Shown: positions 1-37,849 of the stretch, piece after piece | How the letters are laid out: every line of letters begins with the position of its first letter | Position numbering within the stretch: position 1 is the first letter of the stretch | Assembly (NCBI GenBank): GCA_964001155.1 | Contig: CAXFCD010000052.1 | Coordinates: 1 to 37,849 of the forward strand | DNA from: an uncultured bacterium | GTDB taxonomy: Bacteria; Fidelibacterota; Marinisomatia; Marinisomatales; UBA1611 | DNA: 37,849 nt | Direction of reading: 5' to 3' | The notes under the pieces: generated by a model | What the model saw: only the letters and a program-made list of their open reading frames with translations | The model's database searches: none | Told to the model about the DNA's origin: nothing | Position numbers and translations under genes: made by a program

Positions 1-2727
1 ATTGAAACGGATGGTATTGGTGGAATCCACCTTTGGTATGGTGATGTGAGCAGTTCTTTGGTCATCATGAATGATATGCAAGCCATGTCGAAAATTCCAA
101 TCATATTTGATGCTGATATGGAATATGGACTTCATCAGCGTTTTCCCTCGGGAACAGATTTACCTCCTTTCATGGCAATAGCAGCGACGGATAATCCTGA
201 TAATGCTTATTTAGCAGGGAAAATAGTTGCCGAAGAAGCCCGAGCAGCGGGAATTCAATGGAATTTATCTCCTGTAGTTGATGTCAATAATAACTCGGAA
301 AACCCAATCATAAATACGCGTTCATTTGGCGAACACCCCGATTTAGTCACTAATTTTGCAATTCCTTACATGAGAGGATTACAAGAAAATGGTGTATTGG
401 CAACAGCCAAACATTTTCCGGGACATGGTGATACTGAAACAGATTCTCATTCTTCTCTTGCCATGATTCCCAGTGATTCCGGTCGCCTATGGTCTGTGGA
501 AATTCCACCTTTTCAAGCAATGGCTGATGCCGGTGTAGATGCCATCATGGTGGCCCATGTCCATGCGCCGGATTATCAACCGGAATCAGATTCACCTGCT
601 TCAATAGACCCTTTTTGGATTCAATCTATTCTCAAACAAAAAATAGGATTTGATGGCGTTGTCATTACAGACGCAATGGGCATGGGTGGCGTGACAAAAA
701 ATTATTCCGACGCTTACGCCCTAATCGAAACAATCAATGCAGGCAGCGATGTAATTATTCAAAATTATAATTTGAAGGGTTCTATTGATGTTGTTGAAAA
801 AGCAGTCCACCAAGGTCTTATCCCAATCAATAGAATAAATGAATCTGCTTTGAAAATGCTTCAAATAAAAATGAAAGCCGGTTTAAATCAATCAAAATTC
901 ATCACTTCTGATTATGCACGACAAACCATTGGTAAAAAAGAAAATCGGACCGTGGCGAATCAAATGGCAACAGAAGCAATCACATGCGTAAAAAATGAAT
1001 TGAATTTGATTCCCTTGGTGAATAATGAGAAAAATCCTTTATTCGTGATTGATCTCTTTGATTCAAGGAATAACCATTCTCATTCATTAGTCTCCAAGGA
1101 TATTAAAAAATTAGGGACAGCGGTAAAGATAATACAGATTGATGAATCCGATTCAAGGAATTATTTGAATACTGTCTTAGAAGATATTCCCGTAAACAGT
1201 CCTATTCTCATTAATGCATTTGTAAACCCAAAAGCATGGAAGGATCAGATTAATTTATCAAATAAATTATCTGATTTTGTTCGTTCTCTTGTCAAAAAAA
1301 CTGATAATATTATTTTAGCAAGTTTAGGGACACCTTACCTCATTCGTGAATTTCCTGAAATCCCGGTTTACATTTGCGCTTATAAGGATAATACAGTCAT
1401 GCAAAATGCATTGGTCAAAGCACTTCTTGGAAAAACTAAAATATCAGGGAAACTACCTGTTTCAATTCCCGGTGTAGCAATGATTGGTGAAGGAATTGTA
1501 TTAGATAAACAAAGAACAGTAAAACAAAAAAAAGCACATAAACCGAGTACTGAAATTATTCAGGTATTGCCGACTGAACTTGGTGTTAAAACAAATAAAC
1601 TGAATCAGTTATTAGAAGAGTCAGTCCGAGATAGGGCTTGGCCCGGTGGTGTGCTATTAGCAGCCAAGAATGGTAAAATATTTTCGAAAAAAGCATTTGG
1701 ATTTCATACTTATGACCAAAACAGAGACGTCAGAACCAGTGATATCTTTGACTTGGCATCCATTACAAAAGTCATAGCCACCACATCATCTATCATGAAA
1801 TTGGTTGAAAGTGGCAAAGTTGATCTTGATGATCCTGTGGTAAAACATTTGCCTGAATTTTCCGGAAAACAAAAGGCAGCAGGTTCTCAAAAATCGATAA
1901 TAACAATCCGGCATTTATTAACCCACACAGGCGGATTGCCGTCATTCAAACAATACTACAAAATGAATGGATCTATTGAGTCGAAACTGGATAGTGTGTT
2001 TAATACAGCACCGGAATCTGGCTTGGGAGAGAAAACGATTTATTCGGATATAGGACTGATTGTATTGGGGAAATTGATTGAAAAAGTAAGCGATGTTACT
2101 TTGGACCAATTTGCAGATTCGCTCATTTTTCAGCCCCTAGGTATGACATCAACTTTTTTTAATCCGCCTCAAGAAAAGTTTCATCGCATCGTTCCCACAG
2201 AAATTTCTGAAGACTATCGAGCAGGATTGATTCAAGGGGAAGCCCATGATGAAAACGCTCACTGCATTGGGGGTGTTTCGGGTCATGCCGGTCTTTTTTC
2301 TACCGTTCGCGACTTGGCGCGATTTTCCCAAATGATGTTGAATAAAGGGCTCTACGGATGGACAAGAATATTTAGACAAGAAACAATCGAGTTATTTACA
2401 CAGCGCGCCAATATCATTGAGGGGAGTTCACGATGTTTGGGCTGGGACAGCCCGGATGGAGAAGCATCCGGCGGAATATATTTAAGTGATTCCAGTTATG
2501 GACATAATGGATTCACAGGCACCTCTTTGTGGATTGATCCTGAGAATCAGGTTATTGTTATTCTACTCACAAATGCAGTTCATCCCAATCGATCAGCAAA
2601 AAACCCAAAATATTTTGACTGGCGGCAACGTATCCATTCTGCGGTCTATGAATCTCTGGGATTTACAGAGCAAAACCCAAATTTGAAATTGAAATCCAGG
2701 TGGAAATATATTTCGGGTGACGAATAA
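1..2727 (+). CDS. nagZ: Fusion protein: GH3 beta-N-acetylhexosaminidase (NagZ-like) N-terminal part plus beta-lactamase-fold serine hydrolase (AmpH/EstB-like) C-terminal part; 5' end cut by the window edge
   Basis: Frame 1 is open from nt 1 (IETDGIGGIHLWYG... precedes the first ATG at 46). GH3 signature KHFPGHGDTETDSH is present. The C-terminal half has SxxK (DLASITKV), YSD and GHNGFTGTS motifs typical of class-C-like serine hydrolases. Confidence 0.85.
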   Translation: METDGIGGIHLWYGDVSSSLVIMNDMQAMSKIPIIFDADMEYGLHQRFPSGTDLPPFMAIAATDNPDNAYLAGKIVAEEARAAGIQWNLSPVVDVNNNSENPIINTRSFGEHPDLVTNFAIPYMRGLQENGVLATAKHFPGHGDTETDSHSSLAMIPSDSGRLWSVEIPPFQAMADAGVDAIMVAHVHAPDYQPESDSPASIDPFWIQSILKQKIGFDGVVITDAMGMGGVTKNYSDAYALIETINAGSDVIIQNYNLKGSIDVVEKAVHQGLIPINRINESALKMLQIKMKAGLNQSKFITSDYARQTIGKKENRTVANQMATEAITCVKNELNLIPLVNNEKNPLFVIDLFDSRNNHSHSLVSKDIKKLGTAVKIIQIDESDSRNYLNTVLEDIPVNSPILINAFVNPKAWKDQINLSNKLSDFVRSLVKKTDNIILASLGTPYLIREFPEIPVYICAYKDNTVMQNALVKALLGKTKISGKLPVSIPGVAMIGEGIVLDKQRTVKQKKAHKPSTEIIQVLPTELGVKTNKLNQLLEESVRDRAWPGGVLLAAKNGKIFSKKAFGFHTYDQNRDVRTSDIFDLASITKVIATTSSIMKLVESGKVDLDDPVVKHLPEFSGKQKAAGSQKSIITIRHLLTHTGGLPSFKQYYKMNGSIESKLDSVFNTAPESGLGEKTIYSDIGLIVLGKLIEKVSDVTLDQFADSLIFQPLGMTSTFFNPPQEKFHRIVPTEISEDYRAGLIQGEAHDENAHCIGGVSGHAGLFSTVRDLARFSQMMLNKGLYGWTRIFRQETIELFTQRANIIEGSSRCLGWDSPDGEASGGIYLSDSSYGHNGFTGTSLWIDPENQVIVILLTNAVHPNRSAKNPKYFDWRQRIHSAVYESLGFTEQNPNLKLKSRWKYISGDE

Positions 2728-2747
2728 AAGATTCTAATCATCATAAA

Positions 2748-4142
2748 ATGCACTGGATAGACACGTCAATCATTTTATTATTTTTAACTGGGCTCATAGG
2801 CTTTGGCTGGTGGCAGAGCAGGTTGAATCAAACCACCAAAGATTATTTTCTTGGTGGCAAAAACCTTCCTTGGGTTGTGGCAATGTTTTCCATCGTTGCA
2901 ACAGAAACATCAGTCCTTACTTTTATCAGCATTCCGGGAATCGCTTATCGCGGTAACTGGTTTTTTCTACAACTGGCTATCGGTTATATTTTAGGCAGAA
3001 TCCTGGTGAGTGTGTTTTTACTACCGCAATATTTTTCATCTGGCATTACATCTATCTATGAAGTTCTTGGTGAAAAATTTGGTCCTGAAATTCAAAAAGT
3101 TGCCTCAGGTGTTTTCCTCATTACGAGAATTCTTGCTGACGGGATTCGTTATCTTGCTACAGCAGTGATTGTCCAAGTTGTCACCGGATGGTCGCTTCCT
3201 GCAGCAGTTTTGGTCATTGGCGCTGTTACATTGGTTTATTCGTTGCTGGGTGGGATACGTACAATAGTCTGGATCGACAGTTTTCAATTTGTACTCTATT
3301 TAGCCGGTGGACTGATGTCTATTTATTATATAGTATATAATATGGATATGTCACTTGGGGTTGCGCTGGAACAATTAAGCACCGCCGGGAAAATGCAGTT
3401 CTTGAATTTCACAGGTAATATGTTTCACGAACCATATTTATTCTTTAGCGCTGTGATTGGAGGGATGTTTTTATCATTTTCCTCCCATGGGGCAGATTAT
3501 ATGATGGTTCAAAGAGTATTAGGTACGAAAGACTTAGAATCCGGTAAAAAGGCTATGATCGGCAGCGGTGTATTTGTTTTTCTCCAATTTGGTATTTTTT
3601 TATTGGCCGGTTCTTTGATCTATATTTACCTAGGCGGGATCGAATTAGAGAAAGATCGAGAATTTTCAACCTTTATTGTTGGCCATTTACCCATTGGTGT
3701 GAAAGGATTGCTCTTGGCGGGTATTTTATCAGCTGCAATGTCAACCTTGAGTTCTTCCATCAATTCCTTGGCTTCATCTACCATTACAGATTGGCTAAAA
3801 GGCGAAGCGGATATTAAAAAATCACAATTGGTGAGTGGGGTTTGGGCCATTGTCCTGATAGGAATTGCTCTCATTTTTGATGAAGGTGATTCCGCCATTG
3901 TTATCATGGGACTCCAAATTGCCTCATTTACCTATGGGGGTTTATTAGGACTTTTTTTATTGAGTAAACTCAATCAATCTTTTCACCCCACCAGTTTAAT
4001 TATTGGACTCATTTCCAGTTGCTTAATTGTCTTCTATTTAAAACAAATTGGGTTAGCATGGACTTGGTTCATCCTTGTTTCTGTTGCTGTGAATATCGGA
4101 ATGTGTTTTATCTCTGAGCGAGTAATTCGATTGGTAAAATAG
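2748..4142 (+). CDS. Sodium:solute symporter family (SSF) transporter
   Basis: 464 aa and polytopic. The N-terminal YFLGGKNLPWVVAMFSIVATETSVLTFISIPGIAY block is typical of SSF permeases. It lies 20 nt downstream of the NagZ fusion. Confidence 0.8.
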   Translation: MHWIDTSIILLFLTGLIGFGWWQSRLNQTTKDYFLGGKNLPWVVAMFSIVATETSVLTFISIPGIAYRGNWFFLQLAIGYILGRILVSVFLLPQYFSSGITSIYEVLGEKFGPEIQKVASGVFLITRILADGIRYLATAVIVQVVTGWSLPAAVLVIGAVTLVYSLLGGIRTIVWIDSFQFVLYLAGGLMSIYYIVYNMDMSLGVALEQLSTAGKMQFLNFTGNMFHEPYLFFSAVIGGMFLSFSSHGADYMMVQRVLGTKDLESGKKAMIGSGVFVFLQFGIFLLAGSLIYIYLGGIELEKDREFSTFIVGHLPIGVKGLLLAGILSAAMSTLSSSINSLASSTITDWLKGEADIKKSQLVSGVWAIVLIGIALIFDEGDSAIVIMGLQIASFTYGGLLGLFLLSKLNQSFHPTSLIIGLISSCLIVFYLKQIGLAWTWFILVSVAVNIGMCFISERVIRLVK

Positions 4143-4146
4143 GAAT

Positions 4147-5994
4147 TTATTTTACATAAATCAGTTTTTTGGAATCGATTATTTTATTATTCCAACTCAA
4201 TGTGCAAAAATAAATGCCGGAAGATACTTCTTGTCCGTCATCATTCATCCCATTCCAATCATAAGAGTAATATCCGGGATACAATTCGTCGTTCAGGATT
4301 GTTTTTACTTTTTGCCCAGTGAGGGACCAAATGACCAGTGCTACTTCTCTTTTATAGGATGTTACCACTAAAATATTGGTTTCATCCTTGAATGGGTTGG
4401 GATAGTTCTGGGTGAGATAAAAAGATTTTTGTAATTGATCTTCATTAGAGGTGAAAGATATAAGATTGGATTTATTTGATTCTTTCCAAAACCGGTCTGA
4501 AGTGGTTGAAAAGAAAAATTGGGTTTGCGATGTATCTAAGTTTGAAAAGTCTATGGGTATAACAAAAGAATCTTTCGAAAAATGGATATCAAAAATATTT
4601 GCAGACTCATTAGAAGCAGTTGGGCTTGTGGATTGGTAGGTTATGATCCAATTCGGTTCCTCCGTTTCTTTTGGGTAAACTTCCAATTGATATTCATTTT
4701 CTTCGCCGGATGACAAAACAATGGTGGGAGGGTCAATTGATCCTAGAGTGCCAATCGGATTTGGTTTTATTTTTGATTTCTCGATAAAAAATGTTTCCCC
4801 TGCTGTGGTGAAATAATTATGATCCCGCCAAGTTGCATAGCTGAAAAATTGGAAACCATCAACCCATCCTAATTCCCGGATGGCACTGACAATACTGTTG
4901 TGGTTATTCCAAACATTATTATCCGACAAAATATAGGATCCCGGTCCAACTGTGAAAGGCCGCCCAGATTCGATTCCCGGTTGAATAAATAATTCCCAAC
5001 AGTTTGGACAATCATTGGAAAGCATGTCTATAAATCCTTCAGAAGTCGTCCAATGATAACTCATGGGCATTATGTGATCTAAATAACCTTCATTATACCA
5101 AAGCGCTCCATCTTGGTAAACAGTGCCATACCCTTGCCACCCGGACCAATTGTATTTTCCTAAAACTGCAGCGCTCAACTTTACATGGGGCTTCACCGCT
5201 TGGATTGAATCATGGAGTGTGCTCACAAATTCTGTCACGCTCCATCGCCACCAGTCTTCCCAAGAACTGAATCCATTTGGGATACCGGCAGAATAGGGAT
5301 GTTCATAATCGTATAAATATCGTCCTGATGGATTTGAAGTCAATTCTTCAATTTCGTGTTGGGTTATGAATCCATCAATTCTATTCAATTGCTCTTGATG
5401 AGACGGTGAGTTTCGTTGAGAATTTGTGTGCTCATTCCAGCGGACATAATCTAAATGCAACCCATCAATATCATAATTTCGAACAATTTCCATAGCTACT
5501 TGCAAGGTGTAATTCCTAACTGCATCTAATCCGGGAGACAAAGATCGGTATGAGGCCATCGGTATTCCATTTTGATCGCGACAAATCCATTCCGGGTGCT
5601 CAGCTGCAGGGGCACCGTTATGTGTGCTTGAGGTTTGGAATACATTAAACCAGGCATGAAGCTCCAATCCACGGGCATGGGCTTCTTCAATGGCTAAAGC
5701 CAAAGGGTCATAACCGGGATATTGATATCCGGCATAATAACCCCAAGGTTCATAAGATGATTGGTAATAAGCAGTTCCACCCTGGCGAACCTGAAAAATA
5801 ACTGCATTCATATTGGCGTCTACATGGTCATCCATAATTTTTGCCACTCGATTCATATTTTGCACTGCTGGCTCATATCGGTTTATGTGATCCCAGGTGA
5901 TGACCCAGGTCGATCTAAATTCAGTATTTGATGGGGAAGCCGAGGAAAGGGTTAGTCCAAAGATAATAAAAATAAACGTGTATTTATAAAGCAT
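4147..5994 (-). CDS. Glycosyl hydrolase-like family 10 (GHL10/DUF187, YngK-like) TIM-barrel protein with a T9SS C-terminal sorting domain
   Basis: Signal peptide present. RSTWVITWDHI...NAVIFQVRQGGTAYYQSSYEPWG...YDPLALAIEEAHARGLELHAWFNVF...IDGLHLDYVRW matches the GHL10 pattern. The C-terminus has a NYPNPF... tail. Confidence 0.75.
   Translation of the reverse strand: MLYKYTFIFIIFGLTLSSASPSNTEFRSTWVITWDHINRYEPAVQNMNRVAKIMDDHVDANMNAVIFQVRQGGTAYYQSSYEPWGYYAGYQYPGYDPLALAIEEAHARGLELHAWFNVFQTSSTHNGAPAAEHPEWICRDQNGIPMASYRSLSPGLDAVRNYTLQVAMEIVRNYDIDGLHLDYVRWNEHTNSQRNSPSHQEQLNRIDGFITQHEIEELTSNPSGRYLYDYEHPYSAGIPNGFSSWEDWWRWSVTEFVSTLHDSIQAVKPHVKLSAAVLGKYNWSGWQGYGTVYQDGALWYNEGYLDHIMPMSYHWTTSEGFIDMLSNDCPNCWELFIQPGIESGRPFTVGPGSYILSDNNVWNNHNSIVSAIRELGWVDGFQFFSYATWRDHNYFTTAGETFFIEKSKIKPNPIGTLGSIDPPTIVLSSGEENEYQLEVYPKETEEPNWIITYQSTSPTASNESANIFDIHFSKDSFVIPIDFSNLDTSQTQFFFSTTSDRFWKESNKSNLISFTSNEDQLQKSFYLTQNYPNPFKDETNILVVTSYKREVALVIWSLTGQKVKTILNDELYPGYYSYDWNGMNDDGQEVSSGIYFCTLSWNNKIIDSKKLIYVK
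4150..4416 (-). other. T9SS (Por) type-A-like C-terminal sorting domain of the GHL10 protein
   Basis: LTQNYPNPFKDETNILV...VALVIWSLTGQKV...YSYDWNGMNDDGQEVSSGIYFCTL...KKLIYVK. Confidence 0.7.
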
Positions 5995-6022
5995 GTAAAT
6001 TTTGAAATTAATTCAAGAATAA

Positions 6023-7405
6023 TTACTGTACACGAGACACTTTTATTTTGTATTTGTAATAAAATGTTCCACTGAATGTGAGTACAATTCCAACCAAAGA
6101 TGGGATAAAGGCTGTGATGAGAGTGATAATCAAAAATGAAAAATATAGAATAAGAACAACAATCATACTCCACGGATAAAGAATCGCTTTATAAGGTCGT
6201 TCTTTTGTAGGCCATTTTTTTCGGAGTACATAAATAGAACCAAACGTCAATAGATTAAAAACTGTGCTGGTTGCAGAAAAGAAATCAATAATTATTTCAT
6301 AAGTATTGGTTCCGCTCACACCGGATTGTAAATAGGTCGAAAGGACAGAAAAGACCAATAAAAAAGTTGCCCAGATTCCTTGTCCAAGTAAAGCATTATT
6401 TGGTGATTTATACACCGGATGTAACTCTTTAAACTTATCGAAGAATAGTCCATCTCTTGCCATAGCATGCCAAGTACGACCTTTGCATAAAATCTGTGTA
6501 CTGATATTCCCAAAAGCATTGACAGCGACTGCAATAGAAATCAAAATACCACCCGTAGCGCCCATCACGACTTTCATTGCTTCAGTCGCCACCCATTTAT
6601 TATCAATAATGGTTTGTACATCCAGTTGATATAAATATCCAAGATTAGCTCCGATGTAAAGAAGCGTAACGCCACCGATACCGAGGAAAAGCGATAGCGG
6701 AAGTGTTTTTTGCGGTTCTTTGACTTCTTCTGCCATATAAGTTGCGCCTTCCCATCCGCTGAAAGCAAAGAACGAATACCTAAGTGCAGCCCCAATGGCA
6801 AGTATCGTTTCCCAACCAAATGTCTCGGGCCAAAGTGGATTCACAAAATGATCGAAACTCCCTGTTGAAAAGGATGTCAACGTCATGCCGATTATGGCAC
6901 CCACAGCACAAACTTTAATTATACTGAAAATGACTTGGAATTTTCCGCTTAGACTAACGCCAAACAAGTTTATGCAGGTTAATCCCCAAATAGTTATTAA
7001 TGAAATGGCAAACGTTACTGGAAGGGAGAAAGGGGCACCCATCGATATTTCCCAAATGGCGTTCAAATATTCTGTAAATACCAGTGCAACTGCCACAATG
7101 GATGCAGTTTCTGAAACAAAAAACATGGCCCAACCACGAAGAAATGCGACATAGGGTCCATAAGCTTCTTTCAAGAAAACATAGGGTCCGCCTGATTTTG
7201 GCAGCATTGCGGTTAGTTCCGCATATATGACCGCTCCAAAAATAGTAATGATTCCACCAATGACCCATACCAAACCAAACAAAGAGGTACAACCCACCAA
7301 TGCCATTATAGGTGCAGGAGTCCGAAAGATCCCTGAGCCGATAATTCTGCTAATCACAATGGCAACAGACTCTTTTAGCCCTAGGTCTCTTTTATATTCA
7401 CTCAT
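6023..7405 (-). CDS. APC-family amino acid permease
   Basis: 460 aa with about 12 TM segments. N-terminal LGLKESVAIVISRIIGSGIFRTPA and FAFSGWE motifs are typical of amino acid/polyamine/organocation transporters. Confidence 0.85.
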   Translation of the reverse strand: MSEYKRDLGLKESVAIVISRIIGSGIFRTPAPIMALVGCTSLFGLVWVIGGIITIFGAVIYAELTAMLPKSGGPYVFLKEAYGPYVAFLRGWAMFFVSETASIVAVALVFTEYLNAIWEISMGAPFSLPVTFAISLITIWGLTCINLFGVSLSGKFQVIFSIIKVCAVGAIIGMTLTSFSTGSFDHFVNPLWPETFGWETILAIGAALRYSFFAFSGWEGATYMAEEVKEPQKTLPLSLFLGIGGVTLLYIGANLGYLYQLDVQTIIDNKWVATEAMKVVMGATGGILISIAVAVNAFGNISTQILCKGRTWHAMARDGLFFDKFKELHPVYKSPNNALLGQGIWATFLLVFSVLSTYLQSGVSGTNTYEIIIDFFSATSTVFNLLTFGSIYVLRKKWPTKERPYKAILYPWSMIVVLILYFSFLIITLITAFIPSLVGIVLTFSGTFYYKYKIKVSRVQ

Positions 7406-7482
7406 AAATATTTACTATAACAGCAGATAAGATCACATAGACATAATTATGAAACATTAAATTTTGAAAGATCTCTTTGCTA

Positions 7483-8031
7483 TTAATTAAAAAAGAATTG
7501 GCAAATATAAACCGCACTCAAAACACCCACAGCATCAGCAATCAAGCCAGCGGCAAGTGCATGGCGGGTTTTTATGATTCCAACAGATCCAAAATAAACA
7601 GCAAGCACATAAAAAGTTGTCTCAGTTGAGCCAAACATAGTGGCGCCAATTTTGGCTATGATGGAATCAGGACCGTGTTGGTTAATCAAGTCAGTTAATA
7701 GACCTAAAGATCCACTTCCTGATAGAGGTCGCATAAGCGCTAACGGAAGGTTTTCCGGTGGAAAACCAATCAAAGTTAACACAGGGGAGAAGAAATTCAG
7801 TAATAAGTCTAATGCGCCTGAGGCTCGGAACATCCCAATAGCTACCAAAATAGCCACCAAATAAGGAATGATTCTAACTGCGATAGTAAAACCATCCTTT
7901 GCACCTTCCACAAATGTTTCATAGACTTTTATCTTTTTAAAAACAAGACCATAAAATGGAATGCCAACTAATAGGAAAGGAATAATGTATTTTGAAAATT
8001 CGTTAATACTGCCAACAATAGATTCAATCAT
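7483..8031 (-). CDS. spmB: SpmB-like nucleoside-recognition (Gate) domain membrane protein
   Basis: 182 aa hydrophobic protein with MRPLSGSGSLGL and TETTFYVLAVYFG blocks. It overlaps the upstream spmA-like gene by 4 nt. Confidence 0.75.
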   Translation of the reverse strand: MIESIVGSINEFSKYIIPFLLVGIPFYGLVFKKIKVYETFVEGAKDGFTIAVRIIPYLVAILVAIGMFRASGALDLLLNFFSPVLTLIGFPPENLPLALMRPLSGSGSLGLLTDLINQHGPDSIIAKIGATMFGSTETTFYVLAVYFGSVGIIKTRHALAAGLIADAVGVLSAVYICQFFFN

Positions 8032-8624
8032 TTTTGGTCTCCGTAGATAATATCAAACCGTTTTCTTTTTTCTAAAAATTTTACTGCTAGAACAGCAGCA
8101 ATTGTGGACATACTAGTAGCGATGATTGTTGTTATAAAAATTTGGCTTGAATATGATCCCATCAGTGCAACTACCGTTGCCGGCAAAATGAGTTGAACGC
8201 TGGATGTATTGAGAGCCAGAAACATAGCCATGGCATTTGTGGCTGTATCTTTTTTTGGATTTAGTTCCTGTAGCTCCTCCATTGCTTTAAGCCCAAGAGG
8301 TGTTGCTGCATTTCCTAGACCAAGGATATTAGCAGCCATATTCAATACAATGGATCCAATGGCAGGATGGTCCGCCGGAACATCCGGGAATAATCGAATT
8401 GTAATTGGACGTAATCCTTTGGCAATGATTCGAATAAGTCCGGATTCTTCTGCAATTTTCATCACACCCAACCACATTGCCATGATGCCAATGAGTCCGA
8501 TTGCCAGATTGACAGCAACTTTCGCCATATCAATTGCTGCTTCCGTTACGGCATCAATATTCCCGGTAAATGCTCCGACCACAACACCGATAAACATCAT
8601 TCCAAACCAAATATAATTCAGCAT
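8028..8624 (-). CDS. spmA: SpmA-like nucleoside-recognition (Gate) domain membrane protein
   Basis: 198 aa starting MLNYIWFGMMFIGVVVG, with the ANILGLGNAATPLGLKAMEEL block typical of SpmA/Gate-domain proteins. It is paired with the SpmB-like gene. Confidence 0.75.
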   Translation of the reverse strand: MLNYIWFGMMFIGVVVGAFTGNIDAVTEAAIDMAKVAVNLAIGLIGIMAMWLGVMKIAEESGLIRIIAKGLRPITIRLFPDVPADHPAIGSIVLNMAANILGLGNAATPLGLKAMEELQELNPKKDTATNAMAMFLALNTSSVQLILPATVVALMGSYSSQIFITTIIATSMSTIAAVLAVKFLEKRKRFDIIYGDQK

Positions 8625-8635
8625 CTAAATTTTCC

Positions 8636-9565
8636 TTACTCTACCGGTGATTCTAAAAATGTTACCACAGGCGAATCAGACATTGCATCCAATTGTATTG
8701 GAATAGATGTAGGCATTGTAGCTTGAAACTTGCCATGTCCACATGGAAAATTTGAAATGATTGGAATGTCCAAATCGCCACACACATCCATTACAATTTC
8801 ATCGGTAGATTTTCCAAATGGTATTTCCTGATCAGTTATATCAACCAATTCCCCTATGATTAATCCATTAATATGTTGAAACATGCCTGCTTCTTTCATA
8901 TGAACCACCATGCGGTCAAAAGCGTAAAGGTATTCTTCGATATCTTCAAGAAATAAAATAACTCCATCTGTATTGAGTTGATCCTTCGTGCCTAAACGAT
9001 TGACCAATAGACAAATATTTCCGCCCCATAAGGGTCCCGTTGCTTTTCCCGGTTTTAAAACTTTAGTTGGTAACTCAGAAGGTGCTCGGACAACAATTCC
9101 GCTTTCACCGGATAAAGTTTTTTCCATGAGATCAAAATTATAGTCGACCATCCCTTTTTTGAATGATGTCAGCATGGGACCATGAAAAGTAATTAATCCC
9201 GAGCGCTGTGTGATAGATGTGAGAAAAGCAGTGATATCGCTGTATCCCATAAATATTTTTGGATTCGCTTTGATTAATTCATAATCAAGAAGAGGAATGA
9301 CACGGTTTGCGCCATATCCACCCCGGGCGCAAATAATACCATCGATCTTTGGATTGGCGAACATACCATTAATATCATTGGCTCTTTGTTCCGGCGTTCC
9401 GGCAAATGAATTGTCTCTCAAAAAAACGCTTTCACCTAAAACAAGATTATATCCTTTTTCTTCAAAAATAAATACGGCGGTTTTTAAGTCCTGTTCTTCC
9501 ATCCATGAAGATGGACTCACAATACCAATTGTAGCATTTGGCTTTAATGGTGGAGGTTTAATCAT
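8636..9565 (-). CDS. ldcA: LD-carboxypeptidase (muramoyltetrapeptide carboxypeptidase, peptidase S66)
   Basis: 309 aa. Nucleophile motif GYSDITA and C-terminal FPCGHG His motif are present. Overall layout is IGIVSPSS...ICARGGYG. Confidence 0.85.
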   Translation of the reverse strand: MIKPPPLKPNATIGIVSPSSWMEEQDLKTAVFIFEEKGYNLVLGESVFLRDNSFAGTPEQRANDINGMFANPKIDGIICARGGYGANRVIPLLDYELIKANPKIFMGYSDITAFLTSITQRSGLITFHGPMLTSFKKGMVDYNFDLMEKTLSGESGIVVRAPSELPTKVLKPGKATGPLWGGNICLLVNRLGTKDQLNTDGVILFLEDIEEYLYAFDRMVVHMKEAGMFQHINGLIIGELVDITDQEIPFGKSTDEIVMDVCGDLDIPIISNFPCGHGKFQATMPTSIPIQLDAMSDSPVVTFLESPVE

Positions 9566-10961
9566 AAATCAACACTTCTAAAATGCGATCTTGGAGACGA
9601 TGATATTCTTTAGATGATCCAACATAACCATTCATGAGTATTGAGAATGCCAAAGGTCCATATTTAGGAGAAAAAGCATATCCAGATAAACAACTAACAC
9701 CAGATAGGCTTCCCGTCTTTGCTCTTATGTTCGAACCTGTTGTTTTAAATCTCTTTTCCAAAGTTCCACCTTTTGAACCACCTCCGGGCAGCACATCAAT
9801 GAAATTATCTTTATAGGGACTGTGATACAGATAGGTGAGAAGTTGAATAAAATGATCTGCAGAAGTGAGGTTGTAGCGGGATACACCAGAGCCATCGGCA
9901 ATTCGAATATCCGATGTGTCAATCCCAGCAGAATCAGCTAAAAATGATCTTACTTTTTTTATTCCATCTTCCCAATTTCCCGGGTTTTCTTCATCAATGC
10001 CCATCGTTTTCATGAAAAGTTCCGCTGTAAGGTTATCGCTTTCATTCATCAGATTTTTGGCAGAATAAAATAGTGAATCCGATATGTGAGAAGTTACTTT
10101 TTCTGCAATTTCTGGTGTTGCTCCTATGGATATTTGATTTACAGTTATTCCATACTTCATTAACATTTCTTTCAGGACTGTTCCTGCAAATAAAGGAGGG
10201 TGTACGATATTTCTGACGAGGGTATCCGCAGATTCATTTATCAATTTTTCACCTGTAACAATAAACTTATTCGTTCGCCCTGCCCAGTCTCGGACAACTT
10301 TAAATTTTTTAAAATCAACTGTATCATTGACAGTGATAGATTGATTATCAATTTGTATAAAGTCTGTTTTCGGTTTGGTGGATATTGATACAGTTTTCCC
10401 GACACGATTTGGGTGAACAAAAAAATCTATACAATTATCATCCAATGAAAGTGCACTCACGGGAGCAGCATACCACCAAGGACCCTCATCCCACATCCAG
10501 CCTTCGCCGTAATGGAGTGTATCCATCAAACTTTCATCTACAAAAAGTGTGTCCACACTTTTAATATTTCCTGCTGCAATTTTGGCGAGGGAGTCCAAAT
10601 GTTCCAGCGAAAAGTCCGGATCACCGCCACCTCTCAAGTAAAGATTCTTATTATTTCTATAGATGGATGTTTCAAAAGTAAAGTCGGGGCCAAGGTTAAC
10701 TATAGAAGCAGCACATGTATATAATTTATTGTTGCTGGCGGGCATTAGCTTCTTACCGCTGTTTAATGAATAGATAATCTCGCCTGAATTGAGCGATGTC
10801 ACTTTTATGCTCATGTTCACATCGAGGTCAGAGTCTATAATAAATGAATTGATGGATTTTTTTAGAGCATAGTTGCCCATATTGTTAAACAATGCAGGAT
10901 GAGGAGCACAAGAAAAGGCCACATACAGAGCTGTAAAAAATAGAAGTTTAATTTTTGTCAA
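9558..10961 (-). CDS. dacB: D-alanyl-D-alanine carboxypeptidase/endopeptidase, PBP4 family (peptidase S13)
   Basis: SxxK (PASNNKL), SxN (DGSGVSRYN) and KTG (KTGSLSG) boxes occur in the correct order. Signal/lipoprotein-like N-terminus. It overlaps ldcA by 8 nt. Confidence 0.85.
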   Translation of the reverse strand: MTKIKLLFFTALYVAFSCAPHPALFNNMGNYALKKSINSFIIDSDLDVNMSIKVTSLNSGEIIYSLNSGKKLMPASNNKLYTCAASIVNLGPDFTFETSIYRNNKNLYLRGGGDPDFSLEHLDSLAKIAAGNIKSVDTLFVDESLMDTLHYGEGWMWDEGPWWYAAPVSALSLDDNCIDFFVHPNRVGKTVSISTKPKTDFIQIDNQSITVNDTVDFKKFKVVRDWAGRTNKFIVTGEKLINESADTLVRNIVHPPLFAGTVLKEMLMKYGITVNQISIGATPEIAEKVTSHISDSLFYSAKNLMNESDNLTAELFMKTMGIDEENPGNWEDGIKKVRSFLADSAGIDTSDIRIADGSGVSRYNLTSADHFIQLLTYLYHSPYKDNFIDVLPGGGSKGGTLEKRFKTTGSNIRAKTGSLSGVSCLSGYAFSPKYGPLAFSILMNGYVGSSKEYHRLQDRILEVLIYD

Positions 10962-11622
10962 AAGGCTCCCCTTTTAATTTTTCCAGGAATCGATCCAGAA
11001 TCCGTGTACCAAATTGGAATGCCGGGTGAAATCTATCTTCTAAAACACCACTTCTTTTTGCAAAAGCATATGTCGCTTCGATGTGGGGTTGGACTCCCCA
11101 AATTGGCTTTGATTGATGAGTAATCCCATCAATTTTAACCATTTCACTGGAGATTGAAATTTCAAATTCAGAAGGACAAATTGTAACACCTTCACGATGT
11201 GAATAAATAAGGTCTCCTTCTGCGGAATCTTCCAATATTGAGTGGCTGTTGAGTTTTACCTGTCTGGTTCCTCTTTTTTTTTCATTATCATCCCAAAGAT
11301 AATCGATTGTTCCGCCAAACATATTAGCGATGAATTGATGGCCAAAACATATCCCAAGAGTCGGAATATAATGAGCAAAGGCTTGTTCCATTATTGTATA
11401 AATATTTGTCAACCACTTATGTTTATCGTAAACGGATGCAGCACTTCCCATTAAAATAATCCCGCATGTCTCGCCGATCACTTCATCCATACTTTTGGGA
11501 TCAAATAAAGCAGGTAAATGATACGTAGTGGGTACAGGGGATCGAGATGAAATATGGTTATATGATTGTAATTCTGGTTCAATCAGGGACGGGTCTATAA
11601 CCATTAAGGATTTTAAATTCAT
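10948..11622 (-). CDS. Class-I glutamine amidotransferase-like protein (GuaA-type GATase1 / peptidase C26-like)
   Basis: Nucleophile elbow LGICFGHQ and downstream QPHIE (His-x-Glu) are present. 224 aa with no synthetase domain. It overlaps dacB by 14 nt. Confidence 0.7.
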   Translation of the reverse strand: MNLKSLMVIDPSLIEPELQSYNHISSRSPVPTTYHLPALFDPKSMDEVIGETCGIILMGSAASVYDKHKWLTNIYTIMEQAFAHYIPTLGICFGHQFIANMFGGTIDYLWDDNEKKRGTRQVKLNSHSILEDSAEGDLIYSHREGVTICPSEFEISISSEMVKIDGITHQSKPIWGVQPHIEATYAFAKRSGVLEDRFHPAFQFGTRILDRFLEKLKGEPFDKN

Positions 11623-11631
11623 ATCTGGTAA

Positions 11632-13755
11632 TTATTTAAGGAGAAGAATTTTATTTGAAGCAATCCTTTGTCCATTTTTTTCAAATTGAATGAAATAAGG
11701 TCCTGATGTTAACCTGTTTCGGATGTTATTTGGTAAAGTAAAAGTCATTTCTTCTGATCGTGTAAAGGAAAGATTTTTCCCCCATACCAGTTGCCCAAGA
11801 ATATTGAATAATTTTATTTGGTACAATCCAATTTCCGCATTTATTTGAAATATACCATTGCTGTTAAATGGATTTGGGTAAAAGGACAAAGTTGATTTTG
11901 TTGGAATTAATTTATCAGTTGGGATTGCAAGTGTTGTATCTACCAAAAATTCCAGGGCTCGATTAAAATATTCAATTTTGTCATTTTCCTCTAATATTTC
12001 CAATGGGATTGAGGATAATAAGGAAGGTGGATCTGCTACACCAACGCCAAAGATAATTCCTGAAGTATCTATGACAATTGGGTAAGATAAAGTTTCATCC
12101 AATATTCCTGCAAAGCTATTTAGGCTGTCAATTCCCGTTGTTGTAATTAAGTTTGAAGTTGAAAAATTATTATAAGGAACATCAATACCAATAATTTCAC
12201 TAGGGATGGGTTGGGAACTGCCGAATTCAACTTCAAGATAGTTTTGTAAAAACTCTATACCGGAGGATGACATCATAAGTGATTCGCTCAGTTTTGATCC
12301 GAGGATCCAAAAAGAAGAGTTTGTTAATTGGTTAATTAATCCAACAGGAATAGGTTTAATTGAATTTCCCGTAAGAACAATAGGCAAATAGGTTGTAGAA
12401 ATTGTATAGGATGTATCTATCGCAAAAATTGTATCATTAACAGTTTCAATTCCGATTCCATGACTATCTGCCAACAATCCTATTCCTCCTGCAAATGGGA
12501 ATTCTGAGGAGCCGTCTTGCTTACCAAAGGAATCAATAATTAATAATCTTTTTCCAAATTGGCTGTGACGAAATACAAAAATATCAGAAACGTCACTTTC
12601 ATTTGGAAATGACGCATTATCCACGGCAGACATCCTAAAAAATCCTGTATAACTATTAAATGATTCAGCTTGAAATTGTGTTATTTCTTGTGTTAAAAAA
12701 TCCTCGTCATGCGTGTTATACCACGTTTCCATATCATAACTGAAATAAAGGCGATACCCTGCCAAATCATCTTCTGTATTGGCAAGCCATGTTATATTGA
12801 ATCCATTACCTTCTTGAAGAATTGAAACCATTTTCGGAATGGCGGGCGGGCTTGTATCTTGTGCAACAACTTCAAAAACCACATCCATAGTATCTGCATT
12901 TAAATATTGGTCAAATGCATAGATCCTGGCAGTATAATTACCAATGTTCCAATCTGTAACATTTAAAGAATTGTTTGAATAAAGGTTGTTAGAAACGATA
13001 TATAGATAAGTGCTAGTACTGGAGCCCGGGAAATAAACATTACTAATATAACTATCCGAAACAGGAATTTCATCAAATTGAAAGGGTAGATGTGGACCAT
13101 AAGTAGATTCACCATCACCGTTAAATATTTCAAATCCTATTTTATAAATTCCATTATTATCACTGATGGGCCCCTCATCAGTTCGATCCGTAGATTTACA
13201 AACAATATCTACTAAACCCGTCACCCTATTATTTACAAATTGAGATGTACTATTATCCTGATAAAATTTGACCCAATGTGTTTGAGGATCAAAATTATCA
13301 TCTAAAGGATTTAAACCACCATCAAGTCGAATAGCATTTATCTCATTACCTGGAAATCCATCTTTAAAATGGATATGATTCCATGAATTAGTCCAGCCTA
13401 AGACAGTCTCATATGCAGTAATATTATCGCCCACATTTAGTGCAGGGTTTGGGTCCACATGGACATAAGCATACCTTCCAACTCGAACCCAAGAATTAAT
13501 TCCGTAATTATTGACCGTCCCAATACTGGTTACTGTACCATTTATTACAGAATAAACTGCGTTTCCTTGGGGTAGATGTATATCAACTCCATCGTGAAAG
13601 TGGTCGATATTTCCTGATGAGCCGGAACGACATTCGCAAAATGTTCCATTAATCCAATGAGGTTCGTTGAAAGGTTCGCAGGGCCAATTATAAGATTGGG
13701 AAAATAGAAGTCTAAATAGACAGATTAAGCTTATAAAGAGTTTCAGACGACACAT
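11632..13755 (-). CDS. Secreted M23-family metallopeptidase with Ig/FN3-like domains, an uncharacterised ~200-aa domain and a T9SS C-terminal sorting domain
   Basis: Signal peptide present. M23 motifs are HxxxD (HDGVD) and HxH (NHIHF). An FN3-like segment runs PPAIPKMVSILQEGNGFNITW...YRLYFS. The tail is FYPNPFNS...ILLLK. Confidence 0.8.
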   Translation of the reverse strand: MCRLKLFISLICLFRLLFSQSYNWPCEPFNEPHWINGTFCECRSGSSGNIDHFHDGVDIHLPQGNAVYSVINGTVTSIGTVNNYGINSWVRVGRYAYVHVDPNPALNVGDNITAYETVLGWTNSWNHIHFKDGFPGNEINAIRLDGGLNPLDDNFDPQTHWVKFYQDNSTSQFVNNRVTGLVDIVCKSTDRTDEGPISDNNGIYKIGFEIFNGDGESTYGPHLPFQFDEIPVSDSYISNVYFPGSSTSTYLYIVSNNLYSNNSLNVTDWNIGNYTARIYAFDQYLNADTMDVVFEVVAQDTSPPAIPKMVSILQEGNGFNITWLANTEDDLAGYRLYFSYDMETWYNTHDEDFLTQEITQFQAESFNSYTGFFRMSAVDNASFPNESDVSDIFVFRHSQFGKRLLIIDSFGKQDGSSEFPFAGGIGLLADSHGIGIETVNDTIFAIDTSYTISTTYLPIVLTGNSIKPIPVGLINQLTNSSFWILGSKLSESLMMSSSGIEFLQNYLEVEFGSSQPIPSEIIGIDVPYNNFSTSNLITTTGIDSLNSFAGILDETLSYPIVIDTSGIIFGVGVADPPSLLSSIPLEILEENDKIEYFNRALEFLVDTTLAIPTDKLIPTKSTLSFYPNPFNSNGIFQINAEIGLYQIKLFNILGQLVWGKNLSFTRSEEMTFTLPNNIRNRLTSGPYFIQFEKNGQRIASNKILLLK
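11635..11889 (-). other. T9SS type-A-like C-terminal sorting domain of the M23 peptidase
   Basis: LSFYPNPFNSNGIFQINAE...YQIKLFNILGQLV...SGPYFIQFEKNGQRIASNKILLLK. Confidence 0.7.
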
Positions 13756-13758
13756 GGA

Positions 13759-14949
13759 TTAATTTGCCAGATCATATCTATGAATAGTATTATCTAATTG
13801 GATAAAAAAGGTATCCGAATTATCAATTTTTGAAAATTTCACATTTTTATACGATTTGTTGGAAATTTCATGAGTAGTGAGAGTCTCCTTTAAAAAATTA
13901 TATTGGAGAAGTTTTATATTGTCGTAAAATAATCCATTTGGGGATGGTGATAGTGATTTTGATGTGAGAATTAATAACAAATTATCATAATTCATACACT
14001 CCATAGGGAATACTTCATCATCAAATTTTATTTTAATCGGATCCATTATTTTTGATGGATCATAAATTGTTACACCATCCTTATAAATAAGAGCTAACTG
14101 CTTGTTTATCCAGATGACTTTTCGAGGCATTACTGCCAAAGGCATAGACATAATTTTATTCAAATTATTAAGGTCGAATAAAGTTAAATGAGGAATTGGA
14201 TTTATTCTTTCGGTGGGATTGGTTGTCCCAACAACAGAAACTATATTTTTTGGTGAAATGGATGTGAAATATGGTTGAACCATGTCAAAAGTGACGCTTG
14301 GTTTAGATTCTAATGATTCCTTTAATTGAAAAAATGTTACATTATTTCTGGAATTTAGTTTTGCTGTTTTCATTCCTAAGAAATATAGTTGGCTATTGTG
14401 AGATTGGCTGAGGATGACCTTCTCTGTAGTCCAGGGACTTTCACCGAAAAGATTAAATTTGCCTATCAATTCTCCATTCACATTAAAGACTGAATATGAT
14501 TGTGATTCAGCCCATAGAATAAATATTTGTTCATTAAAAATGATGATATTTGGAATCCCTGAATCATAAGGAATTTCGATTTGCCAAGGGGAATTTCTAA
14601 TTGCAAAATTTGAAATGGGTTGGAATGTTAAAATAGCCTGCTCTTTATTTTTTGGAATTATTAACGAAACAACCATTAATAGATCTGGTAATTTGTTTGC
14701 TAATACCTTTATAATCCTTCCTTTGGAGATTTCATAGATTGAATTACCATTTTTGAAAACATGTTGTTCATTATAGCTTAGAATAGCTGAATCACTTACA
14801 GATAGCACTGTTGAAGAATTTTGAAGTGTATATGATTGAACTAAAAGAGCATTGTCCTGACTGCTGATAAAACTAGGCAAAAAAAATAAAAGAAAAAGGG
14901 TGGTGGGGAATTTCATTTTATGTAGGCTCACGTTATTCTTTCCGTGCAT
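13759..14949 (-). CDS. Hypothetical secreted protein (no family recognised); the true start may be the MKF... codon at 14916
   Basis: A long ORF with no competing ORF. It has a hydrophobic N-terminal signal (MKFPTTLFLLFFLPSFISSQ) and lies 3 nt upstream of the M23 gene on the same strand. It is visibly more AT-rich than its neighbours. Confidence 0.5.
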   Translation of the reverse strand: MHGKNNVSLHKMKFPTTLFLLFFLPSFISSQDNALLVQSYTLQNSSTVLSVSDSAILSYNEQHVFKNGNSIYEISKGRIIKVLANKLPDLLMVVSLIIPKNKEQAILTFQPISNFAIRNSPWQIEIPYDSGIPNIIIFNEQIFILWAESQSYSVFNVNGELIGKFNLFGESPWTTEKVILSQSHNSQLYFLGMKTAKLNSRNNVTFFQLKESLESKPSVTFDMVQPYFTSISPKNIVSVVGTTNPTERINPIPHLTLFDLNNLNKIMSMPLAVMPRKVIWINKQLALIYKDGVTIYDPSKIMDPIKIKFDDEVFPMECMNYDNLLLILTSKSLSPSPNGLFYDNIKLLQYNFLKETLTTHEISNKSYKNVKFSKIDNSDTFFIQLDNTIHRYDLAN

Positions 14950-14960
14950 TAAATTAATAT

Positions 14961-14993
14961 AAAAAAAAAGCCCTCATAGAGGGCTTTTTTTTG
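14961..14993 (-). terminator. Rho-independent terminator (usable in both directions) downstream of the FG-GAP gene
   Basis: A9-GCCCTC-ATA-GAGGGC-T9: a perfect 6-bp GC-rich stem (14970-14975 / 14979-14984) flanked by A and T runs. Confidence 0.7.
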
Positions 14994-15006
14994 AACAGTT
15001 TGTTAT

Positions 15007-16743
15007 TTATTTCATAAATACCATTTGACGAGTTTTAGTGAGATTTCCATATCTTAGTTCATAGATATATGTTCCACTCCCGACAAGAATTCCATTTTTA
15101 TCAGTACCATTCCAAATGGCATAATGGGCTCCTGCAGTTTTTAACTCTTTATTAACCAGTTTTACAATTTCATTTCCTAACATATTATAGATAGTTAATG
15201 AAACAGTATTATTTACTGGAAGATAGTATTCGATTCGTGTAGATGGATTGAATGGATTAGGATAGTTTTGTGCAAGCCTGTAATCATCGGGCGTAATCAA
15301 AGTGATGTCTCTGATTGATGATAATGAGCCATCCCATTCAGCTAAGCGAAAAACTCTGTTTGCATCCCAATCGTAACCTGTATCTGTACTGTCATTGACA
15401 CCTTTGTAAGGAAGAGCCATCTCCCAGTTACCATCGCCATCGAAGTCGGCTAAATTGGTTTTTTGAACTGAGCCGGTTGTAGCGTCTTCTAGTGCAAAAG
15501 TACTCAAGGTCCAATGTGTTGCATCTAACGGATCTCCACCTTCAGCTAGTTCAAGAAGGTTTATGTCGCTTGCGCCGGCTGAGCCGCCCATTACAACACC
15601 AAATCCACTCGCCGCACTTACACCATGACCACCATATGCACCAAACTCGTTTATGATACTTACTTCTGAATTGGCTGTCCAGTCGCTCGTGGTATCAAGG
15701 CTTGTGGCATCGCCATCTGAATCAGTGACCACAAAAAGACTGCCGTCATAATATCCAGTAACGTAAACCTCATGCTTGCCGTCATTGTCCATATCAGCAG
15801 CGGAAGCGCCTAAGGTCCAATCGTCAGAGATACCGAGTTTTAAATAACTTGTATCACCAATAGTGTATTCATTGGCTCCCGTAGCTTCGATGAAGAACAT
15901 TGCAAGATTATTCCATGAGAAACAGGCTGCTTCAAGAAGACCATCGCCATCCGTATCACAGATTACTATATCCTGTGGACTTCCTCCACCTAAAGCATTT
16001 TCTCGGACGCCATCTTTATCAACATCACGAGGTGACATGGAGAATTCTTCTACAATAGTGGTTCCAAAGTCACCTATGTTACCGGTAACTGACATAATGA
16101 TGAACCGATCACCTGAATAAGGTGTTGAACCATCTTGAGTTCCCCAAACAGGATCACTTGTTCCGTTGTTTGCAAGAAGAATTTCATGCATACCATCTCC
16201 ATCAATATCTCCAACAGAAAATCCTTCTACTCGAGATTCAGCAAGTGAGTCATTAAGAGCGGCCATGAAGTCAACTCTGAATGCAGCTTCGGTACCATAT
16301 CCATTATCTGTTCCATCGTATTCATAGACATGCAAACCTGCGTCAGGATTCTCTGCCCCAGGCCAACGTCCTACGTGAAAGATAATTTCATGCATACCAT
16401 CTCCATCCAGGTCTCCGGTATGCACGTCGCGGGGTGCGCTAAAGTCTGCGGTTATTTCGGCAGACGCCCATACGAACGCGAATGTATCTGTTCCTGCTTC
16501 TTCAAAACAGAAAACTTGTCCACCATTTTGATAACTGGTAATCCAAACTTCCTGCATGTTGTCTCCGTCCAAGTCGGTACCAGTTAACACGCCACGACCA
16601 CCATCATAGGGTACACCGCCAAAAAGGGTATCACTTCCGGATATATTATTTGGCGCAACAGCTGTCTGAACAAAACCGCCATCAGCAGTAATCACAGTAC
16701 TTGTAATTAATAGAACGAAAAAATTAATAACTGATTTTTTCAT
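15007..16743 (-). CDS. FG-GAP/VCBS-repeat (integrin-alpha-like beta-propeller) protein with a T9SS C-terminal sorting domain
   Basis: Repeated Ca-binding DxDxDG blades: DLDGDNMQEVW, GDLDGDGMHEII, GDIDGDGMHEILL, DTDGDGLLEA, ADMDNDGKHEVYV, ADFDGDGNWEMAL. Signal peptide present. The tail is NYPNPFNPSTRIEYYLP... Confidence 0.8.
   Translation of the reverse strand: MKKSVINFFVLLITSTVITADGGFVQTAVAPNNISGSDTLFGGVPYDGGRGVLTGTDLDGDNMQEVWITSYQNGGQVFCFEEAGTDTFAFVWASAEITADFSAPRDVHTGDLDGDGMHEIIFHVGRWPGAENPDAGLHVYEYDGTDNGYGTEAAFRVDFMAALNDSLAESRVEGFSVGDIDGDGMHEILLANNGTSDPVWGTQDGSTPYSGDRFIIMSVTGNIGDFGTTIVEEFSMSPRDVDKDGVRENALGGGSPQDIVICDTDGDGLLEAACFSWNNLAMFFIEATGANEYTIGDTSYLKLGISDDWTLGASAADMDNDGKHEVYVTGYYDGSLFVVTDSDGDATSLDTTSDWTANSEVSIINEFGAYGGHGVSAASGFGVVMGGSAGASDINLLELAEGGDPLDATHWTLSTFALEDATTGSVQKTNLADFDGDGNWEMALPYKGVNDSTDTGYDWDANRVFRLAEWDGSLSSIRDITLITPDDYRLAQNYPNPFNPSTRIEYYLPVNNTVSLTIYNMLGNEIVKLVNKELKTAGAHYAIWNGTDKNGILVGSGTYIYELRYGNLTKTRQMVFMK
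15010..15276 (-). other. T9SS type-A C-terminal sorting domain of the FG-GAP protein
   Basis: LAQNYPNPFNPSTRIEYYLPVNNTVSLTIYNMLGNEIVKLV...AIWNGTDKNGILVGSGTYIYEL...RQMVFMK. Confidence 0.75.
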
Positions 16744-16896
16744 TTTTTCTCCTTGTTTTCTTTTTTTATTGTTTACTAACAGACAAATATAATTAATATT
16801 CTGGTACGATTAGTATAATTTTATTTAAATATTATTAGTTTGATATATTTGTAAACTAACAGGTTGGAATTTTGACAAAGACAAAAAGGAATATAA

Positions 16897-19554
16897 ATGA
16901 ATCATAAACATGAGATAGTTTCGGTTCTCCTTTGCATTTCCGCTTTATTTGCTTCTGGAGGAAAGATTTCAGGTCAGATAACGGACATTGAAACGGGCGC
17001 ACCATTACCTGGCGTGAATGTTATGGTTCAAAACTTAAATATCGGGTCAGCAACTGACCAATTTGGTGTCTATGTAATTATGAATGTACCAACTGGTTAC
17101 CATTCAATAGATGCATCCTACATTGGGTATTCAAAATATGTGGTTCAAAACTTAAGAGTAAGTTTAGATCAAACTACGACCCAAGACATTCAATTAACTC
17201 CCGAAATTATTGAAGGTAAGGAAATTATTGTTTTGGCTGAACGACCACTGGTGCAAAAAGATCTAACTGCATCACAAAGAATTACAACATCTGAAGAAAT
17301 AAAAAATTTACCTGTGGAATCATTTTTAGGTGTTCTTACCACTCAGGCAGGCGTAAATCAAGGTGCAGGTGGAGAAATTCATATAAGGGGTGGGAGGTCT
17401 AATGAAGTCGGATACTATATTGACGGTGTTTCTGTAGCAAACCCGTTTTTTACCAATAGCCTTGCCGTTAATATTTCAAATAAAGCACTGGAAGAAATGA
17501 AGGTTGTCAGTGGTGCATTCAATGCAGAATATGGCAATGCAATGAGTGGTATTGTTAATCTCCAAATTAAAGAGGGTGGCCCCGATTACCATGGGAGTGT
17601 TTCAATATACTCCGGCGATTATTTTTCGGACGCAACTGACATTTTTATGAATATCGATGATGTTAATTTCAGTGCAAATCAAATCTTTGATGGTTCACTC
17701 AGCGGTCCAGTACCATTCTTATCAAAGCTAACATTTAACATTAGTGGTAGATATAGTGACAGTGAAGGTTATTTGTTTGGTCAACGTGAACATAAACCGG
17801 ACGATTTTGCAGATTTTAGGGTTTCAGATTATTGGATAATACAACTTGGTGGTGATAATAAATATGTCCCTATGAATCCATCACAAAAACTGAACCTGCT
17901 CTCGAAACTGACATACAGATTTACGCCAAAACTTAAATTATCTTTGCAAATGCTCCAAGATAGTCGAGATTGGAAATCGTATTCCCACGTATATAAATAC
18001 AATCCAGATGGTACCTATAACTATTTTACACAAAATAATAATTATTCTATAAAATTGACTCAAGCATTTTCACGGTCTTTTTATGAAGCAAATTTTTTCA
18101 ACTCAACAACAGATTTTAAACAGTATGTATTTGAAGACCCTACAGATGATCAATATGTATCTACAAATTCAATTTTAGGTTCTCCACCTTCTGCAACCTT
18201 TGCATTTGGAGGAACTCAAATGGGGCATTATTCAAGAGAATCAAACTCTCAAGGTGGAAAATTTGATTTCACCAGTCAAATTACAAATCGACATGAAGTG
18301 AAAATTGGAGCAAATTTTAGAATTGATAATCTTGAAGAAGATAATTTTGTTGTTTTGTTTGATGGCTATGAATATCCAGAGCCAACAGTCCCACCAGTGA
18401 ATGAATCACCCAGTCATAATTATTATGAAAATCAAGCGGTATTTATTAGTTCATATCTTCAGGATAAAGTAGAATACCCTGATATGATAGTTAATGTAGG
18501 TATTCGATATGATTCTTTTGATCCAAATGATACCTATATAGAGGATCTGATCAATCCTGAAAATCAGAGAATTCAAGCCAATAAAAAATCAATGATATCC
18601 CCAAGATTAGGTGTGTCCTTTCCAATTACTGATGAAGGAATTCTACACTTTAGCTATGGACATTTTTATCAAATCCCTACCTTACGTAGACTGTATAAAA
18701 CGAGTATTTTTGGAGCCAATATTTCTCCATCAGTAGGCAATGCAAATCTAAAACCGGAAAAAACTGTACTCTATGAGTTTGGATTGCAACAGCAGTTTAC
18801 AAGAGTATTAGCCATCGAGGGAAGTGTATTTTATAAGGATATTCGAGATCTCCTTGCACTCCAATCTATTGACTATCTATCGCCAACTTATGGCCCTTCT
18901 TCTTATTCTATTTATATGAATAAAGATTATGGAATTGTAAAGGGACTTACGCTTAGTCTAACAAAAAGATACGATAAAGTATCAAAAACATCAGCGTTTC
19001 TAGATTACTCATATCAAATTGCAGAAGGAAATAGTCTGAAATCTGGTTCATTCTATTTCAACTCATTAACAGGAGAAGAAGAAGAAAAAAGGATTGTTCC
19101 ACTCAATTGGGATCAGAGACATATATTAAATGCGACAGTTACGATTAGTGCCCCGCAAAATTGGGGTATAAGTTTCATCGGTAAACTTGCCCAAGGATGG
19201 CCCTATACACCGAATATTCCTTTTGCTAATTATATCCCGAATATGAATAGTGGAAGAAAACCCTGGCAGAAAAATGTTAATGTCAGATTACATAGAAACT
19301 TTAATCTTGGGATTCTAGATGTGGTATTATTTGGCAAGATATATAATTTATTTGATAGTAGAAATGAAAGGTACGTGTTTAATGATACGGGAAGAGCAGG
19401 TTATACATTTGTGAATAGGTCTTCACAAGAAACTAAGGCATTTATACAGCATTATGGCGAGCCAGGTGTGCATACATGGGAAGAATATCAAATTAGGCCT
19501 AATTATTATAGTTCACCTCGATCTATTCAGGCTGGTCTTTCGGTTGAATTTTAA
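16897..19554 (+). CDS. TonB-dependent outer-membrane receptor with an N-terminal CarboxypepD_reg-like domain
   Basis: The N-terminus SGQITDIETGAPLPGVNVMVQNLNIGSATDQFGVYVIMNVPTGYHSIDASYIGY is a CarboxypepD_reg domain. A plug-like segment follows (IHIRGGRSNEVGYYIDGVSV). A long beta-rich barrel ends in an aromatic residue (...GLSVEF). Confidence 0.85.
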   Translation: MNHKHEIVSVLLCISALFASGGKISGQITDIETGAPLPGVNVMVQNLNIGSATDQFGVYVIMNVPTGYHSIDASYIGYSKYVVQNLRVSLDQTTTQDIQLTPEIIEGKEIIVLAERPLVQKDLTASQRITTSEEIKNLPVESFLGVLTTQAGVNQGAGGEIHIRGGRSNEVGYYIDGVSVANPFFTNSLAVNISNKALEEMKVVSGAFNAEYGNAMSGIVNLQIKEGGPDYHGSVSIYSGDYFSDATDIFMNIDDVNFSANQIFDGSLSGPVPFLSKLTFNISGRYSDSEGYLFGQREHKPDDFADFRVSDYWIIQLGGDNKYVPMNPSQKLNLLSKLTYRFTPKLKLSLQMLQDSRDWKSYSHVYKYNPDGTYNYFTQNNNYSIKLTQAFSRSFYEANFFNSTTDFKQYVFEDPTDDQYVSTNSILGSPPSATFAFGGTQMGHYSRESNSQGGKFDFTSQITNRHEVKIGANFRIDNLEEDNFVVLFDGYEYPEPTVPPVNESPSHNYYENQAVFISSYLQDKVEYPDMIVNVGIRYDSFDPNDTYIEDLINPENQRIQANKKSMISPRLGVSFPITDEGILHFSYGHFYQIPTLRRLYKTSIFGANISPSVGNANLKPEKTVLYEFGLQQQFTRVLAIEGSVFYKDIRDLLALQSIDYLSPTYGPSSYSIYMNKDYGIVKGLTLSLTKRYDKVSKTSAFLDYSYQIAEGNSLKSGSFYFNSLTGEEEEKRIVPLNWDQRHILNATVTISAPQNWGISFIGKLAQGWPYTPNIPFANYIPNMNSGRKPWQKNVNVRLHRNFNLGILDVVLFGKIYNLFDSRNERYVFNDTGRAGYTFVNRSSQETKAFIQHYGEPGVHTWEEYQIRPNYYSSPRSIQAGLSVEF

Positions 19555-19578
19555 ACGATATCTTAGTTAGGTAAAATT

Positions 19579-22500
19579 TTGAAAATCACACAATACAACA
19601 ATTCCAAATCAATTTTATATTTAGTTGGATTAGTGTTAATACTTTCAAATCCAGTATATGCATTTTTACCATTAAATAAAAAAAATAATGATCAAGAACC
19701 ACCGCGAAAAGATTGGACAAATACTCAATATACGAATTATTACAAATGGCGGGAGAATACTCTTCAGAGACAAATGGATGAGGAAAATGACGATCAAATT
19801 CTTAGAAGACAGAAAGCTATACTTAATGGCAACAAGATAACGTCGGAAATTTGGAATTACGGTAGTATCTCAAGCCCAGGAAACCGAACCACTGATATTG
19901 TATGGGAAAGTTTGGGATATGGGTATGAATTTGGGCCTTTTATTTGTGCAGAGGTGGAAGTCGAGCCTCAAAGTCACTTAGATGCTTATATTAAAACTGA
20001 CGAGAATGGAAATCCGGTTACCAATGAAAATGGAGATACTGTTTGGGTAGCAAGAGTGATTAGTGATGGTTTGGTTTCCTTAGGAGGTGAAGTTTCACCT
20101 GATGGAAAGGATATTTGGGGCTGGCAACCTCTCGCTTATAATTCCGAAAATGTACCTTATGCAGATACTGAGAGCAATTATATCCCAACCTCAAACGATT
20201 TTGATCGGGATGGTGACGGTAAACCAGACAGTTGGCCGGAAGGATGGTACAATGAAATCCTAAAAGAGTTTAAGTGGCCAGGCGCATTACGCCAAGGTGC
20301 ATCCAACTCTGATATGGAATCCTTTTTTGTTGTAGACGATCGCACGAATAAAGAATTTGAATATTACCCTTTTCCAGAAGATTCCACGCGAAAAGGATTA
20401 GGGATTGAAATTGAATGCCGTTATTACCAATGGTCAAATCCACTGGCCGAAGATATTATATTCCTCATTTATAAGGTAACAAATAAAAGTCAAAAAGACT
20501 TGAATAAAGTCCTTTTCGGTATGTGGGGGGATCCCCACATTGGTGGTCCATCTAATTGGCAGGATGATTTATCATATTTTGACCGTGATATTAACATGGT
20601 TTATTGCTGGGATGAAGATGGTCACAGCGATATTGCCGGACGTGAACCGGGATACTTCGGTTATAAATTTCTTGAAAGTCCTGGTGATCCTTATGATGGA
20701 TTAGATAATGACTCTGATGGAATGGTCGACGAAAGCAGGAGTGATGGCATAGACAATGACGGTGATTGGGATCCGGATAAACATGATGTTGGAGTAGATG
20801 GTATACCAAATACAGGTGATACCGGTGAAGGAGACGGTGCCCCAACTGCTGGTGATCAATACGACATTAGAGAACCGGGTGAACCAAACTTTGAATGGAC
20901 TGATTTAGATGAAGCAGATATGGTGGGTCTAACAGGATTTGCATCACCGGCTTTCGGTGGAAATAACTCTATTTCTAATGATCATTATGTTTTCGAAAAC
21001 TTTTTAACACCAGGCGTTTTTGATTCTGCCAATGCAAACTCAGCAGGGGATTATATTTTTATTTACAGTTCAGGACCAATTGATCTTCCTGCGGGTGAAA
21101 CTCGCCGATTTTCCATTGCATTGTTAGTTGGACAAAATTATGAAGACTTAACACTGAATGCGGTGACTGCACAAAGTATTTATGAGCGGAATTATCAATT
21201 TGCAAAACCACCTGAAAAACCAAATGTTACCGTTGTCCCTGGTGATGAGAAAGTCACACTTTACTGGGATGATATTGCAGAATCTTCCATTGATCCAATT
21301 TCAGAGAAAAATGATTTTGAAGGCTATGTTATTTACCGAAGTACAGATCCCCAATTTTTAGATCAGCAAACAATAACTGATGCCTATGGATCTAACTTTT
21401 TGTTTACTCCGCTCGAGCAGGTTGGAGGAGCACCAGCAAAATTTGATCTGATAAATGACTACAGCGGTTTGAGCAGTATACCATACACGGGTCATGGAAT
21501 TCCATATAATTTGGGAAGCAATACCGGCATCCAACATTCTTTTGTGGACTCAAATAATGTAATTAATGGACAAGTCTATTATTACACTGTAGTTTCCTAT
21601 GATCATGGAGATGACAGTCTTCAGATCGCACCTGCTGAATGCTCAAAACTGATCACTTTGAATCCGGAATCAAATGAGTTATTTCTCGATGTAAATACAG
21701 TCCAAATTATACCAAGAGTGCCTGCAGCAGGTTATACGGAAGGTAGCTTAACCAGCGCAGGGATATTTCATGAAGAAGGTATTGGAACAGGAAATGTGAG
21801 AATTGAGATTATTGATCCAATGAAAATAGAAGACAGTGATACCTTCCGCGTTACATTTAAAGAATCACCAACAAGATATTCGGTTGAGGATACAAAACCA
21901 GTTGATGAAATTTTTATAGCTAATAGTGGCAAATTCATTGGACTGACATTTAGGAATATTGTAAAAGAATCCTTTAATTTGAAAAGCATGGATGGCACTG
22001 TTGTTTATATTGATAGTGTCGACTATGAGTTGGATTCAGATTATGGTCGAGTTCGCGCCATTCCTGATTCTTCCGGAGGCGGTTTAGAAGATGGCGTACA
22101 ATATCGCGTAACCTATACTTATTTATCAATTAAAGACAGTGAAATGTTAAATAATGAAGAATCAAATCCTGTTTTTGATGGATTGAAAATTTTTATAGAA
22201 GATCAACCATTAGATATTGATGAGAGTAAAACAGGGTGGAATTTATATAGTCCAACAAATTATACTACAGTCGTAGGAGTATTTTCACAAGGAGGAAACG
22301 CATTTCCAGCGGATTATGAAGTTCGGTTTTCATCATCAATTGTTGATACAGGTTCTTTTGCTGGAATATTGACACCCTTTGAAATTTATAAAACCACCAT
22401 GGGTATGATCCCTGAAAAGCAACGGTTTGCAATCATAAAGAAGCAACCCAATGAAAGTAATGATACATGGGATAGTCATGATGAAATTGTTTTATTTGAA

Positions 22501-23001
22501 GGTGAAGGATTCAGTTCACCTACTTGGATGATAAAATTTCTACAACCACCGGCGGATACACCCGTTATTCCTACTGAAGGTGATATTTATCAAATTGCTA
22601 CAACTCGTCCCTTCACTACTGATGATATTTTTACATTTGTTACAACAGCATCAAAAATTGATGAAAATCAAGGAATTAATGATTTAGAAAAAATCTCTGT
22701 TGTTCCTAATCCTTATGTCGTAACAAATACCCTCGAAAGATTAGATAGGCAAAATCCAAGGGACAGAGGTCCCCGGCGAGTATATTTTAACCATTTACCT
22801 GCTGAATGTACTATACGGATTTATACGATTACAGGTGAATTGGTAAAATCATTAGTGCACAGTTCAACAATTGATGATGGCAAAGAATACTGGGATCTCA
22901 CAACAAATGACAATTTTCCAATTGCATATGGAGTTTATATTTTTCATGTTGATGCAGGAGAAATAGGTGAGAAAATCGGGCGATTTGCAGTTATTAAATA
23001 A
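19579..23001 (+). CDS. Large (1140 aa) secreted protein of unknown family with a thrombospondin-type-3-like Ca-binding Asp cluster, an FN3-like domain and a divergent T9SS/FlgD-Ig-like C-terminal domain
   Basis: TTG start 24 nt after the receptor stop. Signal peptide present. DGLDNDSDGMVDESRSDGIDNDGDWDPDKHDVGVDGIPNTGDTGEGDG cluster. FN3-like PEKPNVTVVPGDEKVTLYWDD...GYVIYRS. The C-terminus is VVPNPYVV...IRIYTITGELV...GVYIFHV...RFAVIK. Confidence 0.7.
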   Translation: MKITQYNNSKSILYLVGLVLILSNPVYAFLPLNKKNNDQEPPRKDWTNTQYTNYYKWRENTLQRQMDEENDDQILRRQKAILNGNKITSEIWNYGSISSPGNRTTDIVWESLGYGYEFGPFICAEVEVEPQSHLDAYIKTDENGNPVTNENGDTVWVARVISDGLVSLGGEVSPDGKDIWGWQPLAYNSENVPYADTESNYIPTSNDFDRDGDGKPDSWPEGWYNEILKEFKWPGALRQGASNSDMESFFVVDDRTNKEFEYYPFPEDSTRKGLGIEIECRYYQWSNPLAEDIIFLIYKVTNKSQKDLNKVLFGMWGDPHIGGPSNWQDDLSYFDRDINMVYCWDEDGHSDIAGREPGYFGYKFLESPGDPYDGLDNDSDGMVDESRSDGIDNDGDWDPDKHDVGVDGIPNTGDTGEGDGAPTAGDQYDIREPGEPNFEWTDLDEADMVGLTGFASPAFGGNNSISNDHYVFENFLTPGVFDSANANSAGDYIFIYSSGPIDLPAGETRRFSIALLVGQNYEDLTLNAVTAQSIYERNYQFAKPPEKPNVTVVPGDEKVTLYWDDIAESSIDPISEKNDFEGYVIYRSTDPQFLDQQTITDAYGSNFLFTPLEQVGGAPAKFDLINDYSGLSSIPYTGHGIPYNLGSNTGIQHSFVDSNNVINGQVYYYTVVSYDHGDDSLQIAPAECSKLITLNPESNELFLDVNTVQIIPRVPAAGYTEGSLTSAGIFHEEGIGTGNVRIEIIDPMKIEDSDTFRVTFKESPTRYSVEDTKPVDEIFIANSGKFIGLTFRNIVKESFNLKSMDGTVVYIDSVDYELDSDYGRVRAIPDSSGGGLEDGVQYRVTYTYLSIKDSEMLNNEESNPVFDGLKIFIEDQPLDIDESKTGWNLYSPTNYTTVVGVFSQGGNAFPADYEVRFSSSIVDTGSFAGILTPFEIYKTTMGMIPEKQRFAIIKKQPNESNDTWDSHDEIVLFEGEGFSSPTWMIKFLQPPADTPVIPTEGDIYQIATTRPFTTDDIFTFVTTASKIDENQGINDLEKISVVPNPYVVTNTLERLDRQNPRDRGPRRVYFNHLPAECTIRIYTITGELVKSLVHSSTIDDGKEYWDLTTNDNFPIAYGVYIFHVDAGEIGEKIGRFAVIK
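22693..22998 (+). other. Divergent T9SS-like C-terminal domain of the 1140-aa protein
   Basis: ISVVPNPYVV, then an insertion (TNTLERLDRQNPRDRGPRR), then VYFNHLPAECTIRIYTITGELVKSL...YWDLTTNDNFPIAYGVYIFHVDAG...GRFAVIK. It has the same strand pattern as the other five tails but with an extra charged insert. Confidence 0.45.
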
Positions 23002-23023
23002 GAATATTTTATTGACTAGAATA

Positions 23024-24076
23024 ATGAAAAAAATTATCCATAAGACCAATATAGCGGTGTTGCTTATTTTTATTTTATTCCAATTATGTTGGGTATATGG
23101 CCAATTGGACGATTCACAAACAATAACAAAATCGGGAACAACAGCAGCACAATTTTTGAAAATAGGTATAGGGGCTCGTGGAACGGCGATGGGCGGTGCC
23201 TTTGCAGCGATCGATGGTGATATAAGTTCCATGTACTGGAATGCTGCGGGTATTGCAAGCATGAACAGGTTAGAGACAATGTTTGTTGATGGCGATTGGC
23301 TTGCAGGTGTTAGACTCCAATATCTTGGCTTTTCAATTCCAATACATAGAATTGGTGTTCTGGGATTAAGTGTCACAAATCTTTCAGTTCCAGAAGATAA
23401 AGTACGTACAATTTCTGAACCAGAGGGTACAGGTGAATATTGGGGTGCTCGGGATTTAGCTGCGAATCTAAGTTTTGCCAGAAAATTATCCGATAAATTC
23501 AGTATTGGAGGAAATATAAAATATATTCAACAAACAATTTGGCATGCCAGTGCCAGTACATATGCTGCGGATTTAGGAGCGCTATTTGAAACACCTTTTA
23601 ACGGAATTAGACTAGGTGCTTCTATTAATAATTACGGCGGTAAAATGAAGTTAGAGGGTAGAGACCAAAAAATCAGTGTAGATCCAGATCCTTTAAATCA
23701 GGGTAATGTAGAGTTCATTAATGCGAATCTGGAAACAGACCAATTTCCAATTCCTTTAATTTTCCGAGTTGGGCTATCGGGTGAATTAATTAATAAACAA
23801 AATTTAAGATTATCCTACGCTATTGATGCGTTGCACCCTAATGATAATTCTGAGTATGTGAATTTGGGGATGGAGACAGTTTTTAATAACCTTGTGTCAA
23901 TTCGTGCAGGATATCCTTCATTATACAAGGAAGAATCGATTGAAGGTCCAACCTTTGGAGCAGGGTTGAATTATAGGATTTGGCGTACAGCAACAATATT
24001 GAAAGTCGATTATTCCTTTGCAGACTTTGGTCCATTAGGAGATGTGAAAAGAATATCTATAGGATTTAATTTTTAA
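23024..24076 (+). CDS. PorV/PorQ-family (UPF0164/FadL-like) T9SS-associated outer-membrane beta-barrel
   Basis: Family signature TTAAQFLKIGIGARGTAMGGAFAAIDGDISSMYWNAAGIA follows a signal peptide. The protein is beta-rich and ends ...ISIGFNF. Start chosen at the ATG at 23024 (MKKIIHK...), 22 nt after the upstream stop, rather than the ORF-track start at 22967. Confidence 0.75.
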   Translation: MKKIIHKTNIAVLLIFILFQLCWVYGQLDDSQTITKSGTTAAQFLKIGIGARGTAMGGAFAAIDGDISSMYWNAAGIASMNRLETMFVDGDWLAGVRLQYLGFSIPIHRIGVLGLSVTNLSVPEDKVRTISEPEGTGEYWGARDLAANLSFARKLSDKFSIGGNIKYIQQTIWHASASTYAADLGALFETPFNGIRLGASINNYGGKMKLEGRDQKISVDPDPLNQGNVEFINANLETDQFPIPLIFRVGLSGELINKQNLRLSYAIDALHPNDNSEYVNLGMETVFNNLVSIRAGYPSLYKEESIEGPTFGAGLNYRIWRTATILKVDYSFADFGPLGDVKRISIGFNF

Positions 24077-24098
24077 TTATTGAACATATAGATTTGAA

Positions 24099-25373
24099 TT
24101 GAAACGAATTCTCACTTTTCAATTTCTTATTTTTTTTAACTTATCCTTTGCACAAATCGGTGAGTTAGGCCCAGTCCTAGATCAATTTCCTCATCTAATA
24201 GCACGAGACAGTTTATCCTTCATTATTTCTGAAGGTAGATCATCACCGAGTTTTGACTCTTTAGAAGGTGGTGCCATTGAAATCGAAGGGGATTTTGTAA
24301 CAGGAGTAGAGTTTGTTCTTTTTAATGAATCAGGAACACAGAAAAAAGTCCAAGGGAAAATTTTCAGAAACGAATTACTTGGCACTACAATTGCAACATT
24401 TAGAACTCTTGAAAATGAATTTATTGACCAATTTTCTTTTAAAATTATTTCTACAGAGTTAATTGAAGTAAAATCCGTCATCGGATTTCTTCCTGACTCT
24501 GAAATTAGGGTAGGTGCACCCAAGTCGTTAATTCCCATTGTTGGAGATGTTCCAAAACCCACTATTGTTTCCCGGGAAGAATGGGGGGCTCAACCTTCAA
24601 AATACTCCTATAGCAATCATCCCTATATTGACAAATTAACTCTCCATCATGCAGCTTGTTGCAGTGCAAATAACCTTGAAGAAGGTAAAAGCCAAGTTTT
24701 ATGGATCCAGGATTTTCACCAAAATGGCCGTGGTTGGAATGACATTGGCTATCATTTTCTTGTAGATCGTGCGGGAAATATTTACCAAGGTCGGCCGGAA
24801 ACAGTGATAGGTGCTCACGTTGGCGGCGCGAATACCGGGAATATTGGTGTCTGTTTATTGGGGTGTTACCATCCGCCTGAAACTAATTGTTTTGAGTTTA
24901 TGAGTGATGAAAGTAAAGATGCCATCGTTCGTTTATTCGGTTGGTTATCAGACGCATATGAACAAAATCCTTCAATCCTATTGGGTCACAGAGATTATTT
25001 TGGAACGACTGCCTGCCCTGGCGATAATGTTTGGTATAGATTACCCCTATTAAGGATTGATATAACAGACTATATAACATCAATGGAGTTACCACCTATT
25101 TATTTATCTCAACCCGCATATCCAAACCCATTCTCTAACCAGACAACCCTTAGTTTTGAATTAACGGAAAAAGAGGATGTAATCATTGAAATCTATGATC
25201 TTCTAGGTAGAAAAGTAAATTCGATAGGTGCAACAGAAATAGAACCGGGAATAACAAATTTTATCTGGAATGGAACAAATAAATCAGGTAAAAAACTTGG
25301 GAATGGGATGTATTTTGCTTTACCCGTTAATCACCCAGAATTAGAATTGATAAAACTGGTAATGGTCAAATAA
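24099..25373 (+). CDS. Secreted N-acetylmuramoyl-L-alanine amidase (PGRP/Amidase_2 domain) with an unknown N-terminal domain and a T9SS C-terminal sorting domain
   Basis: SREEWGAQP...LTLHHAAC...WNDIGYHFLVDRAGNIYQGRP...GAHVGGANTGNIGVCLLG...LLGHRDY..TTACPGD is the PGRP/T7-lysozyme-type Zn amidase pattern. Signal peptide present. The tail is AYPNPFSNQTTLSFEL... Confidence 0.85.
   Translation: MKRILTFQFLIFFNLSFAQIGELGPVLDQFPHLIARDSLSFIISEGRSSPSFDSLEGGAIEIEGDFVTGVEFVLFNESGTQKKVQGKIFRNELLGTTIATFRTLENEFIDQFSFKIISTELIEVKSVIGFLPDSEIRVGAPKSLIPIVGDVPKPTIVSREEWGAQPSKYSYSNHPYIDKLTLHHAACCSANNLEEGKSQVLWIQDFHQNGRGWNDIGYHFLVDRAGNIYQGRPETVIGAHVGGANTGNIGVCLLGCYHPPETNCFEFMSDESKDAIVRLFGWLSDAYEQNPSILLGHRDYFGTTACPGDNVWYRLPLLRIDITDYITSMELPPIYLSQPAYPNPFSNQTTLSFELTEKEDVIIEIYDLLGRKVNSIGATEIEPGITNFIWNGTNKSGKKLGNGMYFALPVNHPELELIKLVMVK
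25104..25370 (+). other. T9SS type-A C-terminal sorting domain of the PGRP-type amidase
   Basis: LSQPAYPNPFSNQTTLSFELTEKEDVIIEIYDLLGRKV...FIWNGTNKSGKKLGNGMYFAL...IKLVMVK. Confidence 0.75.
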
Positions 25374-25462
25374 GTAGATAACTTAATGAAATAAAATGGG
25401 AAAAATCATCAATGACAAGACTGCTATTAATCATAAAATGATTCTCTTAAAATAGAATCGAT

Positions 25463-26701
25463 TTAATAAGATTCTAAAAACTTCAATGGATGTGTATTAT
25501 TTAAAAGTTCGTGATACAACTTATCGCTGCCCCACAATCGATTTAGGTGCTGTTCTTTGAAGGTAACTTCACTTGAATACAATTGATATATAGTAAAAAG
25601 AGTTATAACGCCCGTATCCACACTTTTAAATGTATTTCGATTTATAACAATTATTTCAATGCCAAAACATTTTTCTTTTTCAAATTTTGGGTGCTTTGAC
25701 ATGCCGGGGATGGATAGAGGCATAAAAGAGATCGGTTGAAAAACCACGCCCGGAAGTTTGTATTTATTCAATTTTTGGGACAAAAGTTTCCCGTCAATCC
25801 AGGGCGCGCCAATTTGTTTAAATGGGTTTTGGGTTCCCCGGCCTTCACTGATATTTGTTCCTTCAATCAAGCACATTCCCGGGTATATAAAGGCAGTTTC
25901 TAAATCAGAGATATTTGGGGATGGTTTTACCCAAGGCAAATCTGTTTCATCATACCAAAGACTTGGATTCCAGCCTTCAATTTCGATGACTTCTACTCTT
26001 GGGATAGGGGAAATCCATTTATTCTCAATTATTTTTTGGGCTAAATCGCCTACCGTTCCACCATACCGGATTGGGATTGGGTAATATCCAACAAAAGTTT
26101 GAAAATCCATTTCCAAAATCGGGCCTTCCACAATATCACCACGGATTGGATTAGGACGATTCAATACCAAGACGGGAATATCTAACTCCCCGGCAGCTTC
26201 CATGACCAAACCTAAGGTGGTGATATAGGTATAAAAACGGGCGCCAATATCCTGGATATCATAAACAATCAAATCAATCCCTGCCAGCATTTCAGGTTTG
26301 GGTTTTCGAATTTTTCCGTACAAACTAATAACTTGAGGAAAATCAGTATCCTCCTTTGAGTAATGGATTTTTTCTCCTGCATCTGCTTCACCAAATAATC
26401 CGTGTTCAGGAGAAAAAATAATTTTTAGATCTACATCTTTAATTTCCATGAGACGTTTGTAATTTGGTGTCCCTTTTTTATCAACACCGGTGTGGTTGGT
26501 CACTAATGCAATTGATTTATCTTGAATTAATCCCAATTTAGAATCCAGTAGAATATCTAATCCTGTTTTGATATTAATTTTCTCCACAGGGATTTTAGGA
26601 TTAAGCTTTTGTTTTTCCATTTGTTCCTGATGGATGGATGGATGATCTCCCTGAGAAAAAAGGGTACTGATAAAAATAAAAACAGTGATACGATATATCA
26701 T
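25463..26701 (-). CDS. namZ: DUF1343 protein, exo-beta-N-acetylmuramidase NamZ family
   Basis: GLDILLDSKLGLIQDKSIALVTNHTGV...IFSPEHGLFGEADAGE...ISLYG...IDLIVYDIQDIGARFYTYITTLGLVMEAAGE..IPVLVLNRPNPIRGDIVEGPIL...FVGYYPIPIRYGGTVGDLA is the DUF1343/YbbC pattern. Signal peptide present. Confidence 0.85.
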   Translation of the reverse strand: MIYRITVFIFISTLFSQGDHPSIHQEQMEKQKLNPKIPVEKINIKTGLDILLDSKLGLIQDKSIALVTNHTGVDKKGTPNYKRLMEIKDVDLKIIFSPEHGLFGEADAGEKIHYSKEDTDFPQVISLYGKIRKPKPEMLAGIDLIVYDIQDIGARFYTYITTLGLVMEAAGELDIPVLVLNRPNPIRGDIVEGPILEMDFQTFVGYYPIPIRYGGTVGDLAQKIIENKWISPIPRVEVIEIEGWNPSLWYDETDLPWVKPSPNISDLETAFIYPGMCLIEGTNISEGRGTQNPFKQIGAPWIDGKLLSQKLNKYKLPGVVFQPISFMPLSIPGMSKHPKFEKEKCFGIEIIVINRNTFKSVDTGVITLFTIYQLYSSEVTFKEQHLNRLWGSDKLYHELLNNTHPLKFLESY

Positions 26702-29148
26702 TTTAACAGTGTTACTTTTTTGGATTTAGTTTCAAAACCGTTACTGACGGAAATGATAAATAATCCTGATGAAACCGGTTGACCATTTTGATCTAATCCA
26801 TTCCACGTGAAGTATGATTTAAAATTGGATGGTATGTGAGTTGTTTGTTTTATTGGCCTACCAAGAATATCATGAATAGAAATCAAAATTTGTTCATTTG
26901 GTGTGGAAGAAAATGTCATTGTAAAGGATGTATTAGAAGGATTTGGATATAATTTATATATGGATATTGATTCGGGTGCCGGGAATGAATTATTCTCATC
27001 CATTTTAAGTTGAGATTCATATAAAGACATAATCTGTTCCATTATTTCATTTCTCTGTGATTCCGGATATATTGCCTCAAATCCAACAGCTAAATAAACT
27101 AATCCACCTATTTGATTATTTGTCCCAAATGGACCAATATAGTCTATTCCCATCCCGCCTTGGCTGGCATAATTCACACCCACATATTTCACATTTACGG
27201 AAGCACCGCCCACCGGTTGAATGCCATCGGGCCAATCTACGTCATAAGTTCCCTGGCTGCCATCATCAAAAGTGATAGTTGGTATACTTTCAAAAATAGA
27301 GTTGCTGACGCCATACCCGCTATAAACATTATTCCCTGCAGCATCTGATAAATAATCCGCTTTTAAATAATTTGTATAAAACTGGTTATCGGAATTGCTT
27401 CCTTGTCCAGCAAGGTCATACCCAATCTCTGATCCTGAAACAAATAAAAACCCGCCACCTTCTAAAAATGATTTTACCAGATTTTGTTCAGTGGTTGTAA
27501 ACGTGCTGGTTGCTGTCCCTTCTTCGCCCAAAATCCAATCAATGTATTTATAATCTGATAGTAAGACAGTACCATTCATTACAGCTTCATTGGATGCTGA
27601 ATTAAATGCATACCCCGCATGATGAAGAGAACTACCATGTTGGCGAATGAAATCGAAGGTGTTATTTGTTCCCGTAATACGATCAAATCCGTTTACGATT
27701 AAGCATGATACAGGTTCGTTGGTTGGGGTAATGCCTAACATTTCAGTCGTTTCACTTTCACCAAAAAGATTCATCGCATTAATAGACAAAAAATAGGTTT
27801 CACCTTGGTTCAAATTTTCTATGAAAATAGGATTTTCAGAGAAAATTCCAAGTGTATCAGATTCGCCACTTGGCTCCAAATAATTTCTGAACACTGTATA
27901 TTCTTCAGCATCAAGTGCACCTCCAAAGTCAATTCGGATAGACCCGTTTCCTATATTTGTTATAGATAAATTTGTAGGCTGAGTGGGTGGGGCACCACCA
28001 CTGAATTTTGCATAAAGCAATTCCCATAATTCCGAATTTGAACCATCATAACCCAAAGCCCACATACCAATTCCTTTTAAATCATGATAAAGTGCAAAAT
28101 CGTATTTTAGAGATAAGGACAAACTGTCGTCGTACCATCCTTGATTCCAATTATTATCCTGGTAATAATACCAAGGCGTTTGGGATGACTCATGCCATTG
28201 TTTTCCATAGGATTGAGCTAAGGGTTCCATTTCTGAATATGTTTTAGCGTCACCGGTTCCGGTTGTAGCAGCTCCCGGTACATAGGAAGTCGCCGGCCAT
28301 TCATATCCATAATATGGAATACCCAAAATTAATTTATCCGCCTGAAAATTTGTTTTCTCTAAATAGTCAAAAATGGTCCAGGTCAAAGTATATCCTGGTC
28401 CTGTTAAAGGGGAAACCGGCCCCGTTGTTGAACTACCACTCCAATGGTATCCATATCCCATGATAAATAAACCATCACTAATTGTAGCCAATGCATTATA
28501 ATCCCAGGCATCATTCCAATCAACCGCTGGCATTGCCAATGTCACCTGCGAGCCAGGTATTTGGGTATGAAATGCTGATGTGAGGTCTGTAATGAATGTT
28601 ACCATATTTTCTTTTTGTGAGGCGGGGAAGGATTCAAAATCAATATTCACTCCATCCGCATTTCCAGCTTGGACTTGTTCAATCAAATTATCAATCAACG
28701 TCTGTCGGTAAGTAGGATTACTGAGGAGCGTTTCCAAACCACTATTGCTGAATAAAGTGGCGCACAATACAACATTTGTCCCATGGGCATGCGCTTCATT
28801 GATTAGACTCGCAACGGGCCATCCATGGAGGTCGTCTAAGGTGCCATTTGGATTAACTTCGGCACTGAAGTAGGCTAAGGTGGAGATCAGATCAAAATTA
28901 TAGTTTTGCCATGAGGTCCCCATCCAATAAGGATGGTACCCAAAAACTTCCCGAGTTGGTTCCCGTTGTCGATCTAATTTAGGTCTTATGGGTCCACTAT
29001 TATCTAATTCTTGAAAAATGTAATTTTGGTTGTAATAGTCTAATTGGGTTTGATGGATACTCGGAATATTCTGGCCAACTAAACCAGTCACCAGGCCGAT
29101 TATTAAAGGATAAAATCTAAACTTCACAGCCTGAAAAAATATCTTCAA
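26698..29148 (-). CDS. Secreted GH18 glycoside hydrolase with an FN3 domain, an uncharacterised ~230-aa domain and a T9SS C-terminal sorting domain
   Basis: Catalytic block ADGVNIDFE: the D-x-E is retained, but the second Asp of DxxDxDxE is Asn. The YHPYWM...NYNFDLISTLAYFSAEVNPNGTL start resembles the spore-cortex-type GH18 subgroup (needs a CDD check). The tail is LYPNPSNTSFTMTF...VTLLK. An alternative GTG start lies at 29127. Confidence 0.8.
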   Translation of the reverse strand: MKIFFQAVKFRFYPLIIGLVTGLVGQNIPSIHQTQLDYYNQNYIFQELDNSGPIRPKLDRQREPTREVFGYHPYWMGTSWQNYNFDLISTLAYFSAEVNPNGTLDDLHGWPVASLINEAHAHGTNVVLCATLFSNSGLETLLSNPTYRQTLIDNLIEQVQAGNADGVNIDFESFPASQKENMVTFITDLTSAFHTQIPGSQVTLAMPAVDWNDAWDYNALATISDGLFIMGYGYHWSGSSTTGPVSPLTGPGYTLTWTIFDYLEKTNFQADKLILGIPYYGYEWPATSYVPGAATTGTGDAKTYSEMEPLAQSYGKQWHESSQTPWYYYQDNNWNQGWYDDSLSLSLKYDFALYHDLKGIGMWALGYDGSNSELWELLYAKFSGGAPPTQPTNLSITNIGNGSIRIDFGGALDAEEYTVFRNYLEPSGESDTLGIFSENPIFIENLNQGETYFLSINAMNLFGESETTEMLGITPTNEPVSCLIVNGFDRITGTNNTFDFIRQHGSSLHHAGYAFNSASNEAVMNGTVLLSDYKYIDWILGEEGTATSTFTTTEQNLVKSFLEGGGFLFVSGSEIGYDLAGQGSNSDNQFYTNYLKADYLSDAAGNNVYSGYGVSNSIFESIPTITFDDGSQGTYDVDWPDGIQPVGGASVNVKYVGVNYASQGGMGIDYIGPFGTNNQIGGLVYLAVGFEAIYPESQRNEIMEQIMSLYESQLKMDENNSFPAPESISIYKLYPNPSNTSFTMTFSSTPNEQILISIHDILGRPIKQTTHIPSNFKSYFTWNGLDQNGQPVSSGLFIISVSNGFETKSKKVTLLK
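26701..26952 (-). other. T9SS type-A-like C-terminal sorting domain of the GH18 protein
   Basis: LYPNPSNTSFTMTFSSTPNEQILISIHDILGRPI...FTWNGLDQNGQPVSSGLFIISV...KKVTLLK. Confidence 0.7.
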
Positions 29149-30373
29149 TTGATTCCCTGCGGCGGATTAAAGTTGGGTTTTCGCCATCAAGAAGCACCTC
29201 AGCAGGTTTGGGGCGTGTGCAAAATTGATGGGACATGGTGTAACAATATGCCCCCGCATCCATAACAGCAATTAGGTCGCCTTCTTCCACATATGGAAAC
29301 TCCCGATCTACAGCAATGCGATCGGTATTTTCACAAATTCGTCCTGTAATGTCAACAGTCTGATCAATTGGAGCATCTGGCTCGCCTACTTTATACATTC
29401 TGTGATGTGCACCATAAAGTGCAGGCCTCATAAGCGTTTCCATCCCTGCATCCACACCGATATATTTCCTATAACTATCTTTAATACCTGTCACGCGAGT
29501 TAGAAGTATTCCCGTATCACCAACCACTGATTTCCCCGGTTCTATCCAGAGCGACGGTTTTGATTCATTCTGTTGTTCAAAATAAGAATTGAAGTTCTTT
29601 CCTACTTGTGAAAATACGGCATCAAAGTCCAAGGTAGAGTCCTCATCAGTGTAAGGAATTCCATATCCGCCGCCTAGACTGACATACTCCATATGAATAT
29701 TTAATTCATCCTTAAGTTGTTCGACTGTTCCCAAAATTGATTTAATCAGTTCAGGGTAATAATCAGGGTCTAATACGCCCGAACCTGTCATACATTGAAT
29801 ACCGAATTTTTTTATGCCTGCTTCTTTTGCCAGACTGTAAGCACTGACGATGTCATAGTGAGGGACACCAAATTTTGAATTTTCTCCACCAGTAACAATT
29901 TGAGAAAAGGCGCCTTTACCAAATCCTGGATTCAACCGAAATGAAATATCTTCCGGAAGTCCAATTTTATTTAATCTGTCAAAGGATGTAATATCATCCA
30001 AATTGATATGGGCTCCGTGATCATAGGCGTACTTTAGATCTTCCGGGGATTCATAGTTGCCGGTGTAGATACATTCATTTCCAAGGATACCACTTTTCTC
30101 AGCAATATAGATTTCACCAGGGCTTGCACAATCACCACCAATAGATGGGACCGCTGTTTTCAATTCTTTAATTAAATGAGGATTATTATTCGCTTTTATC
30201 GTATAACAAATATGATAGGATGAAAAATTGTTTTTTAGAGCATGATTCAGTTTTTCAATATTGTGAATCAAACGCTCTTTCGAGTATATGTAAAGAGGTG
30301 TTCCAAATTGGCTTGCCAATGCATCAAATAAAGCTTTGTTTTTCAACAGGTTGAAGAGCGGATGTTTTTCCAT
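29117..30373 (-). CDS. lysA: Diaminopimelate decarboxylase (PLP-dependent Orn/DAP/Arg decarboxylase family 2)
   Basis: YTIKANNNP (PLP Lys), SLGGGYGIPY, EPGKSVVG, GRICENTD and DAGAYCYTMS boxes are present. Length is 418 aa. The 3' end overlaps the GH18 start by 11-32 nt. Confidence 0.8.
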   Translation of the reverse strand: MEKHPLFNLLKNKALFDALASQFGTPLYIYSKERLIHNIEKLNHALKNNFSSYHICYTIKANNNPHLIKELKTAVPSIGGDCASPGEIYIAEKSGILGNECIYTGNYESPEDLKYAYDHGAHINLDDITSFDRLNKIGLPEDISFRLNPGFGKGAFSQIVTGGENSKFGVPHYDIVSAYSLAKEAGIKKFGIQCMTGSGVLDPDYYPELIKSILGTVEQLKDELNIHMEYVSLGGGYGIPYTDEDSTLDFDAVFSQVGKNFNSYFEQQNESKPSLWIEPGKSVVGDTGILLTRVTGIKDSYRKYIGVDAGMETLMRPALYGAHHRMYKVGEPDAPIDQTVDITGRICENTDRIAVDREFPYVEEGDLIAVMDAGAYCYTMSHQFCTRPKPAEVLLDGENPTLIRRRESIEDIFSGCEV

Positions 30374-30525
30374 TTTTTAAAGATTTTAAGTCCATTTCGT
30401 TTTATTGATATCGCGTGATATATAGTTTTAAAATTATAGACATTTCATTAATATTTCTAAATGAATAATAGTAATATAATTCATTAATTTTGTTGAGTAA
30501 ATGTTATCAATTTATTCCAATTAAA

Positions 30526-31365
30526 ATGAACAGATTTAAATTTCTAATCCTAATTTTTTTTTACTTTAATGGATGTTCGAATAAAGCAGATCCATTTGTC
30601 TGGATCAATACATTGCCAGAACCTTGGACACTTTCTGAAGCGGAGTTTGAATCTTTTTTACCCCAATTTCAGGAAAAATTTCCTAATTATCACGACCGTA
30701 TTAAAGCATTGAATTTGTGGCGCGTAGGAACGCCCTACGGATTATTTTGTCTTGGAGAAGAATCGGGTCAAGATACGGATCCTATCATCCGGAATGATTC
30801 ATCCGATTGTACTGTGCATGTGCTCACCACTTTGGCCTTTGCTGAAAGTTTTTCATGGCAACATGCTCGGGATGTCATGGTGGACATCCATTATAAAATG
30901 GATAAGGAAGGGAGAAAGAAACCTACCTTTGAATCCAGATGGCACTTTACGTCGGATCGACTTCTTCACCATCCACAAACACAACAAATAACACAAACCA
31001 TTGCAAAGGATTCAGAATTAGAAACTATTCAAATTGAGTTGAATAGAAAGGAAAGTGGTGACGAATTTTTAAAGTTGGATTGGACATCCCAAGAAACAAT
31101 TCAATTTTTACCGATAGAGAAAGTTAAAAAGAATCATTTAGACAAATTACCAACTGTCTGCGGAGTTGCTTTTGTAAAGCGGAGTTATTTTAAAATGGGA
31201 ATCGTGATTGCCCATGAGGGATATTTTATTGATCAATCCAATCTAATTCATGCATCATCAGAATTTGGAGAAACGGTGAATGTGGATTTTATGAATTATT
31301 TATATAAGGAAGATGGAACGCCGAGATTTGACGGCGTTATGTTTTATTCAATCCATCCAAGTTGA
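30526..31365 (+). CDS. DUF1460 / AmiA-like NlpC/P60-fold N-acetylmuramoyl-L-alanine amidase family lipoprotein
   Basis: Lipobox LILIFFYFNGC. GTPYGLFCLGEE...DSSDCTVHVLTTLAFAE (candidate catalytic Cys), RWHFTSDRL and IAHEGYFID..NLIHASSEFGETV resemble the DUF1460 pattern as I recall it. Start chosen at the ATG at 30526. Confidence 0.6.
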   Translation: MNRFKFLILIFFYFNGCSNKADPFVWINTLPEPWTLSEAEFESFLPQFQEKFPNYHDRIKALNLWRVGTPYGLFCLGEESGQDTDPIIRNDSSDCTVHVLTTLAFAESFSWQHARDVMVDIHYKMDKEGRKKPTFESRWHFTSDRLLHHPQTQQITQTIAKDSELETIQIELNRKESGDEFLKLDWTSQETIQFLPIEKVKKNHLDKLPTVCGVAFVKRSYFKMGIVIAHEGYFIDQSNLIHASSEFGETVNVDFMNYLYKEDGTPRFDGVMFYSIHPS

Positions 31366-31407
31366 AAGAAAAAAGCTCCCTGTTTTTAAATACCCCTAAA
31401 GCCCCCT

Positions 31408-31797
31408 TTGAAAGGGACATTTTTTGAAGAGCTTTTTTATAAATCAATTCTTTTAACAAATAAAGCTGAATCAGATTTGATTGTACCGGTCACGCTCAAT
31501 TCCATGGCTATCATACGATCTACTTTCATGAATTGTTATTTAAGTCAAAAAGATGCATCTTTCCCCAGTTATGAATTGGATGGTCCTTTTTGTGATTTGT
31601 CTCAAAAAATTTGGGTGGAACAACACCAAGATTTACAACTCTTGCTGGGGCGGGATTACTGGTATCAAAATGAAAATCCTCACTTGCGGGCCGTCCACGG
31701 TGCAGTTTATTTAAAGGAAATGGATGTGGATACTTTTCTCACGGTTGCTAGGGAACTGGAGGATGCAATGGAAGGCACAGCCCTGTCAGCGACATAA
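31408..31797 (+). CDS. Hypothetical protein (129 aa, TTG start)
   Basis: Open frame with no competing ORF on either strand. No family recognised and no signal peptide. Confidence 0.4.
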   Translation: MKGTFFEELFYKSILLTNKAESDLIVPVTLNSMAIIRSTFMNCYLSQKDASFPSYELDGPFCDLSQKIWVEQHQDLQLLLGRDYWYQNENPHLRAVHGAVYLKEMDVDTFLTVARELEDAMEGTALSAT

Positions 31798-31799
31798 GC

Positions 31800-32207
31800 C
31801 TAACCTGGACTTTTCTCTTTTTGAGCTATTTCATCCTGAACTTTTTTAGCTAAATGGAAAATATAATAAATTGACTTTTTGATTTCTTCCTCGGAGCAGG
31901 AATAACATGTACCTTTTGGCGGCATAACACCTTCTTCACCATCCATCCCGTTAAGAACACTTTCATACAGTTTGTCGAATCCTTTGGCTGCCAATTTATC
32001 AAAATGTTCTTTATCTTTCACCGGCGCTGCGCCCAGGGTTCCATACATGTGGCAGCGGAAACAAGTGGTGACCCAAATGGATTCACCAACGATTATATCC
32101 TCTTTGGATAAGTTCTTAAATTCGTCAGATTCATAAATATTTATGGGCGTTTTTTCCCCGCATCCCATCACAAGAAGAAAAATGAAAAAGAAAATTGTTC
32201 GCTGCAT
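31800..32207 (-). CDS. Cytochrome c, class I (c5-like) lipoprotein
   Basis: Lipobox LLVMGCG. Haem site CFRCH. A distal MPPKG Met ligand is followed by CYSCSEEE, the cytochrome c5-type disulfide pair. Confidence 0.8.
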   Translation of the reverse strand: MQRTIFFFIFLLVMGCGEKTPINIYESDEFKNLSKEDIIVGESIWVTTCFRCHMYGTLGAAPVKDKEHFDKLAAKGFDKLYESVLNGMDGEEGVMPPKGTCYSCSEEEIKKSIYYIFHLAKKVQDEIAQKEKSPG

Positions 32208-32265
32208 GAGTATCCTTATTTTTTAGAAACATTATTCATATGTACATTCAAAACTTAATAAAAAA

Positions 32266-32976
32266 ATGAAGCTTCGGATTTTTATTTTCTTCATCGTACT
32301 CTCCAACTTGATTGGGCAAAATCCAGGAATTATTCAACGAAATTTCCAAAATGGGATTGATGGAATCAAAAGTACCGTTTTTGAAAAACCAGCCAGAAAT
32401 CTGTTGTTGGCCGGTGGAATCGGTGTAGCGATTGCTTATCAGTTTGATAGCGATGTGCAGGATTGGTTTTTGGAAAAGCAGCCGCTCCCGGAATCTGTGA
32501 ATCGTTTTGGAGACCATTATGGAAATTTGTATTCCGGGATTATTGCTTTGACTGTTTCAGGAATTTCGGCATATAAAACCAATTCGTTAAACAAATTTGA
32601 ATATGCATTTGCTACTCTTAGTGCCAATGGATTAACAACAGTTATTTTAAAAGAAGTTGTAGGCAGAGAACGGCCTAATGGTGCAAACCATCGTTCTTTT
32701 CCGTCGGGGCATACATCTCACAGTTTTGCAACAGCGACCATATTTAAAGAATCATTTGGATGGAAATTGGGCGCACCTGCGTATTGTTTAGCCACCATCA
32801 CAGCCATGAACCGAATCCAGGATAATAAACATTATTTAAGTGATGTTGTTTTTGGTGCCAGTCTTGGAACGGCGTTTGGGATAGGATTTTCTCAGGTTTA
32901 TTTGAAGCAACCTAAAAAATTGGATTTGAGTTATAATTGGGTAAAGTCGGAAATGCAAATTACCGTCAGGTTTTAA
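32266..32976 (+). CDS. PAP2-family acid phosphatase / lipid phosphate phosphatase
   Basis: All three PAP2 motifs are present: KEVVGRERP (KxxxxxxRP), PSGH, and MNRIQDNKHYLSDV (RxxxxxHxxxD). Confidence 0.8.
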   Translation: MKLRIFIFFIVLSNLIGQNPGIIQRNFQNGIDGIKSTVFEKPARNLLLAGGIGVAIAYQFDSDVQDWFLEKQPLPESVNRFGDHYGNLYSGIIALTVSGISAYKTNSLNKFEYAFATLSANGLTTVILKEVVGRERPNGANHRSFPSGHTSHSFATATIFKESFGWKLGAPAYCLATITAMNRIQDNKHYLSDVVFGASLGTAFGIGFSQVYLKQPKKLDLSYNWVKSEMQITVRF

Positions 32977-32978
32977 AG

Positions 32979-33019
32979 GTGTTCAGGTGTTAATGTATTT
33001 ACGTTTTTAACTAGAACAC
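32979..33019. terminator. Nested inverted repeat between convergent PAP2 and kdsD genes (possible bidirectional terminator)
   Basis: GTGTTC(32979-32984)...GTTAA-13 nt-TTAAC...GAACAC(33014-33019), followed by TTT. It is AT-rich and weak. Confidence 0.3.
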
Positions 33020-33027
33020 TTTAGAAA

Positions 33028-34008
33028 CTATTGAACCCCTGTTTTTAAAATATCGTGAATGTGGACTATCCCGTCCGGTTTTTTTAACGATGGGTCAGAA
33101 TAAACAAATAAACTGGTGATGGCATGTTTTTCCATGAGTTCTAATGCGGATAGAGCAAGCGTATCCGATGTGACCCATTTTGGGTTTTCTGACATGATTA
33201 ATTTTGCAGTTTGATCAAAAAGATCATTTCCGCTGTTTTCCAATCCACGGCGAATGTCACCATCCGTGATAATGCCAACCATTTCACCATCGTCATTTAA
33301 GACGCCTGTCATGCCCAATCCTTTTTCAGATATGACCAAAAGTGCTTCCTTAATGCTGGCAGATTGATTCACAAAGGGAATTGTATCACCTGTATGGGTT
33401 AATTGATCCAACGTTAATAAGAGTCGTTTGCCCAACATACCGCCGGGGTGCAATTCGGCAAAATCTTCTTTATTAAATCCGCGAAGTTCCAGCAAGGATA
33501 CTGCCAATGCATCACCCATGGCCAATGTGGCGGTTGTGCTGGCTGTGGGTGCTAAGTCTAAGGTACATGCTTCTTTTTCAACGGATGTGTCTAAATAAAT
33601 GTCAGATTGTTCAGATAACGTGGAATCTTGCCGTCCTATGAGTCCAATAATAGTGACACCTTTTTTCTGAAGCGCTGGCAAAATTTGGATCAATTCCATG
33701 GTTTCGCCACTATTTGAAACAATTAGGACAACATCTTCTTTCGTAATCATACCTAGATCGCCATGTGTTGCTTCGCCAGGATGGACAAAGTGGGAAGGGG
33801 TTCCAGTGGATGCCATGGTAGAAGCAATTTTTTGAGAAATTAGCCCGGATTTACCCATTCCGGAAACAATTAGGCGTCCTGTGCATTGTAAAATAGTTTG
33901 AACTGCTGATTCAAAATTGGCATCGATTCGATCACCTATGAGAGAGACAGCTTCTGCCTCGATTTCGATGACGCGTTTTGCCACAGTTTGTATTTTAGAT
34001 GGATTCAT
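33028..34008 (-). CDS. kdsD: Arabinose-5-phosphate isomerase (KpsF/GutQ/KdsD family; SIS domain plus CBS pair)
   Basis: GRLIVSGMGKSGLISQKIASTMASTGTPSHFVHPGEATHGDLGMI is a SIS domain. VSNSGET follows. The C-terminal tandem CBS region (GVLNDDGEMVGIITDGDIRR ... IVHIHDILK) is also present. Confidence 0.9.
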   Translation of the reverse strand: MNPSKIQTVAKRVIEIEAEAVSLIGDRIDANFESAVQTILQCTGRLIVSGMGKSGLISQKIASTMASTGTPSHFVHPGEATHGDLGMITKEDVVLIVSNSGETMELIQILPALQKKGVTIIGLIGRQDSTLSEQSDIYLDTSVEKEACTLDLAPTASTTATLAMGDALAVSLLELRGFNKEDFAELHPGGMLGKRLLLTLDQLTHTGDTIPFVNQSASIKEALLVISEKGLGMTGVLNDDGEMVGIITDGDIRRGLENSGNDLFDQTAKLIMSENPKWVTSDTLALSALELMEKHAITSLFVYSDPSLKKPDGIVHIHDILKTGVQ

Positions 34009-34064
34009 CGCTTAAAATTTAATACCATTCTCTTGACGACCTGATTAGTTTAACGACCTTTATT

Positions 34065-34706
34065 ATGAAAACAAATTATCATTTACCTTGGGATAAGGAA
34101 GAGATTGCCAACACAATCACTCACGGATTTGGCGTGATTGCCAGTTCTATTGGTCTCGGTTTTTTATTGTATTTCGCCATTATGAAAGGGACCATTTGGG
34201 AACAGGTCAGTTTTGGCATTTTTGGATCAACCATGTTGGTTGTTTTTCTCGCCTCCACAATATATCATTCAATTCGACACCCAAGATTGAAACGGATATT
34301 TCAAACGATTGATCAGTCTGCGATATTTTTGCTTATTGCAGGATCTTATGCACCGTTTTGTTTAGTCAGTATGCGAGGCGTTTGGGGTTGGTCTATTTTA
34401 ATTGCAGTTTGGCTACTTGCGATCGGTGGCATTACGCTCAAACTTTTTTATCGAGATAAAGTCGTTAAACCATTTGTGATTTTGTATGTAGCTATGGGTT
34501 GGTTATGCATTATTGCCATAAAAGAAATGTTGGAGAAAATTCCTGAATTTTCATTACTCTTTATTGTCATCGGTGGCGGCTTTTACATGACAGGAATTAT
34601 TTTTTATCTTTGGGAAAGATTACCCTATAGCCATGCTATCTGGCATCTGTTTGTTCTGGGTGGATGTGCCAGTCATTATGTGGCTGTAATTGATCTCATT
34701 TTATGA
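34065..34706 (+). CDS. Hemolysin-III / PAQR family membrane protein
   Basis: 213 aa with 7 TM segments. EEIANTITHGFG, STIYHS, DQSAIFLLIAGSYAP and HAIWHLFVLGG are the conserved PAQR His/Asp motifs. Confidence 0.85.
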   Translation: MKTNYHLPWDKEEIANTITHGFGVIASSIGLGFLLYFAIMKGTIWEQVSFGIFGSTMLVVFLASTIYHSIRHPRLKRIFQTIDQSAIFLLIAGSYAPFCLVSMRGVWGWSILIAVWLLAIGGITLKLFYRDKVVKPFVILYVAMGWLCIIAIKEMLEKIPEFSLLFIVIGGGFYMTGIIFYLWERLPYSHAIWHLFVLGGCASHYVAVIDLIL

Positions 34707-35203
34707 CAAACTTCATTCTTGCAGGATTAATCATGGCACCTTTATTCGAAAAATTTCCAGAGATTGGAAAACCTGCTCCCCACTTTTCATTAGAAGACCA
34801 AGATGGGAAAACCCATTCACTGGAGGAGTATAAAGGGAAGAAACTTGTGGTTTATTTTTTCCCAAAAGCAGACACACCAGGATGAGTGAAACAAGCATGC
34901 GGATTCCGGGATGAATCTCAAAAGTATGAAGAATTAAATATCGTTGTTTTGGGGATTAGTTATGATTCAAAAGAATCACTGAAATCCTTTCGAGAAAAAT
35001 ATAGAATCCCATTTAATTTTCTTTCAGATTCAGAAAAAGTGGTTGGGAAAAAATATGGAGTTAATAAATTTCTTTTCCCTTCGAGAAAAACATTTTTAAT
35101 TGATGAAGATGGGATACTTATTCGAATATTTCAAGACGTAAATTTGAATACACATCCTGAAGATGTTGTGAAAGCATTTAATGAAGTTTTAATTGGAGAA
35201 TAA
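34703..35203 (+). CDS. bcp: Selenocysteine-containing thiol peroxidase (Bcp/PrxQ-type peroxiredoxin); in-frame TGA at 34883-34885 read as Sec
   Basis: The two track ORFs (34703-34885 and 34886-35203) are in the same frame, separated only by TGA. Joined, they read VVYFFPKADTPG-U-VKQACGFRD, the Bcp active site (PKDxTPGCTxxACxFRD) with TGA exactly at the peroxidatic Cys. The rest (GISYDS...FREKYRIPFNFLSD...YGV...RKTFLIDEDG) is a complete thioredoxin-fold peroxiredoxin. Confidence 0.8.
34896..34928 (+). promoter_or_regulatory. Candidate bacterial SECIS hairpin for the bcp UGA
   Basis: It starts 10 nt after the UGA. Lower stem CAUGC/GUAUG (34896-34900 / 34924-34928, one G-U). Upper stem GGAUUC/GAAUCU (34901-34906 / 34913-34918, one G-U). 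3' bulge CAAAA. Apical loop CGGGAU. Confidence 0.5.
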
Positions 35204-35204
35204 C

Positions 35205-35435
35205 ATGAAAGTTTCTATTGAATATTGCGCCATGTGAAACTACCTGCCAAGAGCTTCCGGTCTGGAAGAAGAACTCAAATCAAAATTCCCGGGAATTGAC
35301 ACAAAACTCATTTCAAGTGGTGGCGGTGTTTATGAAGTGACACTGGATGGAAATCTCATTTTTTCCAAAAAAGCCTTAGATCGATTTCCGGAAGCTGGTG
35401 AAATAGAAAAATTGATCAAGGACAATTCCAACTGA
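35205..35435 (+). CDS. selW: SelW-like (Rdx family, SelW/SelT/SelH) selenoprotein, 76 aa, with a CxxU redox motif; not present in the ORF track
   Basis: The ATG at 35205 lies 1 nt after the bcp stop and has a GGAGA Shine-Dalgarno. Translation: MKVSIEYCAM-U-NYLPRASGLEEELKSKFPGIDTKLISSGGGVYEVTLDGNLIFSKKALDRFPEAGEIEKLIKDNSN. The TGA at 35235-35237 sits in the CxxU position. IEYCxxU, GGGxxEV, DGxLIxSK and RFPE are the Rdx-family hallmarks. Confidence 0.85.
35251..35276 (+). promoter_or_regulatory. Candidate bacterial SECIS hairpin for the selW-like UGA
   Basis: It starts 13 nt after the UGA. Lower stem GAG/CUC (35251-35253 / 35274-35276). Upper stem CUUCC/GGAAG (35254-35258 / 35264-35268). 3' bulge AAGAA. 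Apical loop GGUCU. Confidence 0.55.
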
Positions 35436-35436
35436 T

Positions 35437-36198
35437 TTGATTTTTAGCGTTCATTATAAAGGTCAGGATTACACACTAGATTCTGACCGAGGGATTGATT
35501 TGTCAATTCCAAATAATTTTGATGGAAAAAATCCGTCTTTTTATGGTGCAAAGTCTCCAGAAATAAAACCGGTTTTATCCGGTGATTTTATTGGTGATGT
35601 AAATAAGGGTGGGAGTTGTAATGTACCGGTAGCCACAGTTGATATTCATTGTTCCGGTACACACACCGAGTGCGAAGGTCATATCAACAATTCAGGATTG
35701 AGAATATCTGATGTTTGTCCGAGAGGATTTCTATTTTCTCAAATTATTTCAATTGAACCAGTTTTAAAATCTGATACAAATGAATCATATCATGTAGATT
35801 GTGAAAATGAATTAGTGATTTCATCCGAGTCAATTCGTAATAATCTTCATGAGGATATTGAAGCACTCATTCTTCGTACGTTGCCAAACACGGATGAAAA
35901 ATTGAGTCGAAATTATGATGAAAACCCAGCCCCTTTTTTGACAAATGATGCGATTGATTTTATATCAAAAAAAGGGATCCAACATGTATTGGTGGATGTG
36001 CCTTCAATTGATAGAGCCAATGATGTTGGAAAGTTAGGAAATCATCATCGATTTTTTGAATATGGGAAAACAATTTCCGAATTACTTTATATTCCAAACT
36101 CTATTCAAGATGGACTTGGATTTCTTCAAATCCAAATCCCCAATTGGGGATTAGATGCTGCCCCAAGTCGCCCCATTTTTTATTCTGTTATATTATAG
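35437..36198 (+). CDS. Putative cyclase / kynurenine-formamidase-family metal hydrolase (divergent)
   Basis: TTG start 1 nt after the selW-like stop. DIHCSGTHTECEGH resembles the cyclase-family HxGTHxDxPxH metal motif. HVLVDVPSIDRAN and HHRFFEYG resemble the downstream conserved blocks. Confidence 0.55.
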   Translation: MIFSVHYKGQDYTLDSDRGIDLSIPNNFDGKNPSFYGAKSPEIKPVLSGDFIGDVNKGGSCNVPVATVDIHCSGTHTECEGHINNSGLRISDVCPRGFLFSQIISIEPVLKSDTNESYHVDCENELVISSESIRNNLHEDIEALILRTLPNTDEKLSRNYDENPAPFLTNDAIDFISKKGIQHVLVDVPSIDRANDVGKLGNHHRFFEYGKTISELLYIPNSIQDGLGFLQIQIPNWGLDAAPSRPIFYSVIL

Positions 36199-36223
36199 TT
36201 ATTCTCTTAGCATTATTATTCTG

Positions 36224-36244
36224 TAAATTCTTCACTAGAATTTA
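36224..36244 (+). promoter_or_regulatory. Perfect 8-bp inverted repeat between the cyclase gene and the PAS-UbiA gene (weak terminator or operator)
   Basis: TAAATTCT-tcact-AGAATTTA. It lies 25 nt after the upstream stop and 22 nt before the ATG at 36267. Confidence 0.3.
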
Positions 36245-36266
36245 ATTATATAAGGATTATTATATT

Positions 36267-37544
36267 ATGAGCGAGCAAGTAAAAAGTATAATCACATGTG
36301 ATCTTGATGGAAAAGTGGAGACATTTAGCGATGGTGCAGAGAGTCTTTTTGGATATACTCAAGAAGAAGTGATCGCTAAAATGAGAGTGAGTGATTTCAG
36401 CAATGGACAGGTTGTATTGGGCCACGTTGTGGGCTGGCTGGCTGAAGCAGTAAAAAATGGCGCTTGGGAAGGCAATACGGTATTTTTGCACAAGGACGGT
36501 AGTGAATTACCTTGCCATATCAAAATTACACCCACAAAAGGAAAAGATGGCGTGCATATTGGCTATTGCGGTGTAACCACACCATTGCAAAATAAGACCG
36601 CGGACGAAGTCCGGCCAAAGATCAGTCTGATGACTAAGATCTTTACCTGGTTGGTAATTATGCGTTTACCCTTTTTAACTGCTACATTTGTCCCCATTTT
36701 TGTTGGTGCGGCTGTAGCAAAACTGGCTGGATTTCCTGTGGATTGGGGTTGGTTGGGTTTAACTCTGTTGGGTGGATCTCTTTTGCATATTGGAACCAAT
36801 ACGGCCAACGATTATTTTGATCACACCAGTGGTACAGATGAAGCAAATTATAATTATATGGTTCCATTCTCAGGTGGCAGCCGCAGTATTCAAATGGGCC
36901 TCATTACAGCAAAAGGAATGCTAACAGTGGCTATTGTGTCCTTTGTACTGAGTGCGGTTGTAGGTATTCCACTTATACAAAAAGCAGGGATACCAGTCTT
37001 GTGGTTGGGCTTGATTGGTTTTCTGTCCGGTTTATTCTATACAGCCCCACCTTTTCGTTTTGCATCTAGGAAAGGATTAGGTGAATTACTTATTGGACTC
37101 AATTTTGGCCCACTAATGGTTGCAGGCAGTGCTCTTATACAAACAGGAAAATTATTGCCGGACGCATTCCTAGCTGGAATTCCTATTGGTCTTCTGGTAG
37201 CTGCGATCGTATATGTAAACGAATTTCCGGATCATGATGGTGATAAAGCTACAGGGAAGAATACCTTGATTGTTGTCTTCGGCCCTGAAAAGGCTAGGAT
37301 TGGTTATGTCTTGTTGGTAGCAGGTGCCTTTATCAGTATCGTGGTCATGGCTTTGAATGGAACTTTTCCCATGCTGACCATGATCGCACTTGTGGCATCT
37401 TATTTTGGTGTGAGAGCAATCCAAATACTTTATAGATACTATGACGACCGCCTGTTGCAACCTGCAAATGCCGGTACGATCAATATGCACTTTATTACAG
37501 GAGTTCTATTTTGCATTGGAATCTGGCTGGGAGCACCTGTTTAA
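36267..37544 (+). CDS. N-terminal PAS-like domain fused to a UbiA-family (MenA-like) polyprenyltransferase
   Basis: Residues 1-~110 (ITCDLDGKVETFSDGAESLFGYTQEEVIAKM...WEGNTVFLHKDGSELPCHIKITPTKGKDGVHIGYCGV) look like a PAS fold. The remainder is polytopic, with the two UbiA Asp-rich motifs NTANDYFDHTSGTD and YVNEFPDHDGDKATGKNTL. Confidence 0.8.
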   Translation: MSEQVKSIITCDLDGKVETFSDGAESLFGYTQEEVIAKMRVSDFSNGQVVLGHVVGWLAEAVKNGAWEGNTVFLHKDGSELPCHIKITPTKGKDGVHIGYCGVTTPLQNKTADEVRPKISLMTKIFTWLVIMRLPFLTATFVPIFVGAAVAKLAGFPVDWGWLGLTLLGGSLLHIGTNTANDYFDHTSGTDEANYNYMVPFSGGSRSIQMGLITAKGMLTVAIVSFVLSAVVGIPLIQKAGIPVLWLGLIGFLSGLFYTAPPFRFASRKGLGELLIGLNFGPLMVAGSALIQTGKLLPDAFLAGIPIGLLVAAIVYVNEFPDHDGDKATGKNTLIVVFGPEKARIGYVLLVAGAFISIVVMALNGTFPMLTMIALVASYFGVRAIQILYRYYDDRLLQPANAGTINMHFITGVLFCIGIWLGAPV

Positions 37545-37571
37545 TCTTCAAAATTATTTCACCACATTCAT

Positions 37572-37600
37572 AAAAAGCCCCTGTGTATAGGGGCTTTTTA
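37572..37600 (+). terminator. Rho-independent terminator after the PAS-UbiA gene
   Basis: AAAAA-GCCCCT-gtgtat-AGGGGC-TTTTT. Stem AGCCCCT 37576-37582 pairs with AGGGGCT 37589-37595, followed by a T run. Confidence 0.75.
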
Positions 37601-37601
37601 T

Positions 37602-37630
37602 TTGCACTAAACTAAAAAATTTTGTAATAT
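37602..37630 (+). promoter_or_regulatory. Sigma-70-like promoter candidate, TTGCAC-N17-TAATAT
   Basis: Hexamers lie at 37602-37607 and 37625-37630 with a 17-nt spacer, directly after the terminator and about 100 nt upstream of the ATG at 37731. Confidence 0.3.
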
Positions 37631-37652
37631 ACTTACGAGTAACTTACGAGTA
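37631..37652 (+). repeat. Perfect tandem direct repeat, 2 x 11 bp (ACTTACGAGTA)
   Basis: ACTTACGAGTA at 37631-37641 is repeated exactly at 37642-37652, in non-coding sequence. Confidence 0.9.
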
Positions 37653-37730
37653 TATTTATAAAACACAAAGGGCGCAGAGTTCTCTAAGGAAAAGCCTTTG
37701 TAATCTTGGTGAACTCTGTGTTTAAAACTG

Positions 37731-37849
37731 ATGAAAAAGAAAATAAAAAAACAACCATCCTTAGCTGTGATTCGGGCAGTGGCCAGGCTCAAGGAACATG
37801 AATATAAAAAAACATCCCAATCCATTGTTTGGGATGGCAAATCTATCAC
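37731..37849 (+). CDS. Possible 5' end of a gene running off the window (MKKKIKKQPSLAVIRAVARLKEHEYKKTSQSIVWDGKSI...)
   Basis: The frame is open from the ATG at 37731 to the window end, preceded by the promoter-like and structured leader sequence. It is too short to assign, and a competing minus-strand ORF exists. Confidence 0.3.
   Translation, partial: MKKKIKKQPSLAVIRAVARLKEHEYKKTSQSIVWDGKSI

Follow-up and report, generated by a model that had tools for sequence, protein, structure and literature searches.

Peptidoglycan-recycling genes are scattered in E. coli. The initial annotation of the DNA described here took such scattering to be usual, which overstated the case: peptidoglycan-salvage clusters are found in B. 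subtilis (murQRP-amiE-nagZ-namZ) and Tannerella forsythia. The B. subtilis operon (murQ-murR-murP-amiE-nagZ-namZ) groups secreted, exo-acting NagZ, the beta-lactamase-fold enzyme AmiE and NamZ, and these three enzymes jointly digest intact peptidoglycan from its non-reducing ends (PMC8054146). T. forsythia, from the FCB group, salvages exogenous peptidoglycan and processes peptide-free glycans in the periplasm. Its cluster Tanf_08345-08385 encodes AmpG, the putative lytic transglycosylase LytB, NamZ1, MurT, MurK and MurQ, including a sugar kinase (bioRxiv 10.1101/2021.12.02.470905), while the amidase acting on exogenous peptidoglycan remains unidentified.

Feeding on muropeptides has already been published for the phylum of the present locus. 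Fidelibacter multiformis IA91, the only cultured member of Marine Group A/SAR406, relies on exogenous muropeptides as its source of wall material, carbon and energy, and cannot synthesise MurNAc, D-Ala, D-Glu, DAP or lysine (Katayama et al. 2024, Nat Microbiol; summarised in PMC11652737). IA91 is described as an anaerobic subsurface organism that takes up finished muropeptides which growing bacteria release.

The window analysed here, meaning the whole 37,849-nucleotide stretch of DNA, is part of a Tara Oceans genome of pelagic Marinimicrobia/SAR406, not of Bacteroidota. It holds most of one conserved cluster of about 25 genes assigned to the breakdown, import and consumption of bacterial cell wall in this uncultured ocean group (Table 1). 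Family assignments and export signals were observed directly, as were operon structure and phylum-wide conservation of the gene set. We consider it likely that pelagic SAR406 use this cluster to depolymerise, take up and catabolise peptidoglycan (murein), with activities, substrates and nutritional use inferred. This central reading is supported by HMM and PDB placement, gene-set conservation, conserved sorting domains and the physiology of the cultured relative. As several of the enzymes are exported, SAR406, an abundant group, probably feeds on the walls of other bacteria.

Table 1. Features of the locus, with positions in the window and the basis of each assignment.
Feature	Position	Strand	Basis
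GH3 NagZ-type beta-N-acetylglucosaminidase + beta-lactamase-fold (PBP4B/AmiE-like) fusion	1..2727	+	Pfam GH3 257 bits, Beta-lactamase 217 bits
Sodium:solute symporter (SSF)	2748..4142	+	Pfam SSF 83.6 bits; 20-nt gap after NagZ
GHL10 glycosidase, signal peptide, T9SS sorting domain	4147..5994	-	Pfam GHL10 131.6 bits + Por_Secre_tail
APC-family amino-acid permease	6023..7405	-	Pfam AA_permease_2 175 bits
Gate-domain membrane protein, SpmB-like	7483..8031	-	Pfam Gate 50 bits
Gate-domain membrane protein, SpmA-like	8028..8624	-	Pfam Gate 54 bits
LdcA LD-carboxypeptidase (S66)	8636..9565	-	Pfam S66 N- and C-terminal domains, 138 and 102 bits
PBP4/DacB DD-carboxy/endopeptidase (S13), lipoprotein signal	9558..10961	-	Pfam S13 296 bits, TIGR00666 239 bits
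Stand-alone class I GATase/C26-type hydrolase, cytoplasmic	10948..11622	-	Pfam GATase 62 bits, Peptidase_C26 30 bits
M23-type metallo-endopeptidase (N-terminal), ~490-aa unknown region, T9SS sorting domain	11632..13755	-	Pfam, PDB
396-aa all-beta protein (hyp396), signal peptide, no sorting domain	13759..14949	-	No family match
Intrinsic-terminator-like hairpin, strong	14962..14992	-	14 pairs then T run
FG-GAP repeat protein, T9SS sorting domain; module gene 1	15007..16743	-	Pfam FG-GAP_3, TIGR04183 33 bits
TonB-dependent receptor (CarboxypepD_reg, Plug, barrel); module member	16897..19554	+	Pfam
1140-aa secreted multi-beta-sandwich protein; module member	19579..23001	+	Sequence conservation, AF2
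PorV/PorQ-family outer-membrane barrel; module member	22967..24076	+	NF033709 203.6 bits (cut-off 90)
PGRP/Amidase_2 N-acetylmuramoyl-L-alanine amidase, signal peptide, T9SS sorting domain	24099..25373	+	Pfam Amidase_2 59.8 bits
NamZ (GH171) exo-beta-N-acetylmuramidase, signal peptide	25463..26701	-	Pfam NamZ_N 246 bits, NamZ_C 140 bits
GH18 glycosidase, YdhD/SleL type	26698..29148	-	Pfam GH18 120 bits + sorting domain
LysA diaminopimelate decarboxylase	29117..30373	-	TIGR01048 354.6 bits (cut-off 297.9)
AmiA-like (DUF1460, NlpC/P60-fold) muramoyl-L-alanine amidase, lipoprotein	30490..31365	+	Pfam AmiA-like 76.7 bits

Like the B. subtilis operon, the SAR406 locus encodes an exported NamZ and NagZ together with a beta-lactamase-fold domain; here both are directed to the periplasm, and it is NagZ that is fused to the beta-lactamase-fold domain. 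It lacks MurQ, MurP (PTS) and MurR, and adds T9SS-exported endo-acting hydrolases, LdcA, PBP4, LysA, SSF/APC transporters and about 15 more genes. AmpG, MurT and MurQ of the Tannerella cluster were not found in the locus; conversely, exported endo-hydrolases, stem-peptide enzymes and LysA are not part of that cluster in its published description. For the amidase step, still unassigned in Tannerella, the locus offers as candidates Amidase_2, the AmiA-like protein and, less surely, the beta-lactamase-fold domain. It shares LdcA and a cytoplasmic NagZ with the Gram-negative AmpG-NagZ-AmpD-LdcA-AnmK-MurQ-Mpl pathway, AnmK occurs in relatives, and the AmiA-like protein plausibly fills the role of the anhydro-muropeptide amidase. 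Compared with the E. coli/Pseudomonas pathway, AmpG and Mpl were not found in the locus, which in turn has enzymes placed outside the cell and ends in catabolism through LysA. LysA also fits the lack of DAP and lysine synthesis in IA91. Unlike the feeding described for IA91, the exported depolymerising layer of the pelagic locus implies an attack on polymeric wall. The SusC/SusD polysaccharide utilisation loci (PULs) of Bacteroidota follow the same logic, encoding depolymerases that are exported or on the surface, periplasmic exo-enzymes, inner-membrane importers and cytoplasmic catabolism together. With no SusD-like gene, SusC-specific receptor match or linked regulator here, the earlier description 'PUL-like' holds only as an analogy.

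The concentration of peptidoglycan genes is beyond chance and recurs in 80 related genomes, which bears out the initial proposal that genes for one substrate are clustered within 31 kb, in a single locus that combines exported hydrolases with transporters and with recycling enzymes of the periplasm and cytoplasm. NamZ, AmiA-like, LdcA, PBP4, Amidase_2 and M23 are peptidoglycan-specific families. Every earlier family call was reproduced by Pfam, NCBIfam or PDB searches, with M23 alone falling below its Pfam cut-off, and the open reading frame coordinates agree.

Related loci were anchored on DacB, and the best 80 were all from Marinimicrobia. The neighbourhood is conserved in these relatives as a gene set clustered around DacB in shuffled order. 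Where both 10 kb flanks of DacB are complete (35 loci), a median of 9 of the 16 reading frames in them are homologous to genes of the present locus. Since the loci come from one phylum and share this anchor, part of the conservation reflects shared ancestry. Several linkages recur: NamZ adjoins GH18 in 37 of 44 loci, LdcA lies directly downstream of DacB in 49, and the GATase/C26 gene directly upstream in 28. LysA is present in 36 of 80 loci and is the first gene of a LysA-GH18-NamZ(-DacB) operon in about 25. Of the 80 loci, 24 have the APC permease no more than 10 kb from DacB, 35 the SpmB-like gene (64-91% identity), 37 the SpmA-like gene and 22 the AmiA-like gene, and about 20 compact loci have the order NagZ_bla, AmiA, SSF. 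Related clusters carry further, independent accessory genes that again fall in peptidoglycan-turnover families (AnmK, an M15 D-Ala-D-Ala dipeptidase, NlpC/P60+SH3, an MpaA-like M14, GH20, NagB and a GntR/UTRA regulator).

Four hydrolases (GH18, GHL10, Amidase_2 and M23) carry T9SS type A sorting domains, as the initial annotation had noticed; together with that of the FG-GAP protein, these score 28-33 bits against a TIGR04183 cut-off of 23 bits. The domain is kept in 29/29 GH18, 5/5 GHL10, 13/14 M23 and 5/5 Amidase_2 homologs, and is absent from those of NamZ (0/43), DacB, AmiA and NagZ-bla. GHL10 (TIGR04183, 30 bits) has a sole PDB relative, Cwp19 (5oq2, 4e-26), a peptidoglycan lytic transglycosylase (PMC6016235). 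It is probably an exported enzyme cleaving glycan strands, an activity inferred from sequence; DogH, another GHL10 member, is reported to be active on starch. The M23 domain scores 24.7 bits against a Pfam cut-off of 28.7 (Por_Secre_tail, 30 bits). Its PDB M23 match (6.6e-4) aligns the HxxxD and HxH zinc motifs, which are kept in 12 of 14 homologs. Amidase_2 matches PGRP structures down to 1.8e-24, T7 lysozyme among them. Compared by eye with a T7 lysozyme sequence, it keeps all three zinc ligands (His, His, Cys) intact and has a GYHF motif; the alignment covers the first His only.

GH18 is mostly a chitinase family. In this protein, about 360 aa of unknown function (residues ~369-732) lie between the glycosidase and the sorting domain. 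The best PDB matches are YdhD (1.6e-25), 4wiw and YaaH, and the motif DGVNIDFE lacks, as in these three, the middle Asp of the chitinase signature DxxDxDxE. Judged by these features alone, this GH18 belongs with YdhD/SleL, peptidoglycan enzymes of the spore cortex, and not with chitinases. In the proposed outer layer, M23 would cut cross-links and the PGRP-type amidase would strip stem peptides, while GH18, probably an endo-N-acetylglucosaminidase, and GHL10, through Cwp19-like cleavage, would act on glycans.

In the periplasm, the NagZ fusion, NamZ, the AmiA-like protein and DacB may then break fragments down further, leaving short peptides and the sugars GlcNAc, MurNAc or anhydro-MurNAc, much as NagZ, AmiE and NamZ have been shown to digest peptidoglycan sequentially in B. 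subtilis. The NagZ fusion is cut at its 5' end by the window; the full protein has 975 aa and a lipoprotein signal, LFAGC. Its best NCBIfam matches are PBP4B and beta-N-acetylhexosaminidase, and its best PDB matches include B. subtilis YbbD/NagZ. The motifs S-I-T-K, Y-S-D and H-N-G are present in the fusion. Its second half does have the beta-lactamase fold originally assigned to it, but may be an AmiE-like MurNAc-L-Ala amidase and not the peptidase first proposed, a question that is unresolved. NamZ is placed in the periplasm by its signal peptide. DacB (lipobox AFSC) is well above the TIGR00666 cut-off of 108 bits, and the AmiA-like protein (lipobox FNGC; PDB 2im9, 1.5e-7) likely starts at 30526.

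Two SSF symporters, the APC permease, the SpmA/B-like pair and a NagX-like protein would import the products across the inner membrane. The SSF symporter is a candidate importer of released amino sugars, its specificity being inferred, as are substrates, order of action and the other transporter specificities throughout this scheme. In the cytoplasm, LdcA (which has no signal peptide), the C26-type amidase, a second NagZ and a kinase-like protein would process what is imported, with LysA converting released meso-diaminopimelate to lysine. The GATase/C26 protein carries the motifs GICFGHQ and HIE, and its role as a gamma-glutamyl (stem-peptide) amidase is proposed by inference. MurQ, AnmK, AmpG, Mpl and a regulator are absent from the window, leaving the amino-sugar catabolic route incomplete there.

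The periplasmic and cytoplasmic enzymes would equally recycle the cell's own turnover products. It is nevertheless unlikely that the locus serves only to recycle or remodel the cell's own wall, with the exported hydrolases doing other work or acting on shed fragments. LdcA, cytoplasmic NagZ, the AmiA-like protein and PBP4, with AnmK in relatives, are classical self-recycling enzymes, and PBP4 normally works on the sacculus of its own cell. However, that sacculus lies beneath the outer membrane, out of reach of enzymes outside it, so the four exported hydrolases, with their conserved sorting domains, can act solely on foreign or detrital wall. In addition, genes returning products to synthesis (mpl, mur) are absent from all 80 loci examined, LysA and an amino-acid permease point to consumption, and the cultured relative lives on exogenous muropeptides.

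A role of the exported hydrolases as bacteriolytic weapons in antagonism or predation, with recycling genes clearing up the products, appears improbable as the main function. Bacterial lysis is a typical activity of secreted M23 proteases, amidases and muramidase-like enzymes, and hyp396, a periplasmic protein without known function, always sits just upstream of M23 (in this order in about 12 loci), a position typical of immunity proteins. Yet ocean bacteria are mostly Gram-negative, their walls shielded from external enzymes, there is no toxin-delivery machinery within the locus, and the LysA-GH18-NamZ linkage, transporters and catabolic enzymes better fit nutrition. Such a use overlaps with feeding on peptidoglycan and does not exclude it. 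The hyp396 protein itself had no match in Pfam, NCBIfam or PDB, and its AF2 model (pLDDT 48) is unusable.

Finally, a locus for chitin or another GlcNAc polymer, resting on GH18, GH3 and GHL10 (plus GH20, NagX and NagB in relatives) with peptidases and amidases as bystanders, is very hard to sustain even though Thrash et al. (2017) scored SAR406 GH18 as 'chitin' and NagZ, GH20, NagX-like and NagB also work in chitin catabolism, since GH18 is placed nearest YdhD and YaaH/SleL, and GHL10 nearest Cwp19, GH18 adjoins the MurNAc-specific NamZ, and at least eight families (NamZ, AmiA-like, Amidase_2, LdcA, PBP4, M23, LysA and SpoIID) have no chitin role.

Within the peptidoglycan cluster lies a module that is not specific to this substrate. 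The TonB-dependent receptor, first counted among the peptidoglycan transport systems, belongs instead to a separate conserved four-gene module (FG-GAP, receptor, 1140-aa protein, PorV-like) that is also found in KSB1 bacteria without peptidoglycan genes, making it poor evidence for peptidoglycan uptake. No SusC-specific NCBIfam model matched the receptor. With this receptor not tied to peptidoglycan, how fragments cross the outer membrane is left without an explanation. The 1140-aa protein is highly conserved, being 59-86% identical across Marinimicrobia and KSB1. It has a sorting-domain-like C-terminus and Asp-rich DxDxDG-like repeats that look calcium-binding; its AF2 model has a pLDDT of 67.6 and Foldseek matches are weak. 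The PorV-like gene likely starts at an ATG at ~23024.

The start/stop overlaps on which co-transcription had been argued (8028-8031, 9558-9565, 10948-10961, 26698-26701 and 29117-29148) are real, the SpmB-like start overlapping the upstream stop by 4 nt. Gaps across the nine-gene operon from hyp396 to GHL10 range from -14 to 77 nt, LysA, GH18 and NamZ overlap, and the hairpin stands as a divide between this operon and the FG-GAP gene. The locus runs at least 6 kb further upstream than the window, with genes for the cytoplasmic NagZ, the kinase-like protein, SpoIID/LytB, an SSF symporter and the NagX-like protein. The SpoIID/LytB-domain gene may be the counterpart of Tannerella LytB. At the other end, from 31.4 kb on, unrelated housekeeping genes follow (KpsF, TrhA, a MenA-like protein and others).

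The first 31,365 nucleotides of the window carry a set of predicted peptidoglycan (PG) degradation, uptake and catabolism genes that is kept around DacB in related Marinimicrobia (SAR406), even though its order is not. Pfam and NCBIfam scans of every protein reproduced the family calls of the initial annotation, whose ORF coordinates also agree with the ORF map (see table). Genes beyond 31.4 kb belong to families unrelated to PG: cytochrome c, PAP2, KpsF, TrhA, a peroxiredoxin, a cyclase and a MenA-like protein.

Features of the window, the basis of each assignment and, for locus genes, how many of 80 related loci have a homolog within 10 kb of DacB
Feature	Coordinates (strand)	Basis	Loci (of 80)
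GH3 NagZ fused to a beta-lactamase-fold domain	1-2727	GH3 257 bits, Beta-lactamase 217 bits	24
SSF (sodium:solute) symporter	2748-4142	Pfam, NCBIfam	28
GHL10	4147-5994	PF02638, 131.6 bits	
APC permease	6023-7405	Pfam, NCBIfam	24
Two Gate-domain (SpmA/SpmB-like) proteins	7483-8624	Pfam, NCBIfam	35-37
LdcA/S66	8636-9565	Pfam, NCBIfam	48
DacB (PBP4/S13)	9558-10961	Exceeds TIGR00666 cut-off	
Class I GATase/C26	10948-11622	Pfam, NCBIfam	28
M23	11632-13755	24.7 bits, under Pfam gathering cut-off of 28.7	14
396-aa protein	13759-14949 (-)		
Terminator-like hairpin	14992-14962		
FG-GAP protein	15007-16743	T9SS sorting domain	
TonB-dependent receptor (TBDR)	16897-19554	Pfam, NCBIfam	
1140-aa protein	19579-23001		
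Amidase_2/PGRP	24099-25373	Pfam, NCBIfam	
NamZ (GH171)	25463-26701	NamZ_N 246.5 bits, NamZ_C 139.6 bits; signal peptide	44
GH18	26698-29148	Pfam, NCBIfam	39
LysA	29117-30373	TIGR01048 equivalog, 354.6 bits vs trusted cut-off 297.9	36
AmiA-like/DUF1460	30490-31365	Pfam, NCBIfam	22
ORF of up to 129 aa	31408-31797 (+)		
PAP2-family phosphatase	32266-32976 (+)		
Peroxiredoxin	34733-35203 (+)		
In-frame TGA of the peroxiredoxin	34883-34885		

The M23 peptidase is the weakest call. Although its Pfam score is insufficient, the HxxxD and HxH zinc motifs are present, align to a solved M23 enzyme and are kept in 12 of 14 homologs. For the PGRP-type amidase, the alignment covers the first zinc-ligand histidine and leaves out the other ligands; judging by eye against T7 lysozyme, the His/His/Cys ligands and the catalytic-type Tyr appear to be kept. 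The NagZ-beta-lactamase fusion is 975 aa at full length, with a lipoprotein signal, as read on L086, the parent contig that runs further upstream. Its GH3 domain has B. subtilis YbbD/NagZ as second-best PDB match (5.8e-62), and its other domain carries SxxK, YSD and HNG motifs and may, judging by fold alone, be a counterpart of AmiE, a beta-lactamase-fold exo-MurNAc-L-Ala amidase.

Chitin is the alternative substrate for the glycan-strand enzymes, and earlier SAR406 genomics, which recorded PG use only through GH23, GH103 and CBM50, counted GH18 towards it (PMC5596340). Placement of GH18, GHL10 and NagZ in chitin-specific clades, with failure of the peptidase and amidase calls, would, according to the initial annotation, have refuted a murein locus. 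In a PDB search, made without a phylogeny, the nearest solved relatives of GH18 and GHL10 are instead PG-related. YdhD ranks first for GH18 (1.6e-25), followed by a Desulfitobacterium GH18 (4wiw, 3e-21) and YaaH (4e-17), with the first chitinase at 9e-14; PDB names of the relatives include 'sporulation-specific glycosylase' and 'cortical-lytic enzyme'. Spore-cortex PG is the substrate of YdhD and SleL. Where the chitinase motif DxxDxDxE has a middle Asp, the catalytic motif DGVNIDFE has none, and the same holds for YdhD, 4wiw and YaaH (motifs compared: GGVTIDFE, DGVVIDFE and RDIHFDFE). By family membership, with no known activity, the enzyme would belong with the PG-active YdhD and YaaH-SleL type, not with chitinases. 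Within GHL10, E. coli DigH/YddW cleaves denuded glycan strands. The sole solved relative of the window's GHL10 protein is Cwp19 (5oq2, 4.2e-26, over residues 22-183 only), described as a PG lytic transglycosylase (PMC6016235); the catalytic domain is related to it, with the substrate inferred. BLASTP found no middle domain shared by the GH18 and M23 proteins.

Export also distinguishes the enzymes. Four hydrolases had initially been credited with type IX secretion system (T9SS) tails. Those of GHL10, M23, Amidase_2 and GH18 exceed the NCBIfam cut-off, and the FG-GAP protein is a fifth bearer of this C-terminal type A sorting domain (TIGR04183/PF18962). TIGR04183 scores of the five range from 28.3 to 33.3 bits (cut-off 23), and their PNPF and GxY motifs align. 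Reading of N-termini by eye found signal peptides on all five. NamZ, DacB, the AmiA-like protein, the NagZ-beta-lactamase fusion and the 396-aa protein have a signal peptide or lipobox without a sorting domain, while LdcA, the GATase, LysA and a second NagZ have no signal. An HMM made from the five window sorting domains found the domain in homologs of GH18 (29/29), GHL10 (5/5), M23 (13/14) and Amidase_2 (5/5), and in none of those of NamZ, DacB, AmiA or the NagZ fusion. Because of this recurrence, export of the endo-acting enzymes is considered a conserved trait. Only a PorV/PorQ-family gene (NF033709, 203.6 bits against a cut-off of 90) represents the T9SS machinery (SprA/Sov, PorK-N, PorU, PorV) in the window.

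The start and stop overlaps described initially are real. LysA, GH18 and NamZ overlap one another, and gaps of -14 to 77 nt separate the genes running from the 396-aa protein through M23, GATase, DacB, LdcA, the Gate pair and APC to GHL10, a unit preceded by the strong terminator-like hairpin. The gap between the NagZ fusion and SSF is 20 nt, and those among the TBDR, 1140-aa, PorV-like and Amidase_2 genes are at most 24 nt. A sigma-70 promoter scan did no better than on shuffled sequence, and no Rfam family matched the window.

Proteins identical to those of the window occur on contigs from Tara Oceans and other marine metagenomes, and homologs of its DacB bear Marinimicrobia names. When one genome per species was scanned with DacB as anchor and the 80 best loci were kept, all came from Marinimicrobia/Neomarinimicrobiota/Fidelibacterota (SAR406) MAGs and SAGs, bar a few evidently mis-binned contigs. 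For example, three typical Marinimicrobia versions of the cluster (L014, L016 and L072) were deposited as Chloroflexota, Winogradskyella and Methanobacteriota MAGs, names that are probably binning errors. With this placement a Bacteroidota frame is wrong; T9SS sorting domains are nonetheless clearly in use in this FCB-group phylum. All window proteins were searched against these loci with tblastn, and the comparison was then made ORF by ORF. The resulting counts (see table) are lower bounds, since many loci sit on incomplete contigs. Complete flanks are available for 35, and there the median number of ORFs homologous to genes of the window locus is 9 (range 5-12) out of 16. Conservation of the neighbourhood, which the initial annotation had proposed as a check, thus holds for the gene set and fails for gene order, which varies between lineages. 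Among compact arrangements the most frequent is LysA-GH18-NamZ-DacB-MBL(-GH20), with SSF-AmiA-NagZ fusion on the other strand and then NagZ, a kinase-like gene and SpoIID; NamZ adjoins GH18 in 37 of 44 cases. The window locus is an expanded and rearranged version of this arrangement.

An argument that the flanks are never conserved was dropped, as some downstream housekeeping genes (cytochrome c, KpsF, peroxiredoxin, cyclase and a PAS-UbiA protein) are syntenic in closer lineages. The case therefore rests on the set being kept despite rearrangement, together with accessory PG genes. A separate scan of cluster genes without a window counterpart identified a GH20 hexosaminidase, an M15 D-Ala-D-Ala dipeptidase lipoprotein, an NlpC/P60 protein with an SH3 domain, AnmK beside a DUF819 membrane protein (L073, L074, L079 and L083), an MpaA-like M14, an M20 peptidase, a ROK kinase, NagB, a GntR/UTRA regulator and a second LdcA paralog. 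Separate lineages have recruited separate PG enzymes into one neighbourhood, which is hard to explain without selection for a shared function.

The locus also continues past the 5' end of the window, where L086 (1-6938) carries a divergent operon encoding a cytoplasmic GH3 NagZ, a kinase-fold protein (326 aa, weak ROK/sugar-kinase matches only), a SpoIID/LytB-domain protein (TIGR02669, 172 bits), a second SSF symporter (610 aa) and a NagX-like membrane acetyltransferase: five proteins in all. An MBL-fold gene follows; in compact loci, one lies directly after DacB.

Three further observations concern individual genes. In L020, whose gene order is most like that of the window, neighbouring proteins are 76-91% identical to the window's and DacB only 53%, so DacB is either evolving much faster here or has been replaced. 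The short ORF after AmiA has no family match, is 61-85% identical in 19 related loci, usually beside AmiA or near the cluster, and may truly start at an internal Met. The PAP2-family gene near the locus is divergent beside LysA in compact clusters (about 17 related loci); whether this reflects a link to wall metabolism, such as lipid-carrier recycling, or mere synteny is unknown.

The TBDR had initially been listed as a PG transport system, but it belongs to a four-gene module of Marinimicrobia and KSB1 (FG-GAP protein with its T9SS sorting domain, TBDR, 1140-aa protein and PorV/PorQ-like barrel; window 15007-24076, and related contigs L088, 2704-14537, and L089) that in KSB1 is surrounded by housekeeping genes, without PG genes in its vicinity. 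A role as PG import gate was rejected on this basis. Across Marinimicrobia, and even into KSB1, the 1140-aa protein keeps 59-86% identity; between phyla the figure is about 60%. Given this identity and the occurrence in KSB1, the module, which often but not always adjoins the PG cluster, seems independent of the PG genes and strongly constrained. Comparison with polysaccharide utilisation loci (PULs) fails on the SusC/SusD pair: the TBDR matches only generic or heme-type models, and no window or upstream protein matches a SusD-like lipoprotein family, the gene after the TBDR encoding the family-less 1140-aa protein. No regulator domain (HTCS, ECF/anti-sigma or SusR) was found in 1-31365, and GntR/UTRA occurs only in some related loci. 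Without a SusD-like gene or a regulator, the locus does not fit the definition of a PUL.

The 1140-aa protein itself, of unknown function, is secreted; it has Asp-rich DxDxDG-like repeats of calcium-binding appearance, and its C-terminus resembles a sorting domain. Foldseek searches of its structure model (pLDDT 67.6) against the PDB gave only beta-sandwich matches (TM <=0.15) and no function. Neither it nor the 396-aa protein had a match in PDB sequence searches.

PG-salvage clusters are known from B. subtilis (PMC8054146), Tannerella forsythia (bioRxiv 10.1101/2021.12.02.470905) and Bacteroides. In B. subtilis, NagZ, AmiE and NamZ jointly digest intact PG (PMC8054146). Like the murQRP-amiE-nagZ-namZ cluster of that species, the window has an exported GH3 NagZ and a NamZ with a secretion signal. 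Unlike it, the window has no MurQ, MurP PTS transporter or MurR detectable by Pfam or NCBIfam; its only SIS-domain protein was ruled out as MurQ, being KpsF (TIGR00393, 329 bits against a cut-off of 204). The Gram-negative cytoplasmic recycling pathway differs too, as neither the window nor its upstream extension contains AmpG, AnmK or Mpl.

A three-layer model is best supported, with all substrate assignments inferred. Exported endo-enzymes would first depolymerise foreign or detrital wall, M23 cutting cross-links, the PGRP amidase stripping peptides, and GH18 and GHL10 attacking glycan strands. Periplasmic exo-enzymes (NamZ, the NagZ-beta-lactamase fusion, the AmiA-like protein and DacB) would complete digestion. 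Symporters and permeases would then take up the products, to be consumed by LdcA, the C26-type hydrolase, the second NagZ, the kinase-like protein and LysA. LysA heads the most conserved operon, a placement suggesting that lysine is drawn from scavenged meso-DAP. This is in line with the 2024 report of muropeptide dependence in Marine Group A, in which the sole cultured phylum member, Fidelibacter multiformis IA91, lacks DAP and lysine synthesis and draws on exogenous muropeptides for its wall material, carbon and energy (PMC11652737).

The locus ties this dependence to open-ocean lineages. PG, together with its D-amino acids, accounts for a sizeable and slowly degraded fraction of the dissolved and particulate organic matter in the sea; little is known of the organisms that remove it. 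SAR406 occurs in abundance across the whole ocean interior, where it ranks among the dark ocean's most abundant uncultured groups, and we know of no pelagic isolate. A conserved, compact locus joining exported wall-degrading enzymes with uptake and catabolism offers these bacteria a concrete, testable niche. Tentatively, and with more doubt than conviction, pelagic SAR406 may be specialised consumers of bacterial cell-wall necromass, using T9SS-exported enzymes, among them secreted SleL-like GH18 endo-glucosaminidases of a new class, as a murein counterpart of a PUL, and gaining lysine, perhaps also D-amino acids and MurNAc, through the LysA-GH18-NamZ operon; the ancestral wall dependence of the anaerobic isolate would persist in the open ocean as active depolymerisation. 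The searchable literature, which did not cover the text of the primary 2024 paper, yielded no account of this locus, of its conservation in pelagic SAR406, or of murein hydrolases that are exported by the T9SS and linked to NamZ and LysA. Candidates are also supplied for the unidentified amidase acting on exogenous wall in Tannerella-type salvage, for sodium-coupled MurNAc/GlcNAc importers, for a C26-type stem-peptide amidase, and for secreted GH18 and GHL10 enzymes acting on murein. Cultivation of SAR406 with sacculi or muropeptides supplied is suggested.

Two other proteins deserve mention. The gene for the 396-aa protein always lies directly upstream of the exported M23 gene, a position that would suit an immunity or chaperone protein. 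The product is periplasmic, all-beta and fast-evolving (21-45% identity between lineages); no family was found, searches returned 3 homologs, and the structure model (pLDDT 48) was too poor for a fold search. Finally, what appeared to be an AhpC fragment is a full BCP/PrxQ-type peroxiredoxin with an in-frame TGA exactly at the peroxidatic Cys site (FPKADTPG-TGA-VKQACGFRD), followed by only a weak hairpin. Since this TGA is kept in 8/8 homologous genes of other Marinimicrobia loci, the gene very likely encodes a selenocysteine peroxiredoxin, as predicted from sequence.

Follow-up and report, generated by a model that had tools for sequence, protein, structure and literature searches.

Comparative analysis of a 37,849-nt stretch of DNA from an uncultured bacterium of the Fidelibacterota (contig CAXFCD010000052.1, hereafter the window) suggests that a TonB-dependent transporter, a secreted 1140-residue protein (BIG) and a PorV/PorQ-family outer-membrane β-barrel form a modular, SusD-independent cassette for nutrient capture and uptake, with BIG held on its own barrel. 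On balance we think this the probable reading: the genomic evidence for it is strong, and the physical complex and its substrate are inferred. We found no earlier description of such a cassette in the literature.

The genes for these proteins and for an amidase lie in succession on the plus strand (Table 1) with intergenic gaps of 24, 22 and 22 nt; the ORF coordinates confirm the four-gene operon described in an earlier annotation made from the sequence alone (the original prediction). At two orthologous loci (L003 and L004), start and stop codons overlap. The transporter has the CarboxypepD_reg domain expected of it, a TonB barrel match (92 bits) and a TonB-box-like motif kept in 10/10 cassette receptors; a SusC/RagA model is not among its NCBIfam matches. 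As had also been predicted, no SusD-like gene follows: HMM searches detected none in the window, and every ORF left unscanned is too small to encode one. The assignment of the barrel to the PorV/PorQ family stands (NF033709, 203.8 bits; cutoff 90). Its predicted length of 369 residues corresponds to a mechanical ORF call from a GTG at 22967, overlapping the 3′ end of the preceding gene; the ATG at 23024 gives a 350-residue protein with a signal peptide and leaves the 22-nt gap upstream.

Table 1. Features of the cassette and its surroundings (nucleotide positions in the window; residue numbers in the respective protein).
Feature	Residues	Nucleotides	Strand	Evidence
FG-GAP β-propeller protein with T9SS C-terminal domain, divergently transcribed		15007..16743	-	Pfam FG-GAP_3 + FlgD_ig/CHU_C tail
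TonB-dependent transporter, signal peptide, 22-strand-type barrel		16897..19554	+	Pfam
CarboxypepD_reg domain of transporter	24-112		+	Pfam, 60 bits
TonB-box-like motif EIIVLAE of transporter	109-115	17221-17241	+	
Plug of transporter	120-218		+	Pfam, 49 bits
BIG, secreted all-β protein, 1140 aa, signal peptide aa 1-29		19579..23001	+	
Asp-rich cluster of BIG, DxDxDG-type motifs, putative Ca2+-binding loops	371-450	20689..20928	+	
FN3-like β-sandwich of BIG with insertion	546-710	21214..21708	+	Predicted strands, conserved pattern
Variable β-sandwich region of BIG	711-1030	21709..22668	+	AlphaFold2 model, pLDDT about 90 or more
T9SS CTD-like tail of BIG, conserved charged insertion aa 1047-1062		22669..22998	+	
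PorV/PorQ-family outer-membrane β-barrel, cassette-specific paralogue		23024..24076	+	NF033709
N-acetylmuramoyl-L-alanine amidase, secreted		24099..25373	+	Pfam PF01510, 59.8 bits
Amidase_2/PGRP domain of amidase	177-309		+	
T9SS type A CTD of amidase	340-424		+	PF18962 (Por_Secre_tail) 28.6 bits, TIGR04183 28.3 bits
NamZ exo-muramidase, GH18 with CTD, DAP/Orn decarboxylase		25463..30373	-	Pfam

Conservation of the triad

Among related loci with enough flanking sequence (from Marinimicrobia, KSB1, Calditrichota, WOR-3 and related MAGs), the receptor gene lies directly upstream of BIG in 76/76 and a PorV-like barrel gene downstream of BIG in 82/82. Identity matrices for receptor, BIG and barrel are mutually congruent. 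Within the window-type orthogroup, identity across phyla is 47–64% for the receptor, 51–62% for BIG and 43–59% for the barrel; identity to starch-type paralogues from those phyla falls to 35–43%, 34–41% and 30–49%, respectively. The roughly 60% identity of the window-type orthogroup between phyla is unusually high for a nutrient receptor, and could reflect a more general role or between-phylum transfer of the whole module.

Starch loci hold paralogous cassettes (31–45% identity). The receptor-BIG pair is present in all nine paralogue loci that we looked up (L086–L094), followed in eight by a PorV-family gene, either immediately or one gene further on. L092 carries two cassettes in tandem on one contig, with a PorV-family gene after the first pair only. 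Seven of the nine contain α-amylases or other α-glucan enzymes, LacI/TrmB regulators, or SSF or sugar ABC importers; L091 has an α-amylase only, and L092 has no α-glucan enzyme, LacI/TrmB regulator or sugar importer. The α-amylases beside starch-type cassettes carry T9SS tails. None of the loci examined, which come from phyla of the FCB group (Marinimicrobia/Fidelibacterota, KSB1, Calditrichota, WOR-3 and relatives), contained a SusD.

The collinearity, the congruent matrices, the tandem cassettes and the paralogous triads in starch loci beside sugar regulators strongly support the central idea of the original prediction, that the PorV paralogue in the receptor operon serves BIG specifically and that the two together substitute for SusD and surface glycan-binding proteins. 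Its description of BIG as an orphan and its treatment of the amidase as a fixed part did not survive (see below).

Structure of BIG and its relation to the barrel

BIG as a whole matches no Pfam, NCBIfam or PDB sequence family, and so no known family with an unrelated role. It is no orphan, having more than 1,800 close homologues (60–86% identity) in several phyla and a family of 6,570 clusters at 50% identity; we take it as the founder of a large, uncharacterised family. For an AlphaFold2 model based on 134 sequences (pLDDT 85.3, pTM 0.80), Foldseek finds no PDB structure that is similar overall.

The Asp-rich cluster is the best-kept region of BIG across paralogue clades (63% identity). Its invariant residues in the 134 sequences (D376, D378, D380, E385, D392, D394, W397, D403, G405, D407, G408, D414, G416 and E417) suggest that it binds calcium. 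The FN3-like region has the conserved pattern PPxKP...VTLYW...FEGY.IYRS...YYY.V.AYD. The thrombospondin-type-3-like cluster and FN3 domain originally proposed are not confirmed as such: neither the TSP_3 nor the fn3 HMM matches, even at E ≤ 10, which leaves the invariant DxDxDG-type motifs and the predicted β-sandwich as their basis. The core and C-terminal domain (CTD) are kept between paralogue clades, and residues 711–1030 are variable (24–27% identity between window-type and starch-type paralogues, the lowest in the protein, versus 41–63% for the core), which makes them the candidate substrate-specific part.

The predicted T9SS-like tail with a charged insertion is supported by profile comparison with the window's five genuine CTDs (hhalign, 87% probability, E 3.9e-6) and by the model, in which the tail folds into a sandwich of seven strands and residues 1047–1062 form a disordered insert; the Pfam and TIGRFAM CTD models are unmatched, and the sole PDB sequence match is a marginal one to the PorU CTD (E 0.079). 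Between orthologues the tail is better kept than the body (74% versus 61.5% identity), the opposite of the trend in the amidase (38% versus 51%). We propose that the tail is a docking module for the PorV-like barrel. The barrel scores below the equivalog cutoffs for PorV (68 of 250), PorQ (77.5 of 220) and PorV2 (75.8 of 325), matches PDB PorV (6h3i_F) weakly (E 0.0013) and is always cassette-linked, so it is not an unlinked housekeeping PorV.

The structural evidence also bears on an alternative that we regard as unlikely, in which BIG is a surface depolymerase or lyase, the barrel is only its export shuttle and the transporter imports the products. Locally, the BIG model resembles the β-supersandwich domains of GH94, GH116, dextran dextrinase and heparinase III, but the matched domains are non-catalytic N-terminal modules, accessory parts of glycoside hydrolases and lyases, and the model contains no (α/α)6 or TIM catalytic domain. 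Many acidic residues are invariant in the core, as an enzyme might require; because that core is common to starch and peptidoglycan loci, however, one catalytic chemistry is hard to reconcile with it. Shuttles specific for one cargo have been described for type B CTDs (PMC12618676), which would suit such a barrel; against this, the loci already contain dedicated CTD-bearing enzymes, and the tail of BIG is better kept than its body.

Probable substrate of the window-type cassette

Pfam matches show the window as a whole to be a peptidoglycan-catabolic island, which also encodes a NagZ-like GH3, LD- and DD-carboxypeptidases and an M23 protein. The secreted amidase is as predicted, with an Amidase_2 domain and a T9SS tail. 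It is a lineage-variable accessory outside the invariant core, and not the cassette constituent it was taken to be: of the 85 window-type loci, 27 have a homologue no more than 6 kb from the triad, in two arrangements. The FG-GAP protein (tail 52% versus body 41% identity) is a conserved cassette accessory, with a homologue adjoining the receptor, on either strand, in 51/85. Other neighbours of the 85 triads are NamZ (16 loci), DAP decarboxylase (14), GH18 (12), DacB (6), C26 (6) and LdcA (5); neither these nor Amidase_2 occur in the six starch-type loci L086–L091. Exogenous muropeptides sustain a cultured Marine Group A isolate (PMC11652737). With the amidase and FG-GAP accessories, and an island supplying downstream steps, this copy therefore probably imports peptidoglycan fragments, and the genomic context supports the muropeptide uptake originally envisaged.

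Amidase and NamZ were not found within 6–10 kb of the KSB1- and Calditrichia-labelled window-type copies, so the substrate call leans mainly on Marinimicrobia; one KSB1-labelled locus (L028) carries a DAP-decarboxylase homologue. These copies, together with the high identity across phyla, would fit import of another substrate (chitin/GlcNAc oligomers, peptides or a cofactor), with a secondary peptidoglycan link in Marinimicrobia. GH18 and GH3 might also serve chitin catabolism, and the nearest named relatives of the receptor are haem receptors, at scores far under their cutoffs. We nevertheless think this rather improbable: the MurNAc-L-Ala amidase, NamZ, LdcA, DacB and DAP decarboxylase recur in varied arrangements, peptidoglycan-specific neighbours are found even at a distant locus (L078, 52% identity), and the high conservation could reflect the fact that peptidoglycan chemistry is invariant.

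Least credible, and disfavoured, is a divergent housekeeping T9SS attachment complex of BIG, barrel and FG-GAP protein (analogues of PorU, PorV and PorZ) beside an unrelated or structural receptor: the size of BIG (~1,140 residues), its own CTD, the PorU CTD match, PorZ as best Foldseek E-value, the PorZ-like propeller-CTD architecture of the FG-GAP protein and the adjacency of porU and porV in Bacteroidota fit it, but the PorZ TM-score is only 0.10–0.14, the PorU sortase model is unmatched, no Cys is invariant outside the CTD, a TonB-box-bearing transporter always adjoins, and the many paralogous cassettes, two on one contig, lie in substrate-specific loci with LacI/TrmB regulators.

Comparison with known systems and proposed mechanism

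Like SusC/SusD, the cassette has a CarboxypepD_reg TonB-dependent transporter followed at once by an obligate partner gene, and the pair is repeated in substrate-specific catabolic loci that also encode regulators, surface enzymes and inner-membrane importers. It differs in that the partner is a ~1,100–1,300-residue all-β protein with a T9SS-type tail, whereas SusD is a ~550-residue α-helical TPR-like lipoprotein; there is a third obligate gene, the PorV-family barrel; neither a SusC/RagA match nor a SusD domain is present; and the accessories bear T9SS CTDs instead of lipoprotein anchors. BtuB-BtuG and TbpA-TbpB each pair a TonB-dependent channel with an extracellular protein that captures its substrate, as we propose for BIG. 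Xanthomonas GlcNAc transporters are TonB-dependent and lie, like the cassette transporter, in carbohydrate (CUT) loci without SusD (PMC4173781). The partners in these systems are lipoproteins or absent, and none is known to be exported by the T9SS or to have a PorV-like anchor of its own.

In the PorU-PorV and PorZ-PorQ pairs of Porphyromonas gingivalis, a PorV/PorQ-family barrel holds a CTD-bearing surface protein at the outer membrane (PMC12365241). The cassette barrel is of the same family, and the tail of BIG recalls the PorU CTD. BIG differs in that it is not a C25 sortase (it matches no PorU model and has no conserved catalytic Cys), is multi-copy and tied to particular substrate loci, and never occurs apart from a TonB-dependent transporter; that it keeps its CTD is our proposal. 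Type B CTD cargo adjoins the gene for its own outer-membrane barrel, and the two are mutually specific (PMC12618676, PMC9143113). BIG and its barrel are likewise encoded side by side, as are SprB and SprF of Flavobacterium johnsoniae, but the cassette barrel belongs to the PorV/PorQ family rather than that of the PorP/SprF shuttles, the tail of BIG resembles type A CTDs, and the partner of BIG is a nutrient transporter rather than a motility adhesin.

We envisage the following mechanism. The TonB-dependent transporter would be the energised import channel, and BIG would be exported through the type IX secretion system with its CTD left uncleaved and docked on the cassette's own barrel, as PorU is on PorV and PorZ on PorQ. 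Docked in this way, BIG would sit on the cell surface next to the transporter, bind substrate and pass it on, a role equivalent to that of SusD and surface glycan-binding proteins in Bacteroidota. Specificity would come from residues 711–1030 of BIG and from cassette-specific accessory cargo, in the window the T9SS-secreted MurNAc-L-Ala amidase and the FG-GAP propeller; NamZ, the NagZ-like GH3, the LD-/DD-carboxypeptidases, M23 and DAP decarboxylase of the island would provide the downstream steps. Since the cassette is found again and again in loci for the breakdown of starch and of cell walls, in several phyla whose examined loci hold no SusD, it probably does for them what the SusC/SusD pair does for Bacteroidetes.

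Gene content and linkage of the operon

The arrangement originally predicted, four plus-strand genes in one tight operon, was confirmed in both ORFs and spacing (intergenic gaps of 24, 22 and 22 nt), and HMM scans with Pfam and NCBIfam backed the family assignments of genes 1, 3 and 4 (see table). In the receptor encoded by gene 1, Plug (PF07715, 48.8 bits) is followed by the TonB-dependent receptor barrel (PF00593, 92.2 bits), both above cutoff, which identifies it as a TonB-dependent transporter. The SusC/RagA family model (TIGR04056) is absent among its 14 NCBIfam matches at E ≤ 0.01, and CarboxypepD_reg is the sole feature that it has in common with the SusC/RagA subfamily. A motif resembling DTIVVTA-type TonB boxes in sequence, E-[VI]-[VI]-V-[VLF]-A-[ED], is a conserved feature of the cassette receptors compared, 10 of 10 (a cassette, or triad, comprises receptor, large protein and PorV-like barrel). 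No SusD-family domain was found in any scanned ORF of the window, in agreement with the absence of a SusD-like gene noted earlier. Sigma-70 promoter and terminator scans gave results at chance level, and Rfam and tRNA scans found nothing.

The gene 4 product matches PF01510 (59.8 bits, profile positions 5–131 of 131) as an Amidase_2/PGRP amidase with the motifs HHAAC...GHRD...TACPG, presumably the Zn ligands. Its tail is a type A C-terminal domain (CTD) of type IX secretion system (T9SS) cargo, scoring 28.6 bits with PF18962 (cutoff 27) and 28.3 bits with TIGR04183 (cutoff 23).

A scan of one genome per species yielded 455 loci encoding a relative of the large protein, and 92 loci were examined, paralogous ones included. 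The best 80 of the 455 fall in Marinimicrobia/Neomarinimicrobiota/Fidelibacterota, KSB1 and Calditrichota. Wherever enough flank was available, a homologous receptor gene lay directly upstream of the large-protein gene on the same strand (76 of 76 loci) and a PorV-like gene lay downstream (82 of 82). The proposed co-occurrence of the three genes is thus borne out as strict collinearity, which excludes chance adjacency. In two loci (L003 and L004) the triad genes overlap, by 1 and 4 nt. The amidase had been counted as part of the same unit, and is instead a variable accessory: a homologue lies within 6 kb of the triad in 27 of 85 window-type loci (those with orthologues of the window copy), in two different arrangements, and one is also near the triad in the distant locus L078 (52% identity).

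Two loci of a KSB1 lineage carry a gene for a 125-residue 23S_rRNA_IVP (four-helix-bundle) protein inserted between receptor and large protein (L001, 9538–9915; L002, 3252–3629). The MAG UBA7303 has two window-type loci of 59–60% identity, one beside NamZ and the other beside an FG-GAP gene (L063 and L075), reflecting duplication within one genome or else a mixed bin. Marinimicrobia-type cassettes also occur in records labelled Winogradskyella, Cytophagia, Chloroflexota, Methanobacteriota archaeon or Rhodothermus (L007, L020, L021, L038, L059, L072, L078); these are probably mis-binned or mislabelled MAGs, and the phylum range of the cassette therefore needs re-deriving from marker genes.

Features of the operon, of the large protein and of the surrounding window (nt, window coordinates; aa, residues of the large protein)
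Feature	Position	Strand	Basis or remark
GH3 (NagZ-like)/serine beta-lactamase/PBP-fold fusion, one 893-aa ORF	46–2727		SSF symporter follows
GHL10 with CTD	window		
Amino-acid permease	window		
LD-carboxypeptidase S66 (LdcA) and S13 DD-carboxypeptidase (DacB)	window		
C26-type amidotransferase	window		
M23 with CTD	window		
FG-GAP protein with CTD	15007–16743	-	
TonB-dependent receptor (gene 1)	16897–19554	+	CarboxypepD_reg, Plug and TonB barrel domains (HMM)
Large protein, 1140 aa (gene 2)	19579–23001	+	No Pfam, NCBIfam or PDB sequence match
Signal peptide and one N-terminal helix	start of large protein	+	Predicted (AlphaFold2)
Beta-rich core with Asp-rich loops	about aa 79–545	+	AlphaFold2 model
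FN3-like sandwich	aa 546–710	+	AlphaFold2 model
Run of confidently modelled beta-sandwiches	aa 711–1030	+	AlphaFold2 model
CTD-like sandwich	C-terminal, after aa 1030	+	AlphaFold2 model
PorV/PorQ-family barrel (gene 3)	23024–24076	+	NF033709 full-length match
Secreted amidase, Amidase_2 and T9SS type A CTD (gene 4)	24099–25373	+	PF01510, PF18962/TIGR04183
NamZ exo-N-acetylmuramidase and GH18 with CTD	window		
Orn/DAP decarboxylase and AmiA-like amidase	window		

The large protein and the PorV-like barrel

The large protein matches no recognised family, as first described. Searches of Pfam and NCBIfam with the whole protein, with pieces of it and with 35 family members gave no family for the shared core (5 of the 35 have added Reg_prop repeats, and none has a Pfam domain in the core), PDB sequence and profile searches gave no match, and neither did a global Foldseek search. 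The term orphan does not apply to it: more than 1,800 close homologues, all annotated as hypothetical, align over the full length at 60–86% identity in Marinimicrobia and KSB1. When 1.84 billion cluster representatives were searched with a profile, 6,570 clusters matched with E ≤ 1e-3, and 946 of them with E ≤ 1e-30. Diverse members at 31–51% identity retain the entire architecture, tail included. Two sub-threshold resemblances were set aside, an NCBIfam phage tail tube match (6XGR) to residues 775–861 (24.8 bits, cutoff 60), judged a generic beta-sandwich resemblance, and a precomputed match of one homologue to PF27730 (UCP028589), marked as faint and judged noise.

From an alignment of 43 close homologues, AlphaFold2 modelled the protein poorly (pLDDT 63.6), and the Foldseek matches of that model were consequently unusable; the prediction was redone with 134 diverse sequences and reached pLDDT 85.3 and pTM 0.80. 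Against the PDB this model has no global neighbour (query-normalised TM-score ≤ 0.17). Locally it matched PorZ (E 4e-6 but TM 0.10–0.14) and beta-supersandwich modules, themselves non-catalytic, from GH94, GH116, dextran dextrinase and heparinase III. No catalytic domain of the (alpha/alpha)6 or TIM type is seen in it. The thrombospondin-type-3 and FN3 assignments made earlier found no HMM support, and survive as invariant DxDxDG-type motifs and a predicted beta-sandwich. Nor does the protein resemble SusD, having no Pfam match to that family, a signal peptide that lacks a lipobox Cys and a model that is almost all beta, or the PorU sortase (C25-like), as it has no NF033707 match. Between paralogue clades the core (41–63% identity) and the tail (46%) are conserved and residues 711–1030 are variable (24–27%).

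The tail had been described as T9SS-like with a charged insertion. The HMMs did not recover it: the type A CTD models PF18962 and TIGR04183 gave no match, and FlgD_ig alone appeared, at E 0.15. Profile comparison and the predicted structure support it: hhalign against the five genuine CTDs of the window gave 87% probability (E 3.9e-6), and the tail is modelled as a sandwich of seven strands, with residues 1047–1062 as a disordered insert within it. This conserved 16-residue insertion is probably what breaks the match to the CTD HMMs. Between orthologues, identity is 74% over the final 100 residues and 61.5% over the body, unlike the amidase, in which the tail (38%) is less conserved than the body (51%), which suggests that the tail of the large protein has a function beyond that of a secretion signal to be discarded. 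As regards the catalytic Cys of a PorU-type sortase, the 43 close orthologues have a single invariant Cys, C1077 in the tail; none is invariant across the 134-sequence family alignment. The FG-GAP protein encoded upstream on the opposite strand and its orthologues also have a tail (52%) more conserved than the body (41%), and from this sequence pattern the FG-GAP tail, too, may serve in docking on a barrel rather than being cleaved.

The mechanical ORF of the barrel starts at a GTG at 22967 (369 residues) and overlaps the end of the large-protein gene; an internal ATG at 23024 yields a 350-residue barrel with a signal peptide and leaves the 22-nt gap. The barrel matches NF033709 over profile positions 1–326 of 326 (203.8 bits, cutoff 90), and its orthologues, which were all that a homologue search returned, are named "PorV/PorQ family protein" by NCBI. 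Scores fall well short for the equivalog models of PorV (NF033710, 68.2 of 250 bits), PorQ (NF033711, 77.5 of 220) and PorV2 (NF052325, 75.8 of 325), and Pfam PorV reaches 22.8 bits (cutoff 27). By its sequence the barrel is thus classed as a PorV/PorQ family member, yet not as PorV, PorQ or PorV2 proper.

Paralogous cassettes and their neighbourhoods

A profile of distant members revealed paralogous clades in KSB1, Marinimicrobia, Calditrichia, WOR-3 and MAGs labelled "Bacteroidota". In all nine contexts inspected (L086–L094) a CarboxypepD_reg receptor, with a Plug match in all except L089, is followed directly by a large-protein paralogue; eight of the nine also have a PorV-family gene, placed just after the pair or, in L088, one gene further on. 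One contig (L092, 1–13396) holds two cassettes in tandem with a PorV-family gene after the first pair only; the second pair, with no PorV-like gene of its own, suggests that barrel sharing is possible. The cassettes of L093 (5968–21420) are apparently in tandem too. Neighbours in these nine contexts are not peptidoglycan genes and include alpha-amylases with CTDs, a CTD protein with a faint CBM20 match, GH77, glycogen phosphorylase, LacI or TrmB regulators, and SSF or maltose-type ABC importers. Loci resembling polysaccharide utilisation loci (PULs), that is, a cassette with substrate enzymes, a regulator and an importer, are thus found as the starch-type L086–L091, the LacI-linked L093 and L094, and the peptidoglycan-type window and loci. 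Pairwise identities across phyla within the window-type orthogroup are 47–64% for the receptor, 51–62% for the large protein and 43–59% for the barrel, versus 35–43%, 34–41% and 30–49% between window-type and starch-type paralogues of the same phyla; the congruence of the three matrices indicates that the triad genes diverge as a unit. The large protein could possibly be an enzyme with the barrel merely its shuttle, but a conserved core common to starch-linked and peptidoglycan-linked cassettes argues against this, as does the lack of a catalytic fold in the model.

Beside the window-type unit, the genes recurring among 85 loci are Amidase_2 (27), NamZ (16), DAP decarboxylase (14), GH18 (12), DacB (6), C26 (6), LdcA (5) and GHL10 (5); the six starch-type loci tested (L086–L091) have none of these peptidoglycan genes. 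In 51 of the 85 the triad adjoins a gene for a CTD-bearing FG-GAP protein. In one Marinimicrobia locus (L085, 120–7089) three FG-GAP/CTD paralogues and an S13 peptidase lie upstream of the triad, so that the accessory set is expanded. Judged from its gene content (genes at 1–31365), the entire 37.8-kb window reads as a peptidoglycan-catabolic island. T9SS-type tails are present on six window proteins, among them five flanking ones (the GHL10, M23, FG-GAP, GH18 and Amidase_2 proteins), and the GH3/beta-lactamase-fold fusion could be a single-polypeptide muropeptide-processing enzyme. A 396-residue ORF between the M23 and FG-GAP genes (13759–14949, minus strand) matches no Pfam family and has no homologue near the triad in the 85 related loci.

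The likely substrate of the window copy is peptidoglycan fragments, judging from the secreted amidase transcribed with it, the FG-GAP protein and the island around them. Such a substrate would fit the use of exogenous muropeptides for wall, carbon and energy by the cultured Marine Group A isolate, as described in PMC11652737 (citing Katayama et al. 2024). Import of a different conserved substrate by the window-type unit is less likely. In its favour, copies labelled KSB1 and Calditrichia show no amidase or NamZ within 6–10 kb, and about 60% identity across phyla is unusual; against it, neighbours specific to murein are met repeatedly and in more than one arrangement. Given the adjacency of porU and porV in Bacteroidota, we weighed seriously whether the triad is a divergent housekeeping PorU/PorV/PorZ attachment complex, and rejected this disfavoured reading on the paralogy of the cassettes, the loci in which they sit, the transporter that always accompanies them and the lack of sortase features.

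A proposed surface-tethered uptake complex

The original interpretation, in which the large protein and the PorV-like barrel act as an analogue of SusD or a surface glycan-binding protein (SGBP) that feeds the receptor, is partly supported by these sequence comparisons, strongly so at the genomic level. In the uptake mechanism that we propose, the large protein would be exported by the T9SS with its CTD kept and would remain docked on the barrel of its own cassette, as PorU is held on PorV and PorZ on PorQ (PMC12365241); cognate cargo-barrel gene pairs have a precedent in type B CTD systems (PMC12618676). Positioned beside the transporter, it would capture substrate, the role of SusD and SGBPs in Bacteroidota.

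The cassette is likened in function to the SusC/SusD core of PULs, and differs from it in having no SusC/RagA model match, no SusD domain and no lipoprotein; its proposed tethering logic resembles that of PorU-PorV and PorZ-PorQ. Surface partners of TonB-dependent transporters in PUL-like loci are a known theme, of which a T9SS-type partner provided with a PorV-family anchor would be a variant. We found no description of the triad in the open-access and bioRxiv literature searched, the Caldithrix and Melioribacter genome papers included. More tentatively, we suggest that in several FCB phyla without SusD a giant beta-protein, exported by the T9SS and permanently retained on a PorV-type barrel of its own, caps or feeds the transporter. 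Type IX secretion and TonB-dependent uptake would thereby be coupled in a three-component "utilisome" that has diversified into thousands of variants, and the highly conserved window-type orthogroup would be the outer-membrane importer of peptidoglycan fragments and so the basis of cell-wall scavenging and dependence in Marine Group A.

The standard marker of glycan-uptake loci is the SusC/SusD pair, which serves in Bacteroidota only. The ocean interior and sediments harbour abundant Marinimicrobia, KSB1, Calditrichota and WOR-3, presumed degraders of polymers in which we know of no outer-membrane uptake route. A recognisable three-gene cassette would allow PUL-like loci to be found automatically in these phyla, would assign a role to several thousand proteins of one family now called "hypothetical" and would show PorV-family barrels functioning beyond secretion. 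In muropeptide acquisition, a process on which the only cultured Marine Group A bacterium depends (PMC11652737), the window orthogroup is a concrete candidate for the step at the outer membrane.

Follow-up and report, generated by a model that had tools for sequence, protein, structure and literature searches.

A Bcp/PrxQ-like peroxiredoxin gene of Marinimicrobia with an in-frame TGA, very probably a selenocysteine codon, at its peroxidatic position and a SelW-like selenoprotein gene beside it

Does a TGA codon in the middle of a peroxiredoxin gene mark a broken gene, an error in the data, a changed genetic code or the insertion of selenocysteine (Sec)? The question is raised by a locus in a 37,849-nucleotide contig of an uncultured bacterium of the Marinimicrobia (SAR406), referred to below as the window (the whole stretch of DNA that was analysed). 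Gene callers cut the gene, prx, into two open reading frames (ORFs), 34703-34885 and 34886-35203, which have one frame in common and are separated solely by the TGA, as an earlier note on this DNA had reported; on read-through, the junction becomes FFPKADTPG-[TGA]-VKQACGFRD. Judging from the comparisons described below, prx is very probably an intact Bcp/PrxQ-type (atypical 2-Cys) peroxiredoxin gene whose peroxidatic residue is selenocysteine. The features of the locus are collected in Table 1.

Table 1. Positions of the genes, codons and hairpins of the prx-rdx locus in the window.
Feature	Position	Strand	Basis
HlyIII-family membrane protein gene, upstream (context only)	34065..34706	+	PF03006, E = 6e-38
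Bcp/PrxQ-type peroxiredoxin gene (prx), one in-frame TGA predicted to be read through	34703..35203	+	PF00578, PDB, NCBIfam matches
P54 codon of PxxxTxxU	34862-34864	+	
T58 codon of PxxxTxxU	34874-34876	+	
UGA codon, candidate Sec U61, peroxidatic residue of PxxxTxxU	34883..34885	+	codon column, 3drn/5enu alignment, three assemblies
TGC codon, C66, resolving Cys of U-x4-C (U61-VKQA-C66)	34898..34900	+	alignment A1, 85 loci
Candidate prx SECIS hairpin	34901..34918	+	MFE structure and comparative pairing
AGA codon, R128, conserved active-site Arg in SRKTFLID	35084..35086	+	alignment A1, 3drn
Rdx/SelW-like selenoprotein gene, 76 codons, CxxU	35205..35435	+	PF10262, NF041051, TIGR02174
UGA codon, candidate Sec U11 of the Rdx CxxU	35235..35237	+	codon column
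Putative Rdx SECIS hairpin CUUCC-GGUCU-GGAAG	35254..35268	+	comparative pairing
Putative cyclase-family gene, downstream (context only)	35437..36198	+	PF04199

The joined prx product matches the AhpC-TSA profile PF00578 over positions 1-122 of 124 (E = 3e-37; 127.7 bits for a gathering score of 26), and this whole-domain match is obtained only with both ORFs joined. The first half matches profile positions 1-40 and the second 43-122; therefore, neither half is a complete domain. The sole start listed for the second ORF is a GTG immediately 3' of the TGA. Both observations bear out the earlier note, according to which neither half could form a complete thioredoxin fold and the second would have to start inside the active site. 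The product has 166 aa from ATG 34703 and 156 aa from an alternative ATG at 34733, which may be the true start. Its best PDB matches are Bcp proteins, the top one being 3drn (E = 4e-29). In these alignments C66 falls at the resolving position and the TGA at the peroxidatic one, opposite the active-site position of 3drn and the Cys in the TPGC of 5enu, and comparison with Bcp/PrxQ homologs identified the same column, in agreement with the earlier note. With Cys put in place of Sec, the best two NCBIfam matches are the Bcp equivalog NF006960 (127.1 bits, below its cut-off of 140) and PrxQ NF053650 (118.2 bits, below its cut-off of 260). Since these scores lie below the cut-offs and the top PDB matches are all Bcp, the product is on sequence grounds Bcp-like, not a certified Bcp equivalog.

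Compared with the Cys-type Bcp/PrxQ proteins (E. coli Bcp, Sulfolobus solfataricus Bcp1, which is 3drn, and Burkholderia 5enu), the thioredoxin fold can be aligned over residues 20-162, and the PxxxTxxC(/U) motif, here read as P54-K-A-D-T58-P-G-U61, the resolving Cys five residues on (Cp-x4-Cr) and a conserved Arg are common to both. C66 is invariant in our alignment A1 and in 85/85 related loci (contexts ...ACG/ACS...), so the earlier claim that the resolving Cys is retained also stands. R128, which we take to be the catalytic Arg, is conserved in at least 90% of alignment A1 and has its counterpart in the ARITFVID of 3drn. In contrast to these proteins, the peroxidatic residue of the window protein is encoded by UGA (putatively Sec, not Cys), and the prx proteins of its clade conserve a hydrophobic N-terminal leader, possibly for export, which the Rdx protein does not have.

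The gene that follows prx, starting 1 nt after its stop codon, belongs to the Rdx/SelW-like family, passing the curated cut-offs of PF10262 (E = 4e-22; 78.6 bits, cut-off 22.6), of the SelT/SelW/SelH (seleno)protein family NF041051 (104.2 bits, cut-off 88) and of TIGR02174 (66.3 bits, cut-off 34.2). Its redox motif, near the N-terminus, is read as C8-A-M-U11 (C8 codon 35226-35228), and the codon of the candidate Sec is TGA in 29/29 gene-bearing loci, the window included; the earlier note had taken this gene for a second selenoprotein, and the comparison supports it. With an N-terminal CxxU and a putative SECIS after the UGA, no difference from the bacterial SelW-like/Rdx family was found. In 24/24 TGA-type Marinimicrobia species loci, the Rdx gene lies 352-377 nt after the prx TGA. 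The surroundings are less constant: the HlyIII-family gene, whose stop codon TGA shares bases with the prx ATG 34703 (ATGA), is upstream in only some related loci, and the cyclase-family gene, separated by 1 nt from the Rdx stop, follows Rdx in most, not all, of them. A promoter/terminator scan found no terminator-like sites from prx through rdx to the start of the cyclase gene; it found 10 such sites for 3.0 expected, all inside flanking genes, and promoter-like sites at chance level, and gave no positive information on operon boundaries. The prx and Rdx genes are probably co-transcribed.

The fate of the TGA among relatives bears on the two readings that deny it any function. At this column, the 85 related loci have TGA (31), TGC (37) or TGT (17), and no other codon. 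The closest Marinimicrobia species representatives (GTDB) have TGA in 24/24 cases, down to ~55% identity, and the related loci are distinct sequences (55-81% identity), not a single sequence assembled several times. In a neighbour-joining tree, the TGA forms make up one large clade, inside which a Cys revertant (L030) is nested, with further TGA forms outside it (L044, L056 and the P0113 lineage), a pattern of repeated exchange between TGA and Cys. Purifying selection acts on both halves of prx, with dN/dS of 0.13 before the TGA, 0.16 after it and dS > 1. A misread or misassembled TGC or TGT in place of the TGA, an idea favoured by nothing beyond the one-base distance between the codons, is refuted by three independent JGI metagenome assemblies (100%, 98.8% and 98.7% identical, two of them strain variants with 8-9 substitutions) that keep the TGA in both prx and Rdx, as well as by its presence in dozens of diverged loci, and we give this reading virtually no credit. 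A nonsense mutation at the active-site Cys codon of a decaying gene is also one substitution away (TGC/TGT to TGA), and the split into two ORFs by gene callers is what a pseudogene would produce. Nevertheless, the TGA has been held in 24 species while synonymous sites became saturated, both halves remain under selection, the neighbouring Rdx gene has a like pattern at its own redox column, and no locus contains other stops or frameshifts, which the earlier note had named, together with a sequencing error, as evidence that would speak against a Sec codon. The conservation data thus effectively refute the pseudogene reading, whose probability we consider negligible.

A genome-wide reassignment of TGA, either as Trp under code 4 or as Gly under code 25, would also yield an intact protein, without Sec, and finds apparent support in databases, where 110 of the 120 best homologs have Trp at the catalytic column. 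These Trp residues appear because gene callers applied code 4 to those contigs: in two homologs checked in DNA, the column is TGA, translated under genetic code 4. In the window, the other 27 genes have no in-frame TGA and always encode Trp by TGG. TGA is the terminal stop of 5/29 window genes, among them both neighbours of prx (HlyIII and Rdx), and reading through these stops would extend the products little or not at all. A search of the window for more ORF pairs that share a frame across a TGA retrieved only off-frame artefacts inside known genes. In-frame TGA is thereby confined to two columns, in prx and Rdx, both occupied by a redox Cys in homologs, and the window uses the standard genetic code apart from these two codons. 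Moreover, the enzyme would lose its catalytic residue if the peroxidatic position were occupied by Trp or Gly. A reassigned code is consequently a highly improbable explanation.

The earlier note had also pointed to a hairpin after the TGA. Such a hairpin is present, beginning ~16-18 nt 3' of the UGA: in GGAUUC-CGGGAU-GAAUCU, the stem pairs GGAUUC (34901-34906) with GAAUCU (34913-34918) around the loop CGGGAU (34907-34912). Positions 34896-34900 and 34924-34928 may pair as a lower stem. Its energy (-7.8 kcal/mol), however, is not better than that of shuffled sequence (z = +0.27), and the same holds for single-sequence folding after both TGAs; energy alone is uninformative, and comparative tests were therefore used, so that the hairpin is convincing by its conservation, not by its folding energy. 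The in-register pairing holds in 88.8% of cells over 28 TGA-type sequences, versus 16-55% when the pairing is slid, and 47% in the same register of Cys-type genes. The mean z after synonymous recoding is -0.95 for TGA-type versus +0.06 for Cys-type genes, and G26 in the loop is invariant. The variation consists mostly of wobble changes, the hairpin overlaps conserved coding sequence (GFRDES), and it differs among lineages, some of which are fitted better by alternative hairpins. These comparisons give moderate support to a SECIS-like element specific to TGA-type genes. Two other models were rejected. A hairpin of columns 15-20 with 24-29 (loop GUU) pairs in 76% of cells without covariation and has 3 bp in the window, and was discarded for the window's clade, although it fits L015, L018, L021-23, L044 and P0113 better; the RNAalifold consensus of the prx alignment is weak (-1.9 kcal/mol) and involves the UGA itself. 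Rfam searches, at the gathering threshold over the whole window and permissively over 34600-35500, retrieved no SECIS or other meaningful family, only chance-level matches. The candidate SECIS of Rdx appears clearer than that of prx: 95.3% of cells pair versus 27-60% when slid, compensatory double changes occur at two pairs (U-A to C-G and C-G to U-A), and G26 and U27 of the loop are invariant.

A reading in which the UGA is read through, with a main residue other than Sec, must also be considered: near-cognate Trp or Cys, or Cys inserted via the Sec pathway, where selenium or the Sec machinery is lacking. It draws on the search for that machinery, as selA, selB, selD and tRNA-Sec were found neither in the window nor in the ~1.1 Mb of related loci examined. 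ARAGORN scans of the window and of 46 loci detected no tRNA-Sec, and tblastn of the related loci with E. coli SelA/SelB/SelD probes gave only generic GTPase-domain matches, in non-Marinimicrobia loci. Similarly, a 2016 survey classed three SAR406 single-cell genomes only as "orphan SelD", with SelD and without other Sec-trait genes (PMC5029168). Those single-cell genomes, however, are incomplete. In addition, two unrelated genes have SECIS-like hairpins whose loop G lies equally far from the UGA (column 26), which, together with the covariation in the Rdx hairpin, favours SelB-dependent decoding, and the long retention of a TGA that one substitution would turn into Cys implies an advantage of Sec. 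We thus regard read-through to another residue as unlikely.

With Sec as the peroxidatic residue of prx, we infer the following course for its insertion, its chemistry and its reductant. SelB with Sec-tRNA(Sec) would bind the small hairpin past the UGA, so that Sec is delivered to the codon and a single protein of 156-166 aa is made instead of a stop. By analogy with Bcp chemistry, the U61 selenolate, activated by P54, T58 and R128, would attack the hydroperoxide to give a selenenic acid, which C66, in the same helix, would resolve into an intramolecular selenenylsulfide, and a thioredoxin-type reductant would recycle the enzyme. The tightly packed SelW-like gene, with no terminator in between, would use its own SECIS for its CxxU.

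This arrangement raises the idea that the prx(U)-rdx(U) pair serves pelagic Marinimicrobia as a dedicated module of two selenoproteins for peroxide detoxification, with the SelW-like CxxU protein acting specifically as reductant or partner of the Sec-peroxiredoxin. It is supported by the invariance of the pair in 24 species while flanking genes change, by the 1-nt spacer, by the Sec form of both members in all cases and by the Cys revertant L030, which has lost the neighbourhood. It is weakened by TGA-type prx genes without an adjacent Rdx gene (L044, L056 and P0113) and by the possible export leader on prx with none on Rdx. On balance, we consider such a module rather doubtful, although conceivable.

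Sec-containing peroxiredoxins paired with a SelW-like gene have been known in marine metagenomes since 2005-2008, and the most abundant selenoprotein families in the sea include Prx (TxxU, COG1225/PF00578) and SelW-like proteins (PMC1088965; PMC2398784); the earlier note was thus right to say that marine surveys had already turned up such proteins and that gene callers mishandle them. TGA/Cys pairs and a hairpin with an apical-loop G, as found here for prx, are the same field criteria that define this Prx family (PMC1088965; PMC2398784; PMC13188914). The window gene agrees with the Sargasso Sea and GOS sequences in Pfam and COG assignment, in the TxxU motif (here TPGU), in habitat and in the adjacent SelW-like gene (PMC1088965; PMC2398784), and in 2008 the GOS study described "ten Prx/SelW sequences", whose source organisms are closely related (PMC2398784). 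Most likely, the window prx belongs to the same lineage as those reads. They had no taxon, whereas the window pair belongs to a Marinimicrobia (SAR406) clade with at least 24 species representatives; nothing else of substance differs. PrxU (NF040737), found in Eubacterium acidaminophilum, also has Sec as its peroxidatic residue but is of another Prx subfamily, and the window protein scores 47.3 bits for a cut-off of 270. PrxU is about 230 aa long, and its host is an anaerobic Firmicute. For Sec-containing Prx, a 2026 review refers to Sohling et al. (2001), the work on this PrxU (PMC13188914).

Therefore, the Sec peroxiredoxin and SelW-like pair is of an already known kind and no new system. 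What is new is modest: the placement of the pair in a Marinimicrobia (SAR406) clade and the Trp found at the catalytic column of most database homologs. The latter matters for annotation, as standard gene callers split or drop two real genes at this locus, and profiles or function predictions built from Trp-bearing entries inherit an active site that looks inactive. No publication attributing selenoproteins to the phylum Marinimicrobia (SAR406) came up in a literature search. The marine Prx/SelW pair is now placed in an abundant dark-ocean phylum whose single-cell genomes an earlier survey had described as "orphan SelD" only, and the Sec reading of prx implies that peroxide defence in Marinimicrobia would be selenium-dependent. 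If the two genes did form a module, this would be, to our knowledge, the first defined function for bacterial SelW-like proteins and, as a corollary, the "orphan SelD" of SAR406 would be part of a complete Sec-decoding trait in a phylum that ranks with the most abundant bacteria of the deep ocean.

The peroxiredoxin gene (prx, 34703-35203, forward strand) consists of two open reading frames in a single frame with only the TGA at 34883-34885 between them, and its junction, read directly, is YFFPKADTPG-(TGA)-VKQACGFRD, both as the earlier note had described. Joined into one product of 166 aa, with Cys placed at the TGA, the two frames match the Pfam AhpC-TSA domain (PF00578; E = 3e-37) from profile position 1 to 122 of 124, and the separate halves cover positions 1-40 and 43-122; neither half is thus a full domain, as had been claimed, and the TGA sits exactly in the active-site gap. 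The top solved-structure matches in a sequence search are Bcp proteins (3drn, then 5enu, 2ywn, and 2cx3), the first of which, Sulfolobus Bcp1, matches with E = 4e-29 over residues 20-162. Aligned with these Bcp structures, the TGA falls on the peroxidatic position of TPGC and C66, five residues further, on the resolving position, confirming both proposed assignments. The catalytic set P54, T58, U61, and R128 (within SRKTFLID) gives the motif PxxxTxxU.

Coordinates of features in the prx region, the following Rdx/SelW-like gene (rdx), and two related loci
Feature	Position	Length or sequence	Remark
prx 5' ORF	34703-34885	60 codons	same frame as 34886-35203
prx 3' ORF	34886-35203	105 codons	GTG listed as start
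prx hairpin, upper stem	34901-34906 with 34913-34918	GGAUUC with GAAUCU, 6 bp	minimum-free-energy structure after TGA
prx hairpin, loop		CGGGAU	between upper-stem arms
prx hairpin, possible lower stem	34896-34900 with 34924-34928		
rdx	35205-35435	76 codons	1 nt past prx stop; product MKVSIEYCAM-(TGA 35235-35237)-NYLPRASG...
rdx SECIS hairpin	35254-35268	CUUCC-GGUCU-GGAAG	
L044, TGA region	10193-10243		no adjoining Rdx gene
L056, TGA region	2232-2282		Blastocatellia MAG; no adjoining Rdx gene

Scanning GTDB at one genome per species yielded 80 related loci, the 24 most similar of which (L001-L024) are labelled Candidatus Marinimicrobia or Neomarinimicrobiota (SAR406) almost throughout. The closest is 75-81% identical, and the window's own species is therefore absent from that collection; T9SS sorting domains in neighbouring genes are consistent with an FCB-group bacterium. 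Across 85 loci, the peroxidatic column holds TGA (31), TGC (37), or TGT (17) and never another codon, as expected for a selenoprotein rather than for random stops or frameshifts. All 24 nearest species representatives carry TGA, down to ~55% protein identity, and a Cys codon is found in more distant Marinimicrobia and in other phyla. Repeated swapping of Sec and Cys at one column is the field's selenoprotein signature (PMC1088965). In a neighbour-joining tree the TGA genes form one Marinimicrobia clade, within which a Neomarinimicrobiota MED648 gene (L030; codon at 5527) is nested as sister to L017/L019, with TGC and the motif TPPC instead of TPGU, and is apparently a reversion from Sec to Cys. 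L030 has also lost its SIS, Rdx, and cyclase neighbours. Beyond the main clade, TGA forms occur in L044, L056, and the widespread lineage of the database protein P0113. The last of these (L088-L090), which lacks an adjoining Rdx gene, occurs in 161 contig-collection blocks.

Three other explanations of the TGA were weighed. Genome-wide reassignment of TGA is excluded because the 27 other genes of the window have no in-frame TGA and encode Trp by TGG throughout, while TGA terminates 5 of 29 genes, including those directly before and after prx. A pseudogene is excluded because dN/dS has a median of 0.13 before and 0.16 after the TGA (dS > 1), values which indicate that both halves are under purifying selection. 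Finally, a sequencing error is excluded because three independent JGI metagenome assemblies contain the gene pair (100%, 98.8%, and 98.7% identity) and all three keep both TGAs.

The second of these TGAs lies in rdx, which the earlier note had taken for another selenoprotein. With Cys at the TGA, its product matches Pfam Rdx (E = 4e-22) and passes the NCBIfam SelT/SelW/SelH (seleno)protein cut-off (104 bits vs 88). The gene is present in 24/24 TGA-type Marinimicrobia species loci, 352-377 nt after the prx TGA and always with TGA in its CxxU motif, and it has its own hairpin, all of which agrees with that reading. This hairpin, GCUUCC-AGUUU-GGAAGC in most relatives, pairs in 95.3% of cells vs 27-60% when slid, shows compensatory double changes in two pairs, and has an invariant loop G26 and U27. 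Its loop closely resembles the apical loop (GGUC) of the fdhF SECIS in E. coli. This hairpin, the clearer of the two SECIS elements, is good indirect evidence for SelB-mediated decoding of UGA in the organism. Within the clade the prx-rdx pair is invariant and its flanks vary (an HlyIII gene upstream; a cyclase-family gene, then PAS-UbiA, downstream); the stop codon of the HlyIII gene overlaps the ATG of prx at 34703, and no terminator-like site separates prx from rdx or rdx from the cyclase start. That the SelW-like protein is a dedicated redox partner of the Sec-peroxiredoxin is a tentative idea, which we consider rather unlikely.

The hairpin noted after the prx TGA is present (34901-34918), although its support comes from conservation in TGA-type genes and not from its energy, which at -7.8 kcal/mol is no better than that of shuffled sequences. 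When 28 TGA-type sequences are aligned without gaps, its register pairs in 88.8% of cells vs 16-55% with the 3' arm slid, the variation being mainly G-U/G-C and A-U/G-U changes; in 54 Cys-type genes 47% of cells are paired (62% in Cys-type Marinimicrobia). Since the region also encodes the conserved GFRDES, synonymous recoding was used as the null, against which TGA-type genes are more structured (mean z -0.95) and Cys-type genes are not (+0.06); the Mann-Whitney p of ~1e-4 for this difference is overstated, as the sequences are related. The hairpin differs between lineages: a UUGCGG-GUU-CCGCGA hairpin (GUU triloop) is a better fit in several of them and in P0113, and in L056 an unrelated stem (UCGCUC/GAGCGA) occupies the hairpin position. 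In L017 (10169-10219) and L019 (7623-7673), a Phe-to-Leu codon change destroys the usual hairpin and creates a shifted one, CCUGC-GGUCU-GCGGG, 5-6 nt nearer the UGA, with a loop identical to that of the window rdx SECIS. Every version has a G in the small apical loop, at column 26 after the U of UGA in both window genes, and such a G is required in the published description of bacterial SECIS elements (PMC1088965). The prx SECIS is moderately supported.

Neither tRNA-Sec nor selA, selB, or selD was found in the window or the related loci collected, and the searchable literature yielded no selenoproteins assigned to the Marinimicrobia phylum. In a 2016 survey, three single-cell genomes of SAR406 are classed as "orphan SelD", i.e., SelD without other Sec-trait or selenoprotein genes (Table 1 in PMC5029168). 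The two selenoprotein genes in 24 Marinimicrobia species suggest that this label stems from genome incompleteness or from a different subclade.

The Bcp core is preceded by a hydrophobic N-terminal leader conserved across the clade, e.g., MKKILTIILLKFSLFGA (window 34703-34760; upstream regions of L001-L024), and L014, L018, and L020 have no start available other than the upstream ATG. This leader could be a signal peptide or membrane anchor, in which case the protein would be an exported Sec-peroxiredoxin. The window version, MTNFILAGLIM, lacks a basic residue, and AGGA lies 7 nt before a possible other start, ATG 34733.

Elsewhere in the window, 36267-37544 encodes a fusion of a PAS domain (residues 7-101) with a UbiA-family prenyltransferase (residues 141-395), kept in most related loci (74-92% identity). 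It may be a sensor-fused MenA, since relatives (L081) have a UbiA gene in the midst of genes for menaquinone biosynthesis. At 46-2727, an 893-aa product joins an N-terminal NagZ-like beta-N-acetylhexosaminidase to a beta-lactamase/PBP4B-like C-terminal part. Peptidoglycan-recycling genes (NamZ, amidases, LD-carboxypeptidase, PBP4) are abundant (46-2727, 4147-31365), together with a GH18 glycoside hydrolase, a TonB-dependent receptor, and T9SS-tailed proteins. ORFs 19579-23001 (1140 aa) and 13759-14949 (396 aa) have no Pfam match, and ORF 8028-8624 (198 aa) has no NCBIfam match.

Among the 120 best database homologs of the prx product (P0001-P0120), 110 have Trp (TPGW) at the peroxidatic column. 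In the two checked at the DNA level, P0113 and P0015 (L088-L093), a TGA underlies this Trp, and translation with code 4 yields precisely the database sequence, which suggests that selenoprotein genes on short, low-GC marine contigs are systematically miscalled under code 4. The calls of P0007, P0017, and P0043 also overrun the prx stop and continue out of frame into the following gene.

Taken together, the codon column, selection, SECIS, and neighbouring gene uphold the selenocysteine reading of the earlier note, and prx very probably encodes a genuine Sec-containing Bcp-type peroxiredoxin. The protein differs from the clostridial PrxU type (47 bits vs a cut-off of 270) and falls just under the NCBIfam Bcp equivalog cut-off (127 vs 140). 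Its family is long known: Sec-Prx (43 genes; COG1225, Bcp group, TxxU) and SelW-like (48 genes) were the two most abundant selenoprotein families of the Sargasso Sea study (PMC1088965), GOS contained 253 Sec-Prx (pfam00578, TxxU) and 427 SelW-like sequences (PMC2398784), the 2016 survey counted 91 Sec-Prx in 78 organisms (PMC5029168), and a 2026 review places the PxxxTxxU Prx among established prokaryotic selenoproteins (PMC13188914). The arrangement was also reported, as "ten Prx/SelW sequences" with the two genes adjacent in closely related organisms (PMC2398784), so that the window gene shares both family and gene order with these marine sequences and its novelty is low. What is new is that the Prx/SelW pair is placed in a Marinimicrobia clade, that the SECIS varies from lineage to lineage, and that most of the best database homologs are recorded with Trp at the catalytic residue.

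Follow-up and report, generated by a model that had tools for sequence, protein, structure and literature searches.

Selenoproteins of the SelW-like type, which carry a CxxU motif and come with a bacterial SECIS element, are the most abundant selenoproteins of the Sargasso Sea and GOS data (PMC1088965; PMC2398784). In the GOS data 427 Sec forms are found beside 56 Cys forms (PMC2398784), and Cys homologues of SelW-like proteins were noted to be scarce in organisms that use Sec (Zhang et al., 2006, PMC1794560). The bacterial SelW-like proteins described in the literature (Zhang, Fomenko & Gladyshev, 2005; Zhang & Gladyshev, 2008) have a small Rdx domain with an N-terminal CxxU motif, and the SECIS element lies directly downstream of the UGA codon, with a G in its small apical loop; they are of marine origin, and their Sec forms far exceed the Cys forms. 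All these properties are shared by the locus analyzed here, and nothing of substance differs. Furthermore, "ten Prx/SelW sequences" were reported from GOS reads, representing neighbouring selenoprotein genes of one small phylogenetic group (PMC2398784, 2008).

The locus is part of a window of 37,849 nt (the whole stretch of DNA that was analyzed) from an uncultured bacterium (GCA_964001155.1, CAXFCD010000052.1:1-37849), in which a bcp gene and a putative cyclase-family gene are separated by an apparent gap of 233 nt (35204-35436). The original prediction held that this gap is not intergenic and contains the gene for a SelW-like selenoprotein (here termed selW), and its coordinates (ATG at 35205, GGAGA upstream of it, TGA as codon 11, end at 35435 and the length of the gap) were all confirmed by reading the sequence. 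The selW coding sequence (35205..35435, plus strand) comprises 76 codons including Sec11 and ends with the stop codon TGA at 35433-35435; it translates to MKVSIEYCAM*NYLPRASGLEEELKSKFPGIDTKLISSGGGVYEVTLDGNLIFSKKALDRFPEAGEIEKLIKDNSN*, with the internal TGA (35235-35237) as codon 11. The start codon is located one base beyond the bcp stop codon TAA (35201-35203) and is preceded, with a spacer of 5 nt, by a GGAGA element (35195..35199, plus strand) that presumably acts as a Shine-Dalgarno sequence. Purine-rich boxes are present at this site in several relatives, not in all. Downstream, the TTG start codon of the cyclase-family gene (35437) is found 1 nt past the selW stop codon, and public gene calls use the identical start. 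The redox motif Cys8-Ala-Met-Sec11 (CxxU) is encoded at 35226..35237 on the plus strand, with the TGA as its last codon.

The gene had been predicted to be missed by the ORF track owing to its TGA, and indeed the mechanical ORF list contains only a 32-aa fragment in the selW frame (35337-35435). In public gene calls made with code 11 for this contig (TARA scaffold_235, 106 kb, and three other assemblies), nothing is annotated in the selW interval, and bcp appears as two pieces of 60 + 105 aa.

The protein was compared with the Pfam Rdx profile (PF10262, gathering score 22.6), which represents thioredoxin-like proteins of the SelW/SelT/SelH/SelV type, after replacing U by C. It matches model positions 1-74 of 74 with 78.6 bits (E 4.3e-22), which bears out the view that the gap is not intergenic. 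Database homologues with a W at the Sec position match PF10262 too; thus, the family match is independent of the U to C substitution. A sequence search of the PDB yielded eight solved Rdx proteins (2fa8, 3dex, 2oka, 2obk, 2ojl, 2p0g, 2ljk and 2npb). The best solved relative is Atu0228 (2fa8) with an E value of 1.6e-10, and mouse SelW (2npb) was found with an E value of 5e-5; 2p0g is the "selenoprotein W-related protein" of V. cholerae and 2ljk is MIEN1. Of the others, 3dex is SAV_2001, and 2oka, 2obk and 2ojl are the proteins from PA, P. fluorescens and B. parapertussis, respectively. In the CTQC motif of 2fa8, 3dex and 2oka the second Cys aligns with the TGA of selW, and further Cys homologues place their second Cys there as well, in agreement with the predicted location of Sec at the second redox position.

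An AlphaFold2 model was made of the database homologue P0001, which is 96% identical, using 45 aligned relatives. The model has a pLDDT of 90.4 and the topology b1(2-8)-a1(14-27)-b2-b3-b4-a2, and it locates Cys8 and the UGA-encoded residue 11 at the b1/a1 junction. In a Foldseek comparison of this model with the PDB, the top 23 matches were all Rdx/SelW structures with TM scores up to 0.90 (0.89 for 2fa8; 0.85-0.90 for 2fa8, 2obk, 2oka, 3dex and 2p0g), and thioredoxins and glutaredoxin scored much weaker. Since the profile match, the CxxC/CxxU motif between b1 and a1 and the thioredoxin-like beta-alpha-beta-beta-beta-alpha fold were all found, the protein can be assigned to the Rdx family. The full-length PF10262 match and the fold of SelW-related proteins thereby uphold the SelW-like identity proposed at the outset. 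As read from the sequence, the apparent gap is a real, unannotated gene of 76 codons, predicted to encode a SelW-like (Rdx) selenocysteine-containing redox protein.

Bacterial Rdx proteins of the Cys type (2fa8, 3dex, 2oka, 2obk, 2p0g, 2ojl) resemble the selW product over the whole domain (25-35% identity, TM 0.84-0.90, rmsd 0.9-2.0 A) and have the redox motif in the same place. They differ in length, with about 100-108 residues compared to 76, and in carrying CxxC (CTQC) instead of CxxU, and because CxxC replaces CxxU they need no SECIS element. Mouse SelW (2npb) and MIEN1 (2ljk) likewise belong to the Rdx family and have the thioredoxin-like fold. Mouse SelW shares with the selW product a CxxU motif at the equivalent position; however, it is less similar overall (E 5e-5, TM 0.67).

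The codon aligned with the TGA of selW is TGA in 75/75 related copies examined and TGY in none. It is TGA in 35/35 genome loci, which were obtained by scanning one genome per GTDB species, in the loci L001-L014 and in 25 marine metagenome loci. The 35 genome loci include Marinimicrobia, Desulfobulbales, Gemmatimonadales, Acidobacteriota, Ignavibacteria, Actinomarina, Obscuribacterales, Anaerolineae, Planctomycetia, Binataceae and more, and the best of them is a Candidatus Marinimicrobia MAG with 83% identity; across phyla the protein identity ranges from 40 to 83%. This result fits the low number of Cys homologues reported earlier (PMC1794560). A sequencing or assembly error could have turned TGT or TGC into TGA in the gene for an ordinary CxxC Rdx protein: one base change gives a Cys codon, and Cys forms of the family exist (PMC2398784). 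However, a near-identical locus (L060, bcp 99% identical) has TGA too, as do many diverged loci that stem from different studies; several TARA, JGI and other ENA datasets yielded independent assemblies of the parent contig; and 0/75 related copies contain TGY. Such an error is thus extremely improbable.

The frame after the TGA is open and conserved in 35/35 genome loci. A dN/dS analysis (Nei-Gojobori) of codons 12-76 against three relatives gave values of 0.05-0.16, with dS near saturation, showing strong purifying selection on the frame beyond the TGA. Conservation of the read-through frame in relatives, as expected from the original prediction, was thus observed both in the dN/dS values and in the 75 copies. 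These data also bear on the view that the TGA is a genuine stop, the gene being a decaying pseudogene or a 10-residue leader peptide and the Rdx similarity a remnant. It would explain that standard gene callers terminate at the TGA, and it would agree with the low thermodynamic stability of the hairpin found downstream (see below). A remnant would, however, not be expected to remain free of frameshifts and extra stops in 75/75 copies from many phyla and to show such a low dN/dS beyond the TGA, and the Pfam and structural matches cover the C-terminal two thirds of the protein. We therefore regard a genuine stop as very improbable.

A third possibility is that the TGA is read as Trp or another standard amino acid, either under genetic code table 4 or 25 or by efficient near-cognate read-through, resulting in a CxxW product. 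The gene has 238 relatives in the protein database, and 120/120 of those listed (70-96% identity) have W at position 11, some of them also reading the terminal TGA as W. Two of these entries, P0017 and P0002, were checked at the DNA level; in both the codon is TGA, and a translation with table 11 differs from the stored protein. In addition, P0001 and other entries have C-terminal tails that read through the TGA stop codon (...NSNWFDF; ...SSSWVDNWNSP), and tails such as ...NSNWFDF overrun the conserved end of the protein and extend into the start of the next gene. Because the two entries checked at the DNA level carry TGA, the W entries are read as code-4 miscalls, and they look like table-4 mistranslations. 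The adjacent Prx is also stored in a code-4 translation in public metagenome protein collections.

In the window itself, TGA terminates five of 29 genes, Trp is specified by TGG (189 codons), and translation with table 11 leaves long ORFs unbroken. The 29 genes contain only two in-frame TGAs, one in selW and one in bcp, and both are located at the catalytic Cys positions of redox families. TGA is normally a stop codon here. Code 4 was ruled out for the window by stop-codon and Trp-codon usage and by the DNA of the loci, and a CxxW product is accordingly as improbable as a genuine stop.

The reading of codon 11 as selenocysteine calls for a SECIS element, and a covarying SECIS-like hairpin was found shortly downstream of the UGA. 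In the window this hairpin lies within the coding sequence at 35253..35269 (plus strand), with the stem 35254-35258/35264-35268 (CUUCC/GGAAG) and the loop GGUCU (35259-35263). The hairpin lies 17-19 nt after the UGA; in the family alignment, the start of its stem is 15-16 nt past the UGA (16 nt in the window). The window hairpin CUUCC-GGUCU-GGAAG has 5 bp plus a possible G.U pair and a folding energy of -5.8 kcal/mol; it is no stabler than shuffled sequences (z between about -0.1 and +1.4 for the different stretches folded). Folding of the sequence after each UGA, that of selW and that of bcp, gave energies no better than those of dinucleotide shuffles. Rfam yielded no match at gathering thresholds in the whole window and only chance-level E values of 1-10 around both UGAs. 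Since single-sequence energies neither support nor exclude a SECIS element, a comparative analysis was used, and it is solely this comparative evidence that carries the SECIS assignment proposed for selW.

For this analysis, 40 distinct SelW-like sequences were aligned without gaps from the UGA to 39 nt beyond it. The hairpin has a fixed register in this alignment, with stem columns 19-24/30-35 and loop columns 25-29. The loop is GGUCU in 17, AGUUU in 13 and AGUAU in 4 sequences; G26 is invariant and U27 is present in at least 90%. In the stem, 86% of the cells pair compared to 69% in column shuffles (0/500 shuffles reached this value), and the covariation score is 0.50 compared to 0.175 in shuffles (0/500) and 0.195 or less in controls with slid partners. 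Compensatory changes were found at three pairs, exceeding both types of control, and the same helix was predicted independently by RNAalifold. Pair 21-33 combines the third base of the invariant Ala17 codon, a four-fold-degenerate position, with the third base of codon 21; it occurs as UA in 16, CG in 15, GC in 4, AU in 3 and GU in 1 sequences, and is paired in 97.5% compared to 49% expected (0/20000 shuffles). Because both bases are at third-codon positions, the pairing is not explicable by coupling at the protein level. Residues 18 and 21-22 in helix alpha-1 also covary in this alignment (S..EE, T..AA, V..AA, I..M, D..S). The SECIS appears to constrain the protein, as these alpha-1 residues change jointly and the RNA stem stays paired. 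Taken as a whole, the selW hairpin fits a bacterial SECIS element. A conserved and covarying hairpin after the UGA would be needless under a reassigned code, which is a further point against a CxxW product.

This element can be compared with the SECIS of E. coli fdhF, whose loop pentamer, read from NC_000913.3, is GGUCU. In both genes the hairpin is located immediately 3' of the UGA (UGA140 in fdhF), within the ORF and with GGUCU at its apex. In the SelW-like family the loop is one codon further from the UGA (G26/U27 compared to G23/U24), the conserved stem has only 5-7 bp, and no counterpart of the bulged U17 of fdhF was identified. G23 and U24 of the fdhF hairpin are the SelB contacts. In eukaryotes, insertion of selenocysteine depends on a SECIS in the 3' UTR with SBP2 and eEFSec; the selW element, in contrast, follows the UGA directly and is part of the coding region.

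The upstream bcp gene (34703..35203, plus strand), encoding a bcp/PrxQ peroxiredoxin, starts with ATG at 34703 or more likely at 34733 and is probably a selenoprotein gene as well, a point absent from the original prediction. Its in-frame TGA (34883-34885) takes the place of the codon for the peroxidatic Cys (FFPKADTPG-U-VKQA-C), and the resolving Cys is kept five residues beyond U. With U replaced by C the product matches AhpC-TSA with an E value of 3e-37. The AhpC-TSA domain, the U in the TPGC motif and the resolving Cys are those of the Sec form of PrxQ/BCP (the TxxU "Prx" selenoprotein family), to which the product is assigned on this basis. The TGA is present in 26/26 close metagenome relatives (70-99% identity) and likewise in L001-L015. 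In the distant relatives this position is occupied by Cys (54/54), and none of them has a SelW gene within 1.5 kb.

A candidate SECIS hairpin is also found in bcp (34901..34918, plus strand; GGAUUC-CGGGAU-GAAUCU). Its 5' arm covers nt 19-24 counted from the U of UGA, which is the register of the selW hairpin. The 18 nt are invariant across relatives and the flanking synonymous sites vary; in the L001 group a G-C pair is changed to G.U and an A-U pair to G.U. Only a few distinct sequences vary inside the hairpin, which is too little variation for a covariation analysis.

Of the 26 close relatives with Sec-bcp, 25 have SelW(U) next, the two UGAs being 352-353 nt apart, and the contig of the 26th ends too early. 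The Prx(U)-SelW(U) pair is fixed in a Marinimicrobia (SAR406) clade, and the GOS Prx/SelW group almost certainly represents this same clade. Here, the pair is given a genomic context (hlyIII-bcp-selW-cyclase) and an assignment to SAR406, which the read-level analysis of 2008 could not provide.

The gene upstream of bcp, in the window and in relatives, encodes an hlyIII-family membrane protein (34065..34706, plus strand; Pfam HlyIII E 6e-38), and its stop codon overlaps the first candidate start of bcp (ATGA). The putative cyclase-family gene (35437..36198, plus strand; Pfam Cyclase E 1e-8) follows selW in relatives too. Spacers in the block hlyIII-bcp-selW-cyclase are -4, 1 and 1 nt, and the order is kept in relatives, with the cyclase gene last. 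Promoter-like sites are no commoner in the window than in shuffled sequences, and its nine terminator-like sites (3.2 in shuffles) are all in coding regions, none at an operon boundary.

The window has 37.7% G+C and encodes T9SS sorting-domain proteins, a TonB-dependent receptor and a large peptidoglycan-recycling cluster; on account of this content and the best genome hit it was placed in Marinimicrobia/SAR406. The cluster comprises NamZ, an AmiA-like amidase, an LD-carboxypeptidase, an S13 D-Ala-D-Ala carboxypeptidase, GH18, Amidase_2 and transporters, and several of its proteins have T9SS sorting tails. It also includes a fusion of GH3 (NagZ-like) with a class-C-type beta-lactamase/PBP (46-2727, plus strand), which is found at its full length of 975 aa in L054 (7053-9980). 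Two ORFs, one of 1140 aa (19579-23001, plus strand) and one of 396 aa (13759-14949, minus strand), have no Pfam match at E <= 1e-5; the former is located directly after the gene for the TonB-dependent receptor and overlaps the ORF 22967-24076 by 35 nt. Downstream of the cyclase gene, in relatives too, a 425-aa protein with an N-terminal PAS domain and a UbiA-family prenyltransferase membrane domain is encoded (36267-37544, plus strand); the joining of a sensor domain to a prenyltransferase seems to be uncommon. The PAS-UbiA gene is followed, about 0.5 kb past the right end of the window on the parent contig (L050, 11763-16728), by a mutagenesis cassette consisting of LexA, a Y-family polymerase (IMS) and a DnaE2-like protein (PHP/DNA_pol3_alpha). 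Assemblies differ in the spacer between the UbiA gene and lexA, which contains a PDDEXK_3 gene or small ORFs as inserts.

To see which genes accompany SelW-like genes across phyla, the ORFs immediately upstream and downstream were compared with Pfam at 34 loci, and no recurrent neighbour was found outside the clade. FecR occurs at five of these loci, OmpA at three and other families at one or two each, with no redox partner among them. In other phyla the SelW-like genes are without a Prx neighbour.

No gene for the Sec machinery (selA, selB, selD and tRNA-Sec) turned up in the window, and none in about 55 kb of the parent contig or beside the 35 loci. The window lacks any tRNA recognized by ARAGORN, which also reported no tRNA-Sec for the 35 genome loci, and SelA, SelB and SelD were absent from Pfam scans of the window ORFs and from the gene lists of the contig flanks. 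SelD has been reported in three SAR406 single-cell genomes (PMC5029168, Table 1; Peng et al., 2016). These genomes, which are incomplete, were classed as "orphan SelD", with no SelA/SelB and no selenoproteins found (PMC5029168). The Sec genes selW and bcp suggest that the Marinimicrobia clade does decode Sec, and the "orphan SelD" label of SAR406 probably reflects incomplete genomes and missed UGA genes.

We conclude that 35205-35435 very probably encodes a SelW-like thiol/selenol oxidoreductase into which Sec11 is inserted by means of a SECIS within the coding sequence, and which has a redox role beside a Sec-PrxQ. Codon 11 would be read as selenocysteine, the second redox residue of a CxxC-type motif, and the hairpin inside the selW coding sequence would direct the read-through of the UGA. 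By analogy to E. coli fdhF, SelB.GTP.Sec-tRNA(Sec) would bind the hairpin loop and thus be brought to the ribosome that has paused at the UGA. In the protein, Cys8 and Sec11 would cycle between the selenol/thiol and the selenenylsulfide forms. The frame, the family and fold, the conservation of the TGA, the purifying selection and the covariation of the hairpin come from the analysis itself; that Sec is actually inserted and SelB bound is inferred, as are the chemistry of the redox pair and the partner of the selW product. Because selW directly follows the Sec-PrxQ gene in a packed block, peroxide or redox defence is its most likely role, and the adjacent Sec-PrxQ may be a redox partner.

A more specific proposal is that Prx(U) and SelW(U) form a peroxide relay of two selenoproteins, in which SelW reduces the selenenylsulfide of Sec-PrxQ. 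The fixed position of SelW(U), 352-353 nt after the close Sec-Prx, and the lack of SelW in relatives with Cys-Prx are compatible with this relay. Since SelW-like genes in other phyla have no Prx neighbour, the link between Prx and SelW may be clade-specific or coincidental, and we consider the relay unlikely on the present evidence, as a tentative idea. We know of no biochemical function for any bacterial SelW-like protein; if true, the relay would be the first defined biochemical function for the ocean's most abundant selenoprotein family and would by the same token offer a lead for eukaryotic SelW.

The identification of selW is an annotation fix and not a discovery, as the family, its motif, the SECIS type and the Prx/SelW adjacency were described in 2005-2008. 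What is added, besides the corrected annotation, is that public collections contain the family mistranslated with table 4 and that the Prx(U)-SelW(U) operon can be assigned to SAR406/Marinimicrobia. Gene calling with table 11 misses selW and splits bcp, and where metagenome pipelines resort to table 4 instead, the catalytic selenocysteine is stored as a false Trp, sometimes together with a read-through tail. Estimates of selenium use in SAR406/Marinimicrobia, as well as the mining of these proteins, would be misled by such entries.
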